A stretch of DNA of 64,000 nt, taken from IMG/VR virus record IMGVR_UViG_3300033804_000036; one strand, 5' to 3'. Both the position numbers and the translations under genes were made by a program. The notes under the pieces were generated by a model that saw nothing but the letters and a program-made list of their open reading frames with translations, made no database searches and was not told the origin of the DNA. Each line of letters begins with the position of its first letter. Within the stretch, counting starts at the first letter, position 1. This document shows positions 1 through 64,000 of this stretch, one piece after another. The DNA comes from a virus (taxonomy: Duplodnaviria; Heunggongvirae; Uroviricota; Caudoviricetes).

Positions 1-533
1 CTATGGGCTTTTGGCTATATTGCTCTCCTGTCCGTAATGCTCCGCAAGTACGGGCACACACAGGTATGGACACAAGACAGCTAAGACAGTACGAAGGGTT
101 AAGAAAGCTAAGGGTCTCCTGTCTCCAATACTAGACTAACTTTTAACGTGGAACAAACATAAGCGACATGGGCGCGATTGAAACACCGTTAAAAGGACAG
201 TCCGAAGCATTACGATTAGCTTATGAGAGATTGTCTAGCATGATGTGGAAACCTAAACCTTTTTAGCTACTTCTTGGTTCAATTACAATATCCCAACCAC
301 TAGCTTAAACGGTTTTAATCATACTGTTTTGGTCTAGCGGTTTATTCTTGTGTCCATGTGGTTAAGAGAGTAGCCCCACCAAAGCCCTGCGTCACCTAGC
401 CTAGCGAGGGCCTAGAGTCTAGAGGGTGAAGTCCTCTCGAAACAACAGGAGTAGAGAGGTGCAACAGTCTAACGAAGTTTTCCACCTGTGCTTAAACCTT
501 CTCACCAACTAAAAACGAAGAGGGAAAAAGAAA

Positions 534-1055
534 ATGTCAACCGAACAAGAGCAACAGCCTAAGCCTCAAAACGAAAAGTTGGCACAGCCTATTGTGGTCG
601 ATGTGACTGACCACGACATCGTAGAAATGTTTGAACGCCAAAGCGGTTATCGCGCACTTGCAGATGAGAAGCTGAAGCTTTTGAAAGCCGAGGTTCCTGA
701 CGATATTACAAAGCTCGCCGAGGACACAAGCAAGGACAAGGCAACTCTGAAGGAGAACATTCAGAAAACTTCTCCGAAAGATGTCAAGGCAAAACTCACC
801 GCAATTTTGACGAATGAACAGCACATCCGAGATGCTCGCAAACTTGCCTTCAACAGTCTGCCCGAAGTCAAAGTCGCAAAGCTGGAAGCTCAAAGGATGT
901 CGAGAGCTTCACAAGTTTTGGCTCTACGATATGCAACTGCACTTTATCCTGATTGGGGTAAAGCGCACGTTATGGACTTGGCAAACCCGACTGACTTCAA
1001 GATTTTCTCTGAGGCTCATAAGGCTGAACTGAACAGGAAAACGAAGAGCAAATAG
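534..1055 (+). CDS. Hypothetical protein, 173 aa, charged and coiled-coil-like
   Basis: Long ORF. A purine-rich RBS (gaggg) sits upstream. The antisense ORFs are shorter. Confidence 0.5.
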   Translation: MSTEQEQQPKPQNEKLAQPIVVDVTDHDIVEMFERQSGYRALADEKLKLLKAEVPDDITKLAEDTSKDKATLKENIQKTSPKDVKAKLTAILTNEQHIRDARKLAFNSLPEVKVAKLEAQRMSRASQVLALRYATALYPDWGKAHVMDLANPTDFKIFSEAHKAELNRKTKSK

Positions 1056-1155
1056 GCTCAACTCGTTTTCCAATTCGAACCCCCGTTTTTGCCATGTTCC
1101 AATATTCTGAGAGGCTTTAGAATAGCGACATGGAGAAGCCTCAGAGGTGAGAAGA

Positions 1156-1359
1156 ATGTGGATTCTTGTTTGTGAATGCGGAGAGCATATGCACGATGAA
1201 AGAAAAGCCACAGTTGTTAAGATACTCTGGGCAACACATAACCAAACTAAACATGATGGCAAACTCACAGAACAAGATTATTGGTTACGACAGGAACATG
1301 GACAAAACGTAGAGGATTATCTTAACGCTGTAAAGCAAAACATCATCGTGGAAGCATAA
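1156..1359 (+). CDS. Small Cys/His-rich protein
   Basis: aggtga SD then ATG at 1156. The track starts at a GTG at 1147. Contains a CECGEHMH motif. Confidence 0.4.
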   Translation: MWILVCECGEHMHDERKATVVKILWATHNQTKHDGKLTEQDYWLRQEHGQNVEDYLNAVKQNIIVEA

Positions 1360-2169
1360 CCCATTTTGTTTGTGTCCACTATTCCCGATACCTCCAAGCG
1401 GTGTGGATGGATAACGCTAAAATCGGGAATGTGGGAAGGGAGCTAAACAGGTAGAAAACTTTTATCATTCAGCAGAAAATCCTTCGGCTCAAATCGGCAC
1501 TTGGCTTCCCCATGCGGACTTTCCAACTGACAAGAAACTCCTTTTCTCCCAACCTGTTGGAATTGAGACAGGCTACACGTTCTCAAGAGAATTTGTAGTC
1601 CTAGCCAAGACTGCCGAGAGCTAACGAAGGTTCTGCTGAATTGAAAGAATGTGTGTCGCCAGAAGAGATAAGGTCGCCTGTGAAGAACAGGTGCAGGTTC
1701 ACCCGACTGCTTAAAGACCTCTGCTTAAACTGACGAGGAAGCCGTCCTCAGCCACTATGTAGAATCCTGTTCTGTGCAACAGCATAGTGGTGCTGGTAAA
1801 TTCTGTCCGAGGAGTAAGCTCGATTGAGATGGCTGAAACTAGAGGCGGCGATGTTCAAGCGAAAAGTTTGAACCTCCAGACAAGTGTAACTTGTCGCAAG
1901 CACTATGCTCTTGCCGAGATGATGGCAGGATTTGAACCCTCTCAGCAAAAGCCCTAAGCAACAGTGCTCTAGTTAGAAACCGAATTTCCAGCGGTTGCAG
2001 GTATAGCGAAAAAGGGAAACTAGAGAGTCAATGACGCTGGCGGCGTAGGCACATAGGGTGAACGTGCCGAGGTGACCAAAATGTTCTGAGAACTTCTTTA
2101 AAAGGGCGGTAAGTCCGAGAGGACGGTCAATGCGACTGCTAAGAGCTAATCCGCCCTCAAAAGGGTGAG

Positions 2170-2700
2170 GTGATAACTTTGGCTAAATGCTCTTGCGGGG
2201 ATCCGAGACTGAAATTCTTGAACGCAACAACCGCCCGATGTCCACGAGGACACGTCATCGCCATCTCCAGAAACAAAGGCGAAATCACTTCCAAAAATCC
2301 AATAACTCCCTTTCCTTTTTCTCAGGGTGTAGTAATGGGGATAGGTTTTCAAGAGTCGATGCGACAGAGAACCAGAAACTTCTATCGAAGCAGAAGACAG
2401 AGGCAAGTGCAGGGCAAAGGTCACGATCCATGCCCGTTCTGCGGTCAGCCTAAAATGCGGTGGTTCGCAGTGTCCACTGAGATTTGGCGACAGTTCATGG
2501 AGGAATATGCAGATGCTAGAATGTATGTTTTCAGATGCGACAACCACAAGTGCCTAGCCAGAGAAACCACGATAATTCTTAAGACGCCGCCCTTCGAATA
2601 CACAGACGCTTACAACAGATTCGTAGACTACGTAGCACTTGCCCAAACAAAACAGCAACGAATACAGTCTCCGATAATCTTGGAACAAGAAATCCAATAA
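2170..2700 (+). CDS. Cys-rich zinc-ribbon protein, 176 aa
   Basis: gggtgagg SD then GTG start. Several CxxC / CxxxH pairs. Confidence 0.45.
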   Translation: MITLAKCSCGDPRLKFLNATTARCPRGHVIAISRNKGEITSKNPITPFPFSQGVVMGIGFQESMRQRTRNFYRSRRQRQVQGKGHDPCPFCGQPKMRWFAVSTEIWRQFMEEYADARMYVFRCDNHKCLARETTIILKTPPFEYTDAYNRFVDYVALAQTKQQRIQSPIILEQEIQ

Positions 2701-2722
2701 TTCTCCCTCCGTTTTTTCTCTG

Positions 2723-3073
2723 TTGATTGAAGTTAAAGAAAATATTACAGAAGAAGAAGTGGCACAGCTTCTAAAGGATATCAAAGGAAGAAACCAGCAG
2801 GTTCGCGTTCGCCTACGAACCCATTACTTCACAGCAAGCGAAGCTGACATAGATACTTACCCTGAACTCACTTGGGATGCCCTCATCATCACCAAAGACG
2901 CAGCGAGAGAAAAGCGCATGCTTATCGCCCTAGTGAACATTCAAGGCCATGGAAAAGTGTACGAAGTCAACAATGAACTTTACGAAGACGTCGTGTCAGA
3001 CAGAAAGCCAGTCTCAGCCATACGAGAAGGAACATTCATACTTGACTTTGACGACAGCCTAGCAGACCACTAA
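2723..3073 (+). CDS. Hypothetical protein, 116 aa
   Basis: ORF ending just before the next motif. Non-ATG (TTG) start, so the start is uncertain. Confidence 0.35.
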   Translation: MIEVKENITEEEVAQLLKDIKGRNQQVRVRLRTHYFTASEADIDTYPELTWDALIITKDAAREKRMLIALVNIQGHGKVYEVNNELYEDVVSDRKPVSAIREGTFILDFDDSLADH

Positions 3074-3098
3074 CCCTCTTTTTCTCTCGGGTGAGTAG
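3070..3098 (+). promoter_or_regulatory. Intergenic motif copy (T-tract + GGGTGA SD) upstream of the ligase gene
   Basis: taaCCCTCTTTTTCTCTCGGGTGAGTAGATG. Confidence 0.7.
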
Positions 3099-4106
3099 AT
3101 GCGAACAGCAGAGCAGTTGCTTAAAGCAGGATTGATGTTGTGTGACACGCCGACAGTCAAGAGTGCACAGAATCTTACAGTCCCTATCAGGAAATACGAG
3201 AGCAAATTTGATGGCACGAGAGGTAAAGGCGCGAATCTTGGAAACAACCAGATAGAGATCATCGGCAGGGACAGAGGCAACGGTCAGGGAACGTTGTATG
3301 GAACAAGAGGAAACCTTCCAGAACTGAACAAGGACATGCAGAGAGCACCTGCACAAACAGTTTTTGACATGGAAATAATCGGACGCAACGAAGTGGGCAT
3401 CGTAACTTTTTCCATCAGCCAGACACGATGTGCAAACCATAAAGCCGTTCCATCAATTGTAGAGCAGAATCCCATCACGGGAATGTGCTTTGACATTCTG
3501 ATGTTGAGAGGAAAAGAAGTTTGGCAGTTGCCTTATCTGGGACGGAAAGCCATCTTGAAAGAGGAACTCAGCACGGGAGGATATGAACACCTAGAATATT
3601 CTGAGCATTACGACGACGGTCGAGAGTTGTGGAAGAATGTTGAGCAGGGATACATGGAAGGCGTGATTGCAAAAGTGGCGGCAAGCCCGTACACTTTCAG
3701 CAGAGGACCTGAATGGTGGAAGCTGAAGTTTCAACAGGACATAATAGTCGACGTAGTCGGCTACACGGCTGGAAAAAACGCTCGGGAAGGACTTTTCGGA
3801 GCGCTGATCGTCACCAAAGACGGAAAACACATCGGAGAAGTCGGCCCAGGACACTTAGAAAGGTCAGAATCCGAGAAGCTGACCGCTTTTTTGAACGCTC
3901 AACCCAAAATTCCATGTCCATTCCTCATTGACAAGCCATATCAAGCCATCCGAACCACGCTTCAAGCAGACGTGACCTTCCACAGACTCTCAAAATACGG
4001 AATAATGCGGTTCCCGGTGCTGAACAGAACCATCTACCCTCAACAAGTGCAGTTGCAAGACTGTCCGAAGCCGACAACATCACCAATTTCCCCTTTTTCT
4101 GGGTGA
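3099..4106 (+). CDS. ATP-dependent DNA ligase-like nucleotidyltransferase, 335 aa
   Basis: Motif I KFDGTRG, motif III FDMEII, motif IV EGVIAK, motif V WWKLK. An OB-like C-terminal region follows. Confidence 0.72.
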   Translation: MRTAEQLLKAGLMLCDTPTVKSAQNLTVPIRKYESKFDGTRGKGANLGNNQIEIIGRDRGNGQGTLYGTRGNLPELNKDMQRAPAQTVFDMEIIGRNEVGIVTFSISQTRCANHKAVPSIVEQNPITGMCFDILMLRGKEVWQLPYLGRKAILKEELSTGGYEHLEYSEHYDDGRELWKNVEQGYMEGVIAKVAASPYTFSRGPEWWKLKFQQDIIVDVVGYTAGKNAREGLFGALIVTKDGKHIGEVGPGHLERSESEKLTAFLNAQPKIPCPFLIDKPYQAIRTTLQADVTFHRLSKYGIMRFPVLNRTIYPQQVQLQDCPKPTTSPISPFSG

Positions 4107-4113
4107 AAGTAGA

Positions 4114-4293
4114 ATGGAGTTAAAATTAACGAAATCCAAAGGCACTACAACGCTAGTCTTCTACGTCAGCGAACAGAGATACGCAGATGCCGAGAAGCTT
4201 GTAGAAAGCGCTGAACTTAAGGCTGTCTTCCAGAAATTCGGCTTTCCAATCGAAGCGGTAGTAAAATCCTCAGTCAGGGCACTACAACATTAG
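4114..4293 (+). CDS. Small hypothetical protein, 59 aa
   Basis: Motif gggtgaaagtagaATG. Below the ORF-track cutoff. In frame to TAG at 4291. Confidence 0.35.
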   Translation: MELKLTKSKGTTTLVFYVSEQRYADAEKLVESAELKAVFQKFGFPIEAVVKSSVRALQH

Positions 4294-4439
4294 AATGCAA
4301 GAGCTTCTTCCTCCATGTTAACCCCTTCTTTTTTCTCTATGGGTGAGCTTGCGAGGCTCGACTGTCATTGGCAGAAACCATGCCTTAAATGTGTCGTTTG
4401 CCCTGCTCAGTCAGCCCGCAGCCACTCGGGTGAATGTAG

Positions 4440-4805
4440 ATGACGTTTCATCTAGCGTTTAAAGTGACGGAAGTTAGAGAAGACGAACATAACCCTGACC
4501 ACGTCCAACTCTACGCAGTAGTCGAAGCCCCTCAAGAACCCAAACAACAGCAACAGCCTAAAGTAATACAAATCGGCATTCCAGAGAAAGACGACGTATC
4601 CAATTTCGGACAGAAACTCCAAACGTCGCTGACAGAAGCAGGGCTAATGCCACAGCAAAGAAAACGTCCCATAGCGGGAATCAGCCTGTACATCTCAGCG
4701 CACCAGTTCATCCAGCTTGGCAGACCTTCAGTCGGAGACCTCATCAGCATAGACGCGGAAACCCTGCCGAGAGGTTTTGACGCGCCCGCCAAGTCCGAGG
4801 AATAA
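4440..4805 (+). CDS. Hypothetical protein, 121 aa
   Basis: gggtgaatgtagATG motif start. Confidence 0.45.
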   Translation: MTFHLAFKVTEVREDEHNPDHVQLYAVVEAPQEPKQQQQPKVIQIGIPEKDDVSNFGQKLQTSLTEAGLMPQQRKRPIAGISLYISAHQFIQLGRPSVGDLISIDAETLPRGFDAPAKSEE

Positions 4806-4807
4806 CC

Positions 4808-5005
4808 ATGACCCAGAAGGTTGACGGCAAACATCCACAGAAGATTGAAGTCCCACCAGACGGCTGTGACGCATGGCCCCATTGCAACACCTGTCCATAC
4901 CCATGCACGGAAACACAGATCGCCGAGAAAGTCGGCAAAATCAGACAACAACTCATAGCAAATGCTGAAAGACGAAAGAACCCAAACTGGAAGAACGACC
5001 TATGA
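4808..5005 (+). CDS. Small Cys-rich protein, 65 aa
   Basis: ATG overlaps the upstream stop. Contains CDAWPHCNTCPYPC. Confidence 0.35.
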   Translation: MTQKVDGKHPQKIEVPPDGCDAWPHCNTCPYPCTETQIAEKVGKIRQQLIANAERRKNPNWKNDL

Positions 5006-5527
5006 AAGTTCACAGATACGTGATTTGCAATGTCAAACAAGAACACTGGAAAGACGTTGAAGAAGCGTTGATAACCCTAGTTCAAAAAGGAATCATAAAA
5101 ACTACAGATGTCCACACAATGGAAGAAGAGGAAAGAAAATGACTTGGTGTCGTAAGCAGCAGAGAGAAGTCAAAGAATCGGATGAGTGCCTGTTCTGCGA
5201 CGAGTACGAGCCGAACCAATGGGACAACTGGTGCAAACTCAAAAGGAAAAGAATCTAACTTCCGCACCCCCTATTTCTACACAGTTAGGGTAGACCTTTT
5301 CAGTGCAGAATACCCACTCGTGTCCATAGCGCCCATCAGGGTGAATAAATGACAGGCCCAGAATTTTTTCAGACACCGATGGGACGCGACTTCTACGACC
5401 ATACGATGCCAGCGATAGCCAAAGCTTTAACGCGGATAGCAACTGCTATGAAGCAAGACACAAACCTAGCACTTGTCAAATAGCAAATTCTAAATAATAC
5501 TTCCACCTTTTTCTAGGGTGAAGCCGA

Positions 5528-5923
5528 ATGTTGAAGTGGCTTAGGAAACTCCTGCGGTTCAGGAATCACGATAGTTTTCAAAAAACAGAAACTGAAAACC
5601 ATGGGGAAACGGAGAAACGTATTAGAGCCGAGGAAAACCCCAAAGCGATGACGAGCGACACTCCTCCCATTCCCCACTCTACAACATGGCCTAGAAACCC
5701 CACCTTCTCCGAAGTGATTGACCTTTCCCCTGAAAACCTAAGCAGACCTACGAGGCAAAGGCGATTGCCGAACCCTGAACTTCCTTCTAAGCAACTGCAC
5801 AGCCGACCTCTTTCTGAAATGAGTCTTGGCAAACGTGGAATGCACCGATCTAAAGCGTCAACGGCACACCAGAACAGACTGTGGAATCCTAAAGCGAAAC
5901 CTGAAGACCCTGAAGACGACTAA
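5528..5923 (+). CDS. Hypothetical basic, proline-rich protein, 131 aa
   Basis: ggtgaagccgaATG motif start. Confidence 0.4.
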   Translation: MLKWLRKLLRFRNHDSFQKTETENHGETEKRIRAEENPKAMTSDTPPIPHSTTWPRNPTFSEVIDLSPENLSRPTRQRRLPNPELPSKQLHSRPLSEMSLGKRGMHRSKASTAHQNRLWNPKAKPEDPEDD

Positions 5924-5962
5924 TCCCTTTTTTCTTTTTTTTCCGCTTTGGGTGAAGCCGAA

Positions 5963-6688
5963 ATGGTTTTACTGCAGATAGAAGACCTCAGCGTGGAAGT
6001 CAGCAAGAAAAAGCTGAACAGCAACATACTGTTTCCAGAGCCGAAGCCGTATCGGCCGTTGAAGCAGCTTGACGAAAAAGCAAAGGTCATCGACCCAGCC
6101 GACGTAGTTGAATTGCACCGCCAACGTACATACACTCTTCGGGCCGACGGTTCAGTGATTGGAACAACGGCGCAGGTGTCGTACAAGGATGAATGGGTTG
6201 ACAACGAAGGCAAAGTAGCCGACATAATCCTGTGGCTTCTCATGAAAGACGGCAAGCTTGTTCCATCGAAGCAGTACAGCGCCTCCAGGGTCATCACAGG
6301 AATTCTTCAGATCTCGAGGAAGATTGTGGAGAACTGGGTTCCTGAAAGCGTCTACGAAATCTACATCAGCCGCAGAAAATACAACGAAGCTGAATACGGA
6401 CGTATGCAGGCGCTTCTGTTCAAGAAGGCTGAAGAATGGTACGCCAACGACAGGGCTATGCTTGGACAATTCGTCTTCAGAGAGGGCGGCAGACCGTACG
6501 CCATGCTATTGTTCCCATACATCAGGAAGGAAGGCAACACCTGCAAGTTCTGTTTCGTCATGGCGTGCAGCAGAACAAAACAGGAATTCGAGAACCTGAT
6601 GGAGTTCTCAACTGCACTGAGACAGCCGACTGTGCTTCTGGCTGAGGAACCGAACAACGAGGAACTATTGAGAGCAATTGCTCAGTAA
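5963..6688 (+). CDS. Hypothetical protein, ~241 aa
   Basis: gggtgaagccgaaATG. The track ORF begins 15 nt earlier at a TTG inside the motif. Confidence 0.5.
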   Translation: MVLLQIEDLSVEVSKKKLNSNILFPEPKPYRPLKQLDEKAKVIDPADVVELHRQRTYTLRADGSVIGTTAQVSYKDEWVDNEGKVADIILWLLMKDGKLVPSKQYSASRVITGILQISRKIVENWVPESVYEIYISRRKYNEAEYGRMQALLFKKAEEWYANDRAMLGQFVFREGGRPYAMLLFPYIRKEGNTCKFCFVMACSRTKQEFENLMEFSTALRQPTVLLAEEPNNEELLRAIAQ

Positions 6689-6721
6689 ATCCCAAAGCAA
6701 AGGCAGTGGTGCGGAAGCCAA

Positions 6722-6955
6722 ATGACTGGGAGTCTTAGACACTGTGAAGATTGTGGAAAAGCTATAAGCGCGAATGCTTTTGCACATCGAAAACCAAAAG
6801 ACAAATTGGTTTTATTATGTCAAAAATGTAAGCTACATAAACGTACTGGAACTAATAATCCGAATTGGAAAGGCGATGCGGCTACGTACAGAGCAAAAAG
6901 ATATCGCATTACAAAGGCAAAGAATAGACATGTTAAGGGACTACATCATTTTTAA
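6722..6955 (+). CDS. Small HNH-like zinc-binding protein, 77 aa
   Basis: CEDCGK ... AHRKP ... LLCQKCKLHK resembles a degenerate HNH motif. Confidence 0.35.
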   Translation: MTGSLRHCEDCGKAISANAFAHRKPKDKLVLLCQKCKLHKRTGTNNPNWKGDAATYRAKRYRITKAKNRHVKGLHHF

Positions 6956-7012
6956 GCAATAGCTCAGTAGATTCCAAACAATTTCCCTTCTTTTTTCCTG
7001 ATAAAATTATGG

Positions 7013-7231
7013 GTGAAAGAGTTGGTCAAAGTTGGAAAGATTAGACTGTCCGAGGAAGAGGTTCGATTACTAAACATGACTCCTACCAAAACTTGTTGGT
7101 TATGCACCGACATCGCTTCGCGTGTACGTGAAGATGCACAGGGCTATTTTCTGCTTGAAACTGCACTAGACGACGACGGAAAAGCTGAGCATCTGAGACA
7201 GGTAATCGGAAGAGAACCCACAGTAACCTGA
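7013..7231 (+). CDS. Hypothetical protein, 72 aa
   Basis: The start is the GTG inside the GGGTGAA motif. It could instead be the ATG at 7077. Confidence 0.3.
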   Translation: MKELVKVGKIRLSEEEVRLLNMTPTKTCWLCTDIASRVREDAQGYFLLETALDDDGKAEHLRQVIGREPTVT

Positions 7232-7245
7232 GGAGAGGAATAAAG

Positions 7246-7491
7246 ATGAAATACAAAGTTATAGTGAAAATTACAACAGAGGCCAAGGACGCTCAAGAAG
7301 CTGAAAACAATGCGTGGGCTTATCTCTGTCAATGCGATAAAAGCGACGTAGAGTTTGAAGTTCAAGACCCTGAACATGACGAGCAAGGTCACAGAATAAG
7401 AAACCCTAATGCAACACCTGAAGACCAATGTTTTAAGTGTCCAGACAAGTACACTGCTAACTGTACTACGGAGAAATGTTTAGTCGAATAA
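7246..7491 (+). CDS. Small Cys-rich protein, 81 aa
   Basis: gaggagagg RBS. C-terminus CFKCPDKYTANCTTEKCLVE. A frameshifted copy of this tail lies at 20285-20357. Confidence 0.45.
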   Translation: MKYKVIVKITTEAKDAQEAENNAWAYLCQCDKSDVEFEVQDPEHDEQGHRIRNPNATPEDQCFKCPDKYTANCTTEKCLVE

Positions 7492-7516
7492 TCCTCTTTT
7501 TTTGTTGGGTGATAAA

Positions 7517-7750
7517 ATGGACTTTCGAGAGTTAGATGAGGACGGACTTACCATCTGTCCACAATGTAGAAAACACTATAGGCCAGTGTTAGGCGAACGG
7601 CCGAAAGGAGACAACCGACCGGTACAACAGATTTTTCCAAACGCTAAGAAATTCGAATTGGAACAGCTTATTACAGGTATATGCAGCGATGCTTGCTGGA
7701 ACAAGTATCTAGGAATAAGAGCAAGTGCACACACACTCAAACGGGAATAA
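7517..7750 (+). CDS. Zinc-ribbon protein
   Basis: gggtgataaaATG. Contains CPQCRKHY. Confidence 0.45.
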   Translation: MDFRELDEDGLTICPQCRKHYRPVLGERPKGDNRPVQQIFPNAKKFELEQLITGICSDACWNKYLGIRASAHTLKRE

Positions 7751-7777
7751 TTCCTCTCTTTTTTGTCGGGTGAAAGT

Positions 7778-7981
7778 ATGCCGTGGCATGAAACAGAAGA
7801 GATGCACAACGTCAAGACGTTGCTGATGACTATAAACCTGCAAGCTGTCAAAGGAGAAATTCCTATCGACGACTACAACATGTTCCTTGAAAGCCTCAAC
7901 GAAGACATCTCGCCAGAATATCGGATAGTGAAAAAACGCCGTCCAGTCTCATCGAGAACGGTTGTCACCCGGTATCCGTAA
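7778..7981 (+). CDS. Hypothetical protein
   Basis: gtcgggtgaaagtATG motif start. Confidence 0.4.
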   Translation: MPWHETEEMHNVKTLLMTINLQAVKGEIPIDDYNMFLESLNEDISPEYRIVKKRRPVSSRTVVTRYP

Positions 7982-8013
7982 CCTGCCGCCGCAAGCGCAC
8001 GAGGGACTAAGTA

Positions 8014-8280
8014 ATGCCTGCCCTTTACATTCATGAACTCTACGCCAAAGTCTCCAAGGCCCGTGAGTCATGTGCAGGTTCAAAAGTTGCAGACCTGCCT
8101 GTGGTTCTCAGAAATATTCAAGACGCATTAAACTATGCAGTTGCTAATCAGGCGGAACAATCGGTTATAATGAAACTCAACCAAGCATTGTCTCAAGTGA
8201 AAAACGCATCAGTCTGGGAAGACAGACTTCCAGCCGACGACTTACTCTGCGACATAATGAACCATGACCTAACTGTTTAA
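8014..8280 (+). CDS. Hypothetical protein, 88 aa
   Basis: ORF with an upstream purine-rich site. Confidence 0.4.
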   Translation: MPALYIHELYAKVSKARESCAGSKVADLPVVLRNIQDALNYAVANQAEQSVIMKLNQALSQVKNASVWEDRLPADDLLCDIMNHDLTV

Positions 8281-8322
8281 ATTCTTAAATCCTACTTTTT
8301 TCTATTTATGCCGGGTGACAAG

Positions 8323-8544
8323 ATGAGTTATTGGAGATTGCTATGTCTTCTGCCGTTGGCGTACATCATATGGTGGTTCTACGCTCTTTTGACCTGGATT
8401 ATCCCTGCCGCTAACAATCCAATCGGAGGAATCGCTGGAACAACTTGGCTGCAAGTAGTATCAGTCATCCTCTTCTTCTCACTGGGCCTCCTACTGTTGA
8501 TAGTTGCCTTCATAGCTTTCGTCGGAGTACTCATAGCAGATTGA
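8323..8544 (+). CDS. Small membrane protein
   Basis: ccgggtgacaagATG. Two hydrophobic helices. Confidence 0.45.
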   Translation: MSYWRLLCLLPLAYIIWWFYALLTWIIPAANNPIGGIAGTTWLQVVSVILFFSLGLLLLIVAFIAFVGVLIAD

Positions 8545-8656
8545 GTTTCAATCCCTTTTTTTTCTTTGTCGGGTGAAGCGGAGACCGTCCAGTAGGCAAT
8601 TAACGCAACTGCGTAAAACCCGAAAGACTTCATCCGCTCACCATCGGGTGAGAAAA

Positions 8657-8785
8657 ATGAGAAGGAAAAACCCATGCAAGTCCTGTAAAATCGTCCTCTG
8701 CGTTCCCGAAGAAAACGAGAGTTGCGTCCAACGCAGACTTTTCGTAAAGCCAAAACCAACAAAGAAAAAGCATATTCGATACTAG
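8657..8785 (+). CDS. Small zinc-ribbon protein, 42 aa
   Basis: cgggtgagaaaaATG. CKSCKIV ... CVPEENESC. Confidence 0.3.
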   Translation: MRRKNPCKSCKIVLCVPEENESCVQRRLFVKPKPTKKKHIRY

Positions 8786-8809
8786 CCTTTCTTTTTTTCT
8801 GGGTGAATA

Positions 8810-10483
8810 ATGATGAGTTGGATAGCTGAAGAAACCATCAAACGAGTTTGTCAGAACACATGCGTATTCCTCTTGCACACAAGGGACAAGGCTAGAACAG
8901 ACCAGGCTCGGAAATGGATTGTGAAGCTGATGAATGCGAAGGACGGCGAACAATTGACGTTTACCCGCGGACTGGAATTTGACATTCAAAGACAGGAACT
9001 TCTTGACATCGGAAACAAACTGTCAGTAGTAGAACCGTCAACTCTTCAGACCATAGACCAGCAACTGCTGGACGGCGGCACGGCGGCTCAACCTAAAAGA
9101 ACGGCGGTGTTGATACACAATGTTTTCCTGCAAAGCCACGCAGACAGCCTGAGCGATTATCTGGCGGCATGGGCGCAAGACGGCAGAATCTTCAACAACG
9201 GCGGAACAATCACCGTGGTCACAGCCAACGTTTCACTTTTCCCCGAGCCGCTACGGGAAATGTGCCACACCATCAGCCTGTACCCGCCGAGCACTGAAGA
9301 AGAAAGATTAGCGGTTGCACAGCAGGTCGTCAAGAACTTGAAGGACAACTTGAACCCTGTTGAACTGAAGAAGCTGGACTTGAGATTTCCCGCCAACATG
9401 ATTGAACAGTCAAGAGGACTCAGCCCGTCAGAAATGCAGACAGCGGTAATGGAGTCAACCCGCACACTCGGCAAAATCGATCCGGCTAAATTCACGGAAA
9501 TCAAAGCAGCAAAATTCCGCGCTCAAGGTAGAGAATACATGATTCCAACAACAGGCTACGAAGCACTTGCCGTTCCAGAATACGTTAAAGCACTCATACA
9601 AAACGCTGTAGCCATCCCACTGAAAGATCCTGAAAAAGCCAAACGGTACGGGCTGACGCTGCCTAAAGGCATCATCGTTGTAGGGCCGCCGGGAACAGGC
9701 AAGACCGCACTGGCAGAAACATTGGCTTACGAGTTGAAGTGGCCCATGATCAAAGTTGTCGCAGCAGACCTCTACAAATCCCATGTTGGAGAATCTGAAG
9801 CCGCATTGAGAGACTTTTTCCGTGACGTAGAAGCAAACGTGCCATGCGCAGTTTTCATAGATGAAATCGACGCGATACTTCCAGTCAGAGGAACCGTGAT
9901 GGCAACCGACTCAGGAGTCAACAGAAGACTCACAAACGGCATGCTTGAGGAACTAGGCGATTCGCAGAGACGCAGCTTCATAATCGCCGCAACCAACCGT
10001 ATAGGAGACGTGGACCCTGCAGCCGTCAGGCCAGGCAGGTTCGACTACATCGTGCCGATTCTGTATCCAGACCAGAAAGGCCGAATGCAGATAATAAAGA
10101 TACATTGCACCGTACGCAATCACCTGCCGATAGATGACAGCGTCAAAACTGGATACGAAGAACTTGCCAAACTCTCCGCGTGGATGAGCGGCGCCGACAT
10201 AGCTAAATGGTGTCTGGACACAGCCCGGTACGCGATGGAACAGAACCAGTATCCAGTAACCATCGACCACTTCAAAGAAGTCCGCAAATGGACAGACATC
10301 AACGTGACGGAAAGACAGAGAGAACTTGAAGAACTCACATCAGACATGCAGAGACTGAAAAGCGGTGTGAACAAAAGAATCTGGGAGCAGGCCATCGAAG
10401 AATTCACTCAAAGCGGCAGCAAAGACGAAGCAGACAGACTGAAAGCATTCACAGAAGGATTCACTTCAAAAGCAGCAGTCTAA
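8810..10483 (+). CDS. AAA+ ATPase (CDC48/FtsH-type AAA module) with a ~280-aa N-terminal domain
   Basis: Walker A GPPGTGKT, Walker B FIDEIDAI, second region of homology with an Arg finger (VRPGRFDY). Confidence 0.8.
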   Translation: MMSWIAEETIKRVCQNTCVFLLHTRDKARTDQARKWIVKLMNAKDGEQLTFTRGLEFDIQRQELLDIGNKLSVVEPSTLQTIDQQLLDGGTAAQPKRTAVLIHNVFLQSHADSLSDYLAAWAQDGRIFNNGGTITVVTANVSLFPEPLREMCHTISLYPPSTEEERLAVAQQVVKNLKDNLNPVELKKLDLRFPANMIEQSRGLSPSEMQTAVMESTRTLGKIDPAKFTEIKAAKFRAQGREYMIPTTGYEALAVPEYVKALIQNAVAIPLKDPEKAKRYGLTLPKGIIVVGPPGTGKTALAETLAYELKWPMIKVVAADLYKSHVGESEAALRDFFRDVEANVPCAVFIDEIDAILPVRGTVMATDSGVNRRLTNGMLEELGDSQRRSFIIAATNRIGDVDPAAVRPGRFDYIVPILYPDQKGRMQIIKIHCTVRNHLPIDDSVKTGYEELAKLSAWMSGADIAKWCLDTARYAMEQNQYPVTIDHFKEVRKWTDINVTERQRELEELTSDMQRLKSGVNKRIWEQAIEEFTQSGSKDEADRLKAFTEGFTSKAAV

Positions 10484-10517
10484 CTTCCCCTTCTTTTTTA
10501 TGGTGGGTGAATAACAC

Positions 10518-10844
10518 ATGTCAGAACACAGATGCTTCACCATGGGAGAGTTAGACTTTTTCGTTCTCGCATTTAAATGCTCGAAATGTGCTTATGACTT
10601 CTCGACAGATGAACAAACACTTTATGAACTCTACCTCGACATGGTTGCACAGTCAAAGATGCAAGGTGAACCGCAACTAGACAAATATGTTGACCATTAC
10701 AAGCAGGTGCTATTCTGCCCTCTTTGCCATGAACAATTGGTCGCCAGAATAAAATTTACGAAGGTTCACAAGTTTCTCAAAATAGAAGGAGTCACTTATC
10801 CAGTAGAACAAGATGCAACATGGATAGCAATGCACAAACCCTAA
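10518..10844 (+). CDS. Zinc-finger protein, 108 aa
   Basis: ggtgggtgaataacacATG. CSKCAY ... CPLCHEQ. Confidence 0.45.
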   Translation: MSEHRCFTMGELDFFVLAFKCSKCAYDFSTDEQTLYELYLDMVAQSKMQGEPQLDKYVDHYKQVLFCPLCHEQLVARIKFTKVHKFLKIEGVTYPVEQDATWIAMHKP

Positions 10845-11022
10845 TTCCCTTGAAAGAGGAAGCGCATTTGCGAGAACTGAAGAACAGTGTAGACGGAACG
10901 GAACGGCTGATCTTCGATTTAAAAATGGAAATGCAGCATATCATCGAACTAGCGCTCGCGCGCGCTAAATAACCCCTTTTTTTATGGGTGAGAAAACGAG
11001 TAAATTTCGTTCGATAAAGACA

Positions 11023-11685
11023 ATGTTAATTGCGATGTTGGAAGACATACTCTTCATGCATATGAAGTGCTTCAGGACAAAAGCCGCAACGCGGAAGCAC
11101 TGGTCAGCAGACTCTTTCAATACTGACGCTTCAACATACGATAGTGCATACTTAGAATACACCGAAGACACACATCCCATCGTTCTGTCAACTCTGAAAA
11201 AATTCTTAGGCAAGAGCATTCTTGACGTGGGCTGTGGAACAGGCAGCATACTTTCCAAGATGCCTCTTGACGTCTCCAAGTATGGAGTAGACATTTCATC
11301 TAAAATGTTGCATCTGACTAAGCGAAAACTTGGAAGGGTAGAATTGGTTGTTGCTGATTCTGAAAGTCTTCCCTACATCGACGGTGTTTTCAACACGGTA
11401 ACCTGCGTTCTTGCCTACCATCACTTCGTAGATCCTGAAACCGTTACCAAAGAACTGTTCAGGGTTCTCATACCCGGCGGCAGAGCGTTGATAGCAGACC
11501 CATATGACCCCAGCCCTTGGCATCGTCTGCACCACAACATCCTCATGCGAGCATTTTCCACTAGCGGTGACCTACATTTCTACTCGTATAGGGAGATGAA
11601 ATGGCTTATGAAGAAAGCTGGGTTCACATCAATAACATGGAACTCAACAAGTCAGAGGTTCGTAACAACAGGCGTTCGCCCTTAA
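11023..11685 (+). CDS. Class I SAM-dependent methyltransferase
   Basis: ILDVGCGTGS glycine-rich SAM motif, VADSESLP, VLAYHHF (UbiE/COQ5-like). The ATG follows the SD. The track starts at an ATG inside the motif (10984). Confidence 0.7.
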   Translation: MLIAMLEDILFMHMKCFRTKAATRKHWSADSFNTDASTYDSAYLEYTEDTHPIVLSTLKKFLGKSILDVGCGTGSILSKMPLDVSKYGVDISSKMLHLTKRKLGRVELVVADSESLPYIDGVFNTVTCVLAYHHFVDPETVTKELFRVLIPGGRALIADPYDPSPWHRLHHNILMRAFSTSGDLHFYSYREMKWLMKKAGFTSITWNSTSQRFVTTGVRP

Positions 11686-11713
11686 ACTCTCCTCTTTTTC
11701 TGGGTGAAAATGA

Positions 11714-12883
11714 ATGGAAAAGCAACTGCAACTTTTCGACTCTAAACTGAGAAACATTGAGCCGCCAGCAGAACAATCTGAGCAACCGCTACCAAAACAG
11801 GTAATAGTCTTGGAAGACTGTGAACACAGCGAGAAGCGTGTAATCTTGCCGTCAGATAAGAAGCCTGTCGTGTTGCAGGGCATGATAATAGCTCCGCATG
11901 TGCCTAGCGAAAGCAAGTTTGAAGTGCCTGTTGAAGGTTTGTCAGACGAAAAGTTCAACGGATTGAAGAATGAACTGGAAGACCTGTACCCGCCGATTGA
12001 CGAGAACTGGAAACACAAGTATGCTCGAGGCAGAGCTTGGAGAGCGGTTGGAACAAGAGTCGGACGGAATATTGTGGAAGGAGGCGTTCAGCCGGACACG
12101 ATTCAAGACAGAGTGCGAGTCCTGTACGTGCGAATGTTTCCAAGCAGCATCACAAGCTGGCCGTCGTCTATCAGAACCAAAATCTACACGGACATCATTC
12201 CAACAACCTGCTTCGCCCTTGAAAAAGAGAAGAAGGGCAACCAGCACAAAATGACTTTCATCCTGCCCTACAGCAACATTCCACGTTGGATGGAGAAAAT
12301 TGACGAGTTGAACAGGACGGAAGTAGCTAAGCTGAACGCGGCCATCGTGGAGTTTCAGCAGAGCCGAGACTACCAGACCATTGTGGATGTACTGCAAAAA
12401 TGGAACGTGGCAAACGTCTTGGAACACGCAAGCTTTGGCATCGACAACATAACATGGACTTGGCAACCGCTAAGCCTAGACTTTGAAACGGTCAAGCAGC
12501 ATGTTGAAGAAGCATGGAAAAAAGCGTTCGGAGAAGTCGACGCAACCAAAAAGAAGATGATACAAGACTTCATCGAAAACGACATGGCAGCACGCAACAA
12601 AGAGTTTGAACGGTGCATCGAAAACCTACAGGCCAGAATCAAAACCATCACGCTGAGAATCAGCACAAGACGCAAACCTGAAAGACTGAAAGAAGACATA
12701 GAAGCAATCCGGGGCATGGCTTTGAGCATGGGCGCAGAAGAACTTGCAGAAACAGTCTTACAGCCACTACAGGAAGTAATCGATCATCCTGAAAAAGCCG
12801 TGGAACTGTTTGGCACAAAAGAAGTTGACAAGGAAATAGAGGGAAGAATGCAAGCCTTCGTAAAAACCTTCAAAGGCTTTTAA
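11714..12883 (+). CDS. Hypothetical protein, 389 aa
   Basis: Long ORF after a motif copy. No recognisable domain. Confidence 0.5.
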   Translation: MEKQLQLFDSKLRNIEPPAEQSEQPLPKQVIVLEDCEHSEKRVILPSDKKPVVLQGMIIAPHVPSESKFEVPVEGLSDEKFNGLKNELEDLYPPIDENWKHKYARGRAWRAVGTRVGRNIVEGGVQPDTIQDRVRVLYVRMFPSSITSWPSSIRTKIYTDIIPTTCFALEKEKKGNQHKMTFILPYSNIPRWMEKIDELNRTEVAKLNAAIVEFQQSRDYQTIVDVLQKWNVANVLEHASFGIDNITWTWQPLSLDFETVKQHVEEAWKKAFGEVDATKKKMIQDFIENDMAARNKEFERCIENLQARIKTITLRISTRRKPERLKEDIEAIRGMALSMGAEELAETVLQPLQEVIDHPEKAVELFGTKEVDKEIEGRMQAFVKTFKGF

Positions 12884-12941
12884 ACCCCTTCCTTTTTTCT
12901 ATGGGTGAACGTATATATACTCCACTGTTTGACTCATATCT

Positions 12942-13682
12942 ATGCCAATAACAAAGCTAGTGCTAGAATCTGCATGTAAAGAATCATGGGAGCTAGGATA
13001 CATTCTTGGCGTAATATGTGGAGATGGTTTCATCCGTCAACAGCATTACGTCTGCCTGACAACAACCAACAAAGAGTTTGCACTTGCTTTTAATAATGTT
13101 CTCCAAAGATGGAGCGGTGTGAAACCATACTTATATGAATATGACAGAGCAATCAAGGGCAAACCATATCATTACTACTATGCAGGTATTGCATCGAAGA
13201 CTGCAGTAGCAATACTCAGAAATATAGGACAATTCGGAACTTATACATGGAACATTCCCGATATTGTTTCTCATAATAGAGACATGACAAAGGGCTTTCT
13301 AAGTGGGTGGTTTGATTCAGAAGGAAATATTTCTAACTGTTATCTTCACAGAAAGATTAGAGGATTCAGCGTTAACAAGGCAGGTTTACTTCAAGTTAAG
13401 CAGTTGCTTGCGATGTTTAAAATTGAATCATATGTAGGTCTCTTTATGAAGCAGAACTCGAAAGTCTGGACAGATAATCCACGACCATACTATTACATAG
13501 CATTCGAAGGAAGGGAGAAATTAATAAAATTCAAAGATACCGTTACATTTCAACGGCAAACAATGACCGAGAAATTAGCAAAATTACTCCAATCATACAG
13601 AAATATGGACGTAGAAGATGGCAGAATGAAAGGACTGCTCAGTTGTTGGCATAACGAGGGTGAAATAAATAAAGGAGTGTGA
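12942..13682 (+). CDS. LAGLIDADG homing endonuclease, two-motif, free-standing
   Basis: LGYILGVICGDGFI and KGFLSGWFDSEGNIS. A tatatatac TATA-like element lies upstream, where the GGGTGAA motif is absent. Confidence 0.75.
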   Translation: MPITKLVLESACKESWELGYILGVICGDGFIRQQHYVCLTTTNKEFALAFNNVLQRWSGVKPYLYEYDRAIKGKPYHYYYAGIASKTAVAILRNIGQFGTYTWNIPDIVSHNRDMTKGFLSGWFDSEGNISNCYLHRKIRGFSVNKAGLLQVKQLLAMFKIESYVGLFMKQNSKVWTDNPRPYYYIAFEGREKLIKFKDTVTFQRQTMTEKLAKLLQSYRNMDVEDGRMKGLLSCWHNEGEINKGV

Positions 13683-14077
13683 ATGCAATATCGCATTATA
13701 CAATCTATAAAACCTGCATCGACAACATCACGTCTCAGCAGTTGCGCGACGCCATCAACCTTCTAAGCAAACTGATTCCAGGCTCAGAGATAATCTACCA
13801 GAACGAAACCTACCAAGGAGAAACTCAGACGTTTGAAATAGGCATCAAAAGCCGTGAACTTCCGAATGGCATGGGCTTTTCAGTGTGCGACGGCAAAGTC
13901 TACATTCACGGCGACGAATACATGCAGAGAGGCGAGTTTAACAGAATCAAGAAACTCGTGGAGAAAGGCAGTATCTTCGCAGCCAGCAAGATTGCTCAGG
14001 CAGCCAAGAACAACCGCAAAGTCGTCACGAAAACACAGATCGTAGAGTCAGAAATCATCATGGAAGTGGAAGGATGA
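13679..14077 (+). CDS. Hypothetical protein, 132 aa
   Basis: GTG start overlapping the upstream stop (GTGTGA), which suggests translational coupling. Confidence 0.4.
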   Translation: MNAISHYTIYKTCIDNITSQQLRDAINLLSKLIPGSEIIYQNETYQGETQTFEIGIKSRELPNGMGFSVCDGKVYIHGDEYMQRGEFNRIKKLVEKGSIFAASKIAQAAKNNRKVVTKTQIVESEIIMEVEG

Positions 14078-14268
14078 GACGCAAAATCACCTTCAAAATA
14101 AACATTGAAGACGGAACAATCGCAACTGACGCGCAGGGATTCAAAGGGCAAACCTGCATCAAAGAAACAGAGAAGCTTTTAGCCGGGCTAAACGCGAAAT
14201 GTCAGAGTAGAAACCTCAAGCCGGAATGGAACTATGTCGACCAAGAAACAGGAGTCGGACAGTCCTAA
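14074..14268 (+). CDS. Hypothetical protein, 64 aa
   Basis: ATGA start/stop overlap with the upstream gene. Confidence 0.35.
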   Translation: MRRKITFKINIEDGTIATDAQGFKGQTCIKETEKLLAGLNAKCQSRNLKPEWNYVDQETGVGQS

Positions 14269-14391
14269 AGTAGAGTTGGCGATCAGAGGCAGCCAAGTCA
14301 TGGTGATGACTCCCATCAACGAGGCCGAAGAGAAACATTTAGACGAGTGGCTGAAAGATGTTGTAGTAGGCAAATCGAAGGTGCCGTGTGG

Positions 14392-14535
14392 ATGAAACTC
14401 GTGACAGTTCTGATATCTGAAAACGCTCTGGAGCTAATCGACGAACTTGTTAGAGAGAACATCTATCCAAGCCGAAGCTCCGCCATCAGGACAGGAGTGC
14501 AACTGCTACTAAGAAAAGAACATAAATATCCATAA
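14392..14535 (+). CDS. Ribbon-helix-helix (CopG/Arc-like) DNA-binding protein
   Basis: MKLVTVLISENALELIDELV ... SRSSAIRTGVQLL is the RHH pattern. The track ORF starts at an upstream GTG (14347). Confidence 0.45.
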   Translation: MKLVTVLISENALELIDELVRENIYPSRSSAIRTGVQLLLRKEHKYP

Positions 14536-14561
14536 TCTCTCCTTTTTTATTGGGTGATAAA

Positions 14562-14795
14562 ATGAGCGAGAATCCTGAAGCAGATTGGTGGTTCAAAGAA
14601 TACACATTTATGAACGATCTTGTTAAAAAAATCAAAGCGCGTTTACAACAGATAGATGTGTTCACTGTAACCCAAACTCAATATGATATTGCTTGTCACG
14701 ATGTTTTTCGCATGGTTGACCAAGAATTAGACGATCAGGAAACACGCCAAGCGGAACATGCACGACAACTGATAAACAAGAGCGCTCAAAAATAA
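14562..14795 (+). CDS. Hypothetical protein
   Basis: tgggtgataaaATG motif start. Confidence 0.45.
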   Translation: MSENPEADWWFKEYTFMNDLVKKIKARLQQIDVFTVTQTQYDIACHDVFRMVDQELDDQETRQAEHARQLINKSAQK

Positions 14796-14820
14796 CTCTC
14801 CTTTTTTTATGGGTGAAAGT

Positions 14821-15759
14821 ATGTTTGAAGCGGTTCTTGACATTCTTGAGAAAGCAACTAAAAGCGTCGTCAACATAAGCACAATCAAACTTGTCCATCA
14901 AATGTTTCTTCAGCCAGTTCCACAGCAGGGCATAGGTTCAGGAACAATAGTCGACAGTAGAGGATACATACTCACGAATAACCATGTTATCGGCGGAGCA
15001 GACAAGATAAGCGTCACTTTATGGAATGACGAGGTGCTGGAAGGAAACTTGGTGAGTTCATGCGCCGTCCATGACATAGCGGTTGTGAAAGTGTCGCCGA
15101 GAAAAGCTTTAGAAGTTGCAGAACTGGGAGACTCGGACAAGCTGAGAGTCGGCCAAAGAGTCTACGCGATTGGAAACCCCTTCGGCCTTGCAGGCGGATC
15201 ATCAGTGACTGCAGGAGTCGTAAGCGCCGTGAAAAGAACCATAGAAGGACCTCAAAGCGCCTTGATGGAGAATCTTGTGCAGACAGACGCGGCGATCAAC
15301 CCGGGCAACAGTGGAGGCCCGCTTGTAACAGTGGGAGGCAAAGTCATCGCGATAAACACGGCAATCATTCCTTTTGCTCAGGGAATAGGGTTTGCCATTC
15401 CCATAAACGCGGCGAAGGAATGTACAGGCGAAGCCCTCACGGGCAAACAGTCTAACAGACCTTGGCTTGGAATAATAGGCGTAAGCATCGTTCCATCAAT
15501 GCATCTGCATCATTTAGGATTCAATGTTGAACAGGGAATTCTAGTCACAAAAGTTGTGGAAGAAAGCCCTGCTCAACATGCAGGAATCTTGGCTGGAGAT
15601 ATCATTCTCAAAGTAGACAATCATCTGTTACAGAACGTTGAAGACCTCATCAGCGAAACACGCAGCAAAAAAGTCGGCGACAAAATGAAACTTTTAGTAA
15701 TACATGACAAAACGGAAAAAGAAAGGACAGTCGAAGCCATACTAAGCAAAATCCCCTAA
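14821..15759 (+). CDS. HtrA/DegP-family trypsin-like serine protease with a PDZ domain
   Basis: TNNHVI (His), GNSGGPLV (Ser). The C-terminal PDZ reads GILVTKVVEESPAQHAGILAGDIILKVD. Confidence 0.8.
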   Translation: MFEAVLDILEKATKSVVNISTIKLVHQMFLQPVPQQGIGSGTIVDSRGYILTNNHVIGGADKISVTLWNDEVLEGNLVSSCAVHDIAVVKVSPRKALEVAELGDSDKLRVGQRVYAIGNPFGLAGGSSVTAGVVSAVKRTIEGPQSALMENLVQTDAAINPGNSGGPLVTVGGKVIAINTAIIPFAQGIGFAIPINAAKECTGEALTGKQSNRPWLGIIGVSIVPSMHLHHLGFNVEQGILVTKVVEESPAQHAGILAGDIILKVDNHLLQNVEDLISETRSKKVGDKMKLLVIHDKTEKERTVEAILSKIP

Positions 15760-15781
15760 CCTTTTTCTAGGGTGAATTTGG

Positions 15782-16327
15782 ATGGAAGAAGAAAAATTCT
15801 TCATTCGAATAGCTGTAGAACCTTTATGGAAGGATAGAGGCGCTCCCCAAACGGAGTACAGAACGCATGAAAGATACACGCAGCTATACATGCAAGATGG
15901 CATATACAATGTTGGAGTTGGCAATGAAAGAGGATTGCTCAACAACTGGCAATTTAGCAACAGAACAGATGCTGATGGAAAGTTTGACGAATATGTGAAT
16001 GAATGCGGGATGAATGAAGACTTATGGAAAACTGTTCAGGAAGAAAATTCAAAGCTAACGCTGAAGCAGGTGATAGAATGTTACTTTAAGCCAGGCGACT
16101 TCCTCCGCGAAGGCATGGACGCATGGCTTGACCGAATCAAAAAAGAGGCTCATGTTCCATACTGTTATCATAACCTTTACAGCAACTCTTCTGGGTTTCT
16201 GGCAAAAGTGAAAATGTGGAGACGGGCCAAATCGCCGCAGAACGGAGAACCATTCACAGATAAAGTTGAAATCTTCATCGAAAACAATGGTCTAGGACAC
16301 ATGGTTCTACACATGGAAAGCATATAA
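15782..16327 (+). CDS. Hypothetical protein, 181 aa
   Basis: ORF after motif tagggtgaatttggATG. Confidence 0.5.
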   Translation: MEEEKFFIRIAVEPLWKDRGAPQTEYRTHERYTQLYMQDGIYNVGVGNERGLLNNWQFSNRTDADGKFDEYVNECGMNEDLWKTVQEENSKLTLKQVIECYFKPGDFLREGMDAWLDRIKKEAHVPYCYHNLYSNSSGFLAKVKMWRRAKSPQNGEPFTDKVEIFIENNGLGHMVLHMESI

Positions 16328-16359
16328 CTTTCCTCTCTTTTTTGGTTGGGTGAAAAATA

Positions 16360-16566
16360 ATGGGAGCAAACTCTTATGAAGAACTGCTGAAACATGTAGG
16401 ACATAAGATAGTGTGCGTCTGCTATGGACTGCCAACGAAACCTGACAGGAGGAGCTACCTACGCAACACAATCATCAAGAAAGAAGATCAGCCTGCAAAC
16501 GTGGCTGTCGAATGTGAAACTTGCCACGTAGTCCTGATAGATTTCGACAGGCCAGATAAGAAGTGA
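16360..16566 (+). CDS. Small zinc-ribbon protein
   Basis: CVCYG ... CETCH. Confidence 0.45.
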   Translation: MGANSYEELLKHVGHKIVCVCYGLPTKPDRRSYLRNTIIKKEDQPANVAVECETCHVVLIDFDRPDKK

Positions 16567-17027
16567 TAAGCATGAGTCTTGAAGAGTATGGACCGAGCGG
16601 CCATTACGCGAACCAGTGGCCTATTCGCAGTTTGTCAGGACGTATGACTCAGGACAAGGTTTGCGTGTCATGCGGCGTCACGCAGCCACAATGGTCTAAA
16701 GGCAAGTTTTGCAGCCGATGTGGAAGAGAATTCACTAAAGGCCCAGAGCATCCAGCGGTCTATCTGGTCAGTCTACGCGAAGACGGACGCTACGAGTGCA
16801 GTTGCCCAGCGTCGATTTACGGACGCAAAGAACGCGGAGACTGCAAACACATCATTTTCGTCAGGGAACATGAAGCACAAATCCGCGAAGCCATCCAGGT
16901 AACCAGAAGAACAGGCGGAACACAACGGATTGGAAACGACGCGATGGAACTAGACGTGGTGAACGGACGCATCGAACTCATCGAAAACGGACGCAACAAA
17001 GCATTCGCCAACAGCTTCAAACTATAA
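16563..17027 (+). CDS. Cys-rich hypothetical protein, 154 aa
   Basis: CVSCG ... CSRCG ... CSCP ... CKH. ATGA overlap with the upstream gene. Confidence 0.45.
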   Translation: MISMSLEEYGPSGHYANQWPIRSLSGRMTQDKVCVSCGVTQPQWSKGKFCSRCGREFTKGPEHPAVYLVSLREDGRYECSCPASIYGRKERGDCKHIIFVREHEAQIREAIQVTRRTGGTQRIGNDAMELDVVNGRIELIENGRNKAFANSFKL

Positions 17028-17060
17028 ACTTCCCTCCTTTTTCTGTTTTCGGGTGAAAAA

Positions 17061-17249
17061 ATGGACTATTTAGTGCGCGTAAAATTCTTTGCAAATCTTG
17101 GAGAACACGATACAAAAGAAGTATGTAAACAGGTAATAACCGAACTGGGAAACTATGTAGAAATTCCTGACGTTAGCGCCGAAGCGAAAGAACATGGAAT
17201 AGACAAAGTAGACTTCATCACTATCGAAGTTTTTGCGCGTCTTCACTAA
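17061..17249 (+). CDS. Hypothetical protein, 62 aa
   Basis: cgggtgaaaaaATG motif start. Confidence 0.4.
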   Translation: MDYLVRVKFFANLGEHDTKEVCKQVITELGNYVEIPDVSAEAKEHGIDKVDFITIEVFARLH

Positions 17250-17267
17250 CCCCTTTTTTCTTTCTGG

Positions 17268-17627
17268 GTGAAAATGATGTTTGAACGTTTCGCGTTGGAA
17301 ATCGAATACGTCATGCCTGCTGCACCAGATCCACTGCATAACAATTGTTTTCGGGCAGCAATCTGTCTCGCAAAAGACCAAAAGCGCCATAAACTAGTAG
17401 CCGCTGCTCAATTCAACATTAAACAGATACCAGGCGATACCGAACAAACAGCAGCATGGTGGGCAATCAAAGAAGAAGGCGGAATCTACTACCTATACTT
17501 CTATCCTTGGCTGCTTTTGCAAGCAGACCGAAAAAATGAACAACAAAAAGGATGGAATCTAACCACAAACCGTAGATGGACACTGTTAAAAATTCGCCAC
17601 ACATTTCTGCAAATGCTCAAACTTTAA
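17268..17627 (+). CDS. Hypothetical protein, 119 aa
   Basis: ctgggtgaaaATGATG motif start. Confidence 0.45.
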   Translation: MKMMFERFALEIEYVMPAAPDPLHNNCFRAAICLAKDQKRHKLVAAAQFNIKQIPGDTEQTAAWWAIKEEGGIYYLYFYPWLLLQADRKNEQQKGWNLTTNRRWTLLKIRHTFLQMLKL

Positions 17628-17660
17628 ACTTCCCTTTTTTTTCTAACTGGGTGACTAAGA

Positions 17661-17852
17661 ATGCGACCTATCTGGGAATTTCTTGGGATATCATACGAAA
17701 AATACAACAGAACTGTGAACCATACAGGCAAAAAAGGCAGATACCAGCCATGCGGCTTCAAAGGTTGCTCAAAATGGCGTCAAGACGGGTACACACTATG
17801 TAGAGAGCATTATCAAATGTTCATTGCCTGGCAAAAGGCACAAGGAGAATGA
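17661..17852 (+). CDS. Small zinc-binding protein, 63 aa
   Basis: gggtgactaagaATG. CGFKGC ... CREH. Confidence 0.45.
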   Translation: MRPIWEFLGISYEKYNRTVNHTGKKGRYQPCGFKGCSKWRQDGYTLCREHYQMFIAWQKAQGE

Positions 17853-18280
17853 TTCTAATGCCGAAGAAAAAGACGGAGCCGTTGCCGCCTGATCCGACTA
17901 AGACTTTGCCTGAAAACGAGCTTGCACAATTCTTGAAGGACAATGTTCTTCCAGAACAGAAAGAGCAAGTGCGGAAAGACTGCATTAAACACATGTGCAG
18001 AATAATGTTTGAAGCTCCTGAAACCGCTGCTACAGTCAACGTGGAAGACGGCAGGATGAAAGGATTGCTCACATGTTGGCATGACGATTCAGGACAGGAA
18101 CTGGCTGAAGAACTTCTCAGCGCATGCATGTACGCAGCATACACCACGCTGAAAAAAGGCAGTTGCCAACACGTTTACGTGCAGGACTTAGCAGCCGCAC
18201 TCAATCGTAGAGGACTACTTCGAAACGAACAGGGATACGAAGAATTCATAAAAGAAGGCTGCCGATACCTAGACACTTAA
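17849..18280 (+). CDS. Hypothetical protein, 143 aa
   Basis: aaggag RBS. Overlaps the upstream stop. Confidence 0.45.
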   Translation: MILMPKKKTEPLPPDPTKTLPENELAQFLKDNVLPEQKEQVRKDCIKHMCRIMFEAPETAATVNVEDGRMKGLLTCWHDDSGQELAEELLSACMYAAYTTLKKGSCQHVYVQDLAAALNRRGLLRNEQGYEEFIKEGCRYLDT

Positions 18281-18313
18281 CTTCCCACTCCCTTTTTCTA
18301 TTGGGTGAAACAA

Positions 18314-18559
18314 ATGAAAAGAAAGTTTGCAGGCAGAATGTTTGTCAGACGAATCGGAGACAAAGCAATACTGATAGGCGTAATCGACCTGCCCGAGAAA
18401 AGTGATATTCAGACAGAAGCGTTACACAGTTTCCATGGAATGGAAACAAAATTCGGAGACTTCATGCTGACCACAACAGCAGAGATAGAGGACGTCACAG
18501 CCATGGCGAGAGGAGTAACGCCGGATGAACTTCTGACAATGCCGATTTGGAGAACGTGA
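18314..18559 (+). CDS. Hypothetical protein
   Basis: gggtgaaacaaATG motif start. Confidence 0.4.
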   Translation: MKRKFAGRMFVRRIGDKAILIGVIDLPEKSDIQTEALHSFHGMETKFGDFMLTTTAEIEDVTAMARGVTPDELLTMPIWRT

Positions 18560-18825
18560 GAACCCATCGAGTGGGGCCAATGGATTCGAACGGAAGACAA
18601 GGCAACCCGTCGAGTCCTGCGACAAGTCACGGCAAAAGCGAAAGAGGAAGGATTCAACCCTAAACCATCATGGATTATGACGGTTGACCAAGTGCGAGCG
18701 CACCTAGACAAGAAACATCCAGAAAACGCTCCCCACGAACTACCGCTAGGACTTAACGGCATGTACCTGTTAAGATTCGTCAAGCCAAAACCAAATTAAA
18801 CTTCCTTCTTTTTTCGGGTGATTGA

Positions 18826-19089
18826 ATGGGAACATGTCCGAAATGTAAGAAGCAAATAGAAACTCTGATGCGGCTTGAAACTCGAGAATTCAAAGACGTA
18901 GCAACATACGACCCTGACTCAGACACGTTAGAGTATGAACCAGAAGACGAATGGACTGGCAACGGATACGGCAACACGCTCAAAGAAGAATTCAGGTGCC
19001 CAGAATGTGAAGCCGTCCTGTTCACAACGGAGGAAGAAGCAAAAAAATTCTTAACATGGACTGAGGCAGGCGATGGTGATGGAAGCTAG
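18826..19089 (+). CDS. Zinc-ribbon protein, 87 aa
   Basis: cgggtgattgaATG. CPKCKK ... CPECEA. Confidence 0.5.
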   Translation: MGTCPKCKKQIETLMRLETREFKDVATYDPDSDTLEYEPEDEWTGNGYGNTLKEEFRCPECEAVLFTTEEEAKKFLTWTEAGDGDGS

Positions 19090-19239
19090 AACATACAACA
19101 CCGCCAGAGAACGCGTAATTTTAAAACGCATCCTCAGACAGCACAACATCAAGTTTGAAAAAACAGAAACCACGGAAGAACTAAGAAAAGTGGAAACACT
19201 CATCCAGTATGGCGGGATTAATTTCCCTTTTTCTTTTGG

Positions 19240-19566
19240 GTGAAGAACGTGGAAACGCCTGAAATAAACAAGTTGAAAGCTGTTCAGCCGGTAAGCCAGC
19301 AAATCGGAGAGTTTATCCGATGGCTCACAGACGAGAAAAAAATCGTGTTTGCAACATGGCACAACGAGAACGAAGAGGACGAAGAGGAAGAAGGCAGATT
19401 ATGGCCTGAACCTATGGGCGATGCTGCTATCGAGAAACTTCTAGCCGAGTTCTTCCACATTGACCTGAACAAAGTTGAACAGGAAAAACGGGCTATACTA
19501 GAAGACCTTCGAAAACGAACTGGCAAGAATAATCAAGAGACCAGTTACAGCATGGTGAAACAATGA
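19240..19566 (+). CDS. Hypothetical acidic protein, 108 aa
   Basis: The start is the GTG inside the motif. The exact start is uncertain. Confidence 0.4.
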   Translation: MKNVETPEINKLKAVQPVSQQIGEFIRWLTDEKKIVFATWHNENEEDEEEEGRLWPEPMGDAAIEKLLAEFFHIDLNKVEQEKRAILEDLRKRTGKNNQETSYSMVKQ

Positions 19567-20000
19567 ATAGGAAAAGGACGATTATACCACCGCCAAACTG
19601 TCCAGGCTGTGGACAGCCGTTAGACAGAGTTTGCATCTCAACCTACACTACACAGATCTGGAAAGGAGATGGAAACATTGGACGCTATGAAGAAGACCCG
19701 AAATCAGGCGACGCTGAAGAGCGATGTCCATACTGCGAAAGAAAGTATCCATGCGAAAACAAAAAAACTGGAGCAGCCAGTTGCGTGGACGTTGAAATAC
19801 GGAGGAGAGTAGATGCTGATAACGTGACGCCTGCGGACTACGGTTACTGTGAAAACTGTGAAACGTTTTTCGACCTGTGGAAGTACGGCGATCTCGAGAG
19901 CGCAGGACATGCTGGACATCGAGTAAGACAGCCTACACCTGAAGAATTCCGAAACCTTGTGAAATCATGCAAGCAGCACGGATGCTTCAAAGAACAATAA
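19563..20000 (+). CDS. Cys-rich zinc-binding protein, 145 aa
   Basis: CPGCGQ, CPYCER, CENCET. Confidence 0.5.
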   Translation: MNRKRTIIPPPNCPGCGQPLDRVCISTYTTQIWKGDGNIGRYEEDPKSGDAEERCPYCERKYPCENKKTGAASCVDVEIRRRVDADNVTPADYGYCENCETFFDLWKYGDLESAGHAGHRVRQPTPEEFRNLVKSCKQHGCFKEQ

Positions 20001-20019
20001 ACCCTTCTTTTTTTGTTGG

Positions 20020-20328
20020 GTGAAAAATTTGTACATCATTCAATGGATAGAATTTGATGGTAGAAAAATGGATGCGAAAACATTCAGAGAATACTTAGAT
20101 CAGAACCTGAAACGATGCGAATATATTACATCATGGGGAGACGTTTCAACCGACCTCGTTCAAGAAGCTCTGGAACGTTTTTACAGGGAACTTCGACGAC
20201 AAGAAGGATTTGGCACCGGCGAAAGACAAAGAATAAGGCAGTTAATCAAACTTTTCAAAAATGCAGGAGACCCAGACCACAACGCTAAAGAATCAATGCT
20301 ACAAATGCCCAGACAGCGGTACACCTAA
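20020..20328 (+). CDS. Hypothetical protein. Its +1 frame carries a C-terminal tail paralogous to gene 7246-7491, so it may be a frameshifted paralog
   Basis: See the finding for 20285-20357. Confidence 0.35.
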   Translation: MKNLYIIQWIEFDGRKMDAKTFREYLDQNLKRCEYITSWGDVSTDLVQEALERFYRELRRQEGFGTGERQRIRQLIKLFKNAGDPDHNAKESMLQMPRQRYT

Positions 20329-20519
20329 CTGTACGACGGAGAAATGTGTAGTCGAATAACTCTTTCTCTTTTTCTGTTGGGTGACGTAAATGTTTGAGGA
20401 ATTGATAGCAGGTGCATTGACAGCCGCCATCTTCAGCACTGTCGCCTACATAACCATCCATATCGAAAGGCGAAGAAGGTGAACGCATTGACCACAAGAC
20501 CCTAATTTTTTTTGTATGG

Positions 20520-21026
20520 GTGAAAGCTTTTAAACTGAACACTTATAACTGTTATAAGACCGTTATGTGGTTCAGAAAGAAAGCTGAAAAACCTATTGCA
20601 TTAGACCCGCCGAGAACTGTTGGATTAGACGCGCCGACAATGAGCATAATGCGTGAGTTGATGAATGCTTTTCTGGTCAGAACGCCACAGGCAACCATTG
20701 CACCGGAAAGTTGGTTTGGAACCCTCACAACGTCCATTCCTGAAACGCCTGAACAAGTGAAGAAACGCGAGCAGGAAACATCTGAAGTTGACGCTTTCAT
20801 CGAAACCATGGGGCCTGACATCAAAATACAGACTGAAGCCCTCATCAAAGAAGAAATCCGTGAAATGCTCTTGATGGGAGGCAACAGACAACGAATACTG
20901 GAACTGCTGCGGGCTGGCAAAACACCTAGAATCATACGCAAAAAAGAAGGCAGACGCGACCCATTGTTCCTGCAATGGGGCGACGGAATAGCTGACTCGA
21001 TTGAGGAGATGCGAATCCTTGGCTAA
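20520..21026 (+). CDS. Hypothetical protein, 168 aa
   Basis: ORF after a motif copy. The start lies within the motif. Confidence 0.4.
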   Translation: MKAFKLNTYNCYKTVMWFRKKAEKPIALDPPRTVGLDAPTMSIMRELMNAFLVRTPQATIAPESWFGTLTTSIPETPEQVKKREQETSEVDAFIETMGPDIKIQTEALIKEEIREMLLMGGNRQRILELLRAGKTPRIIRKKEGRRDPLFLQWGDGIADSIEEMRILG

Positions 21027-21213
21027 AGAAGAAAAAGAAGTAGTGGTTAACCAATGGATGAACCTGCCAAGCTTCAAAGTGAAGATTCCAGACATTGAAA
21101 TCGAGTTCAGCAGCCCAGACGTGAAAGGCGTGACCAAACGGTTTGACGAAGTGCTGGAGTACCTGAAAGAATTTCTGGATGAAAAAAGAGTGGAAGAAAT
21201 CAAGAAAAGATAG
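21001..21213 (+). CDS. Hypothetical protein, 70 aa
   Basis: Short ORF overlapping the upstream gene end. Confidence 0.3.
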   Translation: MRRCESLAKEEKEVVVNQWMNLPSFKVKIPDIEIEFSSPDVKGVTKRFDEVLEYLKEFLDEKRVEEIKKR

Positions 21214-21222
21214 GGTGAAACA

Positions 21223-21444
21223 ATGAAACTGAAAAGCAAGCTAGTGCTGGCGATGATTATAGTCGGCATAATCCTGATGCTGCTCGGCACCAACGTGGAA
21301 GACTACACCTATGAAATCTTGGCTGTCTTGGCGTTCGTCGCCGCAGTCGTTCTCTACCTGTTCGGCGATGACATACTGCAAACAAAGAAGACAAAGAAGA
21401 CAAAAGCTGTTGCACAGGAGGTGAAGAAGAATGGACCTGTATAA
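21223..21444 (+). CDS. Small membrane protein, NfeD-like partner of SPFH
   Basis: Two TM helices and a Lys-rich tail. Lies directly upstream of, and overlapping, the SPFH gene. Confidence 0.45.
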   Translation: MKLKSKLVLAMIIVGIILMLLGTNVEDYTYEILAVLAFVAAVVLYLFGDDILQTKKTKKTKAVAQEVKKNGPV

Positions 21445-22288
21445 GAAAATCACCATCCTAATAGTCGTAATCGTAATAGTGTGCGTGGTCGTGTGGCTTG
21501 TTGCAAGCAGTTACCAAGCCGTTCCAACTGGATACGAAGGCGTGCTGCTGGTCTACGGCAAACCGTCTGGCTTGCTGGATCCCGGACAGCATATCTTATC
21601 GCCCGTAGGCCAGTCGATAGCACTGGTTAACGTGCAGATATTAAACCTCAGCGCGATAGAAAGCGCGTCAACCAACGACCTGCAGGAAGTCACAACCGAA
21701 ATCACCATAAACTACCAGTACGACGCTGCCCACGCCGACTACATCTACACCAATTTCGCTGGAGACGCCACTGGAATTATCTTCCCGTCTTTAGAAGACG
21801 CTTTGAAAGCGGCAACAGCCCAGTATCAAGCCTCAGAGTTGATCACTCGCCGGGAAGATGCGAAGACTACAATACAAACCATCCTTGCACAGAAACTGCA
21901 GCCTTTCCATATAAACGTCATCGCTGTTTCCATCACAAACTTCAATTTCAGCGACCAATTCCAAGCAGCGATTGATGCGAAGGTTACAGCCGAACAGAAC
22001 GCTCTCGGAGCACTCAACAACCTGACAGTGGTGCAGTACCAGTCGCAACAGCAGGTAATCCAAGCCGAAGCAGCGGCAAACGCCACTGTAACGACAGCCA
22101 CAGCCAACGCGGCGAAAACCATCATCACAGCCAACGCAACAGCACAATCCATAGAACTGATCAACGAACAACTGCAAAGAAGCCCACAATACCTACAATA
22201 CCTAGCCCTATTACAATGGGACGGCAAACTACCGATATACTGGGCTGGCAACAGCACATTCCCGCTGATTACACTGCCAACGCCGTAG
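21431..22288 (+). CDS. SPFH/band-7 (stomatin/prohibitin-like) membrane protein
   Basis: N-terminal TM, then VPTGYEGVLLVYGKP ... PGQHILSPVGQS. An Ala/Gln-rich coiled-coil follows. Confidence 0.7.
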   Translation: MDLYKKITILIVVIVIVCVVVWLVASSYQAVPTGYEGVLLVYGKPSGLLDPGQHILSPVGQSIALVNVQILNLSAIESASTNDLQEVTTEITINYQYDAAHADYIYTNFAGDATGIIFPSLEDALKAATAQYQASELITRREDAKTTIQTILAQKLQPFHINVIAVSITNFNFSDQFQAAIDAKVTAEQNALGALNNLTVVQYQSQQQVIQAEAAANATVTTATANAAKTIITANATAQSIELINEQLQRSPQYLQYLALLQWDGKLPIYWAGNSTFPLITLPTP

Positions 22289-22310
22289 AACATGTTCTGA
22301 AACGTCTCAA

Positions 22311-22378
22311 CCCCTTTTTTTCTTGTTAGAAAACCTTAAATTCTCACTTTATAATAATTATAACGCACGGGTGAAAAC
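22311..22378 (+). promoter_or_regulatory. Motif copy split by an AT-rich TATA-like insert (possible real promoter)
   Basis: cccctttttttcttgtt ... ctttataataattataacg ... cacgggtgaaaacATG. The TTTATAATAATTATAA stretch sits ~30 nt upstream of the ATG at 22379. Confidence 0.4.
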
Positions 22379-22612
22379 ATGGCTATGCTATTTGTTGTTG
22401 ACAAACTCTACGGTGACAAAAGACTCGTCTGGAGAGCAGACGACGAAAAAAGCAAAAACAAGGCAGTAGACGAATTCAAAGATCGCCTGAAACGTGGATG
22501 GCTCGCGTTCAAAATAGACCCGAACAAACCGGGCAACAGAGGCACACAGATAAAAGAATTCGACGAAAACGCTGAAAAAATCGTTATGACACCAGGCGTT
22601 GGCGGAGGCTGA
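22379..22612 (+). CDS. Hypothetical protein, 77 aa
   Basis: cacgggtgaaaacATG with a TATA-like element upstream. Confidence 0.45.
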   Translation: MAMLFVVDKLYGDKRLVWRADDEKSKNKAVDEFKDRLKRGWLAFKIDPNKPGNRGTQIKEFDENAEKIVMTPGVGGG

Positions 22613-23420
22613 AACCATCACCGGCGAACATTGGGAGTCAGAAACGGGTAAAGAACTGGACAAAAAGAAAGACCCGTACGTGCGCATCCAATGGGTAGTT
22701 CCGAAAGAAAAAACTATCACAACGATCTTGACGAAGGAAGGGTTAGCTCGAGATCCTGATCTTGAAAAAACATTGCTGGACTGGCGTGAAAAACGCAAGG
22801 AACTAAAAGAAGACGCTTGCGTACTGAGCCATGCTAAAATCGGAATCAAAGACACCTACATACATATTGAATTCTACAACTGGGAAAAGCCTAAAACAGA
22901 ACAGGACCTTGACGTACTGTTTAGCGTCGTCAGAAACGACCCGGTGAGAACTAAACTGGACGCTTTGAAAACGCTTGGAAAAAACCCGACTTTTCTGCCT
23001 ACCATAACCTGCGCCTCAACAGGCGTCTGCAAATGTTTCACGCCGCCGTCAAAAAACAAAGGACTGAACTGCCGTCACATCGCGTTGCGGTTCAACGTGA
23101 TCTACAGACGTCTCAACACAAAAGAGGGCAGGATGGACATGGCTCCTGAACTCTACTGCAAACGCGCTCATCCAAGCACACTGGGGTTGCCAACTGAAAA
23201 AGACCTGAACTGGGATGTTATAACAGCCGGAACAGCCCTAGTGCTTACTAGCGCAGAACGCAGAATCAAAGACATTGCGAAGGCAATGAAAAACAAGAAA
23301 AAACACGCTGAAATACTTGAGAAATCAAGAGCAAAATTCATCACGCAAATCCGCTCCTTCGAAAAAATGACCGGCTTAAACTTGAATCTGATACCCGCGC
23401 CAAAGGATGTGGCAACATGA
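22599..23420 (+). CDS. Hypothetical protein, 273 aa
   Basis: Long ORF with no ATG near its 5' end (TTG). It overlaps the upstream gene by 14 nt, so the start mechanism is unclear. Confidence 0.4.
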   Translation: MAEAETITGEHWESETGKELDKKKDPYVRIQWVVPKEKTITTILTKEGLARDPDLEKTLLDWREKRKELKEDACVLSHAKIGIKDTYIHIEFYNWEKPKTEQDLDVLFSVVRNDPVRTKLDALKTLGKNPTFLPTITCASTGVCKCFTPPSKNKGLNCRHIALRFNVIYRRLNTKEGRMDMAPELYCKRAHPSTLGLPTEKDLNWDVITAGTALVLTSAERRIKDIAKAMKNKKKHAEILEKSRAKFITQIRSFEKMTGLNLNLIPAPKDVAT

Positions 23421-23713
23421 GTCTATCAGCCCAAGCTGCAACATTTGAGAAGAAACGCAAAGACCTACATCCTGACGGAAAATGGCAGTGTCCCGAATGC
23501 AAAACATGGCACGAATACCCGCATTGGGAAGACCATCATCAGAAAGACAAAGTTGACAAAGCATTCTGCGACGGTTTCTGCAAAGAATCTGACAGCCAAC
23601 ATGAGGTTGATGAAACTGGAACACCCAAGCCCCTTTTTTGCCCTAAATGTGGCTGGCGTGAAGACCGTCTGATAATCATCAAAGCTGAAAAAGGAGAAAT
23701 TGTCTATGCATGA
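23417..23713 (+). CDS. Zinc-ribbon protein, 98 aa
   Basis: CPECKTWHEY ... CPKCGW. ATGA overlap with the upstream gene. Confidence 0.5.
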   Translation: MSLSAQAATFEKKRKDLHPDGKWQCPECKTWHEYPHWEDHHQKDKVDKAFCDGFCKESDSQHEVDETGTPKPLFCPKCGWREDRLIIIKAEKGEIVYA

Positions 23714-24644
23714 GCAATACATCACATGGAGCGGAACAGGAGCACAAACCTGCGGAGGCTACATACAACTCTCAGCTTCAGCCAACAATACAACCACGAC
23801 ACAGTACATTGTTCCGCAAACAGCGCCTACAGGATCGGCTGCAGGTGCATGGGACTATGTCCAGATAGCGGGAACAGCATGCGCTAGAATATGGAAGTTC
23901 TATGAACAGACCACACAACAGTTCTTTGAACCAATACGTGCTTTCGCTGAGTATGGAGAGAAATGGCTGAATGAAAAGTATCAGTACATCCATGATCCAT
24001 GGCATTACATTTACGTTCCAGGACAGGACATTGAAGAATTGTTAGGCATGCAGAATGAGCAGATGAATGATCTTCAGAAGAAAACGTTTGCAACACAGCA
24101 TCTTGCGCCTATCAACGAGTCTATTGAGATTGAAGGAGTCAAAAGAGTTCGAGATCATTTAGTGAAGTTGCTTCATGACGAAGTCTACCGCAATTTCCAA
24201 TTGACCGAAATCAATAAGGTCAACAAGATTCTGGGCTTGAAAGAATGCGTTTGGGATGAGCAGGCGGTCACCAAGAAGCTGGATGAACTTAAGGTCGCGT
24301 GGAATCCGCGTACGGCGTGGAGAGCAAAAGGCTGGCAGTACATTCATGCTCAGGCTGAGAAACGCGCTGAAGAACTTTTCAACGAAGTCTTCACTCCTGA
24401 AGAAGTGCTGCGGCTGAACACGGATAAACGGCTTGTCATCGCGCGCGGCGACCTGATCTTCGAACTGTTGCCATGCGGAGGAATCAACCAGCTACTGCCA
24501 AACGGCGAGAAACAGGGATGGTGCCTAGTCAGCAAAGAATACGGCCTGCCGCTCAAAGACATACTCGTGATGAAGAAACTGATTTTAGAAGCCGCGCCTC
24601 AGATCGTGCTGGAAATCGCGAACAAACGAAGCGCCTTCAACTAG
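23706..24644 (+). CDS. Hypothetical protein, ~312 aa
   Basis: aaggag RBS then ATG. Confidence 0.5.
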   Translation: MHEQYITWSGTGAQTCGGYIQLSASANNTTTTQYIVPQTAPTGSAAGAWDYVQIAGTACARIWKFYEQTTQQFFEPIRAFAEYGEKWLNEKYQYIHDPWHYIYVPGQDIEELLGMQNEQMNDLQKKTFATQHLAPINESIEIEGVKRVRDHLVKLLHDEVYRNFQLTEINKVNKILGLKECVWDEQAVTKKLDELKVAWNPRTAWRAKGWQYIHAQAEKRAEELFNEVFTPEEVLRLNTDKRLVIARGDLIFELLPCGGINQLLPNGEKQGWCLVSKEYGLPLKDILVMKKLILEAAPQIVLEIANKRSAFN

Positions 24645-24647
24645 GAG

Positions 24648-24860
24648 ATGAAAAGGATGGTAACCGTAACCCGATGTAATGTTTGCGGAAAAGACATTCC
24701 AAATGATGAACAGCCATGGCGAGCCTTACTACAATGCACCGTCCCGAATAAAGACTTACATAAACCAGCTACCAACACTTACATACGATTCGATGCCTGC
24801 AACAACTGCAAAGAAAAACTGATTAAAAACCTGCTAATCAAGCCTGACGACGACTGTTAA
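24648..24860 (+). CDS. Small zinc-ribbon protein
   Basis: CNVCGK ... CNNCKEK. Confidence 0.45.
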   Translation: MKRMVTVTRCNVCGKDIPNDEQPWRALLQCTVPNKDLHKPATNTYIRFDACNNCKEKLIKNLLIKPDDDC

Positions 24861-24861
24861 A

Positions 24862-24890
24862 ATTCCCTTCTTTTTTTGGGTGAAAAAGAA
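24862..24890 (+). promoter_or_regulatory. Intergenic motif copy upstream of PCNA
   Basis: aaaATTCCCTTCTTTTTTTGGGTGAAAAAGAAATG. Confidence 0.7.
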
Positions 24891-25637
24891 ATGAAGATGA
24901 AAATAGCTGATTCGCAACTGCTCGTCAAAACAATGTCCGCCATAGGCATACTGGCCAATGAAGGAACGTTCCAGATCGACGCTGACGGGTTCAGGCTGCG
25001 GGCGATGGACCCGTCTCGAGTTGCAATGGTTGATTTTTCATGGCCGAAAACAGTCTTTGAAGAATTTGTCTGCGACACACCGACGAAACTGTGCTTCCAC
25101 ATCGGCGAACTGTTGAAACTGGTGAAACGAGCGTCTAAAAACGAACCAGTCGAATTGTCAACCACGGACAAAGGCAAACTGCAAATTTCCATCGCTGGAA
25201 AACGCAACTTCACCATGCCGATACTGGAAAGCTCAGAAGAAGAAGTGCCAGTGCCCAAAATCACCTTCAATGTTAAAGCCAAAGCAACAGCCGACGGGCT
25301 TCGAAACGCGGTGGAAGACACGCAGGTCGTCAGCGACCACGTTAAGATACTGGCAGAAGCAGACAAACTGGGCTTCACAGCGCAAGGCGACCTTATGGAC
25401 GCTGACATAACACTGCAAAAAACAAGCGACACACTCCTAGACCTTGAAACACAAACCCCGCCGCAGAAAGCCACGTACAGCCTAAGCTACCTGACAGAAG
25501 TGCTGAAAGCAGGAGCAGCGTTAGCCGACATAGTCACTGTTGAGTTTTCCACGGACATGCCGATAAAACTGGACTTCCAAACCAGCAAAGACGGCAAACT
25601 GACATACTACCTAGCCCCACGCATAGAATCAGAATAA
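24891..25637 (+). CDS. pcn: PCNA, the archaeal/eukaryotic-type DNA sliding clamp
   Basis: ~248 aa. Two-domain clamp pattern. The C-terminus YYLAPRIESE is a typical archaeal PCNA ending. Confidence 0.8.
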   Translation: MKMKIADSQLLVKTMSAIGILANEGTFQIDADGFRLRAMDPSRVAMVDFSWPKTVFEEFVCDTPTKLCFHIGELLKLVKRASKNEPVELSTTDKGKLQISIAGKRNFTMPILESSEEEVPVPKITFNVKAKATADGLRNAVEDTQVVSDHVKILAEADKLGFTAQGDLMDADITLQKTSDTLLDLETQTPPQKATYSLSYLTEVLKAGAALADIVTVEFSTDMPIKLDFQTSKDGKLTYYLAPRIESE

Positions 25638-25675
25638 ACAACCTCTTTCCCTCCTTTTTTTCTTGGGTGAAGCTA

Positions 25676-26239
25676 ATGAGCATTGATTGGAACGATATTC
25701 GATACTACGCGGTTCGAGGCGACAATTTCCAGTATGGGTACACGGTTAAACCGCAGAAAGACGGTAAATTCCACGCGGTAGTAGTGAAAGACGAAAATAG
25801 AGTACGCGATATTGCCTGTGGCAGGCGTAAAGTGGCTAAAGCGCGTGCTGAACGATGGTACGACAAGCGAGAGGCCACGCTGAAAAAACAGTTGGAAGCC
25901 GCCCGCGCTAGAAGAGAAATGAAGGAGAAAAACAAGCCTAAACCGACTCCGACGGAAAAGAAAATCAACATGTTGAAAGACAAGATTGCAAACGCTCAGA
26001 AACGGCAGCGGAAACTGTGGGAAGTCAGAAAGCAAGCGAAAAGACGCGAGCGACGGGCACTAAACGCTTGCGAAAAATGGCTCAAGAAAGAACAACAGTG
26101 GACAAAGCAACTGCAGGAACTGCAAAGCAGCACAGACCAACGAGTCACAGCGTTCGTCAGAGAATTCAAGAAAACCGACAGTGGGAGAGCGCCTTCTAAT
26201 TCCTCTTTTTTCTGGGTGAGAAAGGAGAAGCGGAGGTAG
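25676..26239 (+). CDS. Highly basic coiled-coil protein
   Basis: Lys/Arg/Glu-rich with heptad-like repeats. Possibly nucleic-acid binding. Confidence 0.45.
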   Translation: MSIDWNDIRYYAVRGDNFQYGYTVKPQKDGKFHAVVVKDENRVRDIACGRRKVAKARAERWYDKREATLKKQLEAARARREMKEKNKPKPTPTEKKINMLKDKIANAQKRQRKLWEVRKQAKRRERRALNACEKWLKKEQQWTKQLQELQSSTDQRVTAFVREFKKTDSGRAPSNSSFFWVRKEKRR

Positions 26240-26263
26240 GAGTTTCCCTCTTCTCCTACCTCC
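26232..26263 (+). terminator. Perfect 11-bp stem hairpin
   Basis: GGAGGTAGGAG tttccctctt CTCCTACCTCC, directly after the 25676-26239 gene. Confidence 0.5.
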
Positions 26264-26319
26264 AAATAGTGTGGGTGGAAAATTGTTTGTTATTTGCTAT
26301 GTTTGTGAAAAAGAAATCG

Positions 26320-26790
26320 ATGAAGTTTCACGGGCACTGTCGGAACAAGAGATGTGAGGTGACAAGAATGTGTTTGAAAGATAGAAAAATGTTCAATGAA
26401 GAATCTGTCATAGCATACAAGGTATTCTGGAATTACCAGTCAAAACTTTTCTCCCCATGCTACAGCCCATGCAGAATGGGAATGGTTCTGACAAAAGACG
26501 GCAAGTCCGCCCGCGACTACTCAGACGAAGGGTACGTTGAAGGCAAATTGTACGAAACAACATGCGACGAAGGATTCCACGCGTTCAAAAATCTAGCAGA
26601 CGCTAAAGCCTGGACTGACTCTGACGACATAGTTAGAAAAGTCAAGCTGACAGGAACAATTGTCATAGGAACACAGAACCTCAACTCGGGAGAACGAGAT
26701 TGTTTCGCGGCAAGCCAAATGACAATCCTACCAAAAGAAACAAACTGGAACAAAATACAGCACGCGCTACGAAGGCATTGGAGACTGTGA
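26320..26790 (+). CDS. Hypothetical Cys-rich protein, 156 aa
   Basis: tgtgaaaaagaaatcgATG resembles the motif-type start seen at PCNA. The track starts at the GTG at 26269. Confidence 0.45.
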   Translation: MKFHGHCRNKRCEVTRMCLKDRKMFNEESVIAYKVFWNYQSKLFSPCYSPCRMGMVLTKDGKSARDYSDEGYVEGKLYETTCDEGFHAFKNLADAKAWTDSDDIVRKVKLTGTIVIGTQNLNSGERDCFAASQMTILPKETNWNKIQHALRRHWRL

Positions 26791-26835
26791 CATTTGCCCA
26801 ACATGTGGATGCACTACTAACGTGAAGAGGCGAAG

Positions 26836-27459
26836 ATGATGCGGAAACAGGAAGCAGATCGATTGAGGAAACTTGCAAGGTCGTTGGACATTGACTATCA
26901 AGAATTTGACATGCAAGCCTACGATTATCAAACAGTCAAGGCGCAAATGCTGAAACGTGCAGGCGTCACGACTGAAGAAATGCAGAAGAAGCAGCTTCAA
27001 ACCTGGGAGTCTGCTGCAGAAGCGTATGACAACCTGCCGCTTGAACAGAAAATTTACATTTCCGACGACGGAGAATTCACGTTTGAACTTCCAAACTGTC
27101 TTGTGCTAGAGTTCAGACCGCATGATTGGGGATTAGCCGTTAAAATCCTAACGTACTTCTTCAAGGGAAACATGATGCATGTCACTGAAAGACTGTTGGA
27201 TAACAGAAAACTGGCGGCTAGACTTCGTATGCTCTGGTTCATAGGCCATAAAAAAACAACCAGTGGAATATTGGCTGAACTGGAGAAACATAACATTCGC
27301 CCGAGAATACTGAGAAACTCATATCTACGCAGAGACTTCTTGCATTACGCTAACGGAAACATTTACCCGATGAAAACGCGAGACTTCAAAACAATTGTTA
27401 CGAAGCAGTCAATCAAACTGGCTGACAAAGAAGAAAAAATGCAGGCAAAAATGCATTAA
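26836..27459 (+). CDS. Hypothetical protein, 207 aa
   Basis: ORF ending at a motif copy. Confidence 0.5.
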   Translation: MMRKQEADRLRKLARSLDIDYQEFDMQAYDYQTVKAQMLKRAGVTTEEMQKKQLQTWESAAEAYDNLPLEQKIYISDDGEFTFELPNCLVLEFRPHDWGLAVKILTYFFKGNMMHVTERLLDNRKLAARLRMLWFIGHKKTTSGILAELEKHNIRPRILRNSYLRRDFLHYANGNIYPMKTRDFKTIVTKQSIKLADKEEKMQAKMH

Positions 27460-27477
27460 CCCTCTTTTTTCGGGGTG

Positions 27478-27813
27478 TTACTCCGGCATTTCCTCGCGGA
27501 AAAGCTTGTCAAGTTTATCCGCGCATTTCTGAACTTGAACAGCGTGACTGTCAAGATCGCCGATTTCTACACGTGCGAACGGCGCGTCGCTGAAGCCGCA
27601 TGCCAATTCTCTGATAATGTCTAAGCTGTGGCGCGTGCATTCTTGAAGAGGAACTTCTTTCAAACCGTCCTCAGTCATCACGTTGTAATCGCTCACGTCG
27701 TTGACTATGGGCGCTGCATAATCGTTCAGTATCGCGCAGAGTTGAGTCATGTTGCTAAGGTTTCTTGCGCCTGCCCTGTGAATAACCTGTTCCACAGTCA
27801 AAAGCCACACCAA
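27478..27813 (-). CDS. Hypothetical protein, 111 aa. The only minus-strand gene in the 44-kb array
   Basis: Longest ORF in a 400-nt gap between two motif copies. The overlapping + ORF at 27628-27825 is shorter. Confidence 0.4.
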   Translation of the reverse strand: MVWLLTVEQVIHRAGARNLSNMTQLCAILNDYAAPIVNDVSDYNVMTEDGLKEVPLQECTRHSLDIIRELACGFSDAPFARVEIGDLDSHAVQVQKCADKLDKLFREEMPE

Positions 27814-27857
27814 TATCTCTTCTAACCTAAAAGTCTTATAAAAGTTAGGGTGAAAAC

Positions 27858-28151
27858 GTGACGCAAAAAAGAGGTAAAATAATCAGCCGAATCGTATGTA
27901 GAAACATAGTTACACAGAAGCCTCCGCCAGACCCGCCGCCTCCGATGCCAACATGTCCAAACCATATCTACCAGGTTGTACTGATACAGTATGCGGCGAC
28001 ACTGTGGTTTTGTCCTGTCTGCGGAATGCCCTTCGTATCATCTGACTTCAAGAACGATCAGGCCATTGCTAGACGAAAAGAGAAAACTCGACTTGAAAGA
28101 GTTGAACAGCTTAGAAAACTGTACAAGCGACCGCAAACAATCAAAATTTAA
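27858..28151 (+). CDS. Pro-rich zinc-ribbon protein
   Basis: gggtgaaaacGTG. PPPDPPPPMP, CPVCGMPF. Confidence 0.45.
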   Translation: MTQKRGKIISRIVCRNIVTQKPPPDPPPPMPTCPNHIYQVVLIQYAATLWFCPVCGMPFVSSDFKNDQAIARRKEKTRLERVEQLRKLYKRPQTIKI

Positions 28152-28184
28152 AAGCCTCTTCCCCTTTATTTGTGGGTGAACAAT

Positions 28185-28523
28185 ATGGAAGAAGCAATGT
28201 TTCATCTTGGACCGAACCAACGGGAGATTCTTCGCCTTCTTAAACGGCATCCGAACATGACTGAAAAAGAAATCGCCAGCAAAATCTACCATAAACAAGT
28301 GAAAGCCGGAGACAACGAATACACACAAGTCTCACGCAGCCTACGCGGCCTAAAAAAGAAAGGACTTGTAGAAAGAACACCAATCGAAGTAACATGGAGA
28401 CTCACTGGAACTGTAACACCGAAAAAACGAACAGACAAAACATGCCCTAAATGCGGGTTAGTTGTCGATCTATGTGCATGTGCCGAAGAAACTAAGGAAG
28501 CGCAAAGAGAAAAACACCATTAA
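28185..28523 (+). CDS. Winged-helix transcription regulator with a C-terminal zinc ribbon
   Basis: REILRLLKRHPNMTEKEIASKI (wHTH). CPKCGLVVDLCAC. Confidence 0.55.
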   Translation: MEEAMFHLGPNQREILRLLKRHPNMTEKEIASKIYHKQVKAGDNEYTQVSRSLRGLKKKGLVERTPIEVTWRLTGTVTPKKRTDKTCPKCGLVVDLCACAEETKEAQREKHH

Positions 28524-28622
28524 CCTTCTTTTTCATTTTTTGAGAAAGTTTATAAGTCTTATAGTCGTATTAGGGTGGCAGTGTGACTTCGGAAGGGGCG
28601 TACAGATCGTAAGATCGCAGTA

Positions 28623-28682
28623 GAGGGTTAAACTCCCTCCCCCCCCCCAACCAACAAAACTCGACAATGTGGGGGGGTGGCG
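28623..28682 (+). other. Poly-C / poly-G inverted element
   Basis: gagggttaaactCCCTCCCCCCCCCCaaccaacaaaactcgacaatgtGGGGGGGTGG, in a motif-free gap. Confidence 0.5.
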
Positions 28683-28730
28683 TTAAGCGCTATCTCCGCT
28701 CCTTTATCCTTCACACATAAGGGTGAATTG

Positions 28731-28955
28731 ATGAGACCAGTAGAAAGACAGAAAGAAATGTTGCGGCTTTTAGGTGAGTTGTGGGCTAAGTTTCCTGATC
28801 AGCGGCTTGGTCAACTTCTTGAAAACTACGTGTTCTACCAAGGCAAAAGAGGAGACGTGACTAGCCAACGATTGTATCATCAGGAAGACGATGAAACGTT
28901 GAAGATTCTCAAAGCCCAGGTGAAACGTCCGCATGCGCCTGCCGCAATAAACTGA
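28731..28955 (+). CDS. Hypothetical protein, 74 aa
   Basis: agggtgaattgATG. Confidence 0.45.
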   Translation: MRPVERQKEMLRLLGELWAKFPDQRLGQLLENYVFYQGKRGDVTSQRLYHQEDDETLKILKAQVKRPHAPAAIN

Positions 28956-28967
28956 AGGTGAAAAACG

Positions 28968-29360
28968 TTGAGTGAAAGAAAAAGCTTGTTTGAAAGAGAA
29001 CGCGAATGGAATGAGCAACTGCTGAAACTGTACGAAGAAGGAGCGCTTGAAGCTCGCCTTTCCATCAACACTGAATGGACAAACGAGAAAATGCAGAAAA
29101 TAGTGGAGATTCTGAGAAAGGAGAAAATAGACCATTTCACAGTGTCAAGGGCAATCATGCATCCAACCAAAGATGTTGGCCCGGAGAAACATGAAAAGCA
29201 TATAGCTATCTGCATAGTTGCATCTTCCTTCAAGATAGAAGAAGTCGTCAAGAAACTCAGAGAAATCGGGAAAACCGACATTGACGCTATACAAGCAGGC
29301 GCATTCCTGTTCACAACCACGCGTGACCATACCTTCCTCCTCAAAGAGGAAGAACCATAA
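28968..29360 (+). CDS. Hypothetical protein, 130 aa
   Basis: aaggtgaaaaacgTTG start. Confidence 0.4.
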   Translation: MSERKSLFEREREWNEQLLKLYEEGALEARLSINTEWTNEKMQKIVEILRKEKIDHFTVSRAIMHPTKDVGPEKHEKHIAICIVASSFKIEEVVKKLREIGKTDIDAIQAGAFLFTTTRDHTFLLKEEEP

Positions 29361-29383
29361 CCCTTTTTTTGTGGGTGAATTGA

Positions 29384-30835
29384 ATGAGTAGAGAACAGTA
29401 TCGTGAACATCTGGAAATGTTTCAGGCAGTAATGCAAGTGCCTCACGGGGACTTGACAGCCGCGTTGCAGGTGCATAAACAAGTCTGTGACCGCAACCCG
29501 TTGTTTTACGCAAAATTTGCTGTGTGGTTCATGGATAACGGAACAGTGCGAGATCATAAGGTTGCTTTTCTGCAGACGCTTTTCAACGCTAAAGAACCGG
29601 AACTGCGTGAAACTGCTTGGATGCTGCTTCAAGACGCGCCTCTGGAACTGGTTTACCGTGTGGTCGACAAGAAGTATCCACGTTCAATGCGGTCGGCAGT
29701 CATCAACAAACTGGCTAACGAAGACTCGAGGACAATGCAGTTTCAGATTCTCAGAGCCAAGAAACCTTTGAAACGACTTATCAAACGCATGCATGTTCCA
29801 ACGTCAAAGTCTGACAACGAAAACTTGCAGGCCATCGGCAAAGAACTGTTCACTAAAGACACTGAGCTTAGAGCCGTGTTCAAGCAACTGTCAGCAACAG
29901 AAGACCCTGAAGAAATAAAGAAGCTCCTGCAGAAATCCAGGCTGCCCGCCTACATCGCCGTAAGCTCAATCAAAGTTAGAAACCCAAAAGTCATGCGTGC
30001 ATTGATTGACAACATGAGTCCAGCCGAACTTTTGCAGAGCCTCAACACGCTGGGCAGACTGAAAGTGCTGGAGCCGAACATGCAGCCTGTCATGGATAAG
30101 ATTCAACGAGGCATCAACGATAACAGGATACAGGCTATGCGTGTGCATAACATCCGCAAATACCTTGACCCTGAACTTGTGCCGCCAGCCATCTTCGACT
30201 TGCTCAGCAAAGTGACAGTGCAGAAAATACGGAAAGCCGGAAAACTTAAGGGAAAAACAAGCATTCACATCGACCTGTCAGGAAGCATGGAACAGGCCAT
30301 AAAGATTGCTCGAGAAGCAGCTACAACGTTGGCGATGGCGTCAGAAACCCCGCCGACAATCTACACAGCATCAACAACGCCGTCTGAAGTTAAGCCGAGA
30401 ACCTACACTTCACAGGGTCTTGAAGATGCTTTCAGACTGTTAAGGCCGGCAGGCGGAACACCGTTAGGAGCAGGCATAGCGTTGATGAACAGGAAAAACG
30501 AGGAATGCGACACCCTGATCATCATCACCGACGAAGGAGAAAACACTCCGCCGTTCTTCGCAGATGAATACAGGAAAATGAGTTTCAAACCGCAGGTCAT
30601 CATCCTCAGAATACCCACGATTGAAATTTCAACGCTCGGACCGAACCTCAACAACGCAGGCATCCCGTTCGAACAGTTAAACGTGGACAAAGTTGACCAG
30701 TACAGCCTAGACCAGATAGTCAGACTCGTCGGCAAATCACCGTTCGACACAGTCGTAACCATCATGAGCCAAGACCTGCCGCAGAGACCACCGGAACTTC
30801 GCGTGCCAGATTACTGGAAGAAAAAAGAAGGCTGA
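29384..30835 (+). CDS. vWA-domain protein with an alpha-helical N-terminal region (Ro60/TROVE-like?)
   Basis: MIDAS DLSGSM ... GGTPLGAG ... IIITDEGEN. The N-terminal ~280 aa is helical and weakly similar to a TROVE module. Confidence 0.55.
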   Translation: MSREQYREHLEMFQAVMQVPHGDLTAALQVHKQVCDRNPLFYAKFAVWFMDNGTVRDHKVAFLQTLFNAKEPELRETAWMLLQDAPLELVYRVVDKKYPRSMRSAVINKLANEDSRTMQFQILRAKKPLKRLIKRMHVPTSKSDNENLQAIGKELFTKDTELRAVFKQLSATEDPEEIKKLLQKSRLPAYIAVSSIKVRNPKVMRALIDNMSPAELLQSLNTLGRLKVLEPNMQPVMDKIQRGINDNRIQAMRVHNIRKYLDPELVPPAIFDLLSKVTVQKIRKAGKLKGKTSIHIDLSGSMEQAIKIAREAATTLAMASETPPTIYTASTTPSEVKPRTYTSQGLEDAFRLLRPAGGTPLGAGIALMNRKNEECDTLIIITDEGENTPPFFADEYRKMSFKPQVIILRIPTIEISTLGPNLNNAGIPFEQLNVDKVDQYSLDQIVRLVGKSPFDTVVTIMSQDLPQRPPELRVPDYWKKKEG

Positions 30836-30838
30836 GTA

Positions 30839-31096
30839 ATGCCTGAGCGACCGCTAAGGCCAGATGAACTGCTTCGGTTTCTTCAAGAGCATAATACTGG
30901 CAAAGTGTTCATGGCGTTGAAACAGTTGGACAATGAAGGCACTGAACCAAGCCTCCACGATCTTTGCCTACATGAACTTCAAGGCATGGTCGAAGGCAAC
31001 GCTGACATAATCATCCAGCAAGGCAGACAAATCAACGTTCTCAAAGAAGAAATCAAAGACCTCCGAGAAGAACTGAAAGCAATGTTCCATCCCTAA
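30839..31096 (+). CDS. Coiled-coil protein, 85 aa
   Basis: ATG overlaps the upstream stop. Confidence 0.45.
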   Translation: MPERPLRPDELLRFLQEHNTGKVFMALKQLDNEGTEPSLHDLCLHELQGMVEGNADIIIQQGRQINVLKEEIKDLREELKAMFHP

Positions 31097-31150
31097 TCTC
31101 CACTTTTTTAGGGTGAAAGCGATGAAGATTTTGGTCTGAAGGTGAATTAA

Positions 31151-31429
31151 ATGCCGCGGAACATTACTGTTTACGTCTCCGACGAGTTAACCGAAAGAAT
31201 GAAGAAGATGCCTGAAATTAATTGGAGCGAAATATGCAGGCAAGGAATCGAGAAGTATCTTGATAAAGAAGTTGAAAAATCCGAGGAATTGTTCAAAACG
31301 CTGGAAACCCTGATGGCGAAGATAGCAAAATTAGAGTTTGAAGTGCAATTCATCAAAAAAACTATCATACACGAACCGCTTCCACCAGAAAAGCCACAAG
31401 AAGGTGTGGGTGAAAAACATGATGGATAG
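31151..31429 (+). CDS. Hypothetical protein, 92 aa
   Basis: aggtgaattaaATG. Confidence 0.45.
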   Translation: MPRNITVYVSDELTERMKKMPEINWSEICRQGIEKYLDKEVEKSEELFKTLETLMAKIAKLEFEVQFIKKTIIHEPLPPEKPQEGVGEKHDG

Positions 31430-31598
31430 AGAAGATACAAAGCGGATAATGAGAGAATGCTGGAACGATGCAGAAGACATAGTTGGAGGATACACAGAAA
31501 AAGTCAACGCCGTTGCTAAACTAGCGCGGAAAATGTTTGATGCGCGAACATGGGATGGAAAGATGCATGAACATATTTGCAGACATAACAAAAGCTGA
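31419..31598 (+). CDS. Hypothetical protein, 59 aa
   Basis: gtgggtgaaaaacATGATG. Overlaps the upstream gene end. Confidence 0.4.
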   Translation: MMDREDTKRIMRECWNDAEDIVGGYTEKVNAVAKLARKMFDARTWDGKMHEHICRHNKS

Positions 31599-31609
31599 AA
31601 GGTGAGACA

Positions 31610-31813
31610 ATGACAGAACCATTTCATGGGACAGACTCAAAAGTCGTAGGTCCTGTGACAATCAACTGTATGAACAAGGAAGCTCGAGACCTGCTGGACA
31701 TGTTGTGCAAAAAATTCAAAGAAGAACAGAAGAAAGATGTACATGATGTCAACGGATACCAAACGCTTTACTGGGCAGTTCGTTGGTCAGGCTTGATTCA
31801 GCCGGTGAAATGA
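31610..31813 (+). CDS. Hypothetical protein, 67 aa
   Basis: aaggtgagacaATG. Confidence 0.45.
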   Translation: MTEPFHGTDSKVVGPVTINCMNKEARDLLDMLCKKFKEEQKKDVHDVNGYQTLYWAVRWSGLIQPVK

Positions 31814-32610
31814 TGGAAAAAACATTCACGGCCATTGTTTTGCCTGGAGACACTAAAGTCCGAGAATTGACGCCTGAAGGCATAGTTGAATATACGAAGC
31901 TTACTCCGCAATCTGGAATAATCGTCTTTGGCAAACACAAAGATTTTGCAGATCCACTACGATTCGCTGAGCCTCACGAAAGAACAGAATTGTTTGACGC
32001 TCTAAAGCTGCCTCAGGTAACAGTTTTGCCAGTGATGAAAACTTCAAGCTGGTTATGTTTACCGGTCAATCGTAATCAATACGGAAAGTCTGTTAAGGCT
32101 AAGGCGCCGCTTCCATTATTGTTTGAAACCAATCCTGTAAGCATGTTTGACCCGGTGCTTGCTCGAGTCTATAAGCAGCGGCGAACATGGCTGATCTACG
32201 AGGACATCAACGAAAGATTTCCAGCAGGTCAGATAGACTTGCTTCGCACAGCGTTTACATACATGGAAAACATGGGCGGTTACCAGACACAGCCAAAGTT
32301 TGCGTTGCCGAAGGAGCTTCGTGAAGCGTTGGAACTGGCGGTAGCCACTACTGAACGGCCTATTGAACGGATGGTCAAATACGCTTTGAAGCTGGCAGGT
32401 GCTACACTTGTGAAGCTGGAGGACATGGGCAATGGACAATACCGAGTCAACTACCACTACAAAGACTACGACGATTCAGTGATCATCAACGATAAACTGA
32501 CAGTCATCAGTTCAGGAATATGTCTCTCAGGCCGAGACATGGAGCAAGACTTAACCTCAATAGTGTTCGTACTTGATAAAAAACACAGAGAAGATGATAA
32601 CGATGATTGA
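31810..32610 (+). CDS. Hypothetical protein, ~266 aa
   Basis: gccggtgaaATGATG. Confidence 0.5.
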   Translation: MMEKTFTAIVLPGDTKVRELTPEGIVEYTKLTPQSGIIVFGKHKDFADPLRFAEPHERTELFDALKLPQVTVLPVMKTSSWLCLPVNRNQYGKSVKAKAPLPLLFETNPVSMFDPVLARVYKQRRTWLIYEDINERFPAGQIDLLRTAFTYMENMGGYQTQPKFALPKELREALELAVATTERPIERMVKYALKLAGATLVKLEDMGNGQYRVNYHYKDYDDSVIINDKLTVISSGICLSGRDMEQDLTSIVFVLDKKHREDDNDD

Positions 32611-33256
32611 GTGTGCATGTGGATGTGGCGAGACATTTAGACCAAGTATCTACTCAGGCAAAGATGGACAAGTTTGTGCGCGTTTCAAAAGAGGACACGC
32701 TACACATAAATCGTGGAATAAAGGAAAAACCAAACAAGATACACCAAAACTTGCAATAGCAGCGCAAAAAACATCTACAACTCGCAAGAGACTTATTGCA
32801 GAGGGAAAACTGAAAGTAATTCAACGCCCACGTACACTCGAAGAGAGAAAACATCTAAGTGAAGTACGAAAAAGATTATTTGCTGAAGGAAAACTACCGA
32901 CACCTATTGGTTGTCCCGGAAGAAAATCAACTCCCGAAGAACTAAAAAGAAAAAGCGAAAGCATGAAGAAAGCTTGGCAAACAACACGTCAGCATCATGA
33001 TCGAACAGTTGAAGAAACTTGCGCTAGACTTAATTGTCAAGGCTTTAAAACAATTCCGCTTTCAGGTCAGAGATATCAACCTGATGGAATTATCGTTGAT
33101 TTTGAGAATAGAAAAATTCTGGCGCTAGAAGTCGAAAGACAACCCACACCCAAACGAATGAGAGGTTGGAACCCTAGAAAAGACTTTGACGATATATTCA
33201 TCGTTGACATATCAATTCCAAAATGGAGGCAATCATCAAATGAATTTTCATTGTAA
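32573..33256 (+). CDS. Zinc-ribbon / PD-(D/E)xK-like nuclease candidate
   Basis: N-terminal CACGCGE ... CARFKRGH. C-terminal QPDGIIVDF ... ILALEVE resembles a restriction-endonuclease-fold motif. Confidence 0.4.
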   Translation: MIKNTEKMITMIECACGCGETFRPSIYSGKDGQVCARFKRGHATHKSWNKGKTKQDTPKLAIAAQKTSTTRKRLIAEGKLKVIQRPRTLEERKHLSEVRKRLFAEGKLPTPIGCPGRKSTPEELKRKSESMKKAWQTTRQHHDRTVEETCARLNCQGFKTIPLSGQRYQPDGIIVDFENRKILALEVERQPTPKRMRGWNPRKDFDDIFIVDISIPKWRQSSNEFSL

Positions 33257-33378
33257 ACTTAGAGGACACAGATGGGTCCGTACATCGGTGTCTACGCTAT
33301 CAACTACTACGGCGCAAAAGTAACGTGCAAGCGCTGTGGAGAACTGTTAGATGATAAAACTCAGGAGGAAAGACGAGA

Positions 33379-33555
33379 ATGAAGAAACACGTCAAAATAT
33401 TTTACTCCAATCTTGAATCAACCGTAGAACCACTCGAGGAAAAAATCAATGCTTTTCTTGAAGATAAGCCATGGTTTGACATTCTGCCGCCCGTGATGGT
33501 CGGCTGCGCAATGTTTGTCATGGTCATTTATGAGGAGGCTTCGAAGGATGAGTGA
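33379..33555 (+). CDS. Small membrane protein, 58 aa
   Basis: aggagg RBS. Hydrophobic C-terminal helix. Overlaps the E1-like gene start. Confidence 0.35.
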   Translation: MKKHVKIFYSNLESTVEPLEEKINAFLEDKPWFDILPPVMVGCAMFVMVIYEEASKDE

Positions 33556-34255
33556 GAGACAGTTTTTGCATGAGGAACTGTACCGTGGAAAAAACTATGG
33601 TAAACTCAAGGATAAGGTTGTTGTGATGGCCGGATGTGGAGCGATAGGCAGTTGGACTGCCACGTTTCTGGCAAGAATGGGCGTTGCAAACTTTCGGCTG
33701 ATCGACAAAGACCGGATAGAAGACCATAACGTTTCTACGCAGACGTTTCTGCCTGCCAACGTAGGCCAATACAAAACCCGTGCTTTACAGGAACAGCTTT
33801 ATAGGATCAGCAAAGCCAGATGCGAACTGCAACCAGTAGAACTGACAACCCAGAATCTTTCTCTCCTACACAAATGTGATCTGGTCATTTGCACCTTCGA
33901 CAACTCTGCATCACGCCAACTTGTTAAGTCAGCAGCCTTAAGCGAAAAAATAACGCCGTTAACAAAGGTACAAGGACACGACGGCCATGGAAGTTTCATC
34001 GGAGTAATTCAACGTATGTTTCCATGCGTCTTTGCAGGCATGAATGGACAGGAAGCCTACTTCGAAGTTGTGTGGGCTGAAAGCTACAAAGTTCCCAAAG
34101 ACCCAGAACAGGCTGAACTGGACCCATGCGCCTATCCGCTGAGCACGCCGCTTGTCACATCAGTAGCCGCAGCAACCGCCGAAATCGCAGTCCAATACCT
34201 GCTGACAAACCAGAAACTCACATGCAGACAAACACTAAACCAAACAATCTCCTAA
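33548..34255 (+). CDS. E1-like enzyme, ThiF/MoeB/UBA family
   Basis: VVMAGCGAIGSWTATFLARMGVANFRLIDKDRIEDHNVSTQ (Rossmann GxGxxG followed by the DxD region). Confidence 0.7.
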   Translation: MSERQFLHEELYRGKNYGKLKDKVVVMAGCGAIGSWTATFLARMGVANFRLIDKDRIEDHNVSTQTFLPANVGQYKTRALQEQLYRISKARCELQPVELTTQNLSLLHKCDLVICTFDNSASRQLVKSAALSEKITPLTKVQGHDGHGSFIGVIQRMFPCVFAGMNGQEAYFEVVWAESYKVPKDPEQAELDPCAYPLSTPLVTSVAAATAEIAVQYLLTNQKLTCRQTLNQTIS

Positions 34256-34307
34256 CCTTTTTTTCCTGGGTGAACAATCTCCTAACCTTTTTTTCTTGGG
34301 TGAAATT
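34256..34307 (+). repeat. Tandem duplication of the intergenic motif (2 x ~26 nt)
   Basis: caatctcctaacctttttttcctgggtgaa followed by caatctcctaacctttttttcttgggtgaa. Confidence 0.7.
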
Positions 34308-34928
34308 GTGCCTAAAATAACGAAACGCTCCTACAGAATTAACAAGAAAGACATCGAGTTCACTATTGCTTACAGTCTTAAAGATCAAGAATTCTACATT
34401 ACACTGCCTGATTGGATGGCAGGTCTTTTACAAACTGAAAGACTTGGCGCTAAGACACAATGGGATGTTGAACAAGCCTTAGAACAAGCCGTTAAAAAAT
34501 ACGGCAACCTGACGAAACTAGAGGAAAAAGTCATCTTCTACACTTTCAAGTCTATGATTAGAGAGCTAAACTTTGAAGATGACAACGCAGCGCAGGGGCT
34601 GGATGAAATGTGCAGTGAAGGCGTGGCACTTGATTTGTGGTTCAGAGTAGGCTATGTCGTCAGAGACCCAACGGAAAATAGAGAAATATATCTCACTGAA
34701 GAACACAAATGCCCGCGAGGGGCAGGGGTTTTCGCCGCACTTGAATATCAATGGTGCCATTACATGACGTACACTCCAGAACGTGAACAATTTTTCCTAG
34801 CATTTCGAGAATGGCTGATCACTGGCATAGTAAAAATGGGCAATTTCTTTAAGGAAACCGAATTGCCAGTCTTAATGGATGAATTGGTACGCAACCGCAA
34901 AGCTTTACCGTTCAAAGATTCTACATAA
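34308..34928 (+). CDS. Hypothetical protein, ~206 aa
   Basis: GTG start after the duplicated motif. Confidence 0.45.
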   Translation: MPKITKRSYRINKKDIEFTIAYSLKDQEFYITLPDWMAGLLQTERLGAKTQWDVEQALEQAVKKYGNLTKLEEKVIFYTFKSMIRELNFEDDNAAQGLDEMCSEGVALDLWFRVGYVVRDPTENREIYLTEEHKCPRGAGVFAALEYQWCHYMTYTPEREQFFLAFREWLITGIVKMGNFFKETELPVLMDELVRNRKALPFKDST

Positions 34929-34948
34929 TTTTTCTGTTGGGTGAAAAA

Positions 34949-35671
34949 ATGTCTGAATATCCAAAGATTGAAACATTGTTTGACCGCGACCCGAAAACGG
35001 TCAAGGTTGACGAAAGCAAAATTCGACTGCCAGAGTTTCTAATGGTAAGCAAATGGTACGTCACAGAGAAAATTGACGGAACAAACGTACGGACTGATTT
35101 CAAAACCAAATGGGAACCAACTGGAAAGTTTCTAAGTCCAAACCAGCCTGTTGTTCAAAATGCTGGTCGCGTGGTAGAAGTTGCGGGCAGAACTGAAAAT
35201 GCGCAGATGCCGCCGTTTCTCTATCGGTTTCTGTCCGACACTTTCACTCTGGAAAAATTGCAGCAAACATTTCCAGATCTTGAACCTCATATCACCGTAA
35301 CAATTTACGGCGAAGGTTACGGACCAAAAATTCAAAGCGGAGGTAACTATCGCAAAGACATTGCGTGTAGACTTTTTGACGTGAAAGTTGGTTCGTGGTG
35401 GCTTGAACCTGACAACATCGACAGTGTAGCTCGGAAGCTGGGCATTCAAACTGTTCCGTTGATTTCGGAAGCCATGACCATTGAAGACGCAGTCGCATTC
35501 GTCAAGAATAAACCGCAATCCAAAGTTTCAATGCAGGAATATGAAGGCATATGCAAAGACGGAAAATATCCATCAATAGAAGGCATAGTAGCAAGGACTA
35601 CACCGCTATTGTTGCGACGCAACGGCGAAAGACTAATGTGGAAACTGAAATGTAAAGACTTCAAACTCTAA
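34949..35671 (+). CDS. ATP-dependent RNA-ligase-like nucleotidyltransferase (Rnl family)
   Basis: Motif I KIDGTNV, motif IV-like EGIVAR, motif V WKLK. Confidence 0.62.
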   Translation: MSEYPKIETLFDRDPKTVKVDESKIRLPEFLMVSKWYVTEKIDGTNVRTDFKTKWEPTGKFLSPNQPVVQNAGRVVEVAGRTENAQMPPFLYRFLSDTFTLEKLQQTFPDLEPHITVTIYGEGYGPKIQSGGNYRKDIACRLFDVKVGSWWLEPDNIDSVARKLGIQTVPLISEAMTIEDAVAFVKNKPQSKVSMQEYEGICKDGKYPSIEGIVARTTPLLLRRNGERLMWKLKCKDFKL

Positions 35672-35752
35672 CTTTTTCTATGGGTGATAAGATGAGTGTT
35701 GTAAATCTTGGGGAAACAGTGGGAGTGGCTGAGACAGTTCTACGTGGACATG

Positions 35753-36133
35753 CTTCAAACTGTTGAGAGATCTCAGATGGACAGTAGAGAACGAGGCTTT
35801 TTCATAGTGCAGAACGAAGGCAGGTTTCCAGTCCGCACGAAAGTCCAAGTTGGCAACGGCGGCCAGGTTGTTCTCAGAATGAAGAGTTTAGAACCGTTTC
35901 TAACGGTGGAAAGCAGGTTGATGAGCTTCCACACGCACTGTTTTGGAAGCGGTGCACCAAGCAGGACCGATGGAGATACAGCCATCGCTCTTGGAGAAGA
36001 ATACACGGTCATAGGCTACCCAGCGATAAACAGAAAAGCAACAACGGTGCTAAGTCTACCCCGTATCGTAGTGTGGCAAATCACGAGTAAACAGGGCAGG
36101 TTCTTTAATGCAAAACGAATCTTCAAATTCTGA
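35753..36133 (+). CDS. Hypothetical protein
   Basis: ORF in a different frame from the short motif-initiated peptide at 35691. The start is uncertain. Confidence 0.3.
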   Translation, partial: LQTVERSQMDSRERGFFIVQNEGRFPVRTKVQVGNGGQVVLRMKSLEPFLTVESRLMSFHTHCFGSGAPSRTDGDTAIALGEEYTVIGYPAINRKATTVLSLPRIVVWQITSKQGRFFNAKRIFKF

Positions 36134-36335
36134 CAGGTCCCGTCTAATCCTGGAAGCGTTGGAGCGTAAACCTCTTTCAGGCAAAGAGGTACAGGCAGCC
36201 ACCAGTCTCCCTCTTCCCACTGTTTACCGGTATCTGGGTGAACTGCAAAAAATCAGGTTCATCATCAAAGACAAAGGAACCTACGCGTTGACAGACCGTG
36301 GAAGACAACTGTTGGAAGTGCTAGAAAAAGAGTGA
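36108..36335 (+). CDS. Winged-helix DNA-binding protein
   Basis: LILEALERKPLSGKEVQAATSLPLPTVYRYLGELQK. Confidence 0.45.
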   Translation: MQNESSNSDRSRLILEALERKPLSGKEVQAATSLPLPTVYRYLGELQKIRFIIKDKGTYALTDRGRQLLEVLEKE

Positions 36336-36795
36336 AAGGTCAGGAACAGGCATCTGCTGATCCAAAACTCGCTGTTTCTGCCAAGCCCTGTAAAGAGTAA
36401 GCCGCATGTTAGCGTCCTTCAACATTTCAAACAGCCGCGTCCTATCCTTCTTCAATCCTTCACCATATTCCTTCGACAACCCGAGACGCGTCTCAAAAAG
36501 TTTCACTGTGTCCAACAGACACGTTTCAGTTACCGTTTTCGGCTTGTCTAATATCCATCACCAACAAACAAAGGGAAAAGAGAGGTAAGTTTGAGTATGC
36601 GTAAAGTGGGAGTGCGTTCAGTTCAACATTTTGGCAATTGAATTTGTACGCACGTCCCGAGGACGCATCGACATCTTATAGGTGGAGGTTCCTTATATAA
36701 TTTTCCCTTTTTTCTCAATTAATGAGAATCCAGGCAAACTGTTATATATGTGAACAACAGATGTGAAGGGTGATGCGTCAAAAACGAGGGCGTAC

Positions 36796-36872
36796 AGACA
36801 ATTAGCTCAACCTGGTTGAGCATTGGCCTATAGAGCCGAAGAATGAGGGTTCAAATCCCCCATTGTCTACCA
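36796..36872 (+). tRNA. tRNA with an AUA anticodon (Tyr-like) and CCA encoded. The only + strand tRNA
   Basis: Acceptor AGACAAT/ATTGTCT, D-arm GCTC-aacctggtt-GAGC, anticodon arm TTGGC-CTATAGA-GCCGA, T-arm GAGGG-TTCAAAT-CCCCC, then A-CCA. Confidence 0.55.
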
Positions 36873-36921
36873 AAAAACACGCTCTCGTTACTCACGCATA
36901 ACATTAACAAGGGTGAAAAAT

Positions 36922-37113
36922 ATGGCGAGATTGAAAATTGTTCAGGGCGCTGACAAGACAGACGTGGAAGTTCCCGAGGACATGTTGCACGCAAGCGATG
37001 AACAGGTTATAAGCTACATTCACGAGACTCTCCACAGAGAACTGGCTGAAAACACTGTTATCGAAAGAACTTCCGAAGCTATAATCTGCCATCCGTCAGC
37101 AGTCTACGGATAG
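36922..37113 (+). CDS. Hypothetical protein, 63 aa
   Basis: gggtgaaaaatATG. Confidence 0.4.
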   Translation: MARLKIVQGADKTDVEVPEDMLHASDEQVISYIHETLHRELAENTVIERTSEAIICHPSAVYG

Positions 37114-37149
37114 AAAGCCTTATAACCGTTTCTTTTTCTGTATATAGCT

Positions 37150-37629
37150 ATGAATTGGGGATATGTGGCAGGCTTCTTTGATGGAGAAGGTTGTTTAACT
37201 TTCTCATATGAAAGTAAGCAAGTAGCTCCAAGAATTGAAATATCAAACTGTAACTCGGATACATTAGAAGCACAAAGAACTTTTACAGGTAACTTAGGTC
37301 ACATAAACCCGTATAAGCCGCGACGTAGACATAGTGGCTTACTCCCGAAATACACAAAGAATACCCGACCGATTTGGCGATGGGACATTGCTCATCGCGA
37401 CGACGTACAAACTTTCCTTGAAAACATAAAATCCTTTCTTATCATTAAGAAAGATTTGGCTGAGCTAGCACTCGTAATAATCGCAAATAATGACTACTCC
37501 AAATGTTCACATAAACTTCACAGAGTTGACCAGAAGAAATTCGACGCAAATATTGGAAAGAGGAGAAGACCTGCAAGGAACTTGGTAAAGAGTATAAAGT
37601 GCATCCAATGGCGATTCAAAAATTCATGA
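37150..37629 (+). CDS. LAGLIDADG homing endonuclease, single motif
   Basis: MNWGYVAGFFDGEGCL. A tatatag TATA-like element lies upstream, where the GGGTGAA motif is absent. Confidence 0.65.
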   Translation: MNWGYVAGFFDGEGCLTFSYESKQVAPRIEISNCNSDTLEAQRTFTGNLGHINPYKPRRRHSGLLPKYTKNTRPIWRWDIAHRDDVQTFLENIKSFLIIKKDLAELALVIIANNDYSKCSHKLHRVDQKKFDANIGKRRRPARNLVKSIKCIQWRFKNS

Positions 37630-37704
37630 TTAGGTACAATATCCCGAGGCGCAAAGCTGCCAAATTTAAGCGGCAACTTCCTCTTTTTTCTGTTGGGTGA
37701 AATT

Positions 37705-38034
37705 ATGAACAGAATTCAAAGAAAAAGAACAAAAGGATGGAAGATGTCGCCCAACACAGTATATGTTGGGCGGCCTACTAAATGGGGAAATCCATGGACG
37801 ATAAAGGAATATGGACGCGAAGATGCTTTGAGACTATATGAATCTTGGTTACGTGAGGAAATCTTACTTGACCCTGACTTTCTTGAGCCGCTCAAAGGCA
37901 AAGACCTTGCCTGCTGGTGCCCGCTTGACAAACCATGCCACGCCGATGTTATCCTGAAAGTCTTAGGCGAAAAGCCTAACATTGGCTTTCCTGACTACGG
38001 TTCTCCAATCGAATCTCCAAATCTAGGAGGATAA
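37705..38034 (+). CDS. DUF4326-like protein
   Basis: gggtgaaattATG. GRPTKWGNPW ... CWCPLDKPCHADVI. Confidence 0.45.
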   Translation: MNRIQRKRTKGWKMSPNTVYVGRPTKWGNPWTIKEYGREDALRLYESWLREEILLDPDFLEPLKGKDLACWCPLDKPCHADVILKVLGEKPNIGFPDYGSPIESPNLGG

Positions 38035-38062
38035 CCCCTTTTTTTCTAGGGTGAGGTGAAAA

Positions 38063-38248
38063 ATGAGGCTAGGATTCAACATAGGAGCTTTCCTTGTGGG
38101 TTTCGGCACACCAGCGTTCGTTTACGGTGTTGTCGAATGGTGCTCACAGAAGCCACGTGTATTCTACCTAGTTGAAATGGTTGTGGGACTTTCTGTAACT
38201 GCAGCAGGATTTCTCTTGATATATGCTTCGGAGAAAAGAAAGAAATGA
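38063..38248 (+). CDS. Small membrane protein
   Basis: Two TM helices. Confidence 0.45.
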   Translation: MRLGFNIGAFLVGFGTPAFVYGVVEWCSQKPRVFYLVEMVVGLSVTAAGFLLIYASEKRKK

Positions 38249-39042
38249 CAAAGTTCACGTTTGACAAGTTCAGCTTTGACATCGACAAGTCTTTCCTGAA
38301 GCTTTCACTGCTGCTGGTTGTCAGCGGATCCCATGCTTACGGATGGCCTACTGAAGCAAGCGACTTGGATGTACGCCATGTTTTCGCCCCTGAAATCAGA
38401 CAGGCACTCAGCATATTCTACAAATGCAAGACAGAACAGCGTAAAGAAAAACATGAGGAAGGACTGATTGAATTCACAACCTATCCGATTCAGCCTTTCC
38501 TCGGGCTGCTCGCTAAAGGCAACGGAAACGTGCTGGACAACCTTTTCGAAGCCACAGGACCGCCGCAGCCAGTGCTTTACGTTGACAAACCGAAAGTTGT
38601 GGAATTGCAGAAAATAGTTCTTGATCATCTGCACAAAGGGTTTCTGATGCACTGCACCGGGTACGACACTCATCTGAAGAAAGACATGGAAAACGAGACG
38701 AGGCTAGCGCGGTACGGCAGAGAGAAGCTGCTGCTTAACAGGTACAAGATTCTGCTGGAAGGACTGATCCTCGCCAACTACGGCGAAGTAGTCTACAATC
38801 TCAGGAAACAACACGAATACATAAAGACGCTCTGGTGCATTGAACTACTAGAAGATTACCAAGCAGGCAGGCCGTTTCTCGCGTTTCTCGGCAGAAGAGC
38901 AAACCAAGAAGCAACACTTGAAGTTGAGCAACTGCATAGTCGACTGGTAAAGTTGACGGAAACAATAAAGTGGCCTACCGCAGGGCAAAGCACCATCGAC
39001 GTTCCCTTGGACAGATGGTTAATCAATCACTATCTCCCCTAA
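38245..39042 (+). CDS. Pol-beta-superfamily nucleotidyltransferase
   Basis: VSGSHAYGWPTEASDLDV (GS ... D.D). Substrate unknown. Confidence 0.55.
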   Translation: MTKFTFDKFSFDIDKSFLKLSLLLVVSGSHAYGWPTEASDLDVRHVFAPEIRQALSIFYKCKTEQRKEKHEEGLIEFTTYPIQPFLGLLAKGNGNVLDNLFEATGPPQPVLYVDKPKVVELQKIVLDHLHKGFLMHCTGYDTHLKKDMENETRLARYGREKLLLNRYKILLEGLILANYGEVVYNLRKQHEYIKTLWCIELLEDYQAGRPFLAFLGRRANQEATLEVEQLHSRLVKLTETIKWPTAGQSTIDVPLDRWLINHYLP

Positions 39043-39062
39043 TTTTTTCTAAGGTGAACAAT

Positions 39063-39284
39063 ATGGAAAACCCGTTTGTCTGCGAAAAATTCTCGGATTT
39101 TTGGCGGCTGATTGCAATAGAATTCAGCCCTATTTGGGTAAACGTTCCTTTTGATGAAGATCCTGACCACGAAACCTGTCCCTATTGCGGTTTGGTTGGG
39201 TCTTGCATGTGTGACATGATTGCCGAAGAAGAACTTGACCCTGAAGGGTTAGGACTAGAAGAAGACTATGGATACGTCTATTGA
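39063..39284 (+). CDS. Cys-rich small protein
   Basis: aaggtgaacaatATG. CPYCGLVGSCMCD. Confidence 0.4.
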   Translation: MENPFVCEKFSDFWRLIAIEFSPIWVNVPFDEDPDHETCPYCGLVGSCMCDMIAEEELDPEGLGLEEDYGYVY

Positions 39285-39443
39285 ACATGAATTATGTGGA
39301 TACTCAAACTGTTTTCGGCCATTCTACAAGATGTGCGGTTTCATGCCATGCTGCAAACTTCATTATGAACATCCTAAGAAATGGGGTGAAGACGGGCAAA
39401 CATTTACAGGTTCAGTCTTTGTAAAGGCGTAAGGGTGAATAAC

Positions 39444-39698
39444 ATGGATCAGAAAGAGTTGCAGAGAAAACTGGCAAACAGCACTGACATAGAAGGCATG
39501 GTCACCTGCGGAGAATGTATCTGGTCATGCTGGCACAGATGGACATGGTACTGCGTCAACCCGCTGATCATGCATGAAATCGAATACGCAACGATAGAAA
39601 AGAACCGGCTTTGCGGCCATTTTAAAAAGGCAGAGTTTGAAGTACAGTACCGATTTGACGTGAATCTCGAACAACAGGACGAGGATGATTTCAGATGA
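39444..39698 (+). CDS. Cys-rich hypothetical protein
   Basis: agggtgaataacATG. Confidence 0.4.
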   Translation: MDQKELQRKLANSTDIEGMVTCGECIWSCWHRWTWYCVNPLIMHEIEYATIEKNRLCGHFKKAEFEVQYRFDVNLEQQDEDDFR

Positions 39699-39924
39699 GT
39701 GAACCACCATGCGTGAAATGTAAACAAACTATGCCTGAAGAATGGCTGAAACAAAACTGCCCATGCGCGGAAAGAAAGGCTTGGGAAGCTAATCAGGAGA
39801 AAGAAAATGAAGGAAGAAAGAGAAGAAAACATAGACCCTGAAGAAGATGATCCCACAACTGATCTGTTGGCGGAGGAAGAAAATGCCGAACTGCAAAGGC
39901 GCGAATAGTTTCAGGGGTGACAAC

Positions 39925-41301
39925 ATGAACAACCTTTTGCTTCAAACAGATTCGTACAAGCAGTCGCATTGGAAACAGTATCCACCAGGAACAACCAACA
40001 TCTACAGCTACTTCGAAAGCAGAGGAGGAGAATATCCTGAAGTGGTTTTCTTCGGCCTACAATATATTCTGAAACGATACTTGGAAGGACAAGTGGTTAC
40101 AGAAGCCAAAATCGAAGAAGCCGAAAAAATCTGCGCCCTCCATTTCGGCAGTGAAGACCTGTTCAACAAAGACGGCTGGAACTATATTCTCGATGTCCAT
40201 GGTGGCAAACTTCCGCTTTCAATCAAAGCGGTCCCTGAAGGAACAGTTGTGCCAACCCATAACGTGCTGGTAACCGTGGAAAACACAGATCCTAACGTGC
40301 CTTTCCTAACCAATTTTGTAGAGACTCTTCTAGTGCAAACATGGTATCCAAGCACAGTAGCCACATTGTCACGACACATCAAACAACTGATAAACAGGTA
40401 TCTGGAAATCACTGGTGACCCGTCCTTAATCGACTTCAAACTACACGACTTCGGCTTCAGAGGAGTATCTTCAACAGAAAGTGCTGGTATAGGCGGCTGC
40501 GCTCATCTAGTCAACTTCAAAGGCACAGACACAATGGCGGCGCTGATGATCGCCAGAGAATACTACCATTGTGAAATGGCAGGCTTCAGCATTCCAGCAG
40601 CAGAACACAGCACCATGACCGCATGGGGAAAAGACCATGAAGTAGACGCTTTCCGCAACATGCTACGCAGCTACCCGAAAGGCACAGTCGCCGTCGTCTC
40701 CGACCAGTACGACATTTACAAAGCATGCGCAGACCTCTGGGGAACCCTGCTTAAACAAGAAGTTCTGGAAAGAGACGGAGTCCTAGTTATCCGGCCAGAC
40801 AGCGGCAACCCGCCTGAAGTTGTCTTGAAAGTAATCAGCATCCTCGGCGAACATTTCGGCTACTACAAAAACGACAAAGGCTACAAAGTCCTGAACAACC
40901 ACGTTCGAGTGATACAGGGAGACGGCGTTGACGAGCAGATGATAGAAAAAGTTTTGAAAACCTTGGAACTGAGCAGATGGAGCACGGACAACATTTCATT
41001 CGGCATGGGCGGCGGCCTCCTGCAGAAACTTCACAGAGACACGCAGAAATTCGCGTTCAAATGTTCAAACGCCGTCGTCAACGGAGAACAACGCCTAGTC
41101 TTCAAAACTCCTATAACAGACCCGGGTAAAAACAGCAAGGCTGGACGACTTAAACTGGTCAAAAGCAACGGCACATACATAACCGTTCCCGAATGGGCTG
41201 ACAGGTACGGGCCAGACCGGCTTGTGCAAGTTTTCCTCAACGGCTACGTCACTACAAAATATTCTATGGACACAATCAGGGAACGGGCCAAAATAAGGTG
41301 A
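39925..41301 (+). CDS. nadV: Nicotinamide phosphoribosyltransferase (NAMPT/NadV-type)
   Basis: aggggtgacaacATG. N-terminal LLQTDSYKQSHW, GG ... LSIKAVPEGTVV, ~460 aa. Confidence 0.8.
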   Translation: MNNLLLQTDSYKQSHWKQYPPGTTNIYSYFESRGGEYPEVVFFGLQYILKRYLEGQVVTEAKIEEAEKICALHFGSEDLFNKDGWNYILDVHGGKLPLSIKAVPEGTVVPTHNVLVTVENTDPNVPFLTNFVETLLVQTWYPSTVATLSRHIKQLINRYLEITGDPSLIDFKLHDFGFRGVSSTESAGIGGCAHLVNFKGTDTMAALMIAREYYHCEMAGFSIPAAEHSTMTAWGKDHEVDAFRNMLRSYPKGTVAVVSDQYDIYKACADLWGTLLKQEVLERDGVLVIRPDSGNPPEVVLKVISILGEHFGYYKNDKGYKVLNNHVRVIQGDGVDEQMIEKVLKTLELSRWSTDNISFGMGGGLLQKLHRDTQKFAFKCSNAVVNGEQRLVFKTPITDPGKNSKAGRLKLVKSNGTYITVPEWADRYGPDRLVQVFLNGYVTTKYSMDTIRERAKIR

Positions 41302-41513
41302 TGCAAACGGATAAGTTAAGATGGTTCGGCTGCATACTTCTCGGCATTGGACTTTTCATCTACGCCGTAGTTACTATGTTTCTTCTCGTCGGCGGATCAA
41401 GCTCGTTTACCCCTACTGAATACATACGAAGACTGGCAAACATCACTCTTTTCGCAGCAGTATTCACAGGGCTAGGCGTCGTAGCCGTGATTTTCGGAGA
41501 TGAAAAGAAATGA
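41298..41513 (+). CDS. Small membrane protein
   Basis: Two TM helices. ATGA overlap with the upstream gene. Confidence 0.45.
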   Translation: MMQTDKLRWFGCILLGIGLFIYAVVTMFLLVGGSSSFTPTEYIRRLANITLFAAVFTGLGVVAVIFGDEKK

Positions 41514-41767
41514 GAACTTGGAAAAAAACTTGTCCTTCCTGCGGCAAAGAATTTGATGCAAAACGAAAAATCCAAACATACTGTTCGAGACAATGTTCAG
41601 GAAAAGCCACGGGAAAAGCCACGGGAAAAACGGCTCATAAACATCATGTCTGCGAAAACTGCGGCAAAAAATATCTATGCGATGACCCTGCCACCTGCAA
41701 GCTTCCCGTAAGATACGGCACCTGCAGCCTCAATTGTGCTATTGAATGGAACAAGAAAAACCAATAA
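41510..41767 (+). CDS. Cys-rich zinc-binding protein
   Basis: CPSCGK, CSRQC, CENCGK, CSLNC. Confidence 0.45.
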   Translation: MRTWKKTCPSCGKEFDAKRKIQTYCSRQCSGKATGKATGKTAHKHHVCENCGKKYLCDDPATCKLPVRYGTCSLNCAIEWNKKNQ

Positions 41768-41796
41768 TTTCCCTCTTTTTCTGTTGGGTGAAAAAC

Positions 41797-42027
41797 ATGG
41801 TAACAAAAAAATTCTGCGATGTTGAAGGCTGCGATGAAGAAGCGTTTGAGTCTGTCGACGTCTGCTACGGCTGGCTAGAGAGCCAACAAAGGGAAGGAGA
41901 ACCAGAAAAGAAATTCGAACGTTTCGAGCAACCAGACGTGGGAAAACGAGACCTATGTTTCAAACATTACAAACTCTGGTGTGCAGCAACCTACACGGTA
42001 ATTCAAGGTGAAAAGAAAAATGAGTAA
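41797..42027 (+). CDS. Hypothetical Cys-containing protein
   Basis: gttgggtgaaaaacATG. Confidence 0.45.
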   Translation: MVTKKFCDVEGCDEEAFESVDVCYGWLESQQREGEPEKKFERFEQPDVGKRDLCFKHYKLWCAATYTVIQGEKKNE

Positions 42028-42739
42028 GAAAATGTTTGGGTTCATAACTGAAACGTGGAATCCGATTGTGCATGAATGTCCGCATAAATGCAAGTATTGC
42101 TGGGCTAGAATGTTGAAGAGGGGCAAGCTGAAGCTGACGCCTAGATACGCGGACGGCAAGGACAAGCTGATCGAAAAGGAACTGGGTAAACGCTGGAAGA
42201 AAGGCGACTTCGTCTTTGTCTGCGACATGTGCGATCTCTTCGCGCATAACATGCCTGACACGTGGATTCGCCGAGTCCTAGAGACAATCATGAACTCTCC
42301 AGACGCAACATTCCTGTTACTGACAAAGAATCCAGAGCGATTCTGGTTTTTCCGCAGTATCATACCGAGCAACTGCATACTGGCAACAACGATAGAATCC
42401 AACAGGCATGACATGAACATCAGTTCCGCCCCGGCCCCGCACCTCAGATTCTACTCGATCCTCACCGAAAACTACCCGAGAAAAGCCGTTGTAGTCGAAC
42501 CTATCATGGACTTTGACGAAGGCATATTCATCAGTTGGTTCAGTCAACTACGCGGAAAACTCGAGTTTGTAGTGGTCGGCTACGACAACTACAACGCGCA
42601 TCTCCCCGAACCCACATTGGCTAAAACAGAACAGTTCATAGAAGACTTAAAAACCATGGGCTTCACAGTCTACACTAAGACGATACGCAAAAGCTGGAAA
42701 GAACTTGAACAAGAAACTGCAGGGCAAAATAAGTCCTAA
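42020..42739 (+). CDS. DUF5131 (phage Gp37/Gp68) family protein with a Cys triad
   Basis: aaggtgaaaagaaaaATG. TWNPIVHECPHKCKYCWA. Confidence 0.6.
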   Translation: MSKKMFGFITETWNPIVHECPHKCKYCWARMLKRGKLKLTPRYADGKDKLIEKELGKRWKKGDFVFVCDMCDLFAHNMPDTWIRRVLETIMNSPDATFLLLTKNPERFWFFRSIIPSNCILATTIESNRHDMNISSAPAPHLRFYSILTENYPRKAVVVEPIMDFDEGIFISWFSQLRGKLEFVVVGYDNYNAHLPEPTLAKTEQFIEDLKTMGFTVYTKTIRKSWKELEQETAGQNKS

Positions 42740-43093
42740 AGCAGCATGCATAGAATGCGGAAAAGAAATCATACAGGTAGCAGGGATCTGGCGACATACA
42801 GACCTAAACACGGACGGCCACGCAGCAAAACCCATAAACACCAAACCACTCCGAAAACATTCCGCCGAAACATAATAGTTACACTATAATGGGTGTAACA
42901 ACTACCCGCTTTTTTGGGTGATTCAAACGACTGAAAAATCTTTGCGTGATTTCAAAACTGTCGACGAACTCACTGCGGAAATCAAACGCATGAACGAGAC
43001 AAACCCTGCCTGCCATCTTGACGGAACATGGCGAAGACGAATGAAAAAACTTAATCAGAAACGTGAACGTTTAGAAAACGAGAAGGTGAAATA

Positions 43094-43510
43094 GTGGAAG
43101 AATTAATCATTGAAGTCCGCGCTGCAGACGTTCTAGAAAAAGTGAAACAGCACAGAAAACGCTACCAGAAATCGTACGCAGCATTGTTGAGAGCATTCGA
43201 CAGGAGAGCCATAGAATACCAGAAGAAATACGAGGAATTCCGCCGAACCACCACCGCCAACGAGCAAGGAAAAGAGCCTGAAGCACCGCCGAAACCAGAA
43301 AACCGCACTAAAGACTATGATTTCTACATACAAATGTTAACGTCACACACTGCAACAACCATCAAAATTTCAGAAGCCCTGTTCAAACGGCTTTTCTACG
43401 ACAAATGGGACTGGACATACCAACACCATCACGCACTAATGTTCTACGCGAAAGCCGGAGGCCCAGGAAGCGCAGACCTAGCAACAATGGCAAGCGCATA
43501 CGAACGATGA
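43094..43510 (+). CDS. Hypothetical protein, 138 aa
   Basis: aaggtgaaataGTG start. Confidence 0.4.
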   Translation: MEELIIEVRAADVLEKVKQHRKRYQKSYAALLRAFDRRAIEYQKKYEEFRRTTTANEQGKEPEAPPKPENRTKDYDFYIQMLTSHTATTIKISEALFKRLFYDKWDWTYQHHHALMFYAKAGGPGSADLATMASAYER

Positions 43511-43560
43511 TTTCGTGTGTACGATTCCTTTTTATACTTCCCTTTTTTTGGGTGAAGAAT

Positions 43561-43866
43561 ATGGATGAAAACAAACATGAACATGACAGATTCCTTTACT
43601 CAAAAGATGGCAAACTCCATTTCGGCTGTATAAATCCGTTTTGCGGTCATGGCGACCCTGCTCTGCCTAATCATTGGGAAATACCAATGGAAACAAAGTC
43701 AATAAGCATAATTTCTGCAAAACACGACAAAGAACATAGACTTTTAAGCTTTGAAATCAGATTCAAGGTAGATGTTGGAAGATTCAAGAAAGATGATGTT
43801 ATCCAGCTACCGTGTACCGACAATTTAGAATGTTGTAAAATAACATTTGGACAACTTTTCACCTAA
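43561..43866 (+). CDS. Hypothetical protein, 101 aa
   Basis: tgggtgaagaatATG. Confidence 0.45.
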   Translation: MDENKHEHDRFLYSKDGKLHFGCINPFCGHGDPALPNHWEIPMETKSISIISAKHDKEHRLLSFEIRFKVDVGRFKKDDVIQLPCTDNLECCKITFGQLFT

Positions 43867-43898
43867 CAAACTCTTCCTTTTTTCTGCTGGGTGAACGT

Positions 43899-44069
43899 AT
43901 GGTCTCAGAAGGAAAAGCAAGACTGTTCAAACGCAAAGACGGCAAATACCTCATATACATACCAGTTGACTTCGCAGAAGACAGCATGTTCCCCTTCAAA
44001 GGCTCCGACTCTGTAGCGTTAAAAGCCGTCTTCAACAAAGACGAAATAATCCTCAGAAAATGGAAGTAG
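43899..44069 (+). CDS. AbrB/SpoVT-like small DNA-binding protein (tentative)
   Basis: ctgggtgaacgtATG. ARLFKRKDGKYLIYIPVDFAED. Confidence 0.35.
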   Translation: MVSEGKARLFKRKDGKYLIYIPVDFAEDSMFPFKGSDSVALKAVFNKDEIILRKWK

Positions 44070-44111
44070 AAACATAACAGCCAAACATCAACCTCCCCTT
44101 TTTTCTTTCGG

Positions 44112-44438
44112 GTGAAAAACATGAACATTCGTAGGAAGTGGAGACTAAGACTTCGCAGAGGCATGAGGATAGCCATGATGAAATATGGAGCAACATTAAT
44201 TGAATGCCCAAACTGCCACCTACAGGTTCCTCATTACCGCGACGGAGTAACAACATGCCTTGCCTGCGGCGCAACAATTGAAGGTGACTTAAACGCAAGC
44301 GCTGAATACACAGCTAACAACATAACATCAACTCCAGAAGGAGCAACAGCAAAAATCAACCTCCCATCAATCAGACCAAACGAAACTCTCAAAGTAAACG
44401 TAACGTTCCGACTGAAAGAGAAACCAGACGGAAAATAA
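44112..44438 (+). CDS. Zinc-ribbon protein
   Basis: cgggtgaaaaacATG. CPNCHL ... CLACG. Confidence 0.45.
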   Translation: MKNMNIRRKWRLRLRRGMRIAMMKYGATLIECPNCHLQVPHYRDGVTTCLACGATIEGDLNASAEYTANNITSTPEGATAKINLPSIRPNETLKVNVTFRLKEKPDGK

Positions 44439-44504
44439 CCCTTCTTTTTTCTTTCGGGTGAAAAACTTTTAAGTAGAAAACTCCCTAATCATCTTCGGAG
44501 AGCC

Positions 44505-44735
44505 ATGAGCAACTGCATAGGCCACCTGTACGAATATTATTCTCATTTCACCCTCAACCAAAACGATTTGTCAATCATGCGTAAATGGGTAACATGCACC
44601 TGCTACTGCCCACGCTGCAACGTCCACCACAACTGTTTCAGGCCAGAATACTGGATAGAATCAGACTCAAAAAACAACCCGCCATGGTGCTGTAAAAAAA
44701 GAGAATCTCCCCGGCAGGAATCGAACCTGCACTGA
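44505..44735 (+). CDS. Cys-rich protein, 76 aa (doubtful)
   Basis: First ATG 40 nt after the last motif copy. Its 3' end overlaps a tRNA-like fragment. Confidence 0.25.
   Translation: MSNCIGHLYEYYSHFTLNQNDLSIMRKWVTCTCYCPRCNVHHNCFRPEYWIESDSKNNPPWCCKKRESPRQESNLH
44708..44735 (-). other. Orphan tRNA 3' fragment (T-arm + acceptor 3' strand)
   Basis: tccccgg-GCAGG-aatcgaa-CCTGC. No matching 5' acceptor strand was found nearby. Confidence 0.4.
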
Positions 44736-44769
44736 AGGAAAATCGCTGGCTAAGAAAAGAGGAAATGAG

Positions 44770-44841
44770 TCCTCTCACATGGATTCGCACCATGACTTCT
44801 TGGTTTACGGCCAAGTGTGCTAACTACTACACTATGAGAGG
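44770..44841 (-). tRNA. tRNA-Tyr(GTA)
   Basis: Hand fold: acceptor cctctca/tgagagg, T-arm catgg-attcgca-ccatg, anticodon arm cttgg-tttacgg-ccaag (RC loop CCGTAAA). Confidence 0.55.
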
Positions 44842-45224
44842 CTGATTTCGTATTTCAGTCCAAATTTATTCTCGATATAATGTGCGGCATTGCAAACATG
44901 ACACAGCACGTTAAACTCGTTTTTTCGTTGTTCTCGAAGAATACTTCTAAGTAATTGCCAATATCCGTGTGTTTTCTGATCTTTATGTCCTCCGAGGTTA
45001 AGGTGATTGATTTCCAACACGGCGAAGACGGTACATCCACATCTTGCGCATTTTGCTCCGCCGAGGTATTCAAGCACCTTTAACTTCAAATTTTGTTTGG
45101 CTCGGCTGTCTATGATGTGTTGTTTTTCAGGATTTTTCTGTCTCCATTTTTTCACGTAGTCACGATTGAACTCTCTCATATAGGTTCGTCGTTTGTCCTT
45201 GTCTTTGTATCTATCGTGTGGCAT
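44832..45224 (-). CDS. HNH endonuclease
   Basis: CARCGC ... EINHLNLGGH ... CHVCN. Paralog of 48099-48470 and 48850-49263. Its 3' end overlaps the 5' end of tRNA-Tyr. Confidence 0.65.
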   Translation of the reverse strand: MPHDRYKDKDKRRTYMREFNRDYVKKWRQKNPEKQHIIDSRAKQNLKLKVLEYLGGAKCARCGCTVFAVLEINHLNLGGHKDQKTHGYWQLLRSILREQRKNEFNVLCHVCNAAHYIENKFGLKYEISLS

Positions 45225-45258
45225 AACAGATTAATAATATCTGTTATGCTATATACCC

Positions 45259-45828
45259 TTATGCTACGGGGAGTCCTACAACCGAAGTTATGATCCAGAT
45301 CTTGTCAGAAGTTGCCAGTGGCGATGGCACAGTGTACGTTTTAATCCAGAAAGTCACAGTGTAGTCGTCATAGTCGAATTTGCAGCCTGTTTTTTCTTCT
45401 TCGTTCATCTTGACAAAGACATCGTAGAATCGTCTTTGAAGTTCAGGATCGTCTTTAGACGTGACACGCAAAGTTTTGCCAGACGCCAAATGCAGCACAT
45501 TCTTCGCGCAGTTGCGAATGAACCCGTCAATCTTGTCCTTGTTCTTCGCCCGTATCCAACCGCTTTTGAACACTCGACGAACCTGAAGTCGCTTGTCAAC
45601 TTTTGCGAGCAGAAGGCTGATTTCCCCTTCAGCGTTGAACCTTGCAGAAACCAATGTAGGCCGCTGGAACTGTCCTCTACTCTCCTTAACAGGATACATA
45701 GGCGTCACTTCTTCAATGTAAACACCGAACCCGCCAAACAAGTATCTCAGATATTTGGCGTTGTCACTGTACACTAGAAACTTCGTCACCTCCTTGGGCA
45801 AATCCAAACCTTTCGAACTCACTTTCAT
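45259..45828 (-). CDS. Hypothetical protein, 189 aa, in the tRNA array
   Basis: Perfect GGAGGTGA SD before the ATG. Lies between tRNA-Pro and the HNH gene. Possibly a nuclease. Confidence 0.5.
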   Translation of the reverse strand: MKVSSKGLDLPKEVTKFLVYSDNAKYLRYLFGGFGVYIEEVTPMYPVKESRGQFQRPTLVSARFNAEGEISLLLAKVDKRLQVRRVFKSGWIRAKNKDKIDGFIRNCAKNVLHLASGKTLRVTSKDDPELQRRFYDVFVKMNEEEKTGCKFDYDDYTVTFWIKTYTVPSPLATSDKIWIITSVVGLPVA

Positions 45829-45845
45829 TCACCTCCGTATATTAT

Positions 45846-45938
45846 ACCTATGAATGGGGAATAAGGGATTTGAACCCTTGACCACGACGTTTCTTGAGAT
45901 TATCTTCCCAAGCGTCGGATGCTTAGTCCAAGCTACAC
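45846..45938 (-). tRNA. tRNA-Pro(TGG) with a ~16-nt intron
   Basis: Acceptor ggggaat/attcccc, T-arm aaggg-atttgaa-ccctt, anticodon stem CGACG/CGTCG enclosing loop CTTGGG plus intron. Confidence 0.55.
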
Positions 45939-45993
45939 CAATTCCCCACAGATTTTATTATTTTGTGATTTTATTATTTTCTGATTTTATTAT

Positions 45994-46105
45994 TGGCGGA
46001 GCAGCCGGGATTTGAACCCGGGCCGTACGATTACTGCAGACGGAAGTTTGCAACTATTTCTTCCGTCTTAGACAGTCGCACATCCTACCGCTGGACCACT
46101 GCTCC
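45994..46105 (-). tRNA. tRNA-Asp(GTC) with a ~38-nt intron, CCA encoded
   Basis: Acceptor ggagcag/ctgctcc + G + CCA. D-arm GTCC-agcggta-GGAT. Anticodon stem TGCGA/TCGTA. Intron hairpin GACGGAAG ... CTTCCGTC. Confidence 0.6.
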
Positions 46106-46162
46106 CTCGAGCGCGGTTTTCATGTTGTTTTTCCATCTTTTGAATTCCCTCGAGCGCAGAGA

Positions 46163-46234
46163 GGGCCGAGGGCGGGAGTCGAACCCGCATCCCAGGATTC
46201 ACAGACCTGTATCCTACCGTTAGCCTACCTCGGC
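46163..46234 (-). tRNA. tRNA-His(GTG) with G-1 encoded
   Basis: Acceptor GCCGAGG plus an extra 5' G pairing the discriminator C. Loop CTGTGAA. Confidence 0.65.
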
Positions 46235-46342
46235 CACTGTGTATGCCTTGCTGAACCAAGTCAGCTAGGGCTTCGGTCCCAATGGAGTTTTACGCTAGCT
46301 TATCCTAAGCCTTCCTTAATGGTTCTGGCATTTAGGCCACAG

Positions 46343-46415
46343 TGGAGAGGATGGGAATTGAACCCATGATAACGGCCTCTTCAGGACCGCGCCTTCCCTC
46401 TTGGCGACCTCTCCG
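46343..46415 (-). tRNA. tRNA-Phe(GAA)
   Basis: Acceptor ggagagg/cctctcc. Anticodon arm CGGTC-CTGAAGA-GGCCG. Confidence 0.6.
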
Positions 46416-46417
46416 AG

Positions 46418-46490
46418 CGCCGCCCGATGGAGTCGAACCATCACCTTCTGGCTCAACAGGCCAGCGCACTACCATTTATGCTAAGGCGGC
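46418..46490 (-). tRNA. tRNA-Asn(GTT)
   Basis: T-arm gatgg-agtcgaa-ccatc. Anticodon arm ctggc-tcaacag-gccag (RC loop CTGTTGA). Confidence 0.6.
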
Positions 46491-46494
46491 ATAG

Positions 46495-46568
46495 TAGGCG
46501 AGGGGCGACTCGAACGCCCACTACCGACTTATAAGGACGGCGTGCACAGCCACGTACACTACTCGCCC
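46495..46568 (-). tRNA. tRNA, anticodon unresolved (possibly TAT)
   Basis: Clear T-arm gggcg-actcgaa-cgccc and a 7-bp acceptor. The anticodon arm has a mismatch. Confidence 0.4.
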
Positions 46569-46592
46569 ACTTGTGGTGCGTTACGCACCGAG

Positions 46593-46663
46593 TGCACTCG
46601 GCGGGAATTGAACCCGCGTCTCCGCCATGGCAAGGCGACATCTTACCACTGGACCACGAGTGC
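46593..46663 (-). tRNA. tRNA-Gly(GCC)
   Basis: Perfect acceptor gcactcg/cgagtgc. Loop RC TTGCCAT. Confidence 0.55.
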
Positions 46664-46667
46664 TTGG

Positions 46668-46783
46668 GGCCGGTGGAGAGATTTGAACTCTCATCTTGCT
46701 GCTTACTCGGCAGGTACATGCTTACGATCTGCGTAAGGCGCTGCTTACAATGCAGGCGCTCTAACCATTGAAGCTACACCGGC
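46668..46783 (-). tRNA. tRNA-Thr(TGT) with a ~42-nt intron
   Basis: Acceptor gccggtg/caccggc, T-arm gagag-atttgaa-ctctc. Loop ATTGTAA. Internal hairpins. Confidence 0.5.
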
Positions 46784-46787
46784 ACAG

Positions 46788-46861
46788 TGGGGATACTTGG
46801 ATTTGAACCAAGATCAACGGTTCTGGAGACCGCCATGCTAATCCGTTGGCACCATATCCCC
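46788..46861 (-). tRNA. tRNA-Trp(CCA)
   Basis: Acceptor ggggata/tatcccc. Anticodon stem cggt/accg. Loop RC CTCCAGA. Confidence 0.55.
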
Positions 46862-46890
46862 TTTTGCCTCAGAGATTCATCACAGGCGGA

Positions 46891-47038
46891 TAGGCGCGGA
46901 AGGAGTTGAACCTTCGTTAATTGCTTTCTTGGTTCCATGCTGGGGTGTCATCCCTCTTACCACGCCACGTCTACGTTTCCGACTAGCGACCAACACGAAA
47001 CTTGTAAGGCAAATGTCCTACCGTTAGACCACGCGCCT
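46891..47038 (-). tRNA. tRNA-Val(TAC) with a ~77-nt intron
   Basis: Acceptor aggcgcg/cgcgcct, T-arm gaagg-agttgaa-ccttc. Loop CTTACA plus intron. Confidence 0.45.
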
Positions 47039-47045
47039 GCTATGG

Positions 47046-47320
47046 TAGCCCCGGAGAGAATCGAACTCTCGTCATCGGCTTTCTCCAGCGTTATCGGAAG
47101 AGGCTGACACCAGCACGGTTTCTGCGCACCGTACCGCACGCTCCCCAGTACCGACACTTCCTGGGACTTAGGTTAGGCACATACCTCCTTTGCCGACGCA
47201 TCCAAAGGCTTATGCCCTCGTTAAGACACACCTCTTAGTCGCCCACAGAGGATTCTGGTACTACCAGAGCGTCAAAGTCTTTCAGAGGCCGACATCCTTT
47301 TCCAGTTGGACTACGGGGCT
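47046..47320 (-). tRNA. tRNA-Gln(CTG) with a ~200-nt intron
   Basis: 3' half 47047-47079: acceptor agccccg, T-arm gagag-aatcgaa-ctctc, stem TCGGC. 5' half 47281-47320: cggggct acceptor, D-arm GTCC/GGAT, stem GCCGA, loop CTCTGA. Confidence 0.5.
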
Positions 47321-47459
47321 GCGAAACTAGACGCGCTCAACCTCAGGGAACTAACAACGTGCCATAAGGCAAAGGCTCTTTTTGTAGCCACGTTCTGTTG
47401 CCCTGCTTGTACTGGCTACCATCGGATATGTCATCTAGTTTTCTTCAGGCGCGTCGGAG

Positions 47460-47530
47460 TGCAGGATCCGCGAGTTGAACGCGGGTCTTAGCCTTGGAGG
47501 GGCCACGTCCTACCACTAGACTAATCCTGC
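47460..47530 (-). tRNA. tRNA, anticodon uncertain (loop CCUCCAA; Gly-TCC with C33?)
   Basis: Perfect acceptor gcaggat/atcctgc, T-arm ccgcg-agttgaa-cgcgg. Confidence 0.45.
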
Positions 47531-47548
47531 AAGTAGACTGCCTGCAAG

Positions 47549-47620
47549 TAGGCGTGGTCGGGGTTGAACCGACACATACAGCTTATCAGACTGTTGTGCA
47601 GACCAGCTACACCACACGCC
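47549..47620 (-). tRNA. tRNA-Ile(GAT)
   Basis: T-arm gtcgg-ggttgaa-ccgac. Anticodon arm acagc-ttatcag-actgt (RC loop CTGATAA). Confidence 0.55.
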
Positions 47621-47624
47621 CATA

Positions 47625-47771
47625 TACAGAGGAGAGGATTTGAACCTCCGTTCTCAAGGTTTCTCGCATCTCAATCGGCTAGGGATGCACGGCTAGTTCC
47701 TAGCAACCATCTAACGTGCTTCCATGAGATGTTATGAGCCTTGCGGGATAGCCTGACTACCCTACCTCTGT
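47625..47771 (-). tRNA. tRNA-Met(CAT) with a ~72-nt intron and an A1:U72 acceptor
   Basis: Acceptor acagagg/cctctgt. Anticodon stem caagg/ccttg. Loop CTCATAA. Confidence 0.5.
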
Positions 47772-47783
47772 TCGTTATTTTGG

Positions 47784-47929
47784 CGCTGGGTAGCGGATTT
47801 GGACCGCTGGTACCTTTTTGGGGTACATCAGATTTCTGCGGCCTCCATTCGAGTTACGCCCTTGTGAAGCGTTCAAGTCTCGTCTTGCCCATAGCAATCT
47901 GACGCATTAAGCCGCTCTGCCAACCCAGC
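47784..47929 (-). tRNA. tRNA-Ser(GCT), type II, with a ~58-nt intron
   Basis: Acceptor gctgggt/acccagc. Variable-arm hairpin GTACC-ccaaaaa-GGTAC. Anticodon stem TCAGA/TCTGA. Loop TTGCTA. Confidence 0.5.
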
Positions 47930-47947
47930 ACTTATATTTTTTGGTCA

Positions 47948-48108
47948 TAGTGGGGGTGGGATTCGAACCCACGCGTTGGCCCCTACGGGAAGAGGTTTCT
48001 CACAGGCTGAACAGTCGTTCTTAGCCGTCCTTAGCATCGAGCCTACGACTTGAGCTTCGAGCTTTAGTCTTAAGCCTCTCGCTTTCAGCCATGCTTAGCT
48101 ACCCCACT
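47948..48108 (-). tRNA. tRNA-Leu(TAA), type II, with a ~72-nt intron
   Basis: Acceptor agtgggg/ccccact. Variable arm TCCCGTAGGGG. Anticodon stem AGAGG/CCTCT. Loop CTTAAGA. Confidence 0.5.
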
Positions 48109-48470
48109 ACATTGTCTGGCAACCATTTTATGTCCCAATGATCTTCAATACCTCTTAACCTTGTCAAACAATGCCACGCATTGCATACTCTACAGGTTAG
48201 TTCCAGTTCATCTTTGTTTTGTTTTCCGTTCAGTATCGCAAAGTAGAATGCTCTTCGTGTCTGCCACTTCTTCCTTTTATGTCCGCCTCCGTTCTTATGG
48301 TTAATTTCCAAAGCTTCGGATATATCGCAACCACAATACACGCATTTTCCTCCAAGGAAAGCAAGCACGCGTTTTCTGAGCATCCGTCCATATTCGGCTC
48401 TTTGTAGTCTTCTTTTTCTTTGCCATTCTTTTTGATAGACTCTGTTTACTTCTCTATCAGCGTATGGCAT
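48099..48470 (-). CDS. HNH endonuclease
   Basis: CVYCGC ... EINHKNGGGH ... CRVCN. Overlaps the 5' end of tRNA-Leu. Confidence 0.65.
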   Translation of the reverse strand: MPYADREVNRVYQKEWQRKRRLQRAEYGRMLRKRVLAFLGGKCVYCGCDISEALEINHKNGGGHKRKKWQTRRAFYFAILNGKQNKDELELTCRVCNAWHCLTRLRGIEDHWDIKWLPDNVVG

Positions 48471-48520
48471 GAAAGAGGATATGGGTTCGACGGTATTAAG
48501 GTTATTGTTGAACCTTGTGG

Positions 48521-48642
48521 CGGATCCGGCGGGATTTGAACCCGCGAGTGGGAGCTATCCCTGCCCATTGTTTAAGGGGATCAGGCTTAAAGGGTTCAGG
48601 CTTCGCTGTCTCCTGCCTTAGACCTTACTGGGCGACGGATCC
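48521..48642 (-). tRNA. tRNA, intron-containing, anticodon unresolved
   Basis: Perfect acceptor ggatccg/cggatcc, T-arm gcggg-atttgaa-cccgc. Middle contains repeated GGGGATCAGGCTT / GGGTTCAGGCTT. Confidence 0.4.
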
Positions 48643-48650
48643 ATGTTTGG

Positions 48651-48816
48651 CGGGTGCGGAGAGATTTGAACTCTCGATCTGGAGGTTTCTCCAGTTCCTA
48701 ACTTTCGTAGCGTCAGGCTATTTCGGGTAATATCAACCTATCGAAGCATCAGGCTCTCAGAAGCTTCAGGTTTCTTTAGGAACCTCCTGCCTTCTTCCGA
48801 GCTAGGCGACGCACCC
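48651..48816 (-). tRNA. tRNA-Arg(CCT) with a ~90-nt intron
   Basis: Acceptor gggtgcg/cgcaccc. D-arm GCCT/AGGC. Anticodon stem GGAGG/CCTCC. Loop TTCCTAA. Confidence 0.5.
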
Positions 48817-48820
48817 TTGG

Positions 48821-49407
48821 TGGTCCCTCCGGGATTCGGACCCGGCTCGTTAGGTATGAAGTCTGATGTTTCGATATATCGTGGTCCAATTCCACTTCAG
48901 GTACTTCATGCAGAAGTGAACTCCGATGTGACACCAGTAGCATAGACGAACCCATTCGTCTGGTTCTAACAGTGCACGACGGAGTTCCGCTAAGGAATAA
49001 CTATGCTTTTTTCCATCTTTTCTATGGAGACTTAGTCTGTATTTACTGTTATCGCAGAGGATACACTTAGTTCCCCATACGATATCTCTCTGTTTCTTTA
49101 ATGTCTCCTTATACTGTCGTGTGCATTCGTTATTTGCAATTCTACGCTCCTCGAGGTTCTGTTTTTCACGTTTAATAGTAGTTCGCGTTGGAAGACCAAG
49201 TTTTTTCCTCTTGTACCACTCTCGTTGGTAGGTTCGTTTTGTTTCTCTATCTTTGAAAGGCATGAACTACTTATGGTTTTGAACCCTTATTAGTCTTTCG
49301 AACCCATCAGATGTCTTCCGTTCTGGATGAAAGCATCGTCCTCTCGTTGAGAGCCTAACATCCTTAGACGGCAAATTGTGCCTTTGTCCAGAATAGACTA
49401 AGGGACC
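48821..49407 (-). tRNA. tRNA-Glu(CTC) split by a ~490-nt intron enclosing an HNH gene. A second short insertion near the D-arm is possible
   Basis: 3' part 48822-48854: acceptor ggtccct, T-arm ccggg-attcgga-cccgg, stem ttagg. 5' part 49347-49407: stem cctaa, loop CTCTCAA, acceptor agggacc. Confidence 0.45.
48850..49263 (-). CDS. HNH endonuclease inside the putative tRNA-Glu intron
   Basis: CILCDN ... SLHRKDGKKH ... CYWCH. Same strand as the tRNA. Confidence 0.6.
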   Translation of the reverse strand: MPFKDRETKRTYQREWYKRKKLGLPTRTTIKREKQNLEERRIANNECTRQYKETLKKQRDIVWGTKCILCDNSKYRLSLHRKDGKKHSYSLAELRRALLEPDEWVRLCYWCHIGVHFCMKYLKWNWTTIYRNIRLHT

Positions 49408-49411
49408 GAGA

Positions 49412-49484
49412 GCGAGGTGCACGATTTGAACGTGCGAATATCGGTGTTGCGGACCGACGTGTTAACCATACTTCACCAACCCCG
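49412..49484 (-). tRNA. tRNA-Cys(GCA)? (loop CCGCAAC has C33)
   Basis: T-arm gcacg-atttgaa-cgtgc. Anticodon stem tcggt/accga. Confidence 0.45.
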
Positions 49485-49492
49485 CTTGAATT

Positions 49493-49586
49493 GTGGTGGA
49501 AGCTGGCGGATTCGAACCGCCGATCTTCTGCTGTTTTGGGATTGTTGTCCTTGCAAAGCAGTTGCTCTACCTCTGAGCTAAGCCCC
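49493..49586 (-). tRNA. tRNA-Ala(TGC) with a ~19-nt intron, CCA encoded, G3:U70
   Basis: RC reads GGGGGCT-TA-GCTCagaggtaGAGC-A-ACTGC-TTTGCA[intron]A-GCAGA ... GGCGG-TTCGAAT-CCGCC-AGCTTCC-A-CCA. Confidence 0.6.
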
Positions 49587-49780
49587 CATTAAAAACGGAT
49601 GCAAGGGAAATTCAACGTGGACTTAACCGCTTTTACTGGGCGGCTGACGCTTCAGAGTCTTGTGTTTTATGCTGTGGTCTACTCAGGCGGTTTAATCCGC
49701 CCTCCTTACATGAGAAGACTATAGACCCTTGCATGAAACACATTTTCAGTCCACTTAGCTTCAAGAGTGGCAGTTTCATG

Positions 49781-49930
49781 TATTTAAGGTTTGTGTGGAC
49801 AGGTTGTCCGATGGAAAATGATGGATTTGGTCGGACTTGTCCGGAAAAAGTCCGATATTTGACGGTGATACGTGGAAAGCAAAGCTTTTAAGCTGAACCT
49901 TGTTATAAGTGTTATAAGTGAAGGAGGACC
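49781..49930 (+). promoter_or_regulatory. Promoter/operator-like region with dyad repeats and a tandem 9-mer
   Basis: tatttaagg (TATA-like). GTGGACAGGTTGTCCG, GGTCGGACTTGTCCGG, GTCCGATATTTGACGG. Tandem GTTATAAGT x2. Then a GGAGG SD before the 49934 ATG. Confidence 0.45.
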
Positions 49931-49933
49931 AAC

Positions 49934-50134
49934 ATGGCTCAAGGGTTCACTCTCAAAGAAGACGTTCGCAAACTCATGCCTGAAAGGATTGCCAAGCTTG
50001 AAACGCTGTTCAAAGTTGCCCAGGACTTTGTGCGTGTGAACTATGTCTGCAAAGAGGTTTACGACAGGAACATAAAGATCCTCGCCACGATGAATCAACT
50101 CATTGAACTGGAAAAAATGGAGCGGAAAGGGTAG
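49934..50134 (+). CDS. Hypothetical protein, 66 aa
   Basis: aaggagg SD. Preferred over the overlapping antisense ORF. Confidence 0.4.
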   Translation: MAQGFTLKEDVRKLMPERIAKLETLFKVAQDFVRVNYVCKEVYDRNIKILATMNQLIELEKMERKG

Positions 50135-50307
50135 TAGTCGGGTGCAGGGTCCGATTTTGCGGGTTGCGCCGCCAAAGTTGGTTCTCCCCCTGTGCCTGAT
50201 TACTATCCCTGCTCAAAATGGGCGCGTAGCTAGTTCGGACATTTACTCTTTTAGTTGAAATCAGTTATAAATCTTGCTAGACAAATAGGGTTTGGAAGGC
50301 GAAAACT

Positions 50308-50862
50308 GTGTCGTCACAAGTTCAGTACAGTCGAACTGAAGGAGAATTGACGAGGGCGCAGGTTCGTCTGCTGGACCAGAGGACTAGAGGGGTTATTGGA
50401 CAGGCAGAGTTTGAAAGGCGGGCGCGTCGTTCAGGTATAAAGAATCCTGAACGTTTGCTGGGCGAGTATCAGCGTGGCGAGATACAGTGGCAACTGCCAG
50501 TGCCTTTGTATGTTAACGTGGAGTATGTGCGGTATTACAAGTATGAAGATTCAGATCAGCCGCGTTATAAATGGAGGCATTTTGAAGCTCGAGGCGTTTT
50601 CACTGTTCCGTCAGGGGTGGATCCGAATAAAGCTTCTATTCTAGATTATATTGCAGGGTTGATGGATGATGCCATGAACAAGCTGGGCATTGGCATCGAC
50701 GAGTTTCCGGACAGAGGCTGGGAGCCGAAGGAGGGCGGTGAGCCAACGGGGACGACGAGCAGCAGTTTCTCATCCAGCGTGCCCATAATGATTAATGATG
50801 TGCGGCGAGGCTACCTTTACGGCAGCCGTGCGTCAGTGGAGGAAGACGAGTTTGAAGAGTAG
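50308..50862 (+). CDS. Hypothetical protein, 184 aa
   Basis: Long ORF with a GTG start. Confidence 0.4.
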   Translation: MSSQVQYSRTEGELTRAQVRLLDQRTRGVIGQAEFERRARRSGIKNPERLLGEYQRGEIQWQLPVPLYVNVEYVRYYKYEDSDQPRYKWRHFEARGVFTVPSGVDPNKASILDYIAGLMDDAMNKLGIGIDEFPDRGWEPKEGGEPTGTTSSSFSSSVPIMINDVRRGYLYGSRASVEEDEFEE

Positions 50863-51232
50863 ATGGCGGGACAAACGTATCGGCATCGACTTGGACCGGC
50901 CAAGTCAACTGCGGCTGCTTGAAACCGTTGTCAACGCTAGAAACATGTTTCCAAAGTCAAAGATAGAGGTGAAAGCAACCGCACACGGCTTTCACATCCG
51001 CATCTTCAAAAAACACAGTGTAAAAGCCAATTTGGAAGTGCGTAGAATGCTGGGAGACGATCCTATGCGTATAGCGATTGACGAGAAACGGTTAACATGG
51101 GGACTAAGTTCATGGATAGACACGCTGTTCACGTTCAAAAGACAAAACGGCGTCATAAGTATGGAAGAAGACTGCAACATCTGGGCTTTGCCATTCGCGT
51201 CCAAGCTTCCATGTAGAAAGGTGAAAGCATGA
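50795..51232 (+). CDS. Hypothetical protein, 145 aa
   Basis: ORF overlapping the upstream gene by 68 nt. The start is uncertain. Confidence 0.3.
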   Translation: MMCGEATFTAAVRQWRKTSLKSRWRDKRIGIDLDRPSQLRLLETVVNARNMFPKSKIEVKATAHGFHIRIFKKHSVKANLEVRRMLGDDPMRIAIDEKRLTWGLSSWIDTLFTFKRQNGVISMEEDCNIWALPFASKLPCRKVKA

Positions 51233-51272
51233 CTGGAAAACCTCAAATAAAATTAAACGAATTCGGGAAGAT

Positions 51273-51611
51273 GTGTATGATGCACTGAAAAAACTTGATG
51301 AGGAGAGGGTTTTGACTGTTGGTGTTCCGTCGGAATTCAAAAGCACGTTGGAAAAAGCAGCCAAAAAAGAAAGCCTGTGTTTGCGAGAATACATAGGCGT
51401 TCATTTTTCCGAGTTGTTAATGCAAGAAAAAATAGAAGTACGTTCAGAGCAGGTTACAAGTAACGGGGTCACAGGCATAGAAAAGGTGCATCCCTGGCCA
51501 ATAGAGCCAGACCCAATTGAAACTGTGATTGAAGGACGCATGAAAGCCTTCCTAAAAAGCTTCAAGAAGAAAAAAGTCGGAAAGCCCTCTGGAGTCACTG
51601 AGGTATCATAG
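51273..51611 (+). CDS. Hypothetical protein, 112 aa
   Basis: ORF. Possible RHH-like N-terminus. Confidence 0.35.
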   Translation: MYDALKKLDEERVLTVGVPSEFKSTLEKAAKKESLCLREYIGVHFSELLMQEKIEVRSEQVTSNGVTGIEKVHPWPIEPDPIETVIEGRMKAFLKSFKKKKVGKPSGVTEVS

Positions 51612-51667
51612 GGTTGTGTTTGTCAACCGATCTGAACTTTCGACGCTGATGAAGTGCCAGAGAAGGA

Positions 51668-52492
51668 CTAGAATCGTTGTCCAGAAGCAACTTGGCCGCA
51701 ATAGTCGCATTGCTGTCCCGAACAGGAGTCACATGTGAAACGGCGGGAGCCTGTTCGTAGCGCAGCCCGCATTTCTCGGATGCATTTTCCAACTTTTTTC
51801 AGTCGTTGCCAAAACTGGATTTCTTCTTCGTTCACCATGGCTTTCAAGTCGTTCTGGTTTATTGACAGGTCAAAGCCGCCGGTTGTAAAGTAGGCGGCTC
51901 TGCTGTACGCGCATCCGCTTCCCAGCATACGCTGGCTTGCAGGCCAAAAGTCGGAAATATCAACTGTTGACGTTATGCTTCCTTCGCCGTAGATGGTTCG
52001 GAGAGCATGAAACAGATCATCGTCTATCCATGCACTACCACTCACGCCTACAACCTGCGGATCCTCGAAATGTCTGAGCAGCAGATTCACAAAGTTTGTG
52101 CCGTAATACGAGTCACCATCCACGGCGACAACGATGTCTCCGTCAACCTGTCGAAGCGCAGTGTCTATAGCCGTGAGTTTTCCGCGTGGAGCAGTGATGA
52201 CCCTGTCAGCCATTTCCTCTGCTACGTCGACTGTTCCATCTGTGCTTTCGCTGTCAACCACGACTATTTCAAAGTTGTCAGGGTAGGCAACGATTATGTT
52301 CTGGTTCCAGAGTGAACATAGAGCTTTTTCAACGTATGCAGCCTCATTCAACGTCGGCATCAACACTGTAACCTTGCCAATCTTACTCATGTCAGCCAAG
52401 CTAGCGTCCGTCACGTTCACCGAATTCGTCATTCGCGAATGCGAAACGGCTAAGCCTGCAAGTGTGCCGAGGGCAAACAGAGCAAGAGACAT
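51668..52492 (-). CDS. Family-2 glycosyltransferase (Dpm1-like) with an N-terminal signal anchor
   Basis: VLMPTLNEAAYVEKAL ... EIVVVDSESTDGT ... VDGDS (DxD). Confidence 0.7.
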   Translation of the reverse strand: MSLALFALGTLAGLAVSHSRMTNSVNVTDASLADMSKIGKVTVLMPTLNEAAYVEKALCSLWNQNIIVAYPDNFEIVVVDSESTDGTVDVAEEMADRVITAPRGKLTAIDTALRQVDGDIVVAVDGDSYYGTNFVNLLLRHFEDPQVVGVSGSAWIDDDLFHALRTIYGEGSITSTVDISDFWPASQRMLGSGCAYSRAAYFTTGGFDLSINQNDLKAMVNEEEIQFWQRLKKVGKCIREMRAALRTGSRRFTCDSCSGQQCDYCGQVASGQRF

Positions 52493-52842
52493 CTGCTATC
52501 AATAAAACTTTTATCCTAAAAGGTTTAAGAGTGTATCGGAGAACCAACAGGTGCCGAAGCTTCTGTTCATTAATGAGAATGCTGTTCTCATCCAATGCGA
52601 GTATGTTCCAATGTACAGCAACGACGAACAAGCGCAGTTAACTCAGGCCGCCGTGGTTGCAGGAAATATTTGTCGGCCAAAATGCGGATACTGGCGAGAT
52701 GCGGCCTTAAAGAATGAAACAGCTAGGAACAAAAGCAACGGACAAAGAGAATTCAAACTAATCTGCCTTCACCCAACCTCGCCCTATCTGCCTGAAACAA
52801 TAAAGAAACTTCGAGAAACAGGAAACATATAAAAAAAGGGAT

Positions 52843-53166
52843 TTAGGTTGGATGAGGCGTGGCTGCGGGGGTTGGCGTAGTTTTTGGACTTGCTGCCCCG
52901 GCGATTCTGTTGCCGAGGACGTCGATGCCTGCTCCACCTAAGAAGGCAGCTACGGCGAACAGAACGAAAGATGCAGTTCCAAGATCCACGTTGACAAGCG
53001 CGGTTGACGAAAAAACTGCGCCTGCAAGCACGGCTCTCAGCATTGACGAAGTGAATTTTCGAGCGTTGAAGACCTCTCCTGAGTCAAGCCAGCCTAATGC
53101 GGCGGAGAATAATGCGCCTGCTATGGCAAGTATGACGAAGACTGCTGTTTGTATATCTGTCAGCAT
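52843..53166 (-). CDS. Small integral membrane protein
   Basis: Three hydrophobic helices. Confidence 0.45.
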   Translation of the reverse strand: MLTDIQTAVFVILAIAGALFSAALGWLDSGEVFNARKFTSSMLRAVLAGAVFSSTALVNVDLGTASFVLFAVAAFLGGAGIDVLGNRIAGAASPKTTPTPAATPHPT

Positions 53167-53258
53167 TGTTGGTTCTCCATTACTGTATTAGCAGAGGTTG
53201 GATAAAATAGTTTCTGGTCTACTAAAAAAGGGAGAAGAAAAAATAGTTAGGAGGCTTC

Positions 53259-53732
53259 CTAAGCAGCCACCTTTTTGACCTCTGCGTCCATCACAGCGTC
53301 GAAGAATTCTAGAAGCCAGCCGATTACTTTAGCGCCGACGCCGATGATAACTACGCCGATAATCCATGTGAGTCCCGCTTGGATCACAGAGTTCATCGTG
53401 TAGGTTCCTGCGCTGAAGTAGGTGAACCAGACGATGAGGCTGAACAGCAACGCAACAAAGACTGCTAAGAGGTCCCATATTTTCCTCAAGCTTTCACCTC
53501 CAAGTTGGCTCTCCATGTAGAAACTGTGTCTTACACGCTTTTTAAGGCTATCTAAAAACAGATTGGAACCAAAAACTGTTATAAACGCTATAACAGCGCA
53601 GAGGGATTGAAAAGTTTTTAAATCGTTTAATACAAAAGAGTAGTTGGAGAACCAGATGGCTGTCAACGTAAGCATTATGAACGATGAAACAGTAGCTGTC
53701 TTCAACACTGTATCCGCGATTTTTCTGTTCAT
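53259..53732 (-). CDS. Integral membrane protein, 157 aa
   Basis: Four predicted TM helices. Confidence 0.5.
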   Translation of the reverse strand: MNRKIADTVLKTATVSSFIMLTLTAIWFSNYSFVLNDLKTFQSLCAVIAFITVFGSNLFLDSLKKRVRHSFYMESQLGGESLRKIWDLLAVFVALLFSLIVWFTYFSAGTYTMNSVIQAGLTWIIGVVIIGVGAKVIGWLLEFFDAVMDAEVKKVAA

Positions 53733-53756
53733 TCTATTTCATCGGAGAGAAAAAAC

Positions 53757-54251
53757 ATGCAAGTTGATGTTAACCTCATCATTTCAATCATAGGTGCCCT
53801 TGTCGGGGTAGGCGGCTTCTTATTGGCATACGTCAAATATATTCGGGGCCAAGAAAATAGGATATCGTGTTTAGAAACAAGAAGCCAGGACATCGGCAAA
53901 GACATGGCTGATGTTAAAGGAAAACTTGATTCAATTTTGAAAAGTGAGGAGGATAAGGGAGAAAGGATAAAAGCTCTTGAAACAAAAATGGAGTTGTGGT
54001 GGACGGCTGTGCAGGCAACTGCTATTAAAATGCTGAAACATCCGACTGCACGTCGAAGAGACGAACTGTTGGACAAGTTGGACAGCAAACAGATAACGAT
54101 GGCGGAGATGGAGAAACTGAAAGATCTGTTGAGATGTGACGTGACAAGCAAGAAGAAAGACTCGATTTACGCCGCCATGGTTGTTGCTCGTCTGGACATG
54201 CTGCTCTACGACATGAAAAAAACTGCGGGTTTATCGGGAAATAATCAGTAG
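53757..54251 (+). CDS. Membrane-anchored coiled-coil protein
   Basis: N-terminal TM IISIIGALVGVGGFLLAYV, then heptad-rich. Confidence 0.5.
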   Translation: MQVDVNLIISIIGALVGVGGFLLAYVKYIRGQENRISCLETRSQDIGKDMADVKGKLDSILKSEEDKGERIKALETKMELWWTAVQATAIKMLKHPTARRRDELLDKLDSKQITMAEMEKLKDLLRCDVTSKKKDSIYAAMVVARLDMLLYDMKKTAGLSGNNQ

Positions 54252-55007
54252 AAGGGCAGCGCCGAGGCCGATAGGTATCAGTGTTCCTAAATTCAGTGTA
54301 GGAGGCGGCTCCTGGTAAATGCCTGTTGGCGTAATCACCATGAAGTTGTCGCGGTCGTTTGCAAGCTGTGTTAGAATAGAGTCTGCCATCGAATCTTCCT
54401 GTCCTAGCCAGTAGTTCCACCAGTAATTGTAGCGGTCGATAGTGTCCTGGTAGATTTGCTGCGGAGTCTTGCCCAGAATAGTCGAGTAACCAGTAGCTAA
54501 GCCAGCGTCAAAGAAGGCTTTCGCGTAGGGGTCGTTGAACGTGCATTTTTCGTCAGCCGGCGGATCGTCTGAAGACGGCGGGTTCACGTAGTCAGGATGA
54601 TAATTGAAAGTCCAGTCGGCAGCGTAACCGAAGTAGACTGGACAGGTTTTAGCAACCATGTCAGGCCCAAGGGTTGTAGCCGTGTGACAGGCCCACAGGT
54701 AGCTCGGAATTCCAGACGCAAGGTCGTCGTTTACTCCTGCCTGCAAAAGTATTTCCATGTCCATGCCAGTGAAAACTGTTTCGTTTCCATGTCCCATGCC
54801 GATGAAAAGACTTGGCTTCTTCTCGATTTCAGCCGTGAAAGTTGTTTCTCGCGCTGGCAAAGTGAGATCGTCATTGTAAAGTTCTGTGACATTGTACCCG
54901 TTGTCTTTCGCATATTGAACAAGCTTGGTTCCGAAGGTAGAAAGGTAAGTGCTGGCCGTGTCGAATTCTCCGGCTCTGGAGATGAGCGCTGTTTTAGGCG
55001 TAGCCAT
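54231..55007 (-). CDS. Secreted/surface protein with a C-terminal TM anchor (sorting-signal-like)
   Basis: Ends LGTLIPIGLGAALLLIISR. Contains GHGN and WACH, a possible His/Cys dyad. Confidence 0.45.
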   Translation of the reverse strand: MATPKTALISRAGEFDTASTYLSTFGTKLVQYAKDNGYNVTELYNDDLTLPARETTFTAEIEKKPSLFIGMGHGNETVFTGMDMEILLQAGVNDDLASGIPSYLWACHTATTLGPDMVAKTCPVYFGYAADWTFNYHPDYVNPPSSDDPPADEKCTFNDPYAKAFFDAGLATGYSTILGKTPQQIYQDTIDRYNYWWNYWLGQEDSMADSILTQLANDRDNFMVITPTGIYQEPPPTLNLGTLIPIGLGAALLLIISR

Positions 55008-55301
55008 TTATCCGCCAGCCGAACCGGTTACTGTTGGGTGAAGCTGAGATATTTTGCGGATTTCCATCGCTATCAGTTTTTTGCCTATGTCCGTGAGAGC
55101 TTGGATTTCTCTGATTTGGTCTGCGTAGCTTAACGCTATTTCTTCCATAGTGTCCGGGTCTTGCATGTGCAGCAGGATGTTGTTTAACTGTTCAGACGTC
55201 ATGGTGGCAGCGTTGGCCTGCATTCGTTTAAGCACTAGAGTCTGAAGTTTAGTCCAGTCGACAGAGTCACTGATGTCGCTGACTGTAGGTGCGCTTGCCA
55301 T
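55008..55301 (-). CDS. Hypothetical protein, 97 aa
   Basis: ORF abutting the next gene. Confidence 0.4.
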   Translation of the reverse strand: MASAPTVSDISDSVDWTKLQTLVLKRMQANAATMTSEQLNNILLHMQDPDTMEEIALSYADQIREIQALTDIGKKLIAMEIRKISQLHPTVTGSAGG

Positions 55302-55341
55302 TTAGCTCTCCAATAGAATCATTGGTGAAGAGAGTTTAAAA

Positions 55342-55581
55342 CTATTTTGGAGGCACAAGCATGTCAACGATTTGTTTGCCTAAAGCCGAGTTGTTTGTGA
55401 CTTCTCTGATAGCATCGTTGTAACTGAGAAGATCAGTTCCTGAAGGATGCGGTATAGTTGGCAGAGTGCGCAGGTGCTCAGACATGCTTTGAGATTTAGT
55501 TCTTAGAAGCTGAAGGGCAGTATCACGCCGTTGCGAATCTGTTTGAGAACTCATTTTAATCTCCAGTACAGATTGTACCAA
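55342..55581 (-). CDS. Hypothetical protein, 79 aa
   Basis: ORF. Confidence 0.35.
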   Translation of the reverse strand: MVQSVLEIKMSSQTDSQRRDTALQLLRTKSQSMSEHLRTLPTIPHPSGTDLLSYNDAIREVTNNSALGKQIVDMLVPPK

Positions 55582-55647
55582 TCACCTTTTTAAGTTTTTA
55601 CAGCAAAGAAACCTATTGGAGAATCAACGGCGCAGTTGGATGGTTAA

Positions 55648-57996
55648 ATGAGTTCAGCGTACACGATGCTGGAAGCATGCGACGACAATGGAGATGGCGG
55701 CAGTGACGACTCAACGAGTGGGAACAATTGGCTTTCACAGGTTTTCACAACTGGAGCCACAGCACAAATGGTTCGGGCAATCAGAGTGAAGCTTGCGAGG
55801 GGTGCAAGTACATCAGGTAACGTAACAGCCAGCATCCGAGCAACCTCAGGCGGAAAACCAACGGGTTCGGACCTGAACAGCATAACTGGAACTATCCCCA
55901 TCTCGAGTTTATCAACTTCTGCCGCATGGTATTTCATCTATTTCAGTTCGGGAGAATCGCTTTCAGCCAGCACTGCATACGCAGCGGTGTTAAGGGCCGA
56001 CAACATAACCTACTGGTATGACGATGCCTCCAGTTCATATTCAGGCGGAAGCATGTGTTACAGTTCAGACGGTGGAAGCAGTTGGACAAACTCTGGTTTT
56101 CCAACTCAGTTTGAGATTTGGGGAGATCCTCTCGTCATCGCAGAAAGAGCCAGCGTCACCGACAGCTTGCTGAAAAGAAGAGCTTGGGTTCAGCAGTTAG
56201 CGGAAACAATGAAGGCATACGACAATCTTACAATGTACAAGGGCTACCTCTTCAAGTTAAAAGAAACGCTTGCATTCGTCGACTCAGAAACCACATGGAA
56301 AGCACTACAGAAAACATTGACGGAAACACTACGATTCATCGACTCGGAAACTGCACAGAAAGCACTACAGAAAACATTGACGGAAACACTACGATTCATC
56401 GACTCGGAAACTGCACAGAAAGCACTACAGAAAACATTGACGGAAACACTGCCAGTCATCGATAGTTTATCAGCTTCTAGGATAATGTCCAGATCACTGA
56501 ACGAAACGCTGGCGTTCTACGACGCTGAAACAACGTCGAAGGCGACGCAAAAAACACTGACGGAAAATCTGCAATTTATTGATTCTCTAGTTGCTTCCAG
56601 GATTATGTCTCGATCGTTGATTGAAACACTAGGATTCGTCGATTTACTGTCAGCGTCAAAAGCCATACAAAAATCCTTTGTAGAGACGGAAATGCTGGCG
56701 GTTGTCGACAACTTGGTAGCCTCAAGATCAATGACTAGATCACTGAGCGAAACGCTGGCGATGATCGACGGTCTAACTCCGTCAAAGGCAGCGCAGAAAA
56801 CACTGACAGAGACATTGCAACTTGTTGATGTGCTAGCAACATCGAAGGCGGCACAGAGAATGCTGATTGAGACGTTGCAGATCATCGATTTGTCGTCGCC
56901 TGCAAAAGCATTGCAGAGAACGTTGGCGGAAACCACAACCTTCATCGACTCTTTGAGCCTATCAAAGGCTCAACAAAAACTGCTTGCGGAGATCATGTCG
57001 TTTGTCGATGTAGAATCTGCTTCAAAAGCACAACAGAAAACATTAGCGGAAACGCTTCACATCATCGATAGTTTATCAGCTTCTAGGATAATGTCCAGAT
57101 CACTGAACGAAACGCTGGCGTTCTACGACGCTGAAACAACGTCGAAGGCCGCTCAGAAAACTCTAACCGAAACACTGGCATTCATCGATAACTTAGCGTC
57201 CTCAAGGATAATGAGCCGATCATTGAGCGAGACGCTGGCGTTCTACGACGCTGAGACAACATCGAAGGCGGCGCAAAAAACACTGACGGAAACACTTCTT
57301 TTAATTGACAGCTCGGTAACGTCGAAAGCACTGCAAAAAACACTATCGGAAATGCTTGTGCTTTACGATATATTCTCAGCAAGTCGCGCCTTAAGAAATC
57401 TAGTGGTGCTGATCGAAACACTACCGTTTGTTGATACTCTGACTCTGATGAAAGCGACACAGAAAACACTGACAGAGACAGTTGTGCTCTACGACATAGG
57501 AATAACGTCGAAGGCGATACAGAGAATGCTAGCCGAGATGTTGCAACCCCAAGATGTGCTGTCACAACTCAGAGCCATGCAGAGACTGCTGACAGAAACA
57601 CTGCAAATTACCGACATCTTGTCACCCGCGAAAGCGTTGCAGAAGACTTTGACGGAGACACTGCCAGTTTATGATGCCCTGATACAAAGCAAAGCACTTC
57701 AAAAAACGTTAACGGAAACATTCCAGATATATGACGCTCTTCTGAAAGGACTGCCGAAGACTATAACGATACTACTTGCGGAGAGTCTGCCATTTTATGA
57801 TTCGCTGTTTATACCCCATTACGGCATCGTCATATCAGTTCTTCTGAAAGAAGCTCTGACCATCGCTGACATGTACAGCGCTATTTATTACGAAGGATGC
57901 TTAGACTATAATTACATGGTGAGCGTTTTCAACATGCTTAGTCAGTTGGCAGGCGGAAAATCCATCGCAAGAGAACTGGAGCGGAGAGATCCTTGA
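55648..57996 (+). CDS. Large repeat protein (782 aa) with ~35 imperfect 20-aa repeats (fiber/surface-like)
   Basis: Repeats TLxETLxFxDxLxxSKAxQK. The N-terminal 200 aa are non-repetitive and Ser/Gly-rich. Confidence 0.6.
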   Translation: MSSAYTMLEACDDNGDGGSDDSTSGNNWLSQVFTTGATAQMVRAIRVKLARGASTSGNVTASIRATSGGKPTGSDLNSITGTIPISSLSTSAAWYFIYFSSGESLSASTAYAAVLRADNITYWYDDASSSYSGGSMCYSSDGGSSWTNSGFPTQFEIWGDPLVIAERASVTDSLLKRRAWVQQLAETMKAYDNLTMYKGYLFKLKETLAFVDSETTWKALQKTLTETLRFIDSETAQKALQKTLTETLRFIDSETAQKALQKTLTETLPVIDSLSASRIMSRSLNETLAFYDAETTSKATQKTLTENLQFIDSLVASRIMSRSLIETLGFVDLLSASKAIQKSFVETEMLAVVDNLVASRSMTRSLSETLAMIDGLTPSKAAQKTLTETLQLVDVLATSKAAQRMLIETLQIIDLSSPAKALQRTLAETTTFIDSLSLSKAQQKLLAEIMSFVDVESASKAQQKTLAETLHIIDSLSASRIMSRSLNETLAFYDAETTSKAAQKTLTETLAFIDNLASSRIMSRSLSETLAFYDAETTSKAAQKTLTETLLLIDSSVTSKALQKTLSEMLVLYDIFSASRALRNLVVLIETLPFVDTLTLMKATQKTLTETVVLYDIGITSKAIQRMLAEMLQPQDVLSQLRAMQRLLTETLQITDILSPAKALQKTLTETLPVYDALIQSKALQKTLTETFQIYDALLKGLPKTITILLAESLPFYDSLFIPHYGIVISVLLKEALTIADMYSAIYYEGCLDYNYMVSVFNMLSQLAGGKSIARELERRDP
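56250..57800 (+). repeat. Imperfect 60-bp tandem repeat array inside the repeat-protein gene
   Basis: Recurrent acattgacggaaacactacgattcatcgactcggaaactgcacagaaagcactacagaaa units. Confidence 0.7.
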
Positions 57997-58117
57997 CGCG
58001 AACGACAAAATCCAATTTTGACCCAGTGGTCGCCAAATACAAGGCTACGTTAACTGGCAAGTCTATTGCAAAAGCTTTGGAGCAAAAGTTAAATGGATAA
58101 GGCTTGAAGCATAACAT

Positions 58118-59194
58118 ATGAAGAAAATCGTGCTAACTTGTTCTGATTTTGATTTTGAAAAATTAAAAAAGCAGAAAGCATCTGACGGGTTTGCAGCGGC
58201 AACATGGGAGAAATGGCTGCTTAGCAAAGGCTCTTCTGGTTTAGAATTGACTGAAACTGAGCAATGCCATATCGGAACAAAAACTATGCATACGTTGTGG
58301 TGGAAAAACATCGGACACAACCTTGCATATATCAGGCGGAAAGACACTAGAAGCTTACGGCAGCTTGCCAAAATCAAATCGGAAGGCCCAGCAGTTGTTG
58401 TCGGGGCTGGACCGAGTGTGTGGCAGCATAAGCATCTTGATGTGTTGAAAAACAGCGGTTATAGAGGAATTGTCGTCGCATGCGATAAAATGCTGAAACC
58501 TCTGCTGGAACATGGAATCGTCCCGAACTATGTTATGACGGTTGACGGGACAGAACTCATAATTCCCTTCTACAAGAACAAAGCGTTCAGAGAACATGTA
58601 AAAGACATAAAAGTGCTGTTGCATTTCACGGCAAACCCGAAGCTTGTAAGATATCTTTACCGGCTTAAAGCAGACATTTACTGGTTTATCATTCATACAG
58701 AAATGATCTTAACGCCGGAAGATGCGGCGATGCAGTCTGTCTGTATGACCATGACAAAACACAACCCAGATGGCTTGCAAACAATTGTTTCAGGCGGAAA
58801 CGTCGGCGTTGGAGCATGGGCATTCAGTTGGGTGGTATTGAAAGCGAACCCTGTTATTTTAATTGGATATGACATGGGATATCCTGAAGGAACAAACCTT
58901 CACACAACCTATTATTACAGCGCGTTAATGAATAAAACTCAGGAACAGATAGCTGACTCGACAGCGGCGTCGCTTACAGTAGCTACACAATACCAGAAAG
59001 AGTATAATCCTGCCTTCAAATGTTGGGCGTACACCGACGTTGTTTTTCGACAGTATAAAGCAATTTTCGGTTCGTTTCTTTCCCATTCACCGGCAAACGT
59101 TACTACCATCAACTGTACTGAAGGCGGGACCCTGCATCATCCCAGACTTCAACATGCAACACTGGCTGAAACACTAAAAAAATACAGGGTTTAG
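58118..59194 (+). CDS. DUF115 / MAF_flag10-like protein (nonulosonic-acid glycosylation accessory factor)
   Basis: AVVVGAGPSV ... GIVVACDKMLKPLLEHGIVPNYVMTVD resembles DUF115/MptE-like. Confidence 0.5.
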   Translation: MKKIVLTCSDFDFEKLKKQKASDGFAAATWEKWLLSKGSSGLELTETEQCHIGTKTMHTLWWKNIGHNLAYIRRKDTRSLRQLAKIKSEGPAVVVGAGPSVWQHKHLDVLKNSGYRGIVVACDKMLKPLLEHGIVPNYVMTVDGTELIIPFYKNKAFREHVKDIKVLLHFTANPKLVRYLYRLKADIYWFIIHTEMILTPEDAAMQSVCMTMTKHNPDGLQTIVSGGNVGVGAWAFSWVVLKANPVILIGYDMGYPEGTNLHTTYYYSALMNKTQEQIADSTAASLTVATQYQKEYNPAFKCWAYTDVVFRQYKAIFGSFLSHSPANVTTINCTEGGTLHHPRLQHATLAETLKKYRV

Positions 59195-59769
59195 CCTGAG
59201 GTGCACATGCAGAACGCCCAGACAATCGTCAATTTATCAGTAGAGGCTATACCAACCGGGGTGAATGTTGCCGCGGCAAACCATGAATTCCAGGCATCAC
59301 TGCAGCAGTAGGTTGCAACACTGTAAGTTGCCGCGTTGCCCACGGCTAATACGGCACCGCCGACACTTGACAATCCCGCCGTCAATCCAGTGAAGCTGAA
59401 AGTTGCGCAGAGATACCATGAGAAACTGCCTGTCGTCCCAGCTCCACCCATGTTAAGTCCTGCGGAAGCGTTGAAGGCGGAGAGTGCACCAAAGTATCCT
59501 GAGATAATCATGCAGCCTGCCGTGCAAAAAGCTGTTGCGTTTGTAGCGCTCGCACCCATTCCGGTGGTGCTGGACCAGATGTAGATGTACCTAGCTGATG
59601 GAAGTGCAGCCCCGTTCATCAACGCGCTTCCTATGCTGCTTAACTGGTAGGTAGAGATCACGTTGTGTCTGGTGCAAGTGTATTTAATGTTGCCGTCGCC
59701 GTCAACAATAGTTACGGTTACGTTGCCGTTTAAGCCTCGCAGATAACCTGATAATGGACCGACTGACAC
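59191..59769 (-). CDS. Gly/Ala/Ser/Thr-rich low-complexity protein (surface/structural?)
   Basis: 192-aa ORF convergent with the DUF115 gene. Confidence 0.3.
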   Translation of the reverse strand: MSVGPLSGYLRGLNGNVTVTIVDGDGNIKYTCTRHNVISTYQLSSIGSALMNGAALPSARYIYIWSSTTGMGASATNATAFCTAGCMIISGYFGALSAFNASAGLNMGGAGTTGSFSWYLCATFSFTGLTAGLSSVGGAVLAVGNAATYSVATYCCSDAWNSWFAAATFTPVGIASTDKLTIVWAFCMCTSG

Positions 59770-59817
59770 GTTGGTTCTCCGAATACCCCTTTTGTGTTAG
59801 AAAGGTTATAAAGTTTT

Positions 59818-60099
59818 TTATTCGTCGCTAGGAGCGCCGGGTGTTGGTTCAAGAGCAAGTATGAGTCTTTTTCCAGAATTCACTTCTAGCTGGGATACGT
59901 ATCGTTTTCCACATTTAGGATTGGTGCAACCAAAAATAACGGGTATGACTTCGGCACCGCAGCTTAAACAGTATTTAAGCGGTTGCACATCAGCCGCGAA
60001 CATTGGCGTGCTCTTCGAACTGTCATAGATCACTTTTCCGTTACGCACCAGTTTTACGTACACTCGCTCTCCGAGAGGAGGTACTCCTTGTTCTGCCAT
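59818..60099 (-). CDS. Zinc-ribbon protein, 93 aa
   Basis: CLSCGAE ... CTNPKCGK. Confidence 0.4.
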   Translation of the reverse strand: MAEQGVPPLGERVYVKLVRNGKVIYDSSKSTPMFAADVQPLKYCLSCGAEVIPVIFGCTNPKCGKRYVSQLEVNSGKRLILALEPTPGAPSDE

Positions 60100-60128
60100 T
60101 TCTATCAGTCATACTTCTGTCTTAAAGA

Positions 60129-60542
60129 TTATAAGGTTTTAGGCTTGGCAAGAAAACCGTCCGTCAATATCCCGTAAGTATGCGACCCGTCTTTCTGCGT
60201 TCCATCATTTGCAACATACGGCACATCGTTGTTCGTAACGTACCAGCGAATCCATCTTCGAGCAACAAGCGGCGGATTAAAAACGTACGGCTGGTTAATT
60301 TGGATTTCATATTGGTATTGACGAATGAACCCGTCGACGTTCAACTCTAGAATTGACCGAGTGGCAGGCGGGTTGCTGCCTTCAAACCAGTCACAAGCAA
60401 TCCTTTCAACAAACCCAGTGTAGCCGCCTGTTCCTTCTATAGCCATATCGAAAACTTTCTGCTGTAGCACACCAGAGCCGACAAGAGCATACGCGAAAGG
60501 ATCTGGAAATTGGATACGCTCAATTTCGGGCGTGACAGACAT
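60129..60542 (-). CDS. Hypothetical protein, 137 aa
   Basis: ORF. Confidence 0.4.
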   Translation of the reverse strand: MSVTPEIERIQFPDPFAYALVGSGVLQQKVFDMAIEGTGGYTGFVERIACDWFEGSNPPATRSILELNVDGFIRQYQYEIQINQPYVFNPPLVARRWIRWYVTNNDVPYVANDGTQKDGSHTYGILTDGFLAKPKTL

Positions 60543-60545
60543 ATT

Positions 60546-60761
60546 CTACCTCCGAGAATAGCCTGTATCATGTCTGAACCTAGACTCGTCACCCTCACTT
60601 ACTGTAGCAGAAGACGTTTGGCTCGCGTTAAGCTGAGCTTGCGCTTGGGCTTGAAGATTCATCTGTTTCATAACAACAGCCGCCGTTATTGATGATGCTA
60701 CACCTGCAACTACGGCCATAAGCAGCCACACTCGGATGTCGTCATGCCAGGCGCGGGCCAT
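60546..60761 (-). CDS. Small membrane protein
   Basis: TM helix. ATGA overlap. Confidence 0.35.
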   Translation of the reverse strand: MARAWHDDIRVWLLMAVVAGVASSITAAVVMKQMNLQAQAQAQLNASQTSSATVSEGDESRFRHDTGYSRR

Positions 60762-60768
60762 TTATCTT

Positions 60769-60984
60769 TCACTTCTTTGAGCTAAGCAGCGCGTACAGTC
60801 CGAGTAAGCCGACTACAGCCACGATGCCGATGACGATTAGACCGGTTGTGTTGATTTCTGGCAGTTGAAAAATCGGCTGCGATTGTGTGTACTGCTGCAC
60901 AGGCAGGGGTTGTTGAGGGGGAGCAGTTACTTCAGCACGCGTTCTAGTTTGAAAATAGTGTTCAGGAGTATCTCTGATTGCCAA
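60769..60984 (-). CDS. Small membrane protein
   Basis: C-terminal TM helix. Confidence 0.35.
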   Translation of the reverse strand: MAIRDTPEHYFQTRTRAEVTAPPQQPLPVQQYTQSQPIFQLPEINTTGLIVIGIVAVVGLLGLYALLSSKK

Positions 60985-61005
60985 GTGGGTTCTCCATGTA
61001 ACAGT

Positions 61006-61662
61006 TTATTCTGCAGGTTTTATAAAAGTTTGCTCGGTGCCGTTGGAAAGCAGTTTCCGAGTTTCCTGTGCGCCTATGCAGAACAGAGCATCAAGAATGG
61101 ACAGGTCCTTCTCGAACGGGCCGTCAGTCAACTGTTTATAGACTGGATGAACAAACACTTCACGAAGAGGTTCACCGTTCAGTTTATCCATTAAAACAGG
61201 AATCGCTCGCGAAACAGACCAGGATGTAAACTGGGTTTTCGTATAGAAAGGTTGCACGTGTTTGCCCATCAGTTCAGCAGCCCACATTGTTGTCTGCAGG
61301 TTTAACGGTTCGAGGAGAACATTGGGAGATTCAATGTAATATTTGATTTCGTCAAAATAGTCTCTGAAGAAAGGCGCTTTACTGTAGTCCAGTTCTATTG
61401 ACTTGAGAAAGTTCTTCCGCCAGTTTTGAAGGTTGTCAATCACCATTTCGCAGAGTGGTTTGTTGCAGGGTCTTTTCACGGCAACTGCTAACTGCTGAAT
61501 TCCCGATTCTGTTTTAACCCGGCATCTGCTCTGTCTGCTGCGGGGAAGGAAAATGGCGTGGTCAACTACAACCCATATGTTAGAGTGTAGAAGCCCGAAG
61601 AAAAAATCCATTGGAGGAAAGAATTCGGGCGCATGAAAAAACAGTATGTTACTTATGCCCAA
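61006..61662 (-). CDS. WbqC-like family protein
   Basis: PEFFPPMDFFFGLLHSNIWVVVDHAIFLPRSRQSRCRVK resembles WbqC. Confidence 0.5.
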   Translation of the reverse strand: MGISNILFFHAPEFFPPMDFFFGLLHSNIWVVVDHAIFLPRSRQSRCRVKTESGIQQLAVAVKRPCNKPLCEMVIDNLQNWRKNFLKSIELDYSKAPFFRDYFDEIKYYIESPNVLLEPLNLQTTMWAAELMGKHVQPFYTKTQFTSWSVSRAIPVLMDKLNGEPLREVFVHPVYKQLTDGPFEKDLSILDALFCIGAQETRKLLSNGTEQTFIKPAE

Positions 61663-62599
61663 GGGTCAGAGCCTTCCTGCGAAGGTTGTCATCCAACGGG
61701 ATGCTGTCCAAGATTGCAGCGATACGTTTTGAACCGCCGGTCACTGTTGCAGGAACATTCAAACCCTTGTTACGTGATCCTATCTGCACATGCTTCTGTT
61801 CATCGTCAATTGTCGGCAGTTCATAATAGAAACTGCTGCTGTTGCCAATGGCCCGTCGACAATTCTTCAGCAGACTGAAAAACTGTGGTCTAGGCAAATT
61901 GGCTGTAATCACCTTCACATACTGGCCAGAATATGATTTGCCCGGGTCTTCAGCTTCATATTCCATTTTTAATCGGTTGAGGTATTCGTCTATTATCTCG
62001 TGGTTCCTGTCTTTGTTGCCTGCAACCCAGACGACGAGAGGGGAAGTTTCAATAGTTTTCAATGTTTCTTCAAGGTCTTTCCTCGTGTTTTCCTCCGACA
62101 CAGGGTCAGGGTGCAGAACGACCAGGTCAAACGGTTCGTTAGGCGTGATAGAATCGTCTAGTACGATACCGTCAAACGCTGTGGAGCCGACGACAAAGAT
62201 TCTCCAGCATTCCTCTCCCAACGCCATAAGGTTCAACTTGTGTTCAGGCATATTGCAAAACATGATGTGGCTGAAACAGGAAATAACTCGCCGATTGATG
62301 TCGTCAGGATGGTTAGCCATGTTGTTGCCCGCGTGAAAATGACACACTACGTAACCCTGATGGAAAGCTCGGGCGGCCACATAGGTGATTTCAAACCTGT
62401 CGCACGGAACAACAACTATGTCAGGCTTGAAATAACGCAGGTAAGCGTCAAAGCCGCTGACAACCTCTGGAACAGCATCCGTAGCATCATAGAAAAACCA
62501 TTTAGCATCCACAGTTCCGAGACTTTTCAACTCAGCCATCACAGGCTCAAGCAAACCACGCTCAGCCCTATCAGACGACACAACAAGTATCTTTCTCAT
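61649..62599 (-). CDS. neuC: UDP-N-acetylglucosamine 2-epimerase (hydrolysing), NeuC-like
   Basis: KILVVSSDRAERGLLEPV ... VVCHFHAGNNM ... ISCFSHIMF. Confidence 0.6.
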   Translation of the reverse strand: MRKILVVSSDRAERGLLEPVMAELKSLGTVDAKWFFYDATDAVPEVVSGFDAYLRYFKPDIVVVPCDRFEITYVAARAFHQGYVVCHFHAGNNMANHPDDINRRVISCFSHIMFCNMPEHKLNLMALGEECWRIFVVGSTAFDGIVLDDSITPNEPFDLVVLHPDPVSEENTRKDLEETLKTIETSPLVVWVAGNKDRNHEIIDEYLNRLKMEYEAEDPGKSYSGQYVKVITANLPRPQFFSLLKNCRRAIGNSSSFYYELPTIDDEQKHVQIGSRNKGLNVPATVTGGSKRIAAILDSIPLDDNLRRKALTLGHK

Positions 62600-62883
62600 T
62601 CCTCTTTTGCTCCAATACCAACGTCGATGGTGGAGACAGCCGCTCTGAGAGCAAGTATTCCAGCACTGCCTACCTCGAAATGAAAAATCTTGTCGTACCT
62701 GCCATCCTTACGTTCCTTCCACCCACAGATAGCTAGACCTCTTCTCACTGGAGAACAAGACAACAACCCTTCACATTCATCAAAATAAATACGGAAAACT
62801 AGTCCACAGCCTTTAAGAATTTCATTGGCTGATGCTACAGTTTTTTTACAGATGGGAATAACCTTTTCTAGATTCTCACTCAT
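62596..62883 (-). CDS. Hypothetical protein, 95 aa
   Basis: ORF between neuC and neuB. Confidence 0.3.
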   Translation of the reverse strand: MSENLEKVIPICKKTVASANEILKGCGLVFRIYFDECEGLLSCSPVRRGLAICGWKERKDGRYDKIFHFEVGSAGILALRAAVSTIDVGIGAKEE

Positions 62884-62899
62884 GCCTAAGTTGGCTCTC

Positions 62900-63715
62900 C
62901 TAGATGCGCGTGCGCTGAATACGCTCTATGAGTCCCACTTGCTTAATAAAAGTTGCCAGTTCATCAAACGTAATTGACACGGCCGCGTCGATTGGCGGTG
63001 GTTCATCCTCGATTTTGCCTGTTTTGTCAATGGTAAATGATGCATTGATAGTGTGCGCGGGAGGAAATCGAACGTGTTTTTCCAAGTAAACTTCCTTATG
63101 AACATGGTTGATGGCGAAAGCCAAATCGAAAAGAGTGTGTGGAAAATGGCTGCTGAAACCTTTACAAACGCATGCCCGTTCAAGGTTGAAGTCTTCAGGT
63201 TCAGGCGGATACTTTGGAATGCAATACATCATGAAAACGCGGGCGTTGTACGCTAGCATCGGGTCTATCGGAAGTTTCTGGAGGCTTATCAGCACAGGTT
63301 TTCCCGTGTCCATCGCCTTGTCAATGAGAGGTTTGTTTTCATTGTCTTTGAATCGAATCTTGATAGCATCCGCATATTTGTTGGCGATGTTAACAGCTTC
63401 CAGATACATCGGCGTAAGTACAAACTTCAATCCAAGTCGAGAGGCATGCTCATGGAGGTCAGCCACATTCTGCTCGGTAAGAATCAATTTTTGTAGTCGA
63501 CTTCGCAGTGGAGATTCTTTAATAACATCTTCATTGAAAAGCTGAAACTTTACACCCCATGCCCCTGCTTCCTTAGAAGCGAAAATCATCTGCTGTGCAA
63601 CATCTAACGGGTAGTCTGGCTTTTCCCAGTTAACCCCAATCTCCGCCACTACATGGCAGGGCAAAGTTTCTCTACTTCCCTTGATCGCTGGACCCAGCGA
63701 TAATATGCGGGCCAA
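62900..63715 (-). CDS. neuB: N-acetylneuraminate (nonulosonic acid) synthase, NeuB-like
   Basis: VVAEIGVNWEKPDYPLDVAQQMIFASKEAGAWGVKFQLF. TTG start. Confidence 0.7.
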   Translation of the reverse strand: MARILSLGPAIKGSRETLPCHVVAEIGVNWEKPDYPLDVAQQMIFASKEAGAWGVKFQLFNEDVIKESPLRSRLQKLILTEQNVADLHEHASRLGLKFVLTPMYLEAVNIANKYADAIKIRFKDNENKPLIDKAMDTGKPVLISLQKLPIDPMLAYNARVFMMYCIPKYPPEPEDFNLERACVCKGFSSHFPHTLFDLAFAINHVHKEVYLEKHVRFPPAHTINASFTIDKTGKIEDEPPPIDAAVSITFDELATFIKQVGLIERIQRTRI

Positions 63716-64000
63716 GTTAATTTGTAATATTTTCTCAAAAAGTTATCTTGTTTCTTTTTCTCTTTTCTGTTCACGTTCTTTCTCCTCCTCCAAATGATTA
63801 CCGAAAGGTCTGCCGCAGGTGGCGCAAGTTAAAATTTCGTATCGCTTTCTCCTGCTCGGTCTGCCTCTCACGGTATCACCCAGGAGATTTGTGCGAATGG
63901 TTCTGTTGATTGAAGATAGGGAATCAATGCGCCTGCTATTAGAAAATCGTATTCAACCTCGAGATCAATGCTTCTTTCAGCAGGCATCATGTAACCGTAG

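Follow-up and report, generated by a model that had tools for sequence, protein, structure and literature searches.

Layout of the gene array

The window, that is, the whole stretch of 64,000 nucleotides analysed here, is occupied over most of its length by a unidirectional array of small genes. Between 534 and 44470, ORF selection weighted by codon usage returned 99 ORFs (93 on the + strand and 6 on the − strand), with a median length of 97 aa, a + strand coding density of 88% and 13 four-base overlaps. Five of the − strand ORFs are 31-64 aa long, and the sole substantial one directly follows the gene of the core protein g61, an arrangement also found in relatives. The first-pass annotation of about 90 short, often overlapping genes running in one direction with a single − strand ORF is thus borne out. 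The AT skew is +0.13 to +0.31 over 1-44 kb and drops sharply at 45 kb. The module end proposed at 44470 did not hold, since only a − strand tRNA block starts there; + strand genes appear again beyond it, and the actual strand switch lies at ~51.6 kb.

534..44470, + strand: unidirectional array (left arm), 93 ORFs, AT skew
27478..27813, − strand: 111-aa ORF; TATA-like box at 27835-27842 within the 44-nt spacer between this ORF and the next + strand gene
44769..49587, − strand: tRNA block of 20 tRNA genes, 10 with introns of 16-201 nt
49934..51611, + strand: continuation of the + strand arm (ORFs 49934-50134, 50308-50862, 50795-51232 and 51273-51611)
51668..64000, and on beyond the window to at least 79.7 kb: right arm, TATA-like box plus GGAGAACC upstream of genes

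Gene content of the left arm

About three quarters of the array genes match nothing known, and a PHROG search of the 70 unannotated ORFs of the array left 69 without a match. The named genes are as follows.

3099..4106, + strand: ATP-dependent DNA ligase (Pfam 1.4e-16; homolog in relative L003)
8810..10483, + strand: AAA+ ATPase with CDC48/PAN-like ATPase domain (Pfam, NCBIfam)
12942-13682 and 37150-37629, + strand: LAGLIDADG homing endonucleases (Pfam)
14809..15759, + strand: HtrA-type serine protease, Trypsin_2 + PDZ (Pfam)
21431..22288, + strand: SPFH/Band 7 membrane-scaffold protein (Pfam)
24876..25637, + strand: PCNA sliding clamp, archaeal type (Pfam; PDB)
29384..30835, + strand: Ro60/TROVE-like RNA-binding protein (PDB 2nvo (Rsr) 1e-4, human RO60 8e-4)
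33515..34255, + strand: ThiF/E1-like adenylyltransferase (Pfam/NCBIfam profiles)
34937..35671, + strand: RNA ligase, PF09414 (Pfam)
35708..36133, + strand: small protein carrying an exact H-x-H-x7-S-x2-D JAMM motif (read from the sequence)
36796..36872, + strand: lone tRNA-like gene within the array (anticodon AUA; C1:A72 mismatch)
37693..38034, + strand: DUF4326 (Pfam)
38245..39042, + strand: RlaP nucleotidyltransferase, RNA-ligase-associated Pol-beta family (Pfam)
39847..41301, + strand: nicotinamide phosphoribosyltransferase, NAMPT (Pfam; NCBIfam 3e-186)
42008..42739, + strand: DUF5131, Gp37/Gp68 family (Pfam; 75% identical in L012)
50795-51232, + strand: g110, candidate small primase-polymerase-like enzyme

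Pfam upheld 10 of the 11 functions named at first pass; the claimed NfeD is a small membrane ORF (21223-21444) beside the SPFH gene and has no Pfam match. CxxC mini-proteins are present, though not by the dozens as proposed, with six ORFs carrying at least two strict CxxC motifs and 19 passing a loose rule of two Cys/His knuckles per ORF. The statement that capsid, terminase and polymerase genes are lacking stood, whereas that on primase may not, given the candidate primase-like g110 just outside the array interval.

Replication and repair accessories of the left arm comprise PCNA, a LigD-like ligase, DUF5131 and DUF4326, with the primase-polymerase-like g110 directly downstream. Against PDB, the clamp matched Thermococcales PCNAs at E ~1e-41 and human PCNA at ~1e-22, while the best named relative of the ligase is a LigD-type NHEJ ligase domain (NCBIfam TIGR02779, 1.7e-34, under its cut-off). 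Protein and membrane handling is represented by the AAA+ ATPase, HtrA, SPFH and the E1-like enzyme with the JAMM-motif protein, which reached Pfam Prok-JAB at merely E=0.28. The AAA+ ATPase has a 280-aa N-terminal region particular to its family and an AAA domain closest to archaeal CDC48, and it is the sole P-loop NTPase detected in the 79.7 kb examined (the window plus flanks, from a 90.4-kb contig). Transcription factors are also encoded in the left arm, along with the homing endonucleases. NAMPT is 81% identical to L012 over the 134-aa fragment found there.

The Ro60/TROVE-like protein matches NCBIfam Rsr (2.4e-5) and bears a DxSxS (MIDAS) motif, read from the sequence, in its C-terminal half. 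RlaP is a family associated with RNA ligases, and the combination of Rnl, RlaP and TROVE is known from jumbo phages (PMC7824862). The Ro60/TROVE-like protein, RNA ligase, RlaP, tRNA-like gene and tRNA block make up an RNA-repair kit like that of jumbo phages. The RNA-repair, tRNA and NAMPT genes could oppose tRNA-cutting or NAD-depleting defences of the host. Since PCNA and ligase are present and no polymerase was found, DNA synthesis would be carried out by host polymerases, recruited by the element's own clamp. Overall, the probable role of the left arm is in replication, repair and takeover of the host.

tRNA block and host

The window holds ~21 tRNA genes, 20 in the block and one in the array. 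Interspersed in the block are three HNH-type ORFs (44832-45224, 48099-48470 and 48850-49263) and a further ORF at 45259-45828. A bulge-helix-bulge motif was found at the tRNA at 45994-46105, the one motif checked. Judged from its sequence features, the host is an archaeon, as indicated by the ~21 tRNA genes (10 with introns), the bulge-helix-bulge motif, the archaeal-type PCNA and the AAA domain nearest to archaeal CDC48. The block is inverted in L012 and missing from L007 and L010. At about 44700-44745 there is a partial tRNA, consisting of a 3' half.

Arm-specific upstream signals

Almost all left-arm genes either overlap a neighbour or are preceded by a cassette, which runs from a [stop codon] through a C-rich stretch and T5-8 to GGGTGA, 0-6 nt further on, and after another 4-8 nt to a start codon. 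We found 45 copies across 2314..44461, exclusively on the + strand and with none to the right of 44.5 kb; the strict pattern was observed 41 times compared with 0.005 in shuffles. The identical cassette occurs on the + strand of L003, L007, L010, L012, L013 and L014. TATA-like boxes are found in left-arm intergenic spacers at about five places only. Right-arm genes have a TATA-like box plus GGAGAACC upstream, the latter occurring 16 times (2.2 expected), 12 of them just upstream of right-arm genes, and it too is found again in relatives.

Because the left-arm motif lies 4-8 nt before the start codon and matches the 16S anti-Shine-Dalgarno end, it is likelier a ribosome-binding cassette than a promoter. 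GGGTGA would then provide a uniform Shine-Dalgarno site for left-arm genes, and this arm may be transcribed by the host RNA polymerase into a small number of long polycistronic RNAs; the element was not found to encode an RNA polymerase. The two signals could mark two expression classes, one early or replicative and the other late, for particle or surface. The T-run of the cassette resembles an archaeal terminator signal, which is awkward for long polycistronic transcripts.

Right arm and integrity of the element

Functions in glycan synthesis, surface proteins with membrane anchors and a beta-helix-like protein are encoded in the right arm. Its products include a GT2 glycosyltransferase, small membrane proteins, a 782-aa repeat protein and a PseD/Maf-like transferase, and it also carries WbqC, NeuC-like and NeuB genes. 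Anchored glycoprotein-like proteins with Thr/Pro-rich stalks are encoded by the element, and one anchored protein is conserved.

54231-55007, right arm: conserved 258-aa anchored protein

Both arms belong to one element, since a 90,405-bp JGI contig bears both the AAA gene and a 512-aa protein 5 kb past the window, the tetranucleotide correlation between arms (r 0.91) is close to that within arms (0.93-0.94), and L007, L010 and L012 each carry left-arm plus right-arm genes. No composition shift was detected inside the element, which has a G+C content of 46%. In the 79.7 kb, profile searches returned neither an integrase nor any housekeeping gene, such as those for ribosomal components, tRNA synthetases or polymerases, and no inverted terminal repeat was found. 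Tandem repeats amount to seven rows in 64 kb, mostly short.

Relatives and core proteins

Relatives are rare, come from groundwater and other metagenomes, and lie on 16-45-kb contigs; a common core, colinear among them, flanks the tRNA block to the left and right. Family core proteins and one further conserved pair include the following.

5948..6688, + strand: g15 (55% identical in L003, 40% in L007; no match in Pfam, PHROG or PDB)
11714..12883, + strand: g27 (52% identical in L003, 31% in L007; no match in Pfam or PDB)
13679..14268, + strand: conserved pair g29 (132 aa) and g30 (DUF2997), 66% identical in L003
23700..24644, + strand: g56 (65% identical in L007 and L010)
26836..27459, + strand: g61 (49-50% identical in L003, L005 and L007)

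Seven core proteins had no tblastn match in 50,697 GenBank phage records, including archaeal viruses, and no match in 72,556 PLSDB plasmids, and megablast of 8000-32000 returned nothing. Full-length AAA-marker relatives are confined to short contigs (1-90 kb), as is every g110 relative detected, and 185,579 GTDB species genomes contained nothing related to g110. One AAA-marker relative carries the UniRef label 'viral metagenome', and IMG/VR contains one distant relative. In Hainich samples, coverage of relatives was 9-15 in the 0.1-um filter fraction versus 2 in the 0.2-um fraction. One relative was recovered in two replicate assemblies of 37,043 and 37,121 nt, and the 28 kb examined is without cellular genes.

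Nature of the element

The lack of housekeeping genes, the confinement of AAA-marker and g110 relatives to short contigs and the absence of g110 from GTDB support the initial view of a virus, provirus or plasmid module rather than core chromosome. We consider the array the left arm of a ~90-kb uncultivated archaeal mobile element, for which a virulent-type virus of an undescribed family is the most likely identity, held at somewhat better than even confidence. Virus-like content includes the tRNA block mixed with HNH endonucleases, the Rnl, RlaP and TROVE set, NAMPT and DUF5131. The UniRef label, the IMG/VR relative and the greater abundance of Hainich relatives in the 0.1-um fraction point the same way. 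Major capsid, portal, terminase and a second P-loop ATPase were found neither in 79.7 kb of the contig, past the window as suggested at first pass, nor in ~28 kb of the 37-kb relative; with no capsid or packaging gene in the examined sequence, a virion is without positive identification.

The same lack would suit a large plasmid, mini-chromosome or Borg-like element, a reading that we favour less than a virus and regard as doubtful. Its left arm would be a maintenance and anti-defence module, and its right arm would remodel the host surface via nonulosonic-acid glycosylation and anchored proteins; the abundant glycan-synthesis and surface genes fit such an element as well and, like the ParB-like gene in the distant relative L014, speak against a virus. 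One-strand-per-arm gene order is likewise seen in Borgs. Nevertheless, the window and flanks contain no partition gene, neither a Rep/Orc1-type initiator nor ParA nor a VirB4/TraG-type ATPase was detected, with the AAA protein as the only P-loop NTPase, and no conjugation gene or integrase appeared anywhere searched. The core proteins lack plasmid matches, pervasive Borg-style tandem repeats are missing, and the tRNA/homing-endonuclease arrays, RNA-repair kit and two arm-specific motifs typify virulent viruses.

An integrated provirus or genomic island in the chromosome of an archaeon, where the tRNA block would mark the integration site or boundary, is quite improbable and the least likely among virus, provirus and plasmid. 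tRNA genes are common integration targets, the partial tRNA fits such a site, and the even composition could follow adaptation to a host chromosome. However, neither integrase nor cellular housekeeping genes were found in the 79.7 kb, genes flanking the block stay together in relatives without it, and the replicate assemblies and the distribution of g110 also argue against integration. A fragment of a bacteriophage or eukaryotic giant-virus genome is hardly credible. PCNA and glycan pathways do occur in giant viruses, yet the bulge-helix-bulge tRNA introns, archaeal-type PCNA, archaeal TATA-like boxes, overlapping small genes led by Shine-Dalgarno sites and empty megablast and tblastn searches all oppose it, even if large bacteriophages are well known to carry NAMPT, DUF5131, tRNA arrays and the Rnl, RlaP and TROVE set (PMC7824862).

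Comparison with known systems

The putative virus resembles the early or non-structural arms of large virulent bacteriophages (T4, T5 and jumbo phages) in its extended series of small genes that share one orientation and mostly lack a known function, tRNA clusters mixed with HNH and LAGLIDADG homing endonucleases, NAMPT-based NAD salvage, DNA ligase and sliding clamp, and jumbo phages share its RNA-repair set (PMC7824862). It differs in its archaeal signals (tRNA introns, TATA-like boxes), in a clamp that is PCNA rather than beta or gp45, in lacking a detected HK97 capsid, portal or terminase, and in the near absence of PHROG matches.

Among archaeal elements, tRNA sets, PCNA and other replication accessories are shared with HGTV-1 and HVTV-1, large haloarchaeal tailed viruses of 70-140 kb. 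Those are G+C-rich and carry clearly recognisable structural genes of tailed viruses, whereas the present element has 46% G+C, intron-containing tRNAs, no tailed-virus hallmark and core proteins that matched no GenBank record of a phage or archaeal virus. The Borgs and mini-Borgs of Methanoperedens are extrachromosomal, keep nearly all genes of each arm on one strand, carry numerous surface and glycosylation genes and consist mostly of genes without a known function, all of which the element shares. In contrast to their pervasive perfect tandem repeats, G+C of about 33% and, for Borgs, 0.6-1.1 Mb, it lacks such repeats, has higher G+C, is ~90 kb long and shows no inverted terminal repeat in 79.7 kb; its relatives come from groundwater and other metagenomes, with no Methanoperedens link established.

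Large non-tailed archaeal viruses (spindle-shaped Bicaudaviridae/STSV-type and pleomorphic) have no known P-loop packaging enzyme, and none was detected in the element. Both encode glycosyltransferases, numerous small membrane proteins and anchored glycoprotein-like proteins whose stalks are rich in Thr/Pro; no sequence similarity to them or capsid protein of their kind was detected, and at >=90 kb it is larger. Giant and pox viruses have early and late promoter motif classes, such as the Mimivirus early motif AAAATTGA. The element similarly has a short invariant motif before about half the genes in one functional class, with another signal preceding those of the second class, although its left-arm motif lies 4-8 nt from the start codon and an RNA polymerase of its own was not found.

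Gene content and extent of the element

Codon-usage selection, trained on the window's own long open reading frames (ORFs), retained 99 ORFs between 534 and 44470, with 93 on the plus strand and six on the minus strand, the single substantial minus-strand ORF being 27478-27813 (111 aa). The one-directional array of small genes described in the first-pass annotation is thus confirmed. The ORFs have a median length of 97 aa and a coding density of 88%, with 4-base overlaps between 13 pairs of neighbours; the AT skew is strongly positive over 1–44 kb and collapses at 45 kb. Pfam searches also bear out the DNA ligase, AAA+ ATPase, two LAGLIDADG proteins, HtrA (trypsin and PDZ), SPFH, PCNA, RNA ligase, DUF4326, NAMPT and DUF5131 named there. 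NfeD was not found, and the 'dozens' of CxxC mini-proteins were an overcount (six under a strict rule, 19 under a loose rule). Further Pfam functions include a SAM methyltransferase, DUF2997, RHH and winged-helix regulators, a ThiF/E1-like enzyme and an RlaP nucleotidyltransferase, and PHROGs gave one match, to a homing endonuclease, among the 70 array ORFs without annotation.

Exact-protein matching assigned the AAA gene to a 90,405-bp JGI contig, which also carries the gene for a 512-aa protein 5 kb past the right end of the window. Two Logan contigs from run SRR10854783 added 15.7 kb on the right, giving a composite of 79,664 nt. The tetranucleotide correlation is 0.91 between the left and right arms versus 0.93–0.94 between the halves of one arm. 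No housekeeping, integrase, partition or conjugation gene was seen in the composite sequence, and its 79.7 kb hold no long direct repeats or terminal repeats.

Five full-length relatives of the AAA protein share 53–76% identity with it and one shares 37%, the last carrying the UniRef label 'viral metagenome', and the family of the element is rare. A 45.8-kb JGI contig (L003) has a colinear, all-plus core of ligase, g15, AAA, g27, g29, DUF2997, PCNA, g61 and SPFH, where g15, g27 and g61 are core proteins without assigned function and g29 is a 132-aa protein paired with DUF2997. Replicate assemblies from Hainich well H43 provided related contigs of 37,043 and 37,121 nt, which are enriched in the 0.1-µm fraction. 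In these, left-arm genes are followed directly by homologs of 50308-50862, g110 (ORF 50795-51232; 65%) and a minus-strand GT2 glycosyltransferase, and then by the right-arm genes g114, g117 and g118 and a 124-aa protein; the roughly 28 kb examined yielded no tRNA gene. A closer relative (L012, 57–85% identity) carries NAMPT, DUF5131, 15 tRNA genes (8 with introns), g110 and GT2, and its tRNA block lies on the array strand, inverted relative to the window. Gene order and the state of the tRNA block in these relatives indicate that the element runs past 44470, that the block is an accessory, invertible insert and that the real strand switch lies at about 51.6 kb.

Relatives of g110 were absent from 185,579 GTDB species genomes, and one distant relative was detected in IMG/VR. 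A tblastn search with seven concatenated core proteins gave no match among 50,697 phage or archaeal-virus records or among 72,556 plasmids (PLSDB). Similarly, a megablast search of phage records with 24 kb of the window found no match, nor did IMG/VR scans with g27 and PCNA as single proteins or with alignments of g27 and g15.

tRNA genes and the archaeal host

About 21 tRNA genes were detected by Rfam and ARAGORN, 20 of them in the minus-strand block 44769-49587, where three paralogous ORFs lie among them:

44832-45224, minus-strand block, HNH-type ORF
48099-48470, minus-strand block, HNH-type ORF
48850-49263, minus-strand block, HNH-type ORF

Ten tRNA genes have introns of 16–201 nt at or near the canonical intron position. 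In the one checked, tRNA 45994-46105, two 3-nt bulges with a 4-bp helix between them form the archaeal bulge-helix-bulge motif. ARAGORN anticodon labels are unreliable for intron-containing tRNAs, and the 'Pyl (cta)' call at 47043-47320 is probably a Gln (CUG) tRNA whose intron sits at the canonical 37/38 position. PCNA is much nearer to archaeal clamps (E about 1e-41 for Thermococcales versus about 1e-22 for human PCNA), and the nearest relative of the AAA domain is archaeal CDC48. Together with TATA-like boxes, these features indicate that the element belongs to an archaeon. The AAA and PCNA affinities give no resolution of the archaeal lineage, and the matches of the right-arm DegT aminotransferase in GTDB are all bacterial, at 43% or less. 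The Hainich groundwater virome paper characterizes well H43 as anoxic, with abundant Nanoarchaeota, and does not describe the element.

The tRNA/HNH block (44.5–49.9 kb) has the same internal order as L012:4194-8887 in the opposite orientation; no flanking inverted repeats that could explain the inversion were found. A partial tRNA 3' half is present at about 44700-44745.

Upstream signals of the two arms

The left arm carries 45 copies of an intercistronic cassette, all on the plus strand between 2.3 and 44.5 kb, with the layout stop codon, C-rich stretch, T5-8, 0–6 nt, GGGTGA, 4–8 nt and start codon; in 43 of these copies the hexamer is exactly GGGTGA. A strict form of the pattern was observed 41 times, compared with 0.005 in shuffles, and was not found on the minus strand or right of 44.5 kb. 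The motif GGGTGA complements the 16S rRNA 3' end, and its spacing from the start codon is that of a Shine-Dalgarno site. In all relatives, too, the plus strand is filled with this cassette. In L014, a distant relative with 26 cassettes in 15 kb, the palindrome TGAGCANNTGCTCA and then a T-run stand ahead of several to many cassettes (L014:393-14552), and look like an intrinsic-terminator hairpin or an operator directly ahead of each ribosome-binding site. At 34243-34304, the cassette itself is duplicated in tandem as a perfect-looking 30-nt repeat (AACAATCTCCTAACCTTTTTTTCCTGGGTG), so that two successive GGGTGA sites stand before ORF 34296-34928.

TATA-like boxes occur in left-arm spacers only near 2097, 22348, 27835, 36692 and 43529. 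The cassette is absent from the right-arm genes, many of which have a TATA-like box (CTTTTAAA or TTTATAA) 12–32 nt upstream of GGAGAACC(AAC)ATG. GGAGAACC was observed 16 times against 2.2 expected, with 12 copies just upstream of right-arm genes in gene orientation, and is also present in the right arms of the related contigs L010 and L012. This distribution suggests that the left arm would be expressed as a few long polycistronic units with uniform predicted ribosome-binding sites, and the right arm as many genes each with its own promoter. The two signals may therefore mark two expression classes. The arm-specific signals, with a terminator-like T-run before 45 predicted ribosome-binding sites, offer a testable handle on archaeal operon translation and termination.

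Two stretches at the left edge, ahead of the first cassette, are non-coding (1-533 and 1360-2169; 533 and 810 nt), and the second ends with the first TATA-like box, at 2097. Neither has an Rfam match; they could hold an origin, a regulatory region or an RNA of no recognised family.

Replication, RNA repair and NAD salvage

The DNA ligase of the array is LigD-like. As the searches revealed no DNA polymerase, DNA synthesis presumably draws on recruited host polymerases. Members of the archaeo-eukaryotic primase (AEP) superfamily share motif I DxD, motif II sGxGxH, a third acidic motif and an RRM-like catalytic fold, and the placement of g110 in this superfamily is only suggestive. This small conserved protein, which belongs to no Pfam family and for which 437 cluster representatives were counted at E up to 1e-3, is a candidate for a new minimal primase-polymerase; one homolog (P0142) is split by an intein bearing a LAGLIDADG domain. 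A Ku identity for g15 (5948-6688) is not supported: Pfam Ku scored E=0.059 in the window copy only and matched neither of two homologs, and the profile finds nothing in PDB. The single-sequence structure model of g15 was unusable (pLDDT 41). With a LigD-like ligase, an unsupported Ku and the AEP assignment as it stands, a Ku, LigD and AEP end-joining trio is an idea rather than a claim.

The AAA+ ATPase (8810-10483; SpoVK/Ycf46/Vps4 family by its JGI name) is accompanied by DUF2997 and the 132-aa partner (13679-14268). Both are present in every relative having the ATPase (L003, L014), which suggests a three-gene functional unit. HtrA, SPFH and the AAA+ ATPase point to a role in protein and membrane handling.

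The identity of NAMPT is certain from its family matches. Phages reconstitute NAD by a pathway of NAMPT and NMN adenylyltransferase; of the array products, none was recognisable as an NMNAT or Nudix partner. The E1-like adenylyltransferase (33515-34255) is a firm family match, and the neighbouring ORF 35708-36133 has a JAMM motif that is exact by eye (Pfam E=0.28). With a third ORF they would make a putative ubiquitin-like set:

22379-22612, plus strand, 77-aa protein, 73% conserved in the Hainich relative, C-terminus ...TPGVGGG

Its TPGVGGG end resembles ThiS, MoaD and SAMP-type ubiquitin-like proteins, and it has no family match. In ubiquitin-like conjugation sets, the partner of the E1-like and JAMM enzymes is a beta-grasp protein with a Gly-Gly terminus.

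RNA ligase (Pfam 4e-13) and its usual partner RlaP (4.5e-12) co-occur with a TROVE-like protein, as in the phage-type RNA repair system, the Ro60/Rsr matches of the last being weak (1e-4 and 2.4e-5). In jumbo phages, RNA ligase, RlaP and TROVE act as an RNA-repair system against host RNases, and TROVE has a tRNA-like partner (PMC7824862). By analogy, the trio may be functionally linked here. A tRNA-like gene lies between RNA ligase and RlaP, with the Ro60-like gene 6 kb away:

36796-36872, plus strand, lone tRNA-like gene (Rfam 59.7 bits), anticodon AUA, C1:A72 mismatch, encoded CCA

Its anticodon is an unusual one. From its location, it may serve a Ro60-type system as the tRNA-like partner and not function in decoding.

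Surface-related genes of the right arm

The right third of the window and the flank encode a GT2 glycosyltransferase, two PseD/Maf-like (MptE-like) transferases, a set of sugar-pathway enzymes, two Ig-repeat proteins, each with a Thr/Pro stalk and anchored in the membrane by its C-terminus, several small proteins that are beta-rich or membrane-associated, and the 512-aa protein, which is beta-helix-like and has no homologs among 5.8 billion proteins. PHROGs gave only weak matches for the right-arm and flank proteins, to families without assigned function. Three features stand out:

54231-55007, minus strand, anchored protein with the widest conservation in the right arm (24–85% identical in four relatives)
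55648-57996, plus strand, 782-aa repeat protein with about 25 copies of a 20–22-aa unit
58118-64000 in the window and 5743-21539 in the metagenome contig L006, nonulosonic-acid pathway genes

The last comprise a NeuC-like epimerase, NeuB, CMP-sugar synthetase, DegT aminotransferase, acetyltransferase, oxidoreductase and WbqC, predicted to form a near-complete pathway of the pseudaminic or legionaminic type, and are accompanied by the two PseD/Maf-like transferases and a B12-radical-SAM enzyme. The repeats of the 782-aa protein follow a consensus of roughly ETLxFxDxxxxSKAxQKTLT, and its N-terminal domain is Ser/Thr/Gly-rich. A PseD/Maf-like transferase adjoins this protein, which may be a glycosylation target or a fibre. 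The Logan assembly breaks within its gene. The anchored protein has a C-terminal membrane anchor, no family match, and His/Cys motifs (GMGHG ... WACHT) whose spacing resembles that of a caspase/gingipain-type catalytic dyad.

Virus, plasmid or provirus

On a modest balance of probability, the element is a virus. Its tRNA genes are interspersed with HNH endonucleases, and its genes for RNA repair, for NAD salvage and of the Gp37/Gp68 family are typical of phages. Upstream motifs define two classes of genes, and the products include a candidate fibre of beta-helix-like type and anchored proteins that resemble glycoproteins. Further, one relative is labelled viral metagenome, one is in IMG/VR and others are enriched in the 0.1-µm filter fraction, and plasmid functions are absent from the sequence examined. 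Against a virus, capsid, portal, terminase and a second P-loop ATPase were not found in 79.7 kb of the 90.4-kb contig, where the AAA+ is the sole Walker-A protein. HK97-fold capsid, portal and large terminase had no Pfam or PHROG matches in the window, the 15.7-kb right flank or the relatives examined, so that these hallmarks give no support, in the sequence covered, for membership in the tailed viruses (Caudoviricetes). The hallmarks of Varidnaviria are an A32/FtsK-type packaging ATPase and a jelly-roll capsid protein; the 79.7 kb yielded no second P-loop ATPase, and the right arm encodes several small beta-rich proteins.

The surface-glycan gene load would suit a plasmid-like element as well, but a non-viral extrachromosomal element of an archaeon seems unlikely, with Rep/Orc1-Cdc6, ParA/ParB and VirB4/TraG-type ATPases not found by Pfam in the window or flanks and the core proteins unmatched in PLSDB. 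A ParB-like gene is present only in the distant L014. Borgs and mini-Borgs are linear, with long inverted terminal repeats and with perfect tandem repeats pervading genes and intergenic spaces. Such an identity was rejected on G+C and on the few tandem repeats (seven Tandem Repeats Finder rows in 64 kb, the sole sizeable repeat being a 60-nt one inside one gene). The lack of an integrase, long direct repeats and cellular genes in 79.7 kb makes a provirus or genomic island very improbable, and a virus of a non-archaeal host, set against the archaeal features of the tRNA introns and clamp, is hardly credible. Returning to the viral reading, we tentatively propose, as an account that is somewhat short of probable when taken whole, the largest known member of an undescribed archaeal virus family (37 to 90 kb or more) with particle and packaging genes unrelated to known viruses. 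It would have two regulons, a polycistronic oligo-T and GGGTGA early arm versus a TATA and GGAGAACC late arm, and would encode for itself a set of tRNAs with introns, an RNA-repair kit, NAD salvage and a complete pathway of nonulosonic-acid glycosylation.

Large mobile elements in which small genes for replication and takeover form a one-directional arm are known already. The sources searched hold no description of this lineage, most of its genes or the two upstream signals, and no described family with this gene set was found in the literature; the family and signals are new even if the element is a plasmid. If it is viral, it would represent a family of large archaeal viruses that hallmark-based detection misses, with tRNA genes dependent on the host splicing endonuclease, and would extend jumbo-phage counter-defence tools (tRNA arrays, RNA ligase with RlaP and Ro60, NAMPT) to the archaeal virosphere.

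The IMG/VR relative also encodes a sugar epimerase/dehydratase with an insertion of roughly 370 aa (L056:4187-6163). This insertion has weak tblastn matches (24–27% identity) to phage genes that carry methylase or NAMPT annotations, and is a possible intein.

Follow-up and report, generated by a model that had tools for sequence, protein, structure and literature searches.

Poly-U terminators inside operons are known from Methanococcus maripaludis, where they bring about partial termination (TTE 30-80%; PMC10450193), and U-tracts are bound and cleaved at by aCPSF1 (PMC8716108). The 64-kb stretch of DNA analysed here (the window) contains a one-directional block of 41 kb in which a cassette of ~30 bases, joining a T-run to GGGTGA, occurs at most gene junctions. 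Both parts of this unit are already known; their arrangement is new. In it, a TAA stop is followed by a pyrimidine tract that is free of G and closes with TTTTT(T)YT; GGGTGA comes next, and 4-5 nt rich in A separate it from ATG. The first-pass annotation had described one such junction signal across 41 kb, and counts confirm that the recurrent unit in 3.0-44.5 kb is real. This interval holds 61 copies of GGGTGA, against 7.5 ± 2.9 expected and a maximum of 16 in first-order Markov simulations of the block. Full units, defined as GGGTGA with a run of at least five Ts no more than 30 nt upstream, number 45, compared with ~0.1 (~0.08) in Markov simulations. Over the whole window, the + strand carries 66 copies of GGGTGA and the − strand 7.

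The geometry of the unit is narrow. T-runs are 5-8 nt long in the 45 units and in most begin 0-12 nt past the stop codon; TAA serves as the stop in 35 of 41 cases. Between T-run and GGGTGA lie 0-14 nt overall (0-8 nt for 43 of the 45 units; mode 3-5). Spacing from GGGTGA to the start, which the first-pass annotation had proposed to measure, amounts to 4-5 nt for 31 of the 46 genes (range 1-7), and ATG is the start codon of 38 of the 46. In a position matrix of the 45 copies, G is nearly missing from -20 to -4, T occupies 30-41 of 45 copies at -10 to -4, GGGTGA is invariant and A is enriched from +6 to +11. The earlier estimate of at least 45 genes preceded by the unit does not hold for full units, 34 of which lie directly ahead of an ORF (a start codon no more than 13 nt downstream, opening at least 35 codons); it is reached only when 12 junctions with GGGTGA alone are included, giving 46 genes. 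About 8-11 of the 45 units are orphans that have no qualifying start codon downstream. ATG or GTG within the motif, (T)ATGGGTGA, does mislead ORF callers, as had been suspected (ORFs 14809, 10984, 20520 and 8573).

Table 1. Junction units, separate halves and TATA boxes in the window (all on the + strand; SD, Shine-Dalgarno)
Coordinates	Type	T-run	Motif	Start	Remark
3079..3101	full	T5	GGGTGA	ATG	DNA ligase
4094..4116	full	T5	GGGTGA	ATG	
4329..4351	full	T6	GGGTGA		probably orphan; ~80 nt non-coding, then SD-only 4428
5508..5530	full	T5	GGGTGA	ATG	
5928..5965	full	T6+T8	GGGTGA	ATG	double T-run
6991..7024	full	T6	GGGTGA	TTG	long 14-nt gap
7497..7519	full	T7	GGGTGA	ATG	
7759..7780	full	T6	GGGTGA	ATG	
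8296..8325	full	T6	GGGTGA	ATG	11-nt gap
8556..8576	orphan	T8	GGGTGA		then structured non-coding stretch
8792..8812	full	T7	GGGTGA	ATG	AAA ATPase
10494..10520	full	T6	GGGTGA	ATG	
10977..10991	unit	T7	(AT)GGGTGA		methyltransferase; no start <=13 nt; ORF-caller start is overlapping ATG
11695..11716	full	T5	GGGTGA	ATG	
12893..12908	orphan	T6	GGGTGA		TATATATA promoter of LAGLIDADG gene directly 3'
14543..14564	full	T6	GGGTGA	ATG	
14802..14823	full	T7	GGGTGA	ATG	HtrA-like protease
15762..15784	full	T5	GGGTGA	ATG	
16338..16362	full	T6	GGGTGA	ATG	
17038..17063	full	T5	GGGTGA	ATG	
17254..17276	full	T6	GGGTGA	ATG	
17635..17663	full	T8	GGGTGA	ATG	
18293..18316	full	T5	GGGTGA	ATG	
18809..18828	full	T6	GGGTGA	ATG	
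19228..19251	full	T5	GGGTGA	GTG	
20008..20031	full	T7	GGGTGA	TTG	
20369..20384	unit	T5	GGGTGA	ATG	short ORF (<35 codons)
20506..20523	orphan	T8	GGGTGA		TATA boxes and leaderless ATG 20565 follow; layout also conserved in L123
24871..24893	full	T7	GGGTGA	ATG	PCNA
25655..25678	full	T7	GGGTGA	ATG	
26206..26219	orphan	T6	GGGTGA		
29364..29386	full	T7	GGGTGA	ATG	conserved 483-aa protein
31104..31116	unit	T6	GGGTGA	ATG	mini-ORF; real gene 31151 with GGTGA
34258..34273	orphan	T7	GGGTGA		copy 1 of 30-nt tandem duplication
34288..34310	full	T7	GGGTGA	GTG	copy 2 of 30-nt tandem duplication
34929..34951	full	T5	GGGTGA	ATG	RNA ligase; only AGGTGA in L123 orthologue
35673..35687	unit	T5	GGGTGA		start codon uncertain; unit also conserved in L123 (16914)
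37684..37707	full	T6	GGGTGA	ATG	DUF4326; conserved in L123 (18118)
38039..38065	full	T7	GGGTGAGGTGA	ATG	
39043..39065	variant	T6	AGGTGA	ATG	
41776..41799	full	T5	GGGTGA	ATG	
42910..42921	orphan	T6	GGGTGA		
43543..43563	full	T7	GGGTGA	ATG	TTTTTATAC box just upstream
43878..43901	full	T6	GGGTGA	ATG	
44099..44123	full	T6	GGGTGA	ATG	
44445..44461	orphan	T6	GGGTGA		last unit; closes block ahead of opposite-strand tRNA array
4428..4442	SD only		GGGTGA	ATG	
5339..5351	SD only		GGGTGA	ATG	within end of upstream ORF
8646..8659	SD only		GGGTGA	ATG	predicted fold pairs GGGTGA with upstream UCACC
21213..21225	SD only		GGGTGA	ATG	overlaps upstream stop
22369..22381	SD only		GGGTGA	ATG	downstream of TATA 22347
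27848..27860	SD only		GGGTGA	GTG	downstream of CTTATAAAA
28174..28187	SD only		GGGTGA	ATG	MarR-like wHTH gene
28721..28730	SD only		GGGTGA	TTG	
31408..31421	SD only		GGGTGA	ATG	
36911..36924	SD only		GGGTGA	ATG	likewise SD-only in L123 (17860)
39433..39446	SD only		GGGTGA	ATG	TAA directly upstream
39915..39927	SD only		GGGTGA	ATG	alternative NAMPT start
2712..2717	T-run only	T6			pyrimidine run after TAA
22315..22321	T-run only	T7			C-rich; follows SPFH gene; TATA 22347 lies 25 nt downstream (terminator, then promoter)
28529..28541	T-run only	T5, T6			double; directly upstream of TATA 28548
36708..36713	T-run only	T6			C-rich; upstream of TATA 36741 driving tRNA 36796
12911..12921	TATA		GTATATATA	ATG	canonical; 31 nt before leaderless ATG 12942
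20527..20558	TATA-like		CTTTTAAAC, CTTATAAC, TGTTATAA	ATG	before ATG 20565
22347..22364	TATA		CTTTATAATAATTATAA		canonical
28548..28563	TATA		GTTTATAAGTCTTATAG		canonical
36741..36750	TATA		GTTATATATG		canonical; upstream of tRNA 36796

The DNA seems to come from a large virus or extrachromosomal element of archaea. The element encodes a PCNA that shares 62-67% identity with Bathyarchaeia PCNAs, and probably infects Bathyarchaeia. The unit is specific to the element rather than a host-wide habit, the alternative that the first-pass annotation had itself raised: its density is 1.04 per kb here but 0.003 per kb across 1.34 Mb of sequence from 80 genomes of Bathyarchaeia. It is common only to close relatives (84% and 70% protein identity), with 4 copies in a 50% relative. 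The proposal of a viral or plasmid programme is supported by the virus-like gene content (ligase, AAA ATPase, PCNA, RNA ligase, RlaP, NAMPT, homing endonucleases and a tRNA array), by the confinement of the unit to the one-directional block and by the adjacent module of the same element, which uses TATA plus GGAGA(A/G)CC in its place.

The two halves of the unit are separable, as GGGTGA alone and the T-run alone both occur, the latter also at operon ends after flank genes (52843, 53259, 54231 and 59191). The spacing of 4-5 nt, the strand bias and the use of GGGTGA without a T-run at 12 tight junctions all support the earlier reading of this motif as a Shine-Dalgarno site. Archaeal 16S rRNA in general carries a conserved UCACC(U) close to its 3' end; GGGTGA and its A-rich spacer would form a strong site that pairs with this sequence and loads ribosomes on each internal cistron. 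Orphan units keep GGGTGA, and the gap between it and the T-run is narrow; both features suggest that the two halves may be one fused signal and not independent.

For the T-run, the leading reading, which we judge reasonably probable from sequence evidence, is that of a hairpin-less archaeal oligo-T terminator or pause site adjoining a strong Shine-Dalgarno site within long polycistronic units. The first-pass annotation had suggested as much, and the suggestion is supported by the lack of a detectable hairpin upstream of the T-runs (mean z -0.32; z<-2 in 4 of 45) and by T-runs that stand alone, either ahead of TATA boxes and a tRNA gene or where operons of the flank end; the tRNA gene downstream of the T-run at 36708 needs no Shine-Dalgarno site. 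Further support comes from the T5NT form, which is taken by 35 of 42 junction T-runs and is missing from ~35 kb of sense coding sequence (0 versus 6.4 ± 2.9 expected; 1 of 500 shuffles as low). As A-runs are also 2-fold depleted in coding sequence, this avoidance may partly be a general avoidance of homopolymers. Runs of at least five Ts have a density of 8.9 per kb in intergenic and 0.6 per kb in coding sequence, and those within genes show no depletion relative to codon shuffles (18-21 observed versus ~21). The latter result counts against the reading, as does the rarity of T-runs close to stop codons in the host lineage (7.7% of long ORFs).

The unit is not a TATA promoter, as had been noted: the matrix shows no conservation upstream of -21, including -25 to -35, and the geometry is incompatible with that of the canonical promoters of the window. 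It could instead be an element-specific promoter at which a virus-encoded factor or polymerase reads the pyrimidine/T-run and starts at GGG, giving every gene its own start and a short-leader mRNA, 5'-GGGUGAAAAAUG. The absence of the unit from the host lineage, the GGGTGA kept in orphans, the narrow T-run-to-GGG spacing and long TATA-free stretches, including 13 consecutive T-run junctions from 14552 to 20518, would suit such a promoter, as would GGAGA(A/G)CC at the predicted transcription start of flank genes, which suggests that a purine-rich Shine-Dalgarno site at the extreme 5' end is a habit of the element. We nevertheless give this possibility little credence, as canonical TATA promoters serve the flank genes, the homing endonucleases and one tRNA of this element, GGGTGA functions without a T-run at 12 junctions, and lone T-runs lie ahead of TATA boxes and where convergent genes end, positions that befit a terminator and not a promoter. 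In the flank, 29-32 nt separate the 5' end of TATA from the GGAGA downstream of it (a distance worked out by hand), and with that geometry a T-run-driven start would fall ~10 nt inside the ORF; where TATA precedes GGGTGA in the block, the distance is not fixed (about 13 to 33 nt). No homologue of RNA polymerase, TBP or TFB was found among the block proteins, the larger flank proteins and the precomputed Pfam hits of the right extension, and no archaeal virus is known to encode its own RNA polymerase.

Two further explanations were weighed. In one, which we regard as unlikely, the unit is an RNA-processing site at which aCPSF1 or another endonuclease cuts polycistronic RNA in the U-tract while the polymerase is not released, yielding monocistronic mRNAs with 5' ends just upstream of the Shine-Dalgarno site and possibly a class-specific control point, comparable to the cutting of GGAG sites by T4 RegB. 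The binding and cleavage of U-tracts by aCPSF1 (PMC8716108) and the restriction of the unit to one gene class of the element, the other using GGAGA(A/G)CC, are in keeping with this, and the problem of reading through 45 T-runs would vanish. Processing differs from the leading reading only in polymerase release and otherwise largely overlaps with it; however, no candidate for a unit-specific nuclease was found in the block, and stand-alone T-runs before promoters are more simply terminators. In the other, quite unlikely in our view, the pyrimidine tract is translational, serving as a U-rich enhancer or a standby site, or else as a spacer free of structure across which ribosomes ending at TAA re-initiate at the next Shine-Dalgarno site and ATG ~30 nt downstream. 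The constant position of the tract between stop codon (0-12 nt upstream) and Shine-Dalgarno site (0-8 nt downstream) and the prevalence of TAA speak for it, and U-rich enhancers upstream of Shine-Dalgarno sites are known in bacteria; to our knowledge, however, archaea have no ribosomal protein S1. Predicted accessibility of the site is not raised by the tract, as opening costs 6.87 kcal/mol in native units and 6.14 kcal/mol with a substituted tract, the native cost being lower in only 15 of 45. The 12 genes with GGGTGA and no tract, the orphan units and the T-runs with no translation start downstream also argue against a translational role.

Under the terminator or pause reading, the unit would be a short gene junction of fixed design within the long polycistronic module of a virus-like element. 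RNA polymerase would stall or stop at the G-free tract, probably through aCPSF1/FttA, a factor that binds U-tracts, and the same signal would end transcription units ahead of promoters. With only about 8-10 TATA candidates in the block for 45 T-runs, the T-runs must presumably be leaky or conditionally suppressed. At the 30-80% efficiency of Methanococcus, hardly any polymerase would get past all 13 TATA-free junctions, so it has to be assumed in addition that the T-runs are much weaker here or actively suppressed. Most junction T-runs may thus be weak or conditional attenuators, resembling the internal operon terminators of Methanococcus, that grade or gate expression along the block.

The + strand of the window has 66 copies of GGGTGA and the − strand has 7; 61 of the + strand copies fall between 3.0 and 44.5 kb, in a one-directional gene module of ~41 kb (hereafter the block, with the rest of the window as its flank). 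First-order Markov simulations of the block gave 7.5 ± 2.9 copies, with a maximum of 16. A run of at least five Ts lies no more than 30 nt upstream of 45 copies, compared with ~0.08 such composites in simulated sequence, so the conserved gene-boundary unit described in the first-pass annotation is real. In a position matrix anchored on GGGTGA and built from these 45 copies, G is nearly missing from −20 to −4, T is found at −10 to −4 in 30–41 of the copies, GGGTGA is invariant and A is enriched at +6 to +11; farther upstream than −21, the usual location of the previous gene's stop codon, information content is zero.

The geometry of the unit is also narrow. The T-run is 5–8 nt long, sits in a C-rich, strictly G-free context of ~20 nt and begins 0–12 nt after the stop codon in most units. 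The gap between its end and GGGTGA is 0–8 nt in 43 of 45 copies (mode 3–5), and a further 4–5 nt separate GGGTGA from the start codon in 31 of 46 cases (range 1–7), with ATG used in 38 of the 46. TAA is the stop codon at 35 of 41 unit junctions, compared with 177 TAA, 168 TAG and 137 TGA codons ending long ORFs in loci of the probable host lineage (L128–L207). Of the 45 full units, 34 lead directly into the start codon of an ORF of at least 35 codons, the remainder including 8–11 orphans (full units without a start codon directly behind them), and another 12 junctions carry GGGTGA without a T-run, each directly before an ORF. The first-pass estimate of at least 45 genes is reached when these 12 are added, but not by full units alone. 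As that annotation also claimed, ORF callers choose the ATG or GTG inside (AT)GGGTGA, and a practical use of the unit is to mark true start codons.

One entire unit (GGGTGAACAATCTCCTAACCTTTTTTTC..GGGTGA) is duplicated in tandem with a 30-nt period, and the orthologous site of the closest relative, contig L123, has one copy only, showing that units can multiply by local duplication. The orphan at 12893–12908 exists because a free-standing homing endonuclease gene inserted there. Both homing endonuclease genes of the block have their own TATA box and a leaderless ATG and are inserted at a gene junction; in relatives, intein or LAGLIDADG insertions are found in other genes (contig L126). In two non-coding stretches of 70–80 nt, an orphan unit lies at the 5′ side and a second GGGTGA with ATG at the 3′ side. 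Neither stretch had an Rfam match at gathering thresholds. The stretch at 8577–8645 folds with a z-score of −2.1 relative to shuffles, its downstream SD being paired with an upstream UCACC in the predicted fold, and may be a leader or regulatory RNA.

Features of the element, by position in the window unless another contig is named.
Feature	Position	Strand	Remarks
Non-coding stretch	4347-4427	+	Orphan unit 5′, GGGTGA + ATG 3′
Non-coding stretch	8577-8645	+	Orphan unit 5′, GGGTGA + ATG 3′
LAGLIDADG homing endonuclease gene	12942-13682	+	Free-standing; identified by Pfam match
LAGLIDADG homing endonuclease gene	37150-37629	+	Free-standing; identified by GFFDGEG motif
Stand-alone C-rich T-run	22315		Directly 5′ of canonical TATA 22347
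PCNA gene	24891-25637	+	62-67% identical to cellular Candidatus Bathyarchaeia PCNAs
Stand-alone C-rich T-runs	28529/28536		Directly 5′ of canonical TATA 28548
Conserved 483-aa protein gene	29384-30835	+	Distant homologues annotated as VWA-domain proteins; one in 595-kb LR756511
Tandem duplication of unit	34258-34310	+	Copies at 34258 and 34288
Stand-alone C-rich T-run	36708		Upstream of TATA 36741, the tRNA gene's own
Lone tRNA gene within protein-coding block	36796-36872	+	ARAGORN: tRNA-Tyr, anticodon ATA (unusual)
tRNA array	44769-49587	−	At least 17 tRNA genes, dense
Nonulosonic (sialic/pseudaminic-type) sugar pathway	51668-63715; L208 1-9700		Beside Flg_new_2 adhesin-like proteins
C-rich T-runs alone at flank operon ends	52843, 53259, 54231, 59191	−
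TATA + GGAGA(A/G)CC sites	44505, 50308, 52551	+
TATA + GGAGA(A/G)CC sites	55008, 59191, 60769, 62596	−
TATA + GGAGA(A/G)CC sites	L126 7917, 17067

Every gene of the block is encoded on the + strand. Recognisable products include an ATP-dependent DNA ligase, an AAA ATPase, an HtrA-like protease, an SPFH protein, NAMPT, RlaP, an RNA ligase, PCNA, ThiF, RHH and MarR-like proteins, a methyltransferase, LAGLIDADG homing endonucleases, DUF4326 and DUF5131; 'Serglycin' Pfam matches were discarded as artefacts of the GS linkers joining the queries. Outside the block, the window and its extension to the right carry genes for adhesin-like proteins and a sialic-acid-type sugar pathway (NeuB, UDP-GlcNAc 2-epimerase, CMP-sugar synthetase, DegT aminotransferase, WbqC, an MptE-like protein and a GT2 glycosyltransferase). 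Five tRNA genes of the array span 93–161 nt, compared with the 71 positions of the Rfam tRNA model, and probably contain introns; most of the long ones were overlooked by ARAGORN, and introns, if present, would be uncommon among virus-borne tRNAs. The PCNA type, these probable introns and the short variable arm of tRNA-Tyr(GTA) point to an archaeal host. The 80 best genome matches of the PCNA are all Bathyarchaeia or mis-binned contigs. This gene, the sole host clue obtained, is probably host-derived, and Bathyarchaeia are, from the similarity of one gene, the probable host lineage. No capsid or terminase gene was recognised, so the element is a probable rather than a proven virus.

A unit common throughout the host, the alternative raised in the first-pass annotation, would make it a general habit of ribosome binding and termination. 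In 1.34 Mb from 80 Bathyarchaeia genomes (2.68 Mb with both strands counted), the composite unit had 8 matches, all of them random in-gene matches without pyrimidine tract or start codon. The resulting 0.003 per kb, compared with 1.04 per kb in the block, rules out a host-wide habit, for a host inferred from PCNA and sampled at ~17 kb per genome. GGGTGA by itself is present at 0.14 per kb in this sample and 1.47 per kb in the block, and was not among the hexamers enriched before ATG-initiated ORFs in the sampled Bathyarchaeia. T-runs are mildly enriched after the stop codons of long host-lineage ORFs, at 7.7% in the first 20 nt versus 2.7% at 40–60 nt; the corresponding figure just after stop codons in the block is 37%.

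The conserved 483-aa protein delimits a family of metagenomic contigs, in which presence of the unit follows identity of that protein. Between the window and L123, the unit is retained at two junctions (35682↔16914 and 37695↔18118) and GGGTGA alone at another (36911↔17860); the RNA ligase junction has the unit in the window but AGGTGA only in L123, and the PCNA gene of L123 has a unit one junction further upstream than in the window. Across relatives, the gene for the 483-aa protein, whose neighbours in the window lie at 31813–39042, is accompanied by RlaP, ThiF and RNA ligase genes, a neighbourhood that suggests a putative RNA or tRNA repair module. Many genes of L124, a relative without the unit, are instead preceded by G-runs (AGGGGG, TAGGGGGT; for example at 3776, 5373 and 2235), so SD flavour varies between sub-lineages of one virus family.

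Metagenomic relatives sharing the 483-aa protein.
Contig	Identity	GGGTGA (+/−)	T-run units
L123	84%	24/0	16 in 21 kb
L209	70%	9/0	4 in 8.9 kb
L210	64%	3/0	0
L124	54%	2/2	0
L126	50%	0/10	4, on other genes
L211	47%	1/1	0

Scans of 2.9 million viral contigs with DNA motifs found no other carriers among the matches listed: a 14-base pattern returned only single chance matches, again among those listed, and none of the 45 matches to a 33-bit pattern had more than one composite unit. Searching viral contigs with the 483-aa protein alone gave no match, and exact-protein searches with NAMPT and the left-end ORF yielded nothing by which the window could be lengthened on its left side. The sole match in the phage records, the 595-kb uncultured phage LR756511.1, has 28% identity and lacks the unit, and was rejected as a unit-bearing relative. 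An alignment of the 483-aa family found no member among genome contigs, and hence no binned or integrated copy that would name the host directly. Together, the pattern among relatives and the motif scans mark the unit as a young, labile trait of one sub-lineage.

The two halves of the unit are separable. SDs sit about 4–10 nt before start codons and only on the sense strand. GGUGA pairs with UCACC, which is conserved in archaeal 16S rRNA, and both the short spacing of GGGTGA to start codons and its strand bias are those expected of an SD. It does not depend on the T-run, as shown by the 12 copies that stand before ORFs without one, at tight junctions some of which abut the stop codon directly. 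A strong SD for internal cistrons is the best-supported role of GGGTGA. Sulfolobus-type GGTGA SDs resemble it in their GGUGA core, short start spacing and internal-cistron use, and the first cistrons of Sulfolobus-type operons are leaderless, as the homing endonuclease genes are here behind their TATA boxes. The unit differs from them in its additional invariant 5′ G and in being confined to one module, without enrichment at starts in the sampled Bathyarchaeia chromosomes. The idea that the T-tract is a spacer that opens the SD was not supported, as the opening cost was 6.87 kcal/mol for native sequence and 6.14 kcal/mol with coding 20-mers in its place.

The T-run has the form of a hairpin-less archaeal terminator. 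A sense-strand run of at least 4–5 Ts soon after the stop codon is found in most units, as in archaeal U-tract (aCPSF1/FttA) terminators (PMC8716108), from which the unit differs in its G-free context and in the extreme density of copies; signals of this type are rare in the probable host lineage. Upstream sequence shows no hairpin signal (mean z −0.32 relative to shuffles, with z below −2 in 4 of 45), which, with the archaeal character of the element (PCNA, short-arm tRNA-Tyr), led us to reject a bacterial intrinsic terminator. C-rich T-runs also stand alone, either 5′ of canonical TATA boxes, including that of the lone tRNA gene, where an SD is not needed, or at the operon ends of − strand flank genes. 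A terminator would be expected at such sites, which also show that GGGTGA accompanies protein-coding starts and is mostly missing where none comes next.

The sequence of the runs is also informative. Runs of at least five Ts are 15-fold denser between genes than within them, and NT comes directly after 35 of 42 junction runs (CT in 26). Reiter et al. in 1988 reportedly gave TTTTTYT as the terminator consensus for Sulfolobus/SSV1, and the run of the unit continues as YT in most copies. T5NT is absent from ~35 kb of sense coding sequence, compared with 6.4 ± 2.9 occurrences in codon shuffles (1 in 500 as low). This avoidance is only suggestive of a signal because plain runs of at least five Ts are not depleted in genes (18 observed versus 20.6 expected) and A5NA is itself depleted 2-fold. 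An in-gene depletion of such T-runs, not seen against codon shuffles, was dropped as evidence.

Because orphan units retain GGGTGA and the spacing from T-run to GGG is narrow, there is room for three rival readings, a fused signal read as a whole, an unconventional promoter and a processing site, each of which we consider very unlikely. An archaeal TATA/BRE promoter has an A/T-rich TATA box centred about 26 nt upstream of the transcription start. Nothing is conserved at −25 to −35 of the unit, so a canonical promoter of this type was rejected, in agreement with the first-pass view that the unit is not a TATA-type promoter, and the canonical promoters of the element look different. The 5′ end of their TATA box lies 29–32 nt before GGAGA at the predicted transcription start (hand-derived distances), whereas the T-run lies ~20 nt before the ATG; with that geometry, a transcript start set by the T-run would fall ~10 nt inside the ORF. 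These promoters belong to a second stereotyped architecture, common to the non-block genes of the window and to the 50% relative L126, in which a TTTATAA-type TATA box is followed by (T/C)GGAGA(A/G)CC and, 4–8 nt later, a start codon, frequently GTG or TTG. From this layout, transcripts are predicted to start at GGAGA with a leader of ~12 nt. The block proteins, the larger flank proteins and the precomputed domain hits of the right extension include no product of an RNA polymerase, TBP or TFB gene.

The best-supported reading, from sequence, is that a strong SD for the internal cistron adjoins a hairpin-less archaeal oligo-T signal at which transcription would pause or terminate. aCPSF1 binds U-tracts (PMC8716108), and in M. 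maripaludis, poly-U internal operon terminators, likewise at intergenic sites within operons, terminate partially, with efficiencies of 30–80%, and reduce downstream gene expression in an aCPSF1-dependent manner (PMC10450193). Those signals are present in 38% of operons, usually singly or in small numbers and with no fixed link to an SD (PMC10450193), unlike the 45 putative signals in 41 kb of a viral element described here, which lie at nearly every junction and keep a short, fixed spacing to an invariant GGGTGA. The block has ~8–10 TATA candidates for its 45 T-runs, and one stretch includes 13 consecutive T-run junctions without a TATA box. Methanococcus-like efficiencies over the block would leave almost nothing reaching the distal genes, and read-through would require that the junction signals be weak here or conditionally suppressed. 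Judging from the geometry, the U-tract would lie under a ribosome ending at TAA or starting at the SD, which could keep aCPSF1 away from it.

A more far-reaching proposal, which we regard as unlikely, is that each junction works either as a transcription switch gated by translation or as a true stop-start module. As a switch, the U-tract would lie within reach of two ribosomes (TAA 0–12 nt 5′ and SD 0–8 nt 3′), whose occupancy would hide it from aCPSF1/FttA, such that only actively translated transcripts would pass 45 terminators. Alternatively, a virus-specific factor would read the entire cassette, terminating and restarting at each gene. The switch, if true, would be a viral, genome-wide control of transcription-translation coupling in archaea.

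Functionally, the unit recalls two other viral systems. In poxviruses, the viral capping enzyme and NPH-I recognise the early termination signal TTTTTNT in the RNA, termination comes 20–50 nt downstream, and each early gene has its own promoter. The likeness, as an analogy only, is to a class-specific viral T5NT excluded from the coding sequence that it governs, matching the NT continuation at junctions and the absence of T5NT from genes noted here. Neither the machinery that reads the poxvirus signal nor its per-gene promoter layout is seen in the element: polymerase, capping enzyme and NPH-I genes were absent from block proteins, larger flank proteins and extension domain hits of this incomplete genome. 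Mononegavirales have RNA genomes, and their RNA-dependent polymerase polyadenylates by stuttering and then re-initiates. Here too by analogy only, they share a one-directional array with a stereotyped U-tract junction at every boundary, a layout that is a natural route to an expression gradient. Unlike them, this is a DNA element, and no polymerase gene was found among the block and larger flank proteins of the 64-kb window or the domain hits of the 9-kb extension.

Both parts of the unit, a GGUGA-type SD and an archaeal oligo-T terminator, are already known; a literature search on GGGTGA in archaea and in Bathyarchaeia viruses found no description of the motif. The combination for which no description was found is their fusion in one stereotyped cassette that recurs at almost all gene boundaries across 41 kb, and the limitation of this cassette to a single expression class in a viral element, with absence from the sampled genomes of the host lineage. 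The unit separates two expression classes within this virus family. Bathyarchaeia have no cultured representative and no transcription data, and the coupling of termination and translation in archaea is still being worked out (aCPSF1/FttA, U-tracts, internal operon terminators). The element provides a natural array of ~45 near-identical oligo-T signals, with short, fixed gaps to a stop codon on one side and a strong SD on the other. Should the T-runs terminate transcription, the virus would have to tune or suppress them, and the cassette would lend itself to tests of read-through, polarity and ribosome-RNAP coupling in archaea.

Follow-up and report, generated by a model that had tools for sequence, protein, structure and literature searches.

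The phage DNA analysed here (the window, 64,000 nucleotides) encodes a genuine but very divergent Ro60-type protein, with a TROVE ring and a vWA cap, that was overlooked by Pfam. With somewhat better than even confidence, we believe that it belongs to a Ro RNP for tRNA/RNA quality control that is genetically coupled to a ubiquitin-like conjugation pathway. The features on which this reading is built are the following, with positions in the window.

28581–28716, plus strand: YrlA-like Y RNA candidate, 136 nt (conserved fold, compensatory changes)
29384–30835, plus strand: Ro60/Rsr-like protein, 483 aa (TROVE helical-repeat ring and C-terminal vWA domain with complete MIDAS)
31810–32610, plus strand: protein X, novel ~270-aa family with an invariant Cys, conserved in Ro loci
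33515–34255, plus strand: ThiF/MoeB-type E1-like adenylating enzyme (Pfam ThiF, E = 1.1e-27)
34949–35671 (alternative start 34937), plus strand: Rnl2-family RNA-ligase nucleotidyltransferase domain (Pfam PF09414)
35708–36133, plus strand: small JAB/JAMM-motif metallopeptidase candidate (motif)
36108–36335, plus strand: small winged-helix protein that travels with the module (homologs in related loci)
36796–36872, plus strand: tRNA, anticodon AUA, 'Tyr' (ARAGORN; Rfam, 59.7 bits)
36922–37113, plus strand: ubiquitin-like (Ubl) protein candidate, 63 aa, ending in HPSAVYG before the stop (alignment, terminal Gly)
38245–39042, plus strand: RlaP Pol-beta nucleotidyltransferase (Pfam PF10127)

All open reading frames named in the first-pass annotation of this DNA are present where it placed them, and its proposal of a Ro60/Rsr-like protein at 29384–30835 is borne out by full-length matches, in profile and in predicted fold, solely to Ro60, Rsr and phage Ro60. 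A profile built from 24 homologs matched only Ro60/Rsr/TROVE chains in the PDB (9nen, E = 8.8e-11; 2nvo, 7e-7; 1yvp, 1.7e-5; 9l5y/9kop, 3.6e-4), and the best 13 Foldseek matches of the model were all Ro60, Rsr or the Ro60 of Thermus phage phiLo (~470–520 aligned columns, E 1e-12 to 1e-8, TM ~0.6). The ~280-aa N-terminal region, which had been described as helical, is all-helical and precedes the vWA domain (AF2 pLDDT 83.8), and the MIDAS recognized there is indeed intact, with D297-x-S299-x-S301, T359 and D383 invariant in the 24 homologs. The TROVE models of Pfam, against which a check had been proposed, do not match the protein, the NCBIfam Rsr model gives 23 bits against a cutoff of 900, and identity to solved Ro proteins is ~15–17%. 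The TROVE helical ring and the vWA domain with MIDAS are shared with the known Rsr/Ro60 and YrlA systems that we compared (Deinococcus, Salmonella and Mycobacterium, and the phages phiLo of Thermus, mycobacteriophages, CcrColossus and phage G).

Phage Ro60 proteins with a Y-like RNA are known (PMC12135203, PMC4201824). Two gaps had been singled out as places where Y-RNA-like structures might lie, and both (1.36–2.17 kb and 28.52–28.68 kb) are really noncoding; the former held nothing convincing, and at the latter (28.5–28.7 kb) a YrlA-like structured RNA is present at 28581–28716. Two small ORFs separate it from the Ro gene, and the nominal GTG start of ORF 28677–28955 falls within it. It comprises closing stems P1 and P2, a V hairpin, a T-arm (28623–28639, GAGGG-uuaaacu-CCCUC), an acceptor-like stem-loop (C7/G7) and a D-like hairpin, and so has the permuted tRNA-like domain of YrlA, in the same order of T-arm, acceptor-like stem-loop and D-arm (PMC4201824). 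Unconstrained MFE folds give an identical five-helix architecture in the window, L001 and L111 copies, and all 31 pairs are standard in all 3 homologs (93/93 cells). The candidate is supported by compensatory double changes at nine pairs across all five helices (slid controls, 0–2) among three homologs, two of which are nearly identical. As in Rsr/YrlA systems (PMC4201824, PMC12135203), the partner RNA lies just upstream of Ro on the same strand and has a closing stem; unlike the RNAs of those systems, it lacks the Ro-binding motif GNCGAAN0-1G, which we sought, as well as CGAA. No Rfam family matched it. Across 31 loci there are 36 orphan T-arm elements with a 7/7 complementary stem-loop partner, often with a D-arm-like sequence next after that partner; all 36 are upstream of Ro and on its strand, and Rfam called none of the Ro-proximal elements a tRNA in the eight loci scanned.

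The Ro, Rnl and RlaP genes that the first-pass annotation grouped as a module stand, but the conserved partners Ubl, X, ThiF/E1 and JAB were overlooked. The E1 also matches NCBIfam ThiF (2.6e-26) and the PADLOC E1-E2 (Cap2-like) model (E = 3e-19); its conserved residues are R134, D129, Cys171 and Cys205, and its gene follows X in nearly all loci. Protein X has OB-like beta-barrels in its N-terminal part and a C-terminal alpha/beta domain with the invariant motif GIC(L)xGxDxxFDLxS (Cys238). No sequence relation to the UBC and Prok-E2 families is detectable, and X is probably an E2-like carrier, for which it is our candidate.

The Ubl candidates form a family of 63–72 aa in which every member has Gly at the stop or within two or three residues of it; all 57 distinct bacterial members end in AVYG, and P58 and the terminal G63 are invariant in 16 sequences. 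Scored with an HMM made from small proteins that precede Ro in distant loci, the window protein has E = 2.2, which is not significant, and its L001 ortholog (73% identity) has 0.093; homology is supported by the full-length alignment. The protein may have a ubiquitin-like fold; a profile comparison with the PDB and hhalign against ubiquitin and ThiS were all insignificant, and no Pfam family matched. In L021 the Ubl candidate is fused to the N-terminus of Ro. In the window JAB candidate, residues E28 (RERGFF), H75-x-H77, S/T85 and D88 make up an E...HxHx7Sx2D motif and do not vary among 4 homologs; the motif is also where the protein aligns with the HMM of the JABs from the loci, at only ~5 bits, and Pfam and the PDB gave no match. 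In L027 the gene between X and ThiF encodes a bona fide Prok-JAB (PF14464). Homologs of the winged-helix protein follow ThiF or JAB in L001, L002/3 and L028, and equivalent genes in L002, L113 and L114 match PF25213 HVO_A0261_N / HTH.

These genes are linked well beyond the window. Of 28 loci from phages or metagenomes, 19 carry the genes for Ro, X and ThiF on a single strand, with Ro identity falling as low as 24–27%; in 11 loci a JAB homolog sits between X and ThiF, and the small Gly-terminated protein is placed upstream of Ro. The public huge phage LR756511.1 has the complete set of Ubl, Ro, X, ThiF and JAB, with JAB between X and ThiF. Ro relatives are encoded in at least 544 bacterial genomes, and in 80 sampled bacterial loci we found Ubl in 60, X in at least 45 and ThiF in 36, even with loci cut short by the 7-kb flanks; an HMM of the JABs from the loci detected none in these 80. 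Huge phages, cyanobacteria, Myxococcota and Armatimonadota all keep the order and strand of Ubl, Ro, X and ThiF, with Ro identity of 24–32%, and there are compact operons in L002 (RlaP-Ro-X-ThiF-wHTH) and L113 (Ro-X-ThiF). The coupling is not universal, since in ten viral loci the Ro-like gene is accompanied by neither X nor ThiF, and Ro-X spacing ranges from 0 to ~5 kb, with unrelated insertions. Genes for L7/L12-like paralogs and GNAT proteins also occur in many bacterial loci.

The earlier count of ~23 tRNAs in the window is fair as an upper estimate, since 19 were called and about four further T-loop motifs occur in the tRNA array; programs count 12 (ARAGORN), 17 (Rfam at gathering score) or 19 (Rfam with permissive filters). 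The 19 are 18 in a minus-strand array at 44.7–49.6 kb and one at 36796, and several tRNA genes have long insertions. The tRNA at 36796–36872 ends 49 nt upstream of the Ubl gene. A same-strand tRNA lies upstream of Ubl within 100 nt in 7 of 16 phage loci and within 800 nt in 14 of 16, in several cases as the sole tRNA in ~20 kb, and phage module loci are placed inside or beside tRNA arrays. In bacterial loci, 218 of 219 tRNAs are upstream and on the same strand, and the loci are directly downstream of, or interleaved with, co-oriented tRNA arrays (Acaryochloris marina MBIC11017, Nostoc carneum NIES-2107 and many others). The known systems closest to these are the long tRNA arrays of cyanobacteria (L-arrays; trn operon of Anabaena 7120). 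The accessible part of the L-array literature (PMC8421152) reports arrays induced by translational stress with RNA-processing genes nearby, the linked protein genes being enriched in this function, and identifies no Ro homolog, Y-like RNA or ubiquitin-like pathway.

The RNA-ligase-like call at 34949–35671 can be narrowed to the Rnl2 family (PF09414, 3.1e-14, 53.9 bits, cutoff 27; phrog_548 'RNA ligase', 4.9e-18). TIGR02307 Rnl2 reaches only E = 0.0028, over model positions 22–221 of 326, and the Rnl2 C-terminal domain is missing; motifs KIDG, FD, EGIVAR and WKLK are invariant, and orthologs occur in L001 and L111 only, in the same slot. The Pol-beta nucleotidyltransferase was also correctly recognized, and is RlaP (PF10127, 4.3e-13, 50 bits, cutoff 23; phrog_388, 1.4e-15), of the 'RNA ligase-associating Pol-beta' family (PMC7824862). 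In L002/3 the RlaP gene immediately precedes Ro, in L001 it lies between Ro and X, and bacterial L075 has two copies upstream of Ubl. Rnl and RlaP are lineage-specific accessories (two and three distinct further loci, respectively), and RNA-repair neighbours elsewhere are Tpt1/KptA in 10 bacterial loci and Band_7 in L114. The supposed second ligase at 3099–4106 is a ligase-family enzyme but groups with DNA ligases (best NCBIfam match, NHEJ/LigD ATP-dependent DNA ligase domain, E = 1.7e-34), and as a LigD-like DNA ligase it was dropped from the module.

Burroughs and Aravind (2016) reportedly surveyed jumbo-phage RNA repair kits, as did Iyer et al. (2021). The kits in the latter hold Rnl1/Rnl2/RtcB, RlaP, a CCA-adding enzyme, ROT/TROVE proteins, tRNA arrays and NAD salvage (PMC7824862), and the window shares with them a PF09414 ligase, RlaP, a TROVE protein, at least 19 tRNAs and NAMPT (gene at 39847–41301). 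It differs in that the module ORFs scanned included no kinase or phosphatase for end healing, and in having as conserved partners the genes of a ubiquitin-like pathway, on which that survey is silent; nor does the accessible literature describe Ubl, E1 or JAB partners for known Rsr/Ro60 systems. With the bacterial Ubl conjugation operons compared, namely Bil (Ubl, E2, JAB, E1), Bub/6E and type II CBASS Cap2/Cap3, the module has in common a ThiF-family E1 domain, JAB/JAMM, a small protein with C-terminal Gly and a Cys-bearing partner (PMC1779556, PMC11601596), as well as one Ubl fusion that would need cleavage. Unlike theirs, its E1 is a minimal ~215-aa single domain, its X has an OB-like N-domain and the lack of UBC/Prok-E2 relation noted above, and it is tied to Ro and tRNA arrays rather than to CD-NTases or defence islands.

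In NCBIfam the E1 matches ThiS adenylyltransferases best (2.6e-26), and tRNA thiolation through a sulfur carrier, as in TtuB/TtuC/TtuD or Urm1/Uba4, is an alternative that we consider unlikely. ThiF would then thiocarboxylate the Gly-terminated protein, the X Cys would be a persulfide relay, sulfur would pass to tRNAs of the adjacent arrays, and Ro would be merely a neighbour or tRNA-handling partner. The tRNA context is consistent with this, and TtuB-type systems are accompanied by JAB (Thermus TtuABCD). The module yielded neither a PP-loop thiouridine synthetase nor a rhodanese, however, the faint match of X to the TusA sulfurtransferase is not significant (E = 0.23), the E1 matches Cap2-type conjugating E1s too, and the L021 fusion fits a logic of release and conjugation better.

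More doubtful still is co-location without functional coupling. Ro and Y RNA, E1/X/Ubl/JAB, and Rnl/RlaP would in that case be independent passengers that gather in mobile tRNA-array regions and, by hitch-hiking, are passed on jointly. The conserved gene order and strand across phages and distant bacterial phyla, the compact operons and the Ubl-Ro fusion in one locus argue against this, although the mobility of tRNA arrays and their assortment of RNA-processing genes (PMC8421152), the ten viral Ro loci without X or ThiF and the variable Ro-X spacing would fit it. We give least credence to a host-manipulation or anti-defence system in which the phage tags proteins of the host (defence nucleases or ribosomal proteins, for instance) and the Ro-like vWA protein is a substrate receptor (E3-like adaptor) rather than an RNA quality-control factor. 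Bil and type II CBASS Ubl pathways do act in phage-host conflict (PMC11601596), conflict systems commonly use vWA domains as adaptor modules (PMC7159879), and the L7/L12-like and GNAT genes could be read in this way. But hundreds of bacteria carry the same system on their chromosomes, the entire Ro ring is conserved beyond the vWA domain alone, and a conserved tRNA-like RNA adjoins Ro, which together point to RNA binding.

In the Ro RNP that we favor, the Ro ring and Y-like RNA would capture tRNA that is damaged or misfolded, or other structured RNA in such a state. The E1 would adenylate the terminal Gly of the small protein and hand it to Cys238 of X, and X, possibly docked on the vWA MIDAS, would tag a protein at the captured RNA or Ro itself; JAB would reverse or process the tag. 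RlaP and the Rnl2-family ligase supplement the Ro module in this phage lineage, and would mend the RNA ends. Counter-defence against tRNA nucleases, suggested in the first-pass annotation, is a plausible purpose and consistent with published views of jumbo phages. The setting of such a system would be the upkeep of tRNA supply and translation, in infection and under the translational stress that induces bacterial tRNA arrays.

All of the ORFs named in the first-pass annotation were found in the window at the positions assigned to them. The central one had been described there as a Ro60-like protein with TROVE and vWA domains, and its product is a genuine homolog of Ro60/Rsr, a protein known to bind both a Y RNA and misfolded RNAs at their 3′ ends. 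The genes discussed below are:

29384–30835 (+), Ro60/Rsr homolog (Ro), 483 aa
31810–32610, X, a novel protein of ~270 aa with an invariant Cys238
33515–34255, ThiF/E1
34949–35671, Rnl-type ligase (Rnl)
35708–36133, putative JAB peptidase
36108–36335, winged-helix protein (wHTH)
36922–37113, Ubl, a putative ubiquitin-like protein of 63 aa, Gly-terminated
38245–39042, RlaP nucleotidyltransferase

The curated domain models miss this Ro almost entirely. Pfam, including TROVE (PF05731), gave no match at E ≤ 0.1, the NCBIfam Rsr model NF041674 reached 23 bits (cutoff 900) over residues 169–258 only, and the precomputed Pfam field is blank for nearly every homolog. A single-sequence search of the PDB ranked Rsr (2nvo, E 1e-4) first and human Ro60 (9nen, 8e-4) next, and a profile made from 24 homologs retrieved only Ro60, Rsr and TROVE chains (best 9nen, 8.8e-11), its alignment with the phage phiLo protein covering residues 31–387. 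The AlphaFold (AF2) model (pLDDT 83.8) has 19 helices followed by an alpha/beta vWA domain; its 13 best Foldseek matches in the PDB are all Ro60, Rsr or phiLo Ro60 (~470–520 aligned columns, E 1e-12 to 1e-8), and isolated vWA domains rank far lower. The MIDAS motif (DxSxS...T...D) is intact, with D297, S299, S301, T359 and D383 invariant in 24 sequences. By predicted model and profile, a ring of HEAT-like helical repeats closed by a C-terminal vWA domain fits the solved Ro structures over the full length. The Ro60-like assignment thus stands on the PDB profile, the fold and the MIDAS residues, and the expected match to the curated TROVE model is the part that failed; because profile and fold both match Ro, this is not an absence of TROVE similarity, though the Pfam model misses the subfamily.

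The first-pass annotation had proposed the region as a candidate RNA repair or quality-control module, a reading that is largely right; the Ro60-type protein, Rnl and RlaP are all present. The weightier result is a conserved association of Ro with a Y-like RNA, Ubl, E1, X and JAB, protein partners that had gone unseen. Across phages and bacteria, Ro is linked to the E1, the JAB peptidase, the small protein with its terminal Gly and the Cys protein X. When the ORFs of 28 phage or metagenome loci were searched with the window proteins, X and then ThiF/E1 were found downstream of Ro on the same strand in 19, at Ro identities down to 24–27%. The huge phage LR756511.1 has the complete series (tRNAs, Ubl, tRNA, Ro, X, JAB, ThiF, tRNAs), locus L111 has the gene order of the window (Ro-X-ThiF-Rnl-JAB-Ubl), and two close relatives have compact operons, Ro-X-ThiF-wHTH in L113 and Ro-X-Band_7-ThiF in L114. 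The E1 component is recognized by Pfam ThiF (1.1e-27) and by PADLOC E1-E2 models (down to 2.9e-19); for Ro, X, the window JAB and Ubl, matches in Pfam, PADLOC and NCBIfam were absent or below threshold. The JAB/JAMM isopeptidase component is present in LR756511.1 and in 11 of the more distant loci, where it lies between X and ThiF, and the L027 copy bears Pfam Prok-JAB. The window JAB has no profile-level match (Pfam, PDB or an HMM of the JABs of the other loci); it does keep the JAMM signature E...HxHx7(S/T)x2D, which is found in 4/4 of its homologs.

Clustering revealed an ORF of ~70 aa upstream of Ro. Its product invariably has a Gly at the C-terminus, at most three residues from the stop, and in L021 it is fused to the N-terminus of Ro. 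An HMM of this Ubl retrieves the window copy (HPSAVYG-stop) at an E-value of only 2.2, an assignment backed by a full-length alignment in which the terminal Gly is invariant. The same HMM retrieves copies in L001, L004, L005 and L028, and the L002 copy was found by clustering. Neither a profile search of the PDB nor hhalign against ubiquitin and ThiS gave a significant match to a Ubl fold. We also considered Ro itself as an E1 substrate through a C-terminal Gly and rejected this, since Ro C-termini are not Gly-terminated.

Among the phage loci, a same-strand tRNA gene lies ≤100 nt upstream of the Ubl gene in 7/16, including loci where it is the sole tRNA in ~20 kb. The corresponding lone tRNA of the window (36796–36872, +) has an AUA anticodon (A34, "Tyr"), and would read UAA too if A34 were deaminated to inosine; its L001 ortholog (17740–17813) has the normal GUA anticodon, and a canonical tRNA-Tyr(GUA) also lies in the window array (44769–44841). 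Two lineage-specific genes break up the window module, and both are probably mobile homing endonuclease genes, which are common near tRNA arrays. One (37150–37629, +) encodes a LAGLIDADG endonuclease; the other (32573–33256, +) encodes a probable nuclease of 227 aa that contains repeats rich in Cys and His and whose C-terminus looks PD-(D/E)xK-like by eye; it has a homolog in none of the other loci.

Protein X is a new family, with no match in Pfam, PADLOC or the PDB sequences (profile search of the PDB included). A library of 1.84 billion proteins holds 1061 representatives at 50% clustering, of consistent length. The motif G-I-C-L-x-G-x-D-x-x-F-D-L-x-S is invariant in 20 diverse members, and G[IVL]C occurs in 150/160 full-length representatives. 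In the model of X (pLDDT 79.7) the N-terminal part folds into beta-barrels; after these come a helix, a meander of four strands, the loop with the Cys and a last helix. On the basis of this topology, the invariant Cys and the company of genes in which it is found, X may be an E2-like carrier.

The association extends well into bacteria. When one genome of each species was scanned, a full-length relative of Ro at ~30% identity turned up in at least 544 bacterial genomes. Filamentous cyanobacteria predominate (cyanobacterial carriers include Nostoc, Calothrix, Microcoleus, Okeania, Oscillatoria and Acaryochloris marina MBIC11017), and other carriers are Polyangiales and other Myxococcota, Chthonomonadaceae, Actinomycetota and Bacillota. 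Of the 80 bacterial loci kept, with flanks cut at 7 kb, 60 contain Ubl, 45 contain X and 36 contain ThiF; gene order and strand are unchanged, and all 57 distinct bacterial Ubls end in AVYG-stop. tRNA genes occur in 62 of the 80 loci; 218 of the total of 219 are on the Ro strand, and those are all upstream of Ro, interspersed with the Ubl gene, many with suppressor-like or otherwise odd anticodons. The tRNA directly upstream of Ubl has a CUA (amber-reading) anticodon in 11 loci (for example L046 at 4155, L084 at 4743 and L097 at 4448), and among the other tRNAs close by are some with UCA, UUA, AUU or AUG anticodons or with loops of 8 nt. The arrays in question are the long tRNA arrays known from cyanobacteria, which in Anabaena are induced by translational stress along with rtcB and whose neighborhoods are reported to be enriched in RNA-processing genes (PMC8421152). 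Recurrent neighbors in our bacterial loci are ribosomal L7/L12-like paralogs (24 loci), tandem GNAT acetyltransferases, and Tpt1/KptA RNA 2′-phosphotransferase, an AAA ATPase and DUF6847 (10 loci each). EndoV lies near the system in Acaryochloris, the Band_7/SPFH protein of L114 is at 3620–4609, and further examples of extra neighbors among the bacterial loci (L029–L108) are L030 5647–6129 and L042 10525–11121.

Two of the three ligase or nucleotidyltransferase enzymes named in the first-pass annotation hold up. ORF 34949–35671 carries, as judged from its sequence, a PF09414 RNA-ligase nucleotidyltransferase domain (53.9 bits, cutoff 27; PHROG phrog_548 "RNA ligase") in which motifs I, III, IV and V can all be read and do not vary (KIDG, FD, EGIVAR and WKLK). 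The protein ends at 244 aa and has no Rnl2 C-terminal domain; the Rnl2 equivalog TIGR02307 scored 17 bits against a cutoff of 197, aligning only model positions 22–221 of 326, and the alignment profile gave nothing significant in the PDB (sole match Pab1020 RNA ligase, E 0.61). The proposed Pol-beta nucleotidyltransferase is RlaP (PF10127, 50 bits, cutoff 23). In the window Rnl lies 2.6 kb upstream of RlaP, and L001 also carries both; a survey of jumbo phages describes RlaP as an RNA-ligase-associating Pol-beta enzyme (PMC7824862). Both are sparsely distributed: outside the window, Rnl was found only in L001 and L111, and RlaP only in L001, L002/3 and a single bacterial locus. The supposed second ligase (3099–4106) drops out of the module: all 13 of its NCBIfam matches are DNA ligases (best 1.7e-34, under the equivalog cutoff), and by sequence it is a LigD/NHEJ-type DNA ligase, 26 kb away.

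The first-pass annotation had also nominated two noncoding gaps as places for Y RNA, and one of them, at 28.5–28.7 kb, holds a candidate YrlA-like Y RNA. Rfam reported only tRNAs and group I introns over the window and loci, and no Y RNA family. Upstream of Ro, on the same strand, 47/110 loci have perfect T-arm hairpins that ARAGORN does not call as tRNA; in 31 loci a segment ≤150 nt away is perfectly complementary to the seven bases that follow the T-arm, and because this partner segment often precedes a canonical D-arm sequence, the order of elements is T-arm, acceptor-like stem-loop, D-arm. That order, with the acceptor-like stem-loop closed, is the defining layout of YrlA (PMC4201824). In the eight loci scanned, Rfam did not call the Ro-adjacent elements tRNA. 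Three copies fold alike:

28581–28716, window, with two small ORFs between it and Ro
9741–9933, L001, 145 nt upstream of Ro
1692–1813, L111, ~165 nt upstream of Ro

Folded without constraints, each has two closing stems, a V hairpin, the T-arm, the acceptor-like stem-loop (loop of 8, 24 or ~70 nt) and a D-like hairpin whose register varies. In the alignment of these three sequences, the only ones on which the covariation is based, 31/31 pairs are kept, nine with compensatory double changes spread over five helices (0–2 in slid controls), and a conserved G-U pair sets the strand. The fold energy of the gap is unremarkable (z −0.4 to −1.7), so the case is one of covariation and not of stability. 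The GNCGAAN0-1G motif, which is conserved within the 5′ strand of the Ro-binding stem of YrlA-type RNAs, is absent from 20/20 elements inspected; the window, L001 and L111 share a GGGCGUACAGA block instead. A sigma-70 scan flagged no promoter for the candidate; by eye, a conserved TTGAGAAA...TATAGT lies upstream of it. No similar element was found upstream of Ro in L112–L114, and a pattern search of metagenome and viral collections added one metagenome contig only, probably from the same phage as L001.

In the window the GGGCGUACAGA block sits before the V hairpin of the candidate and also before the tRNA at 36796, and a related (C/U)UACAAAC motif recurs 5′ of tRNAs or tRNA-like elements near Ro in distant phage loci (L009 7700–7800, L012 7440–7560 and L013 7730–7830); it may be a common processing or leader signal. 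Between the wHTH gene and this tRNA lies a bulged hairpin of ~72 nt (36597–36668, +; L001 copy 17548–17622), in which, by our own reading of window against L001, there are four compensatory pair changes and G-U pairs that favor the + strand. We considered it as the Y RNA; its conservation with compensatory changes is limited to the window and L001, a motif search found no copy in the other loci, and it could equally serve as a processing site of the RNase III type or be another small RNA. The other nominated gap, 1.36–2.17 kb, yielded only spurious snoRNA-type Rfam matches. Its ~800 nt (1360–2170) have no + strand ORF of ≥60 aa, and the T-loop-like motif on the minus strand, an exact GGTTCAAATCC, is not part of a proper T-arm. 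A second subgroup of viral Ro-like proteins (L014, L016–L020 and L022–L025; 23–25% identity) lacks X, ThiF and Ubl and keeps a conserved gene of ~110–150 aa directly downstream of Ro; T-AS(-D) elements lie just upstream in most of these loci, and tRNA arrays flank several.

The window has the look of a huge-phage fragment, because the phage collection holds a single relative of it, the 595-kb uncultured phage LR756511.1, because IMG/VR contigs that encode relatives of the central protein reach 390 kb, and because it encodes NAMPT, homing endonucleases and a large tRNA array. The tRNA tally depends on the tool (12 by ARAGORN; 17 by Rfam at the gathering score and 19 with permissive filters), and ~4 additional T-loop motifs lie within the array. 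Some array tRNA genes with long insertions (45855–48642, −), matched by Rfam over 93–161 nt and missed by ARAGORN, may be intron-containing or otherwise non-canonical:

45855–45947 (−)
45997–46105 (−)
46668–46783 (−)
46891–47038 (−)
47625–47771 (−)
47948–48108 (−)
48521–48642 (−)

In the viral contig L009, two group I introns (1926–2124 and 2929–3116; Rfam Intron_gpI, 65–67 bits) lie inside the tRNA array adjoining the module.

A Ro60-type protein, an adjacent conserved tRNA-mimic RNA, a tRNA-array setting and accessory RNA-ligase and RlaP genes are thus found together. We infer that the E1 activates the small protein, which would act as a ubiquitin-like modifier and be carried by X, and whose targets would be Ro or proteins on Ro-bound RNA, in a system that would maintain tRNAs and translation. 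A sulfur-carrier pathway like that of TtuB or Urm1 is the main rival, which we regard as rather improbable; against it, the module has no thiolase. As to how deep the connection between conjugation and Ro might go, we tentatively propose, as a possibility that we would not yet favor, that an ancient Ro60 RNP has a ubiquitin-like conjugation pathway of its own built into it. Its parts would be the Gly-terminated modifier of 63–72 aa, a minimal E1, an unrecognized E2-like family with an OB-type nucleic-acid-binding domain, and the JAB peptidase. The Ro ring and the tRNA-mimic RNA would select defective tRNAs or ribosome-bound RNAs, and the tag would be placed on an associated protein, on Ro itself or conceivably on an RNA end. 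If such an integral pathway exists, it would correspond, in prokaryotes and phages, to the long-debated Ro60–Ro52/TRIM21 pairing and would have spread along with mobile tRNA arrays among filamentous cyanobacteria, myxobacteria and huge phages. No description of a Ro–ubiquitin-like linkage was found in the literature examined; Burroughs and Aravind (2016) lies outside it and may mention one.

Ro60, a major autoantigen, is found in conserved form in bacteria through to humans, and the fate of the RNAs it captures is poorly understood. The proteins described here make up a large unannotated Ro subfamily, present in at least 544 bacterial genomes and many huge phages and listed as "hypothetical" or "VWA domain", which has its own candidate tRNA-mimic RNA and, in many lineages, an obligatory link to a set of genes for ubiquitin-like activation and conjugation. 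They widen the range of prokaryotic ubiquitin-like systems by a new family, with a candidate E2 family of about a thousand 50%-identity clusters, and suggest a role under translational stress or phage attack for the protein genes carried on mobile tRNA arrays. With genetically tractable carriers such as relatives of Nostoc/Anabaena and Acaryochloris marina, this subfamily, its RNA and the ubiquitin-like set offer a testable handle on Ro function.
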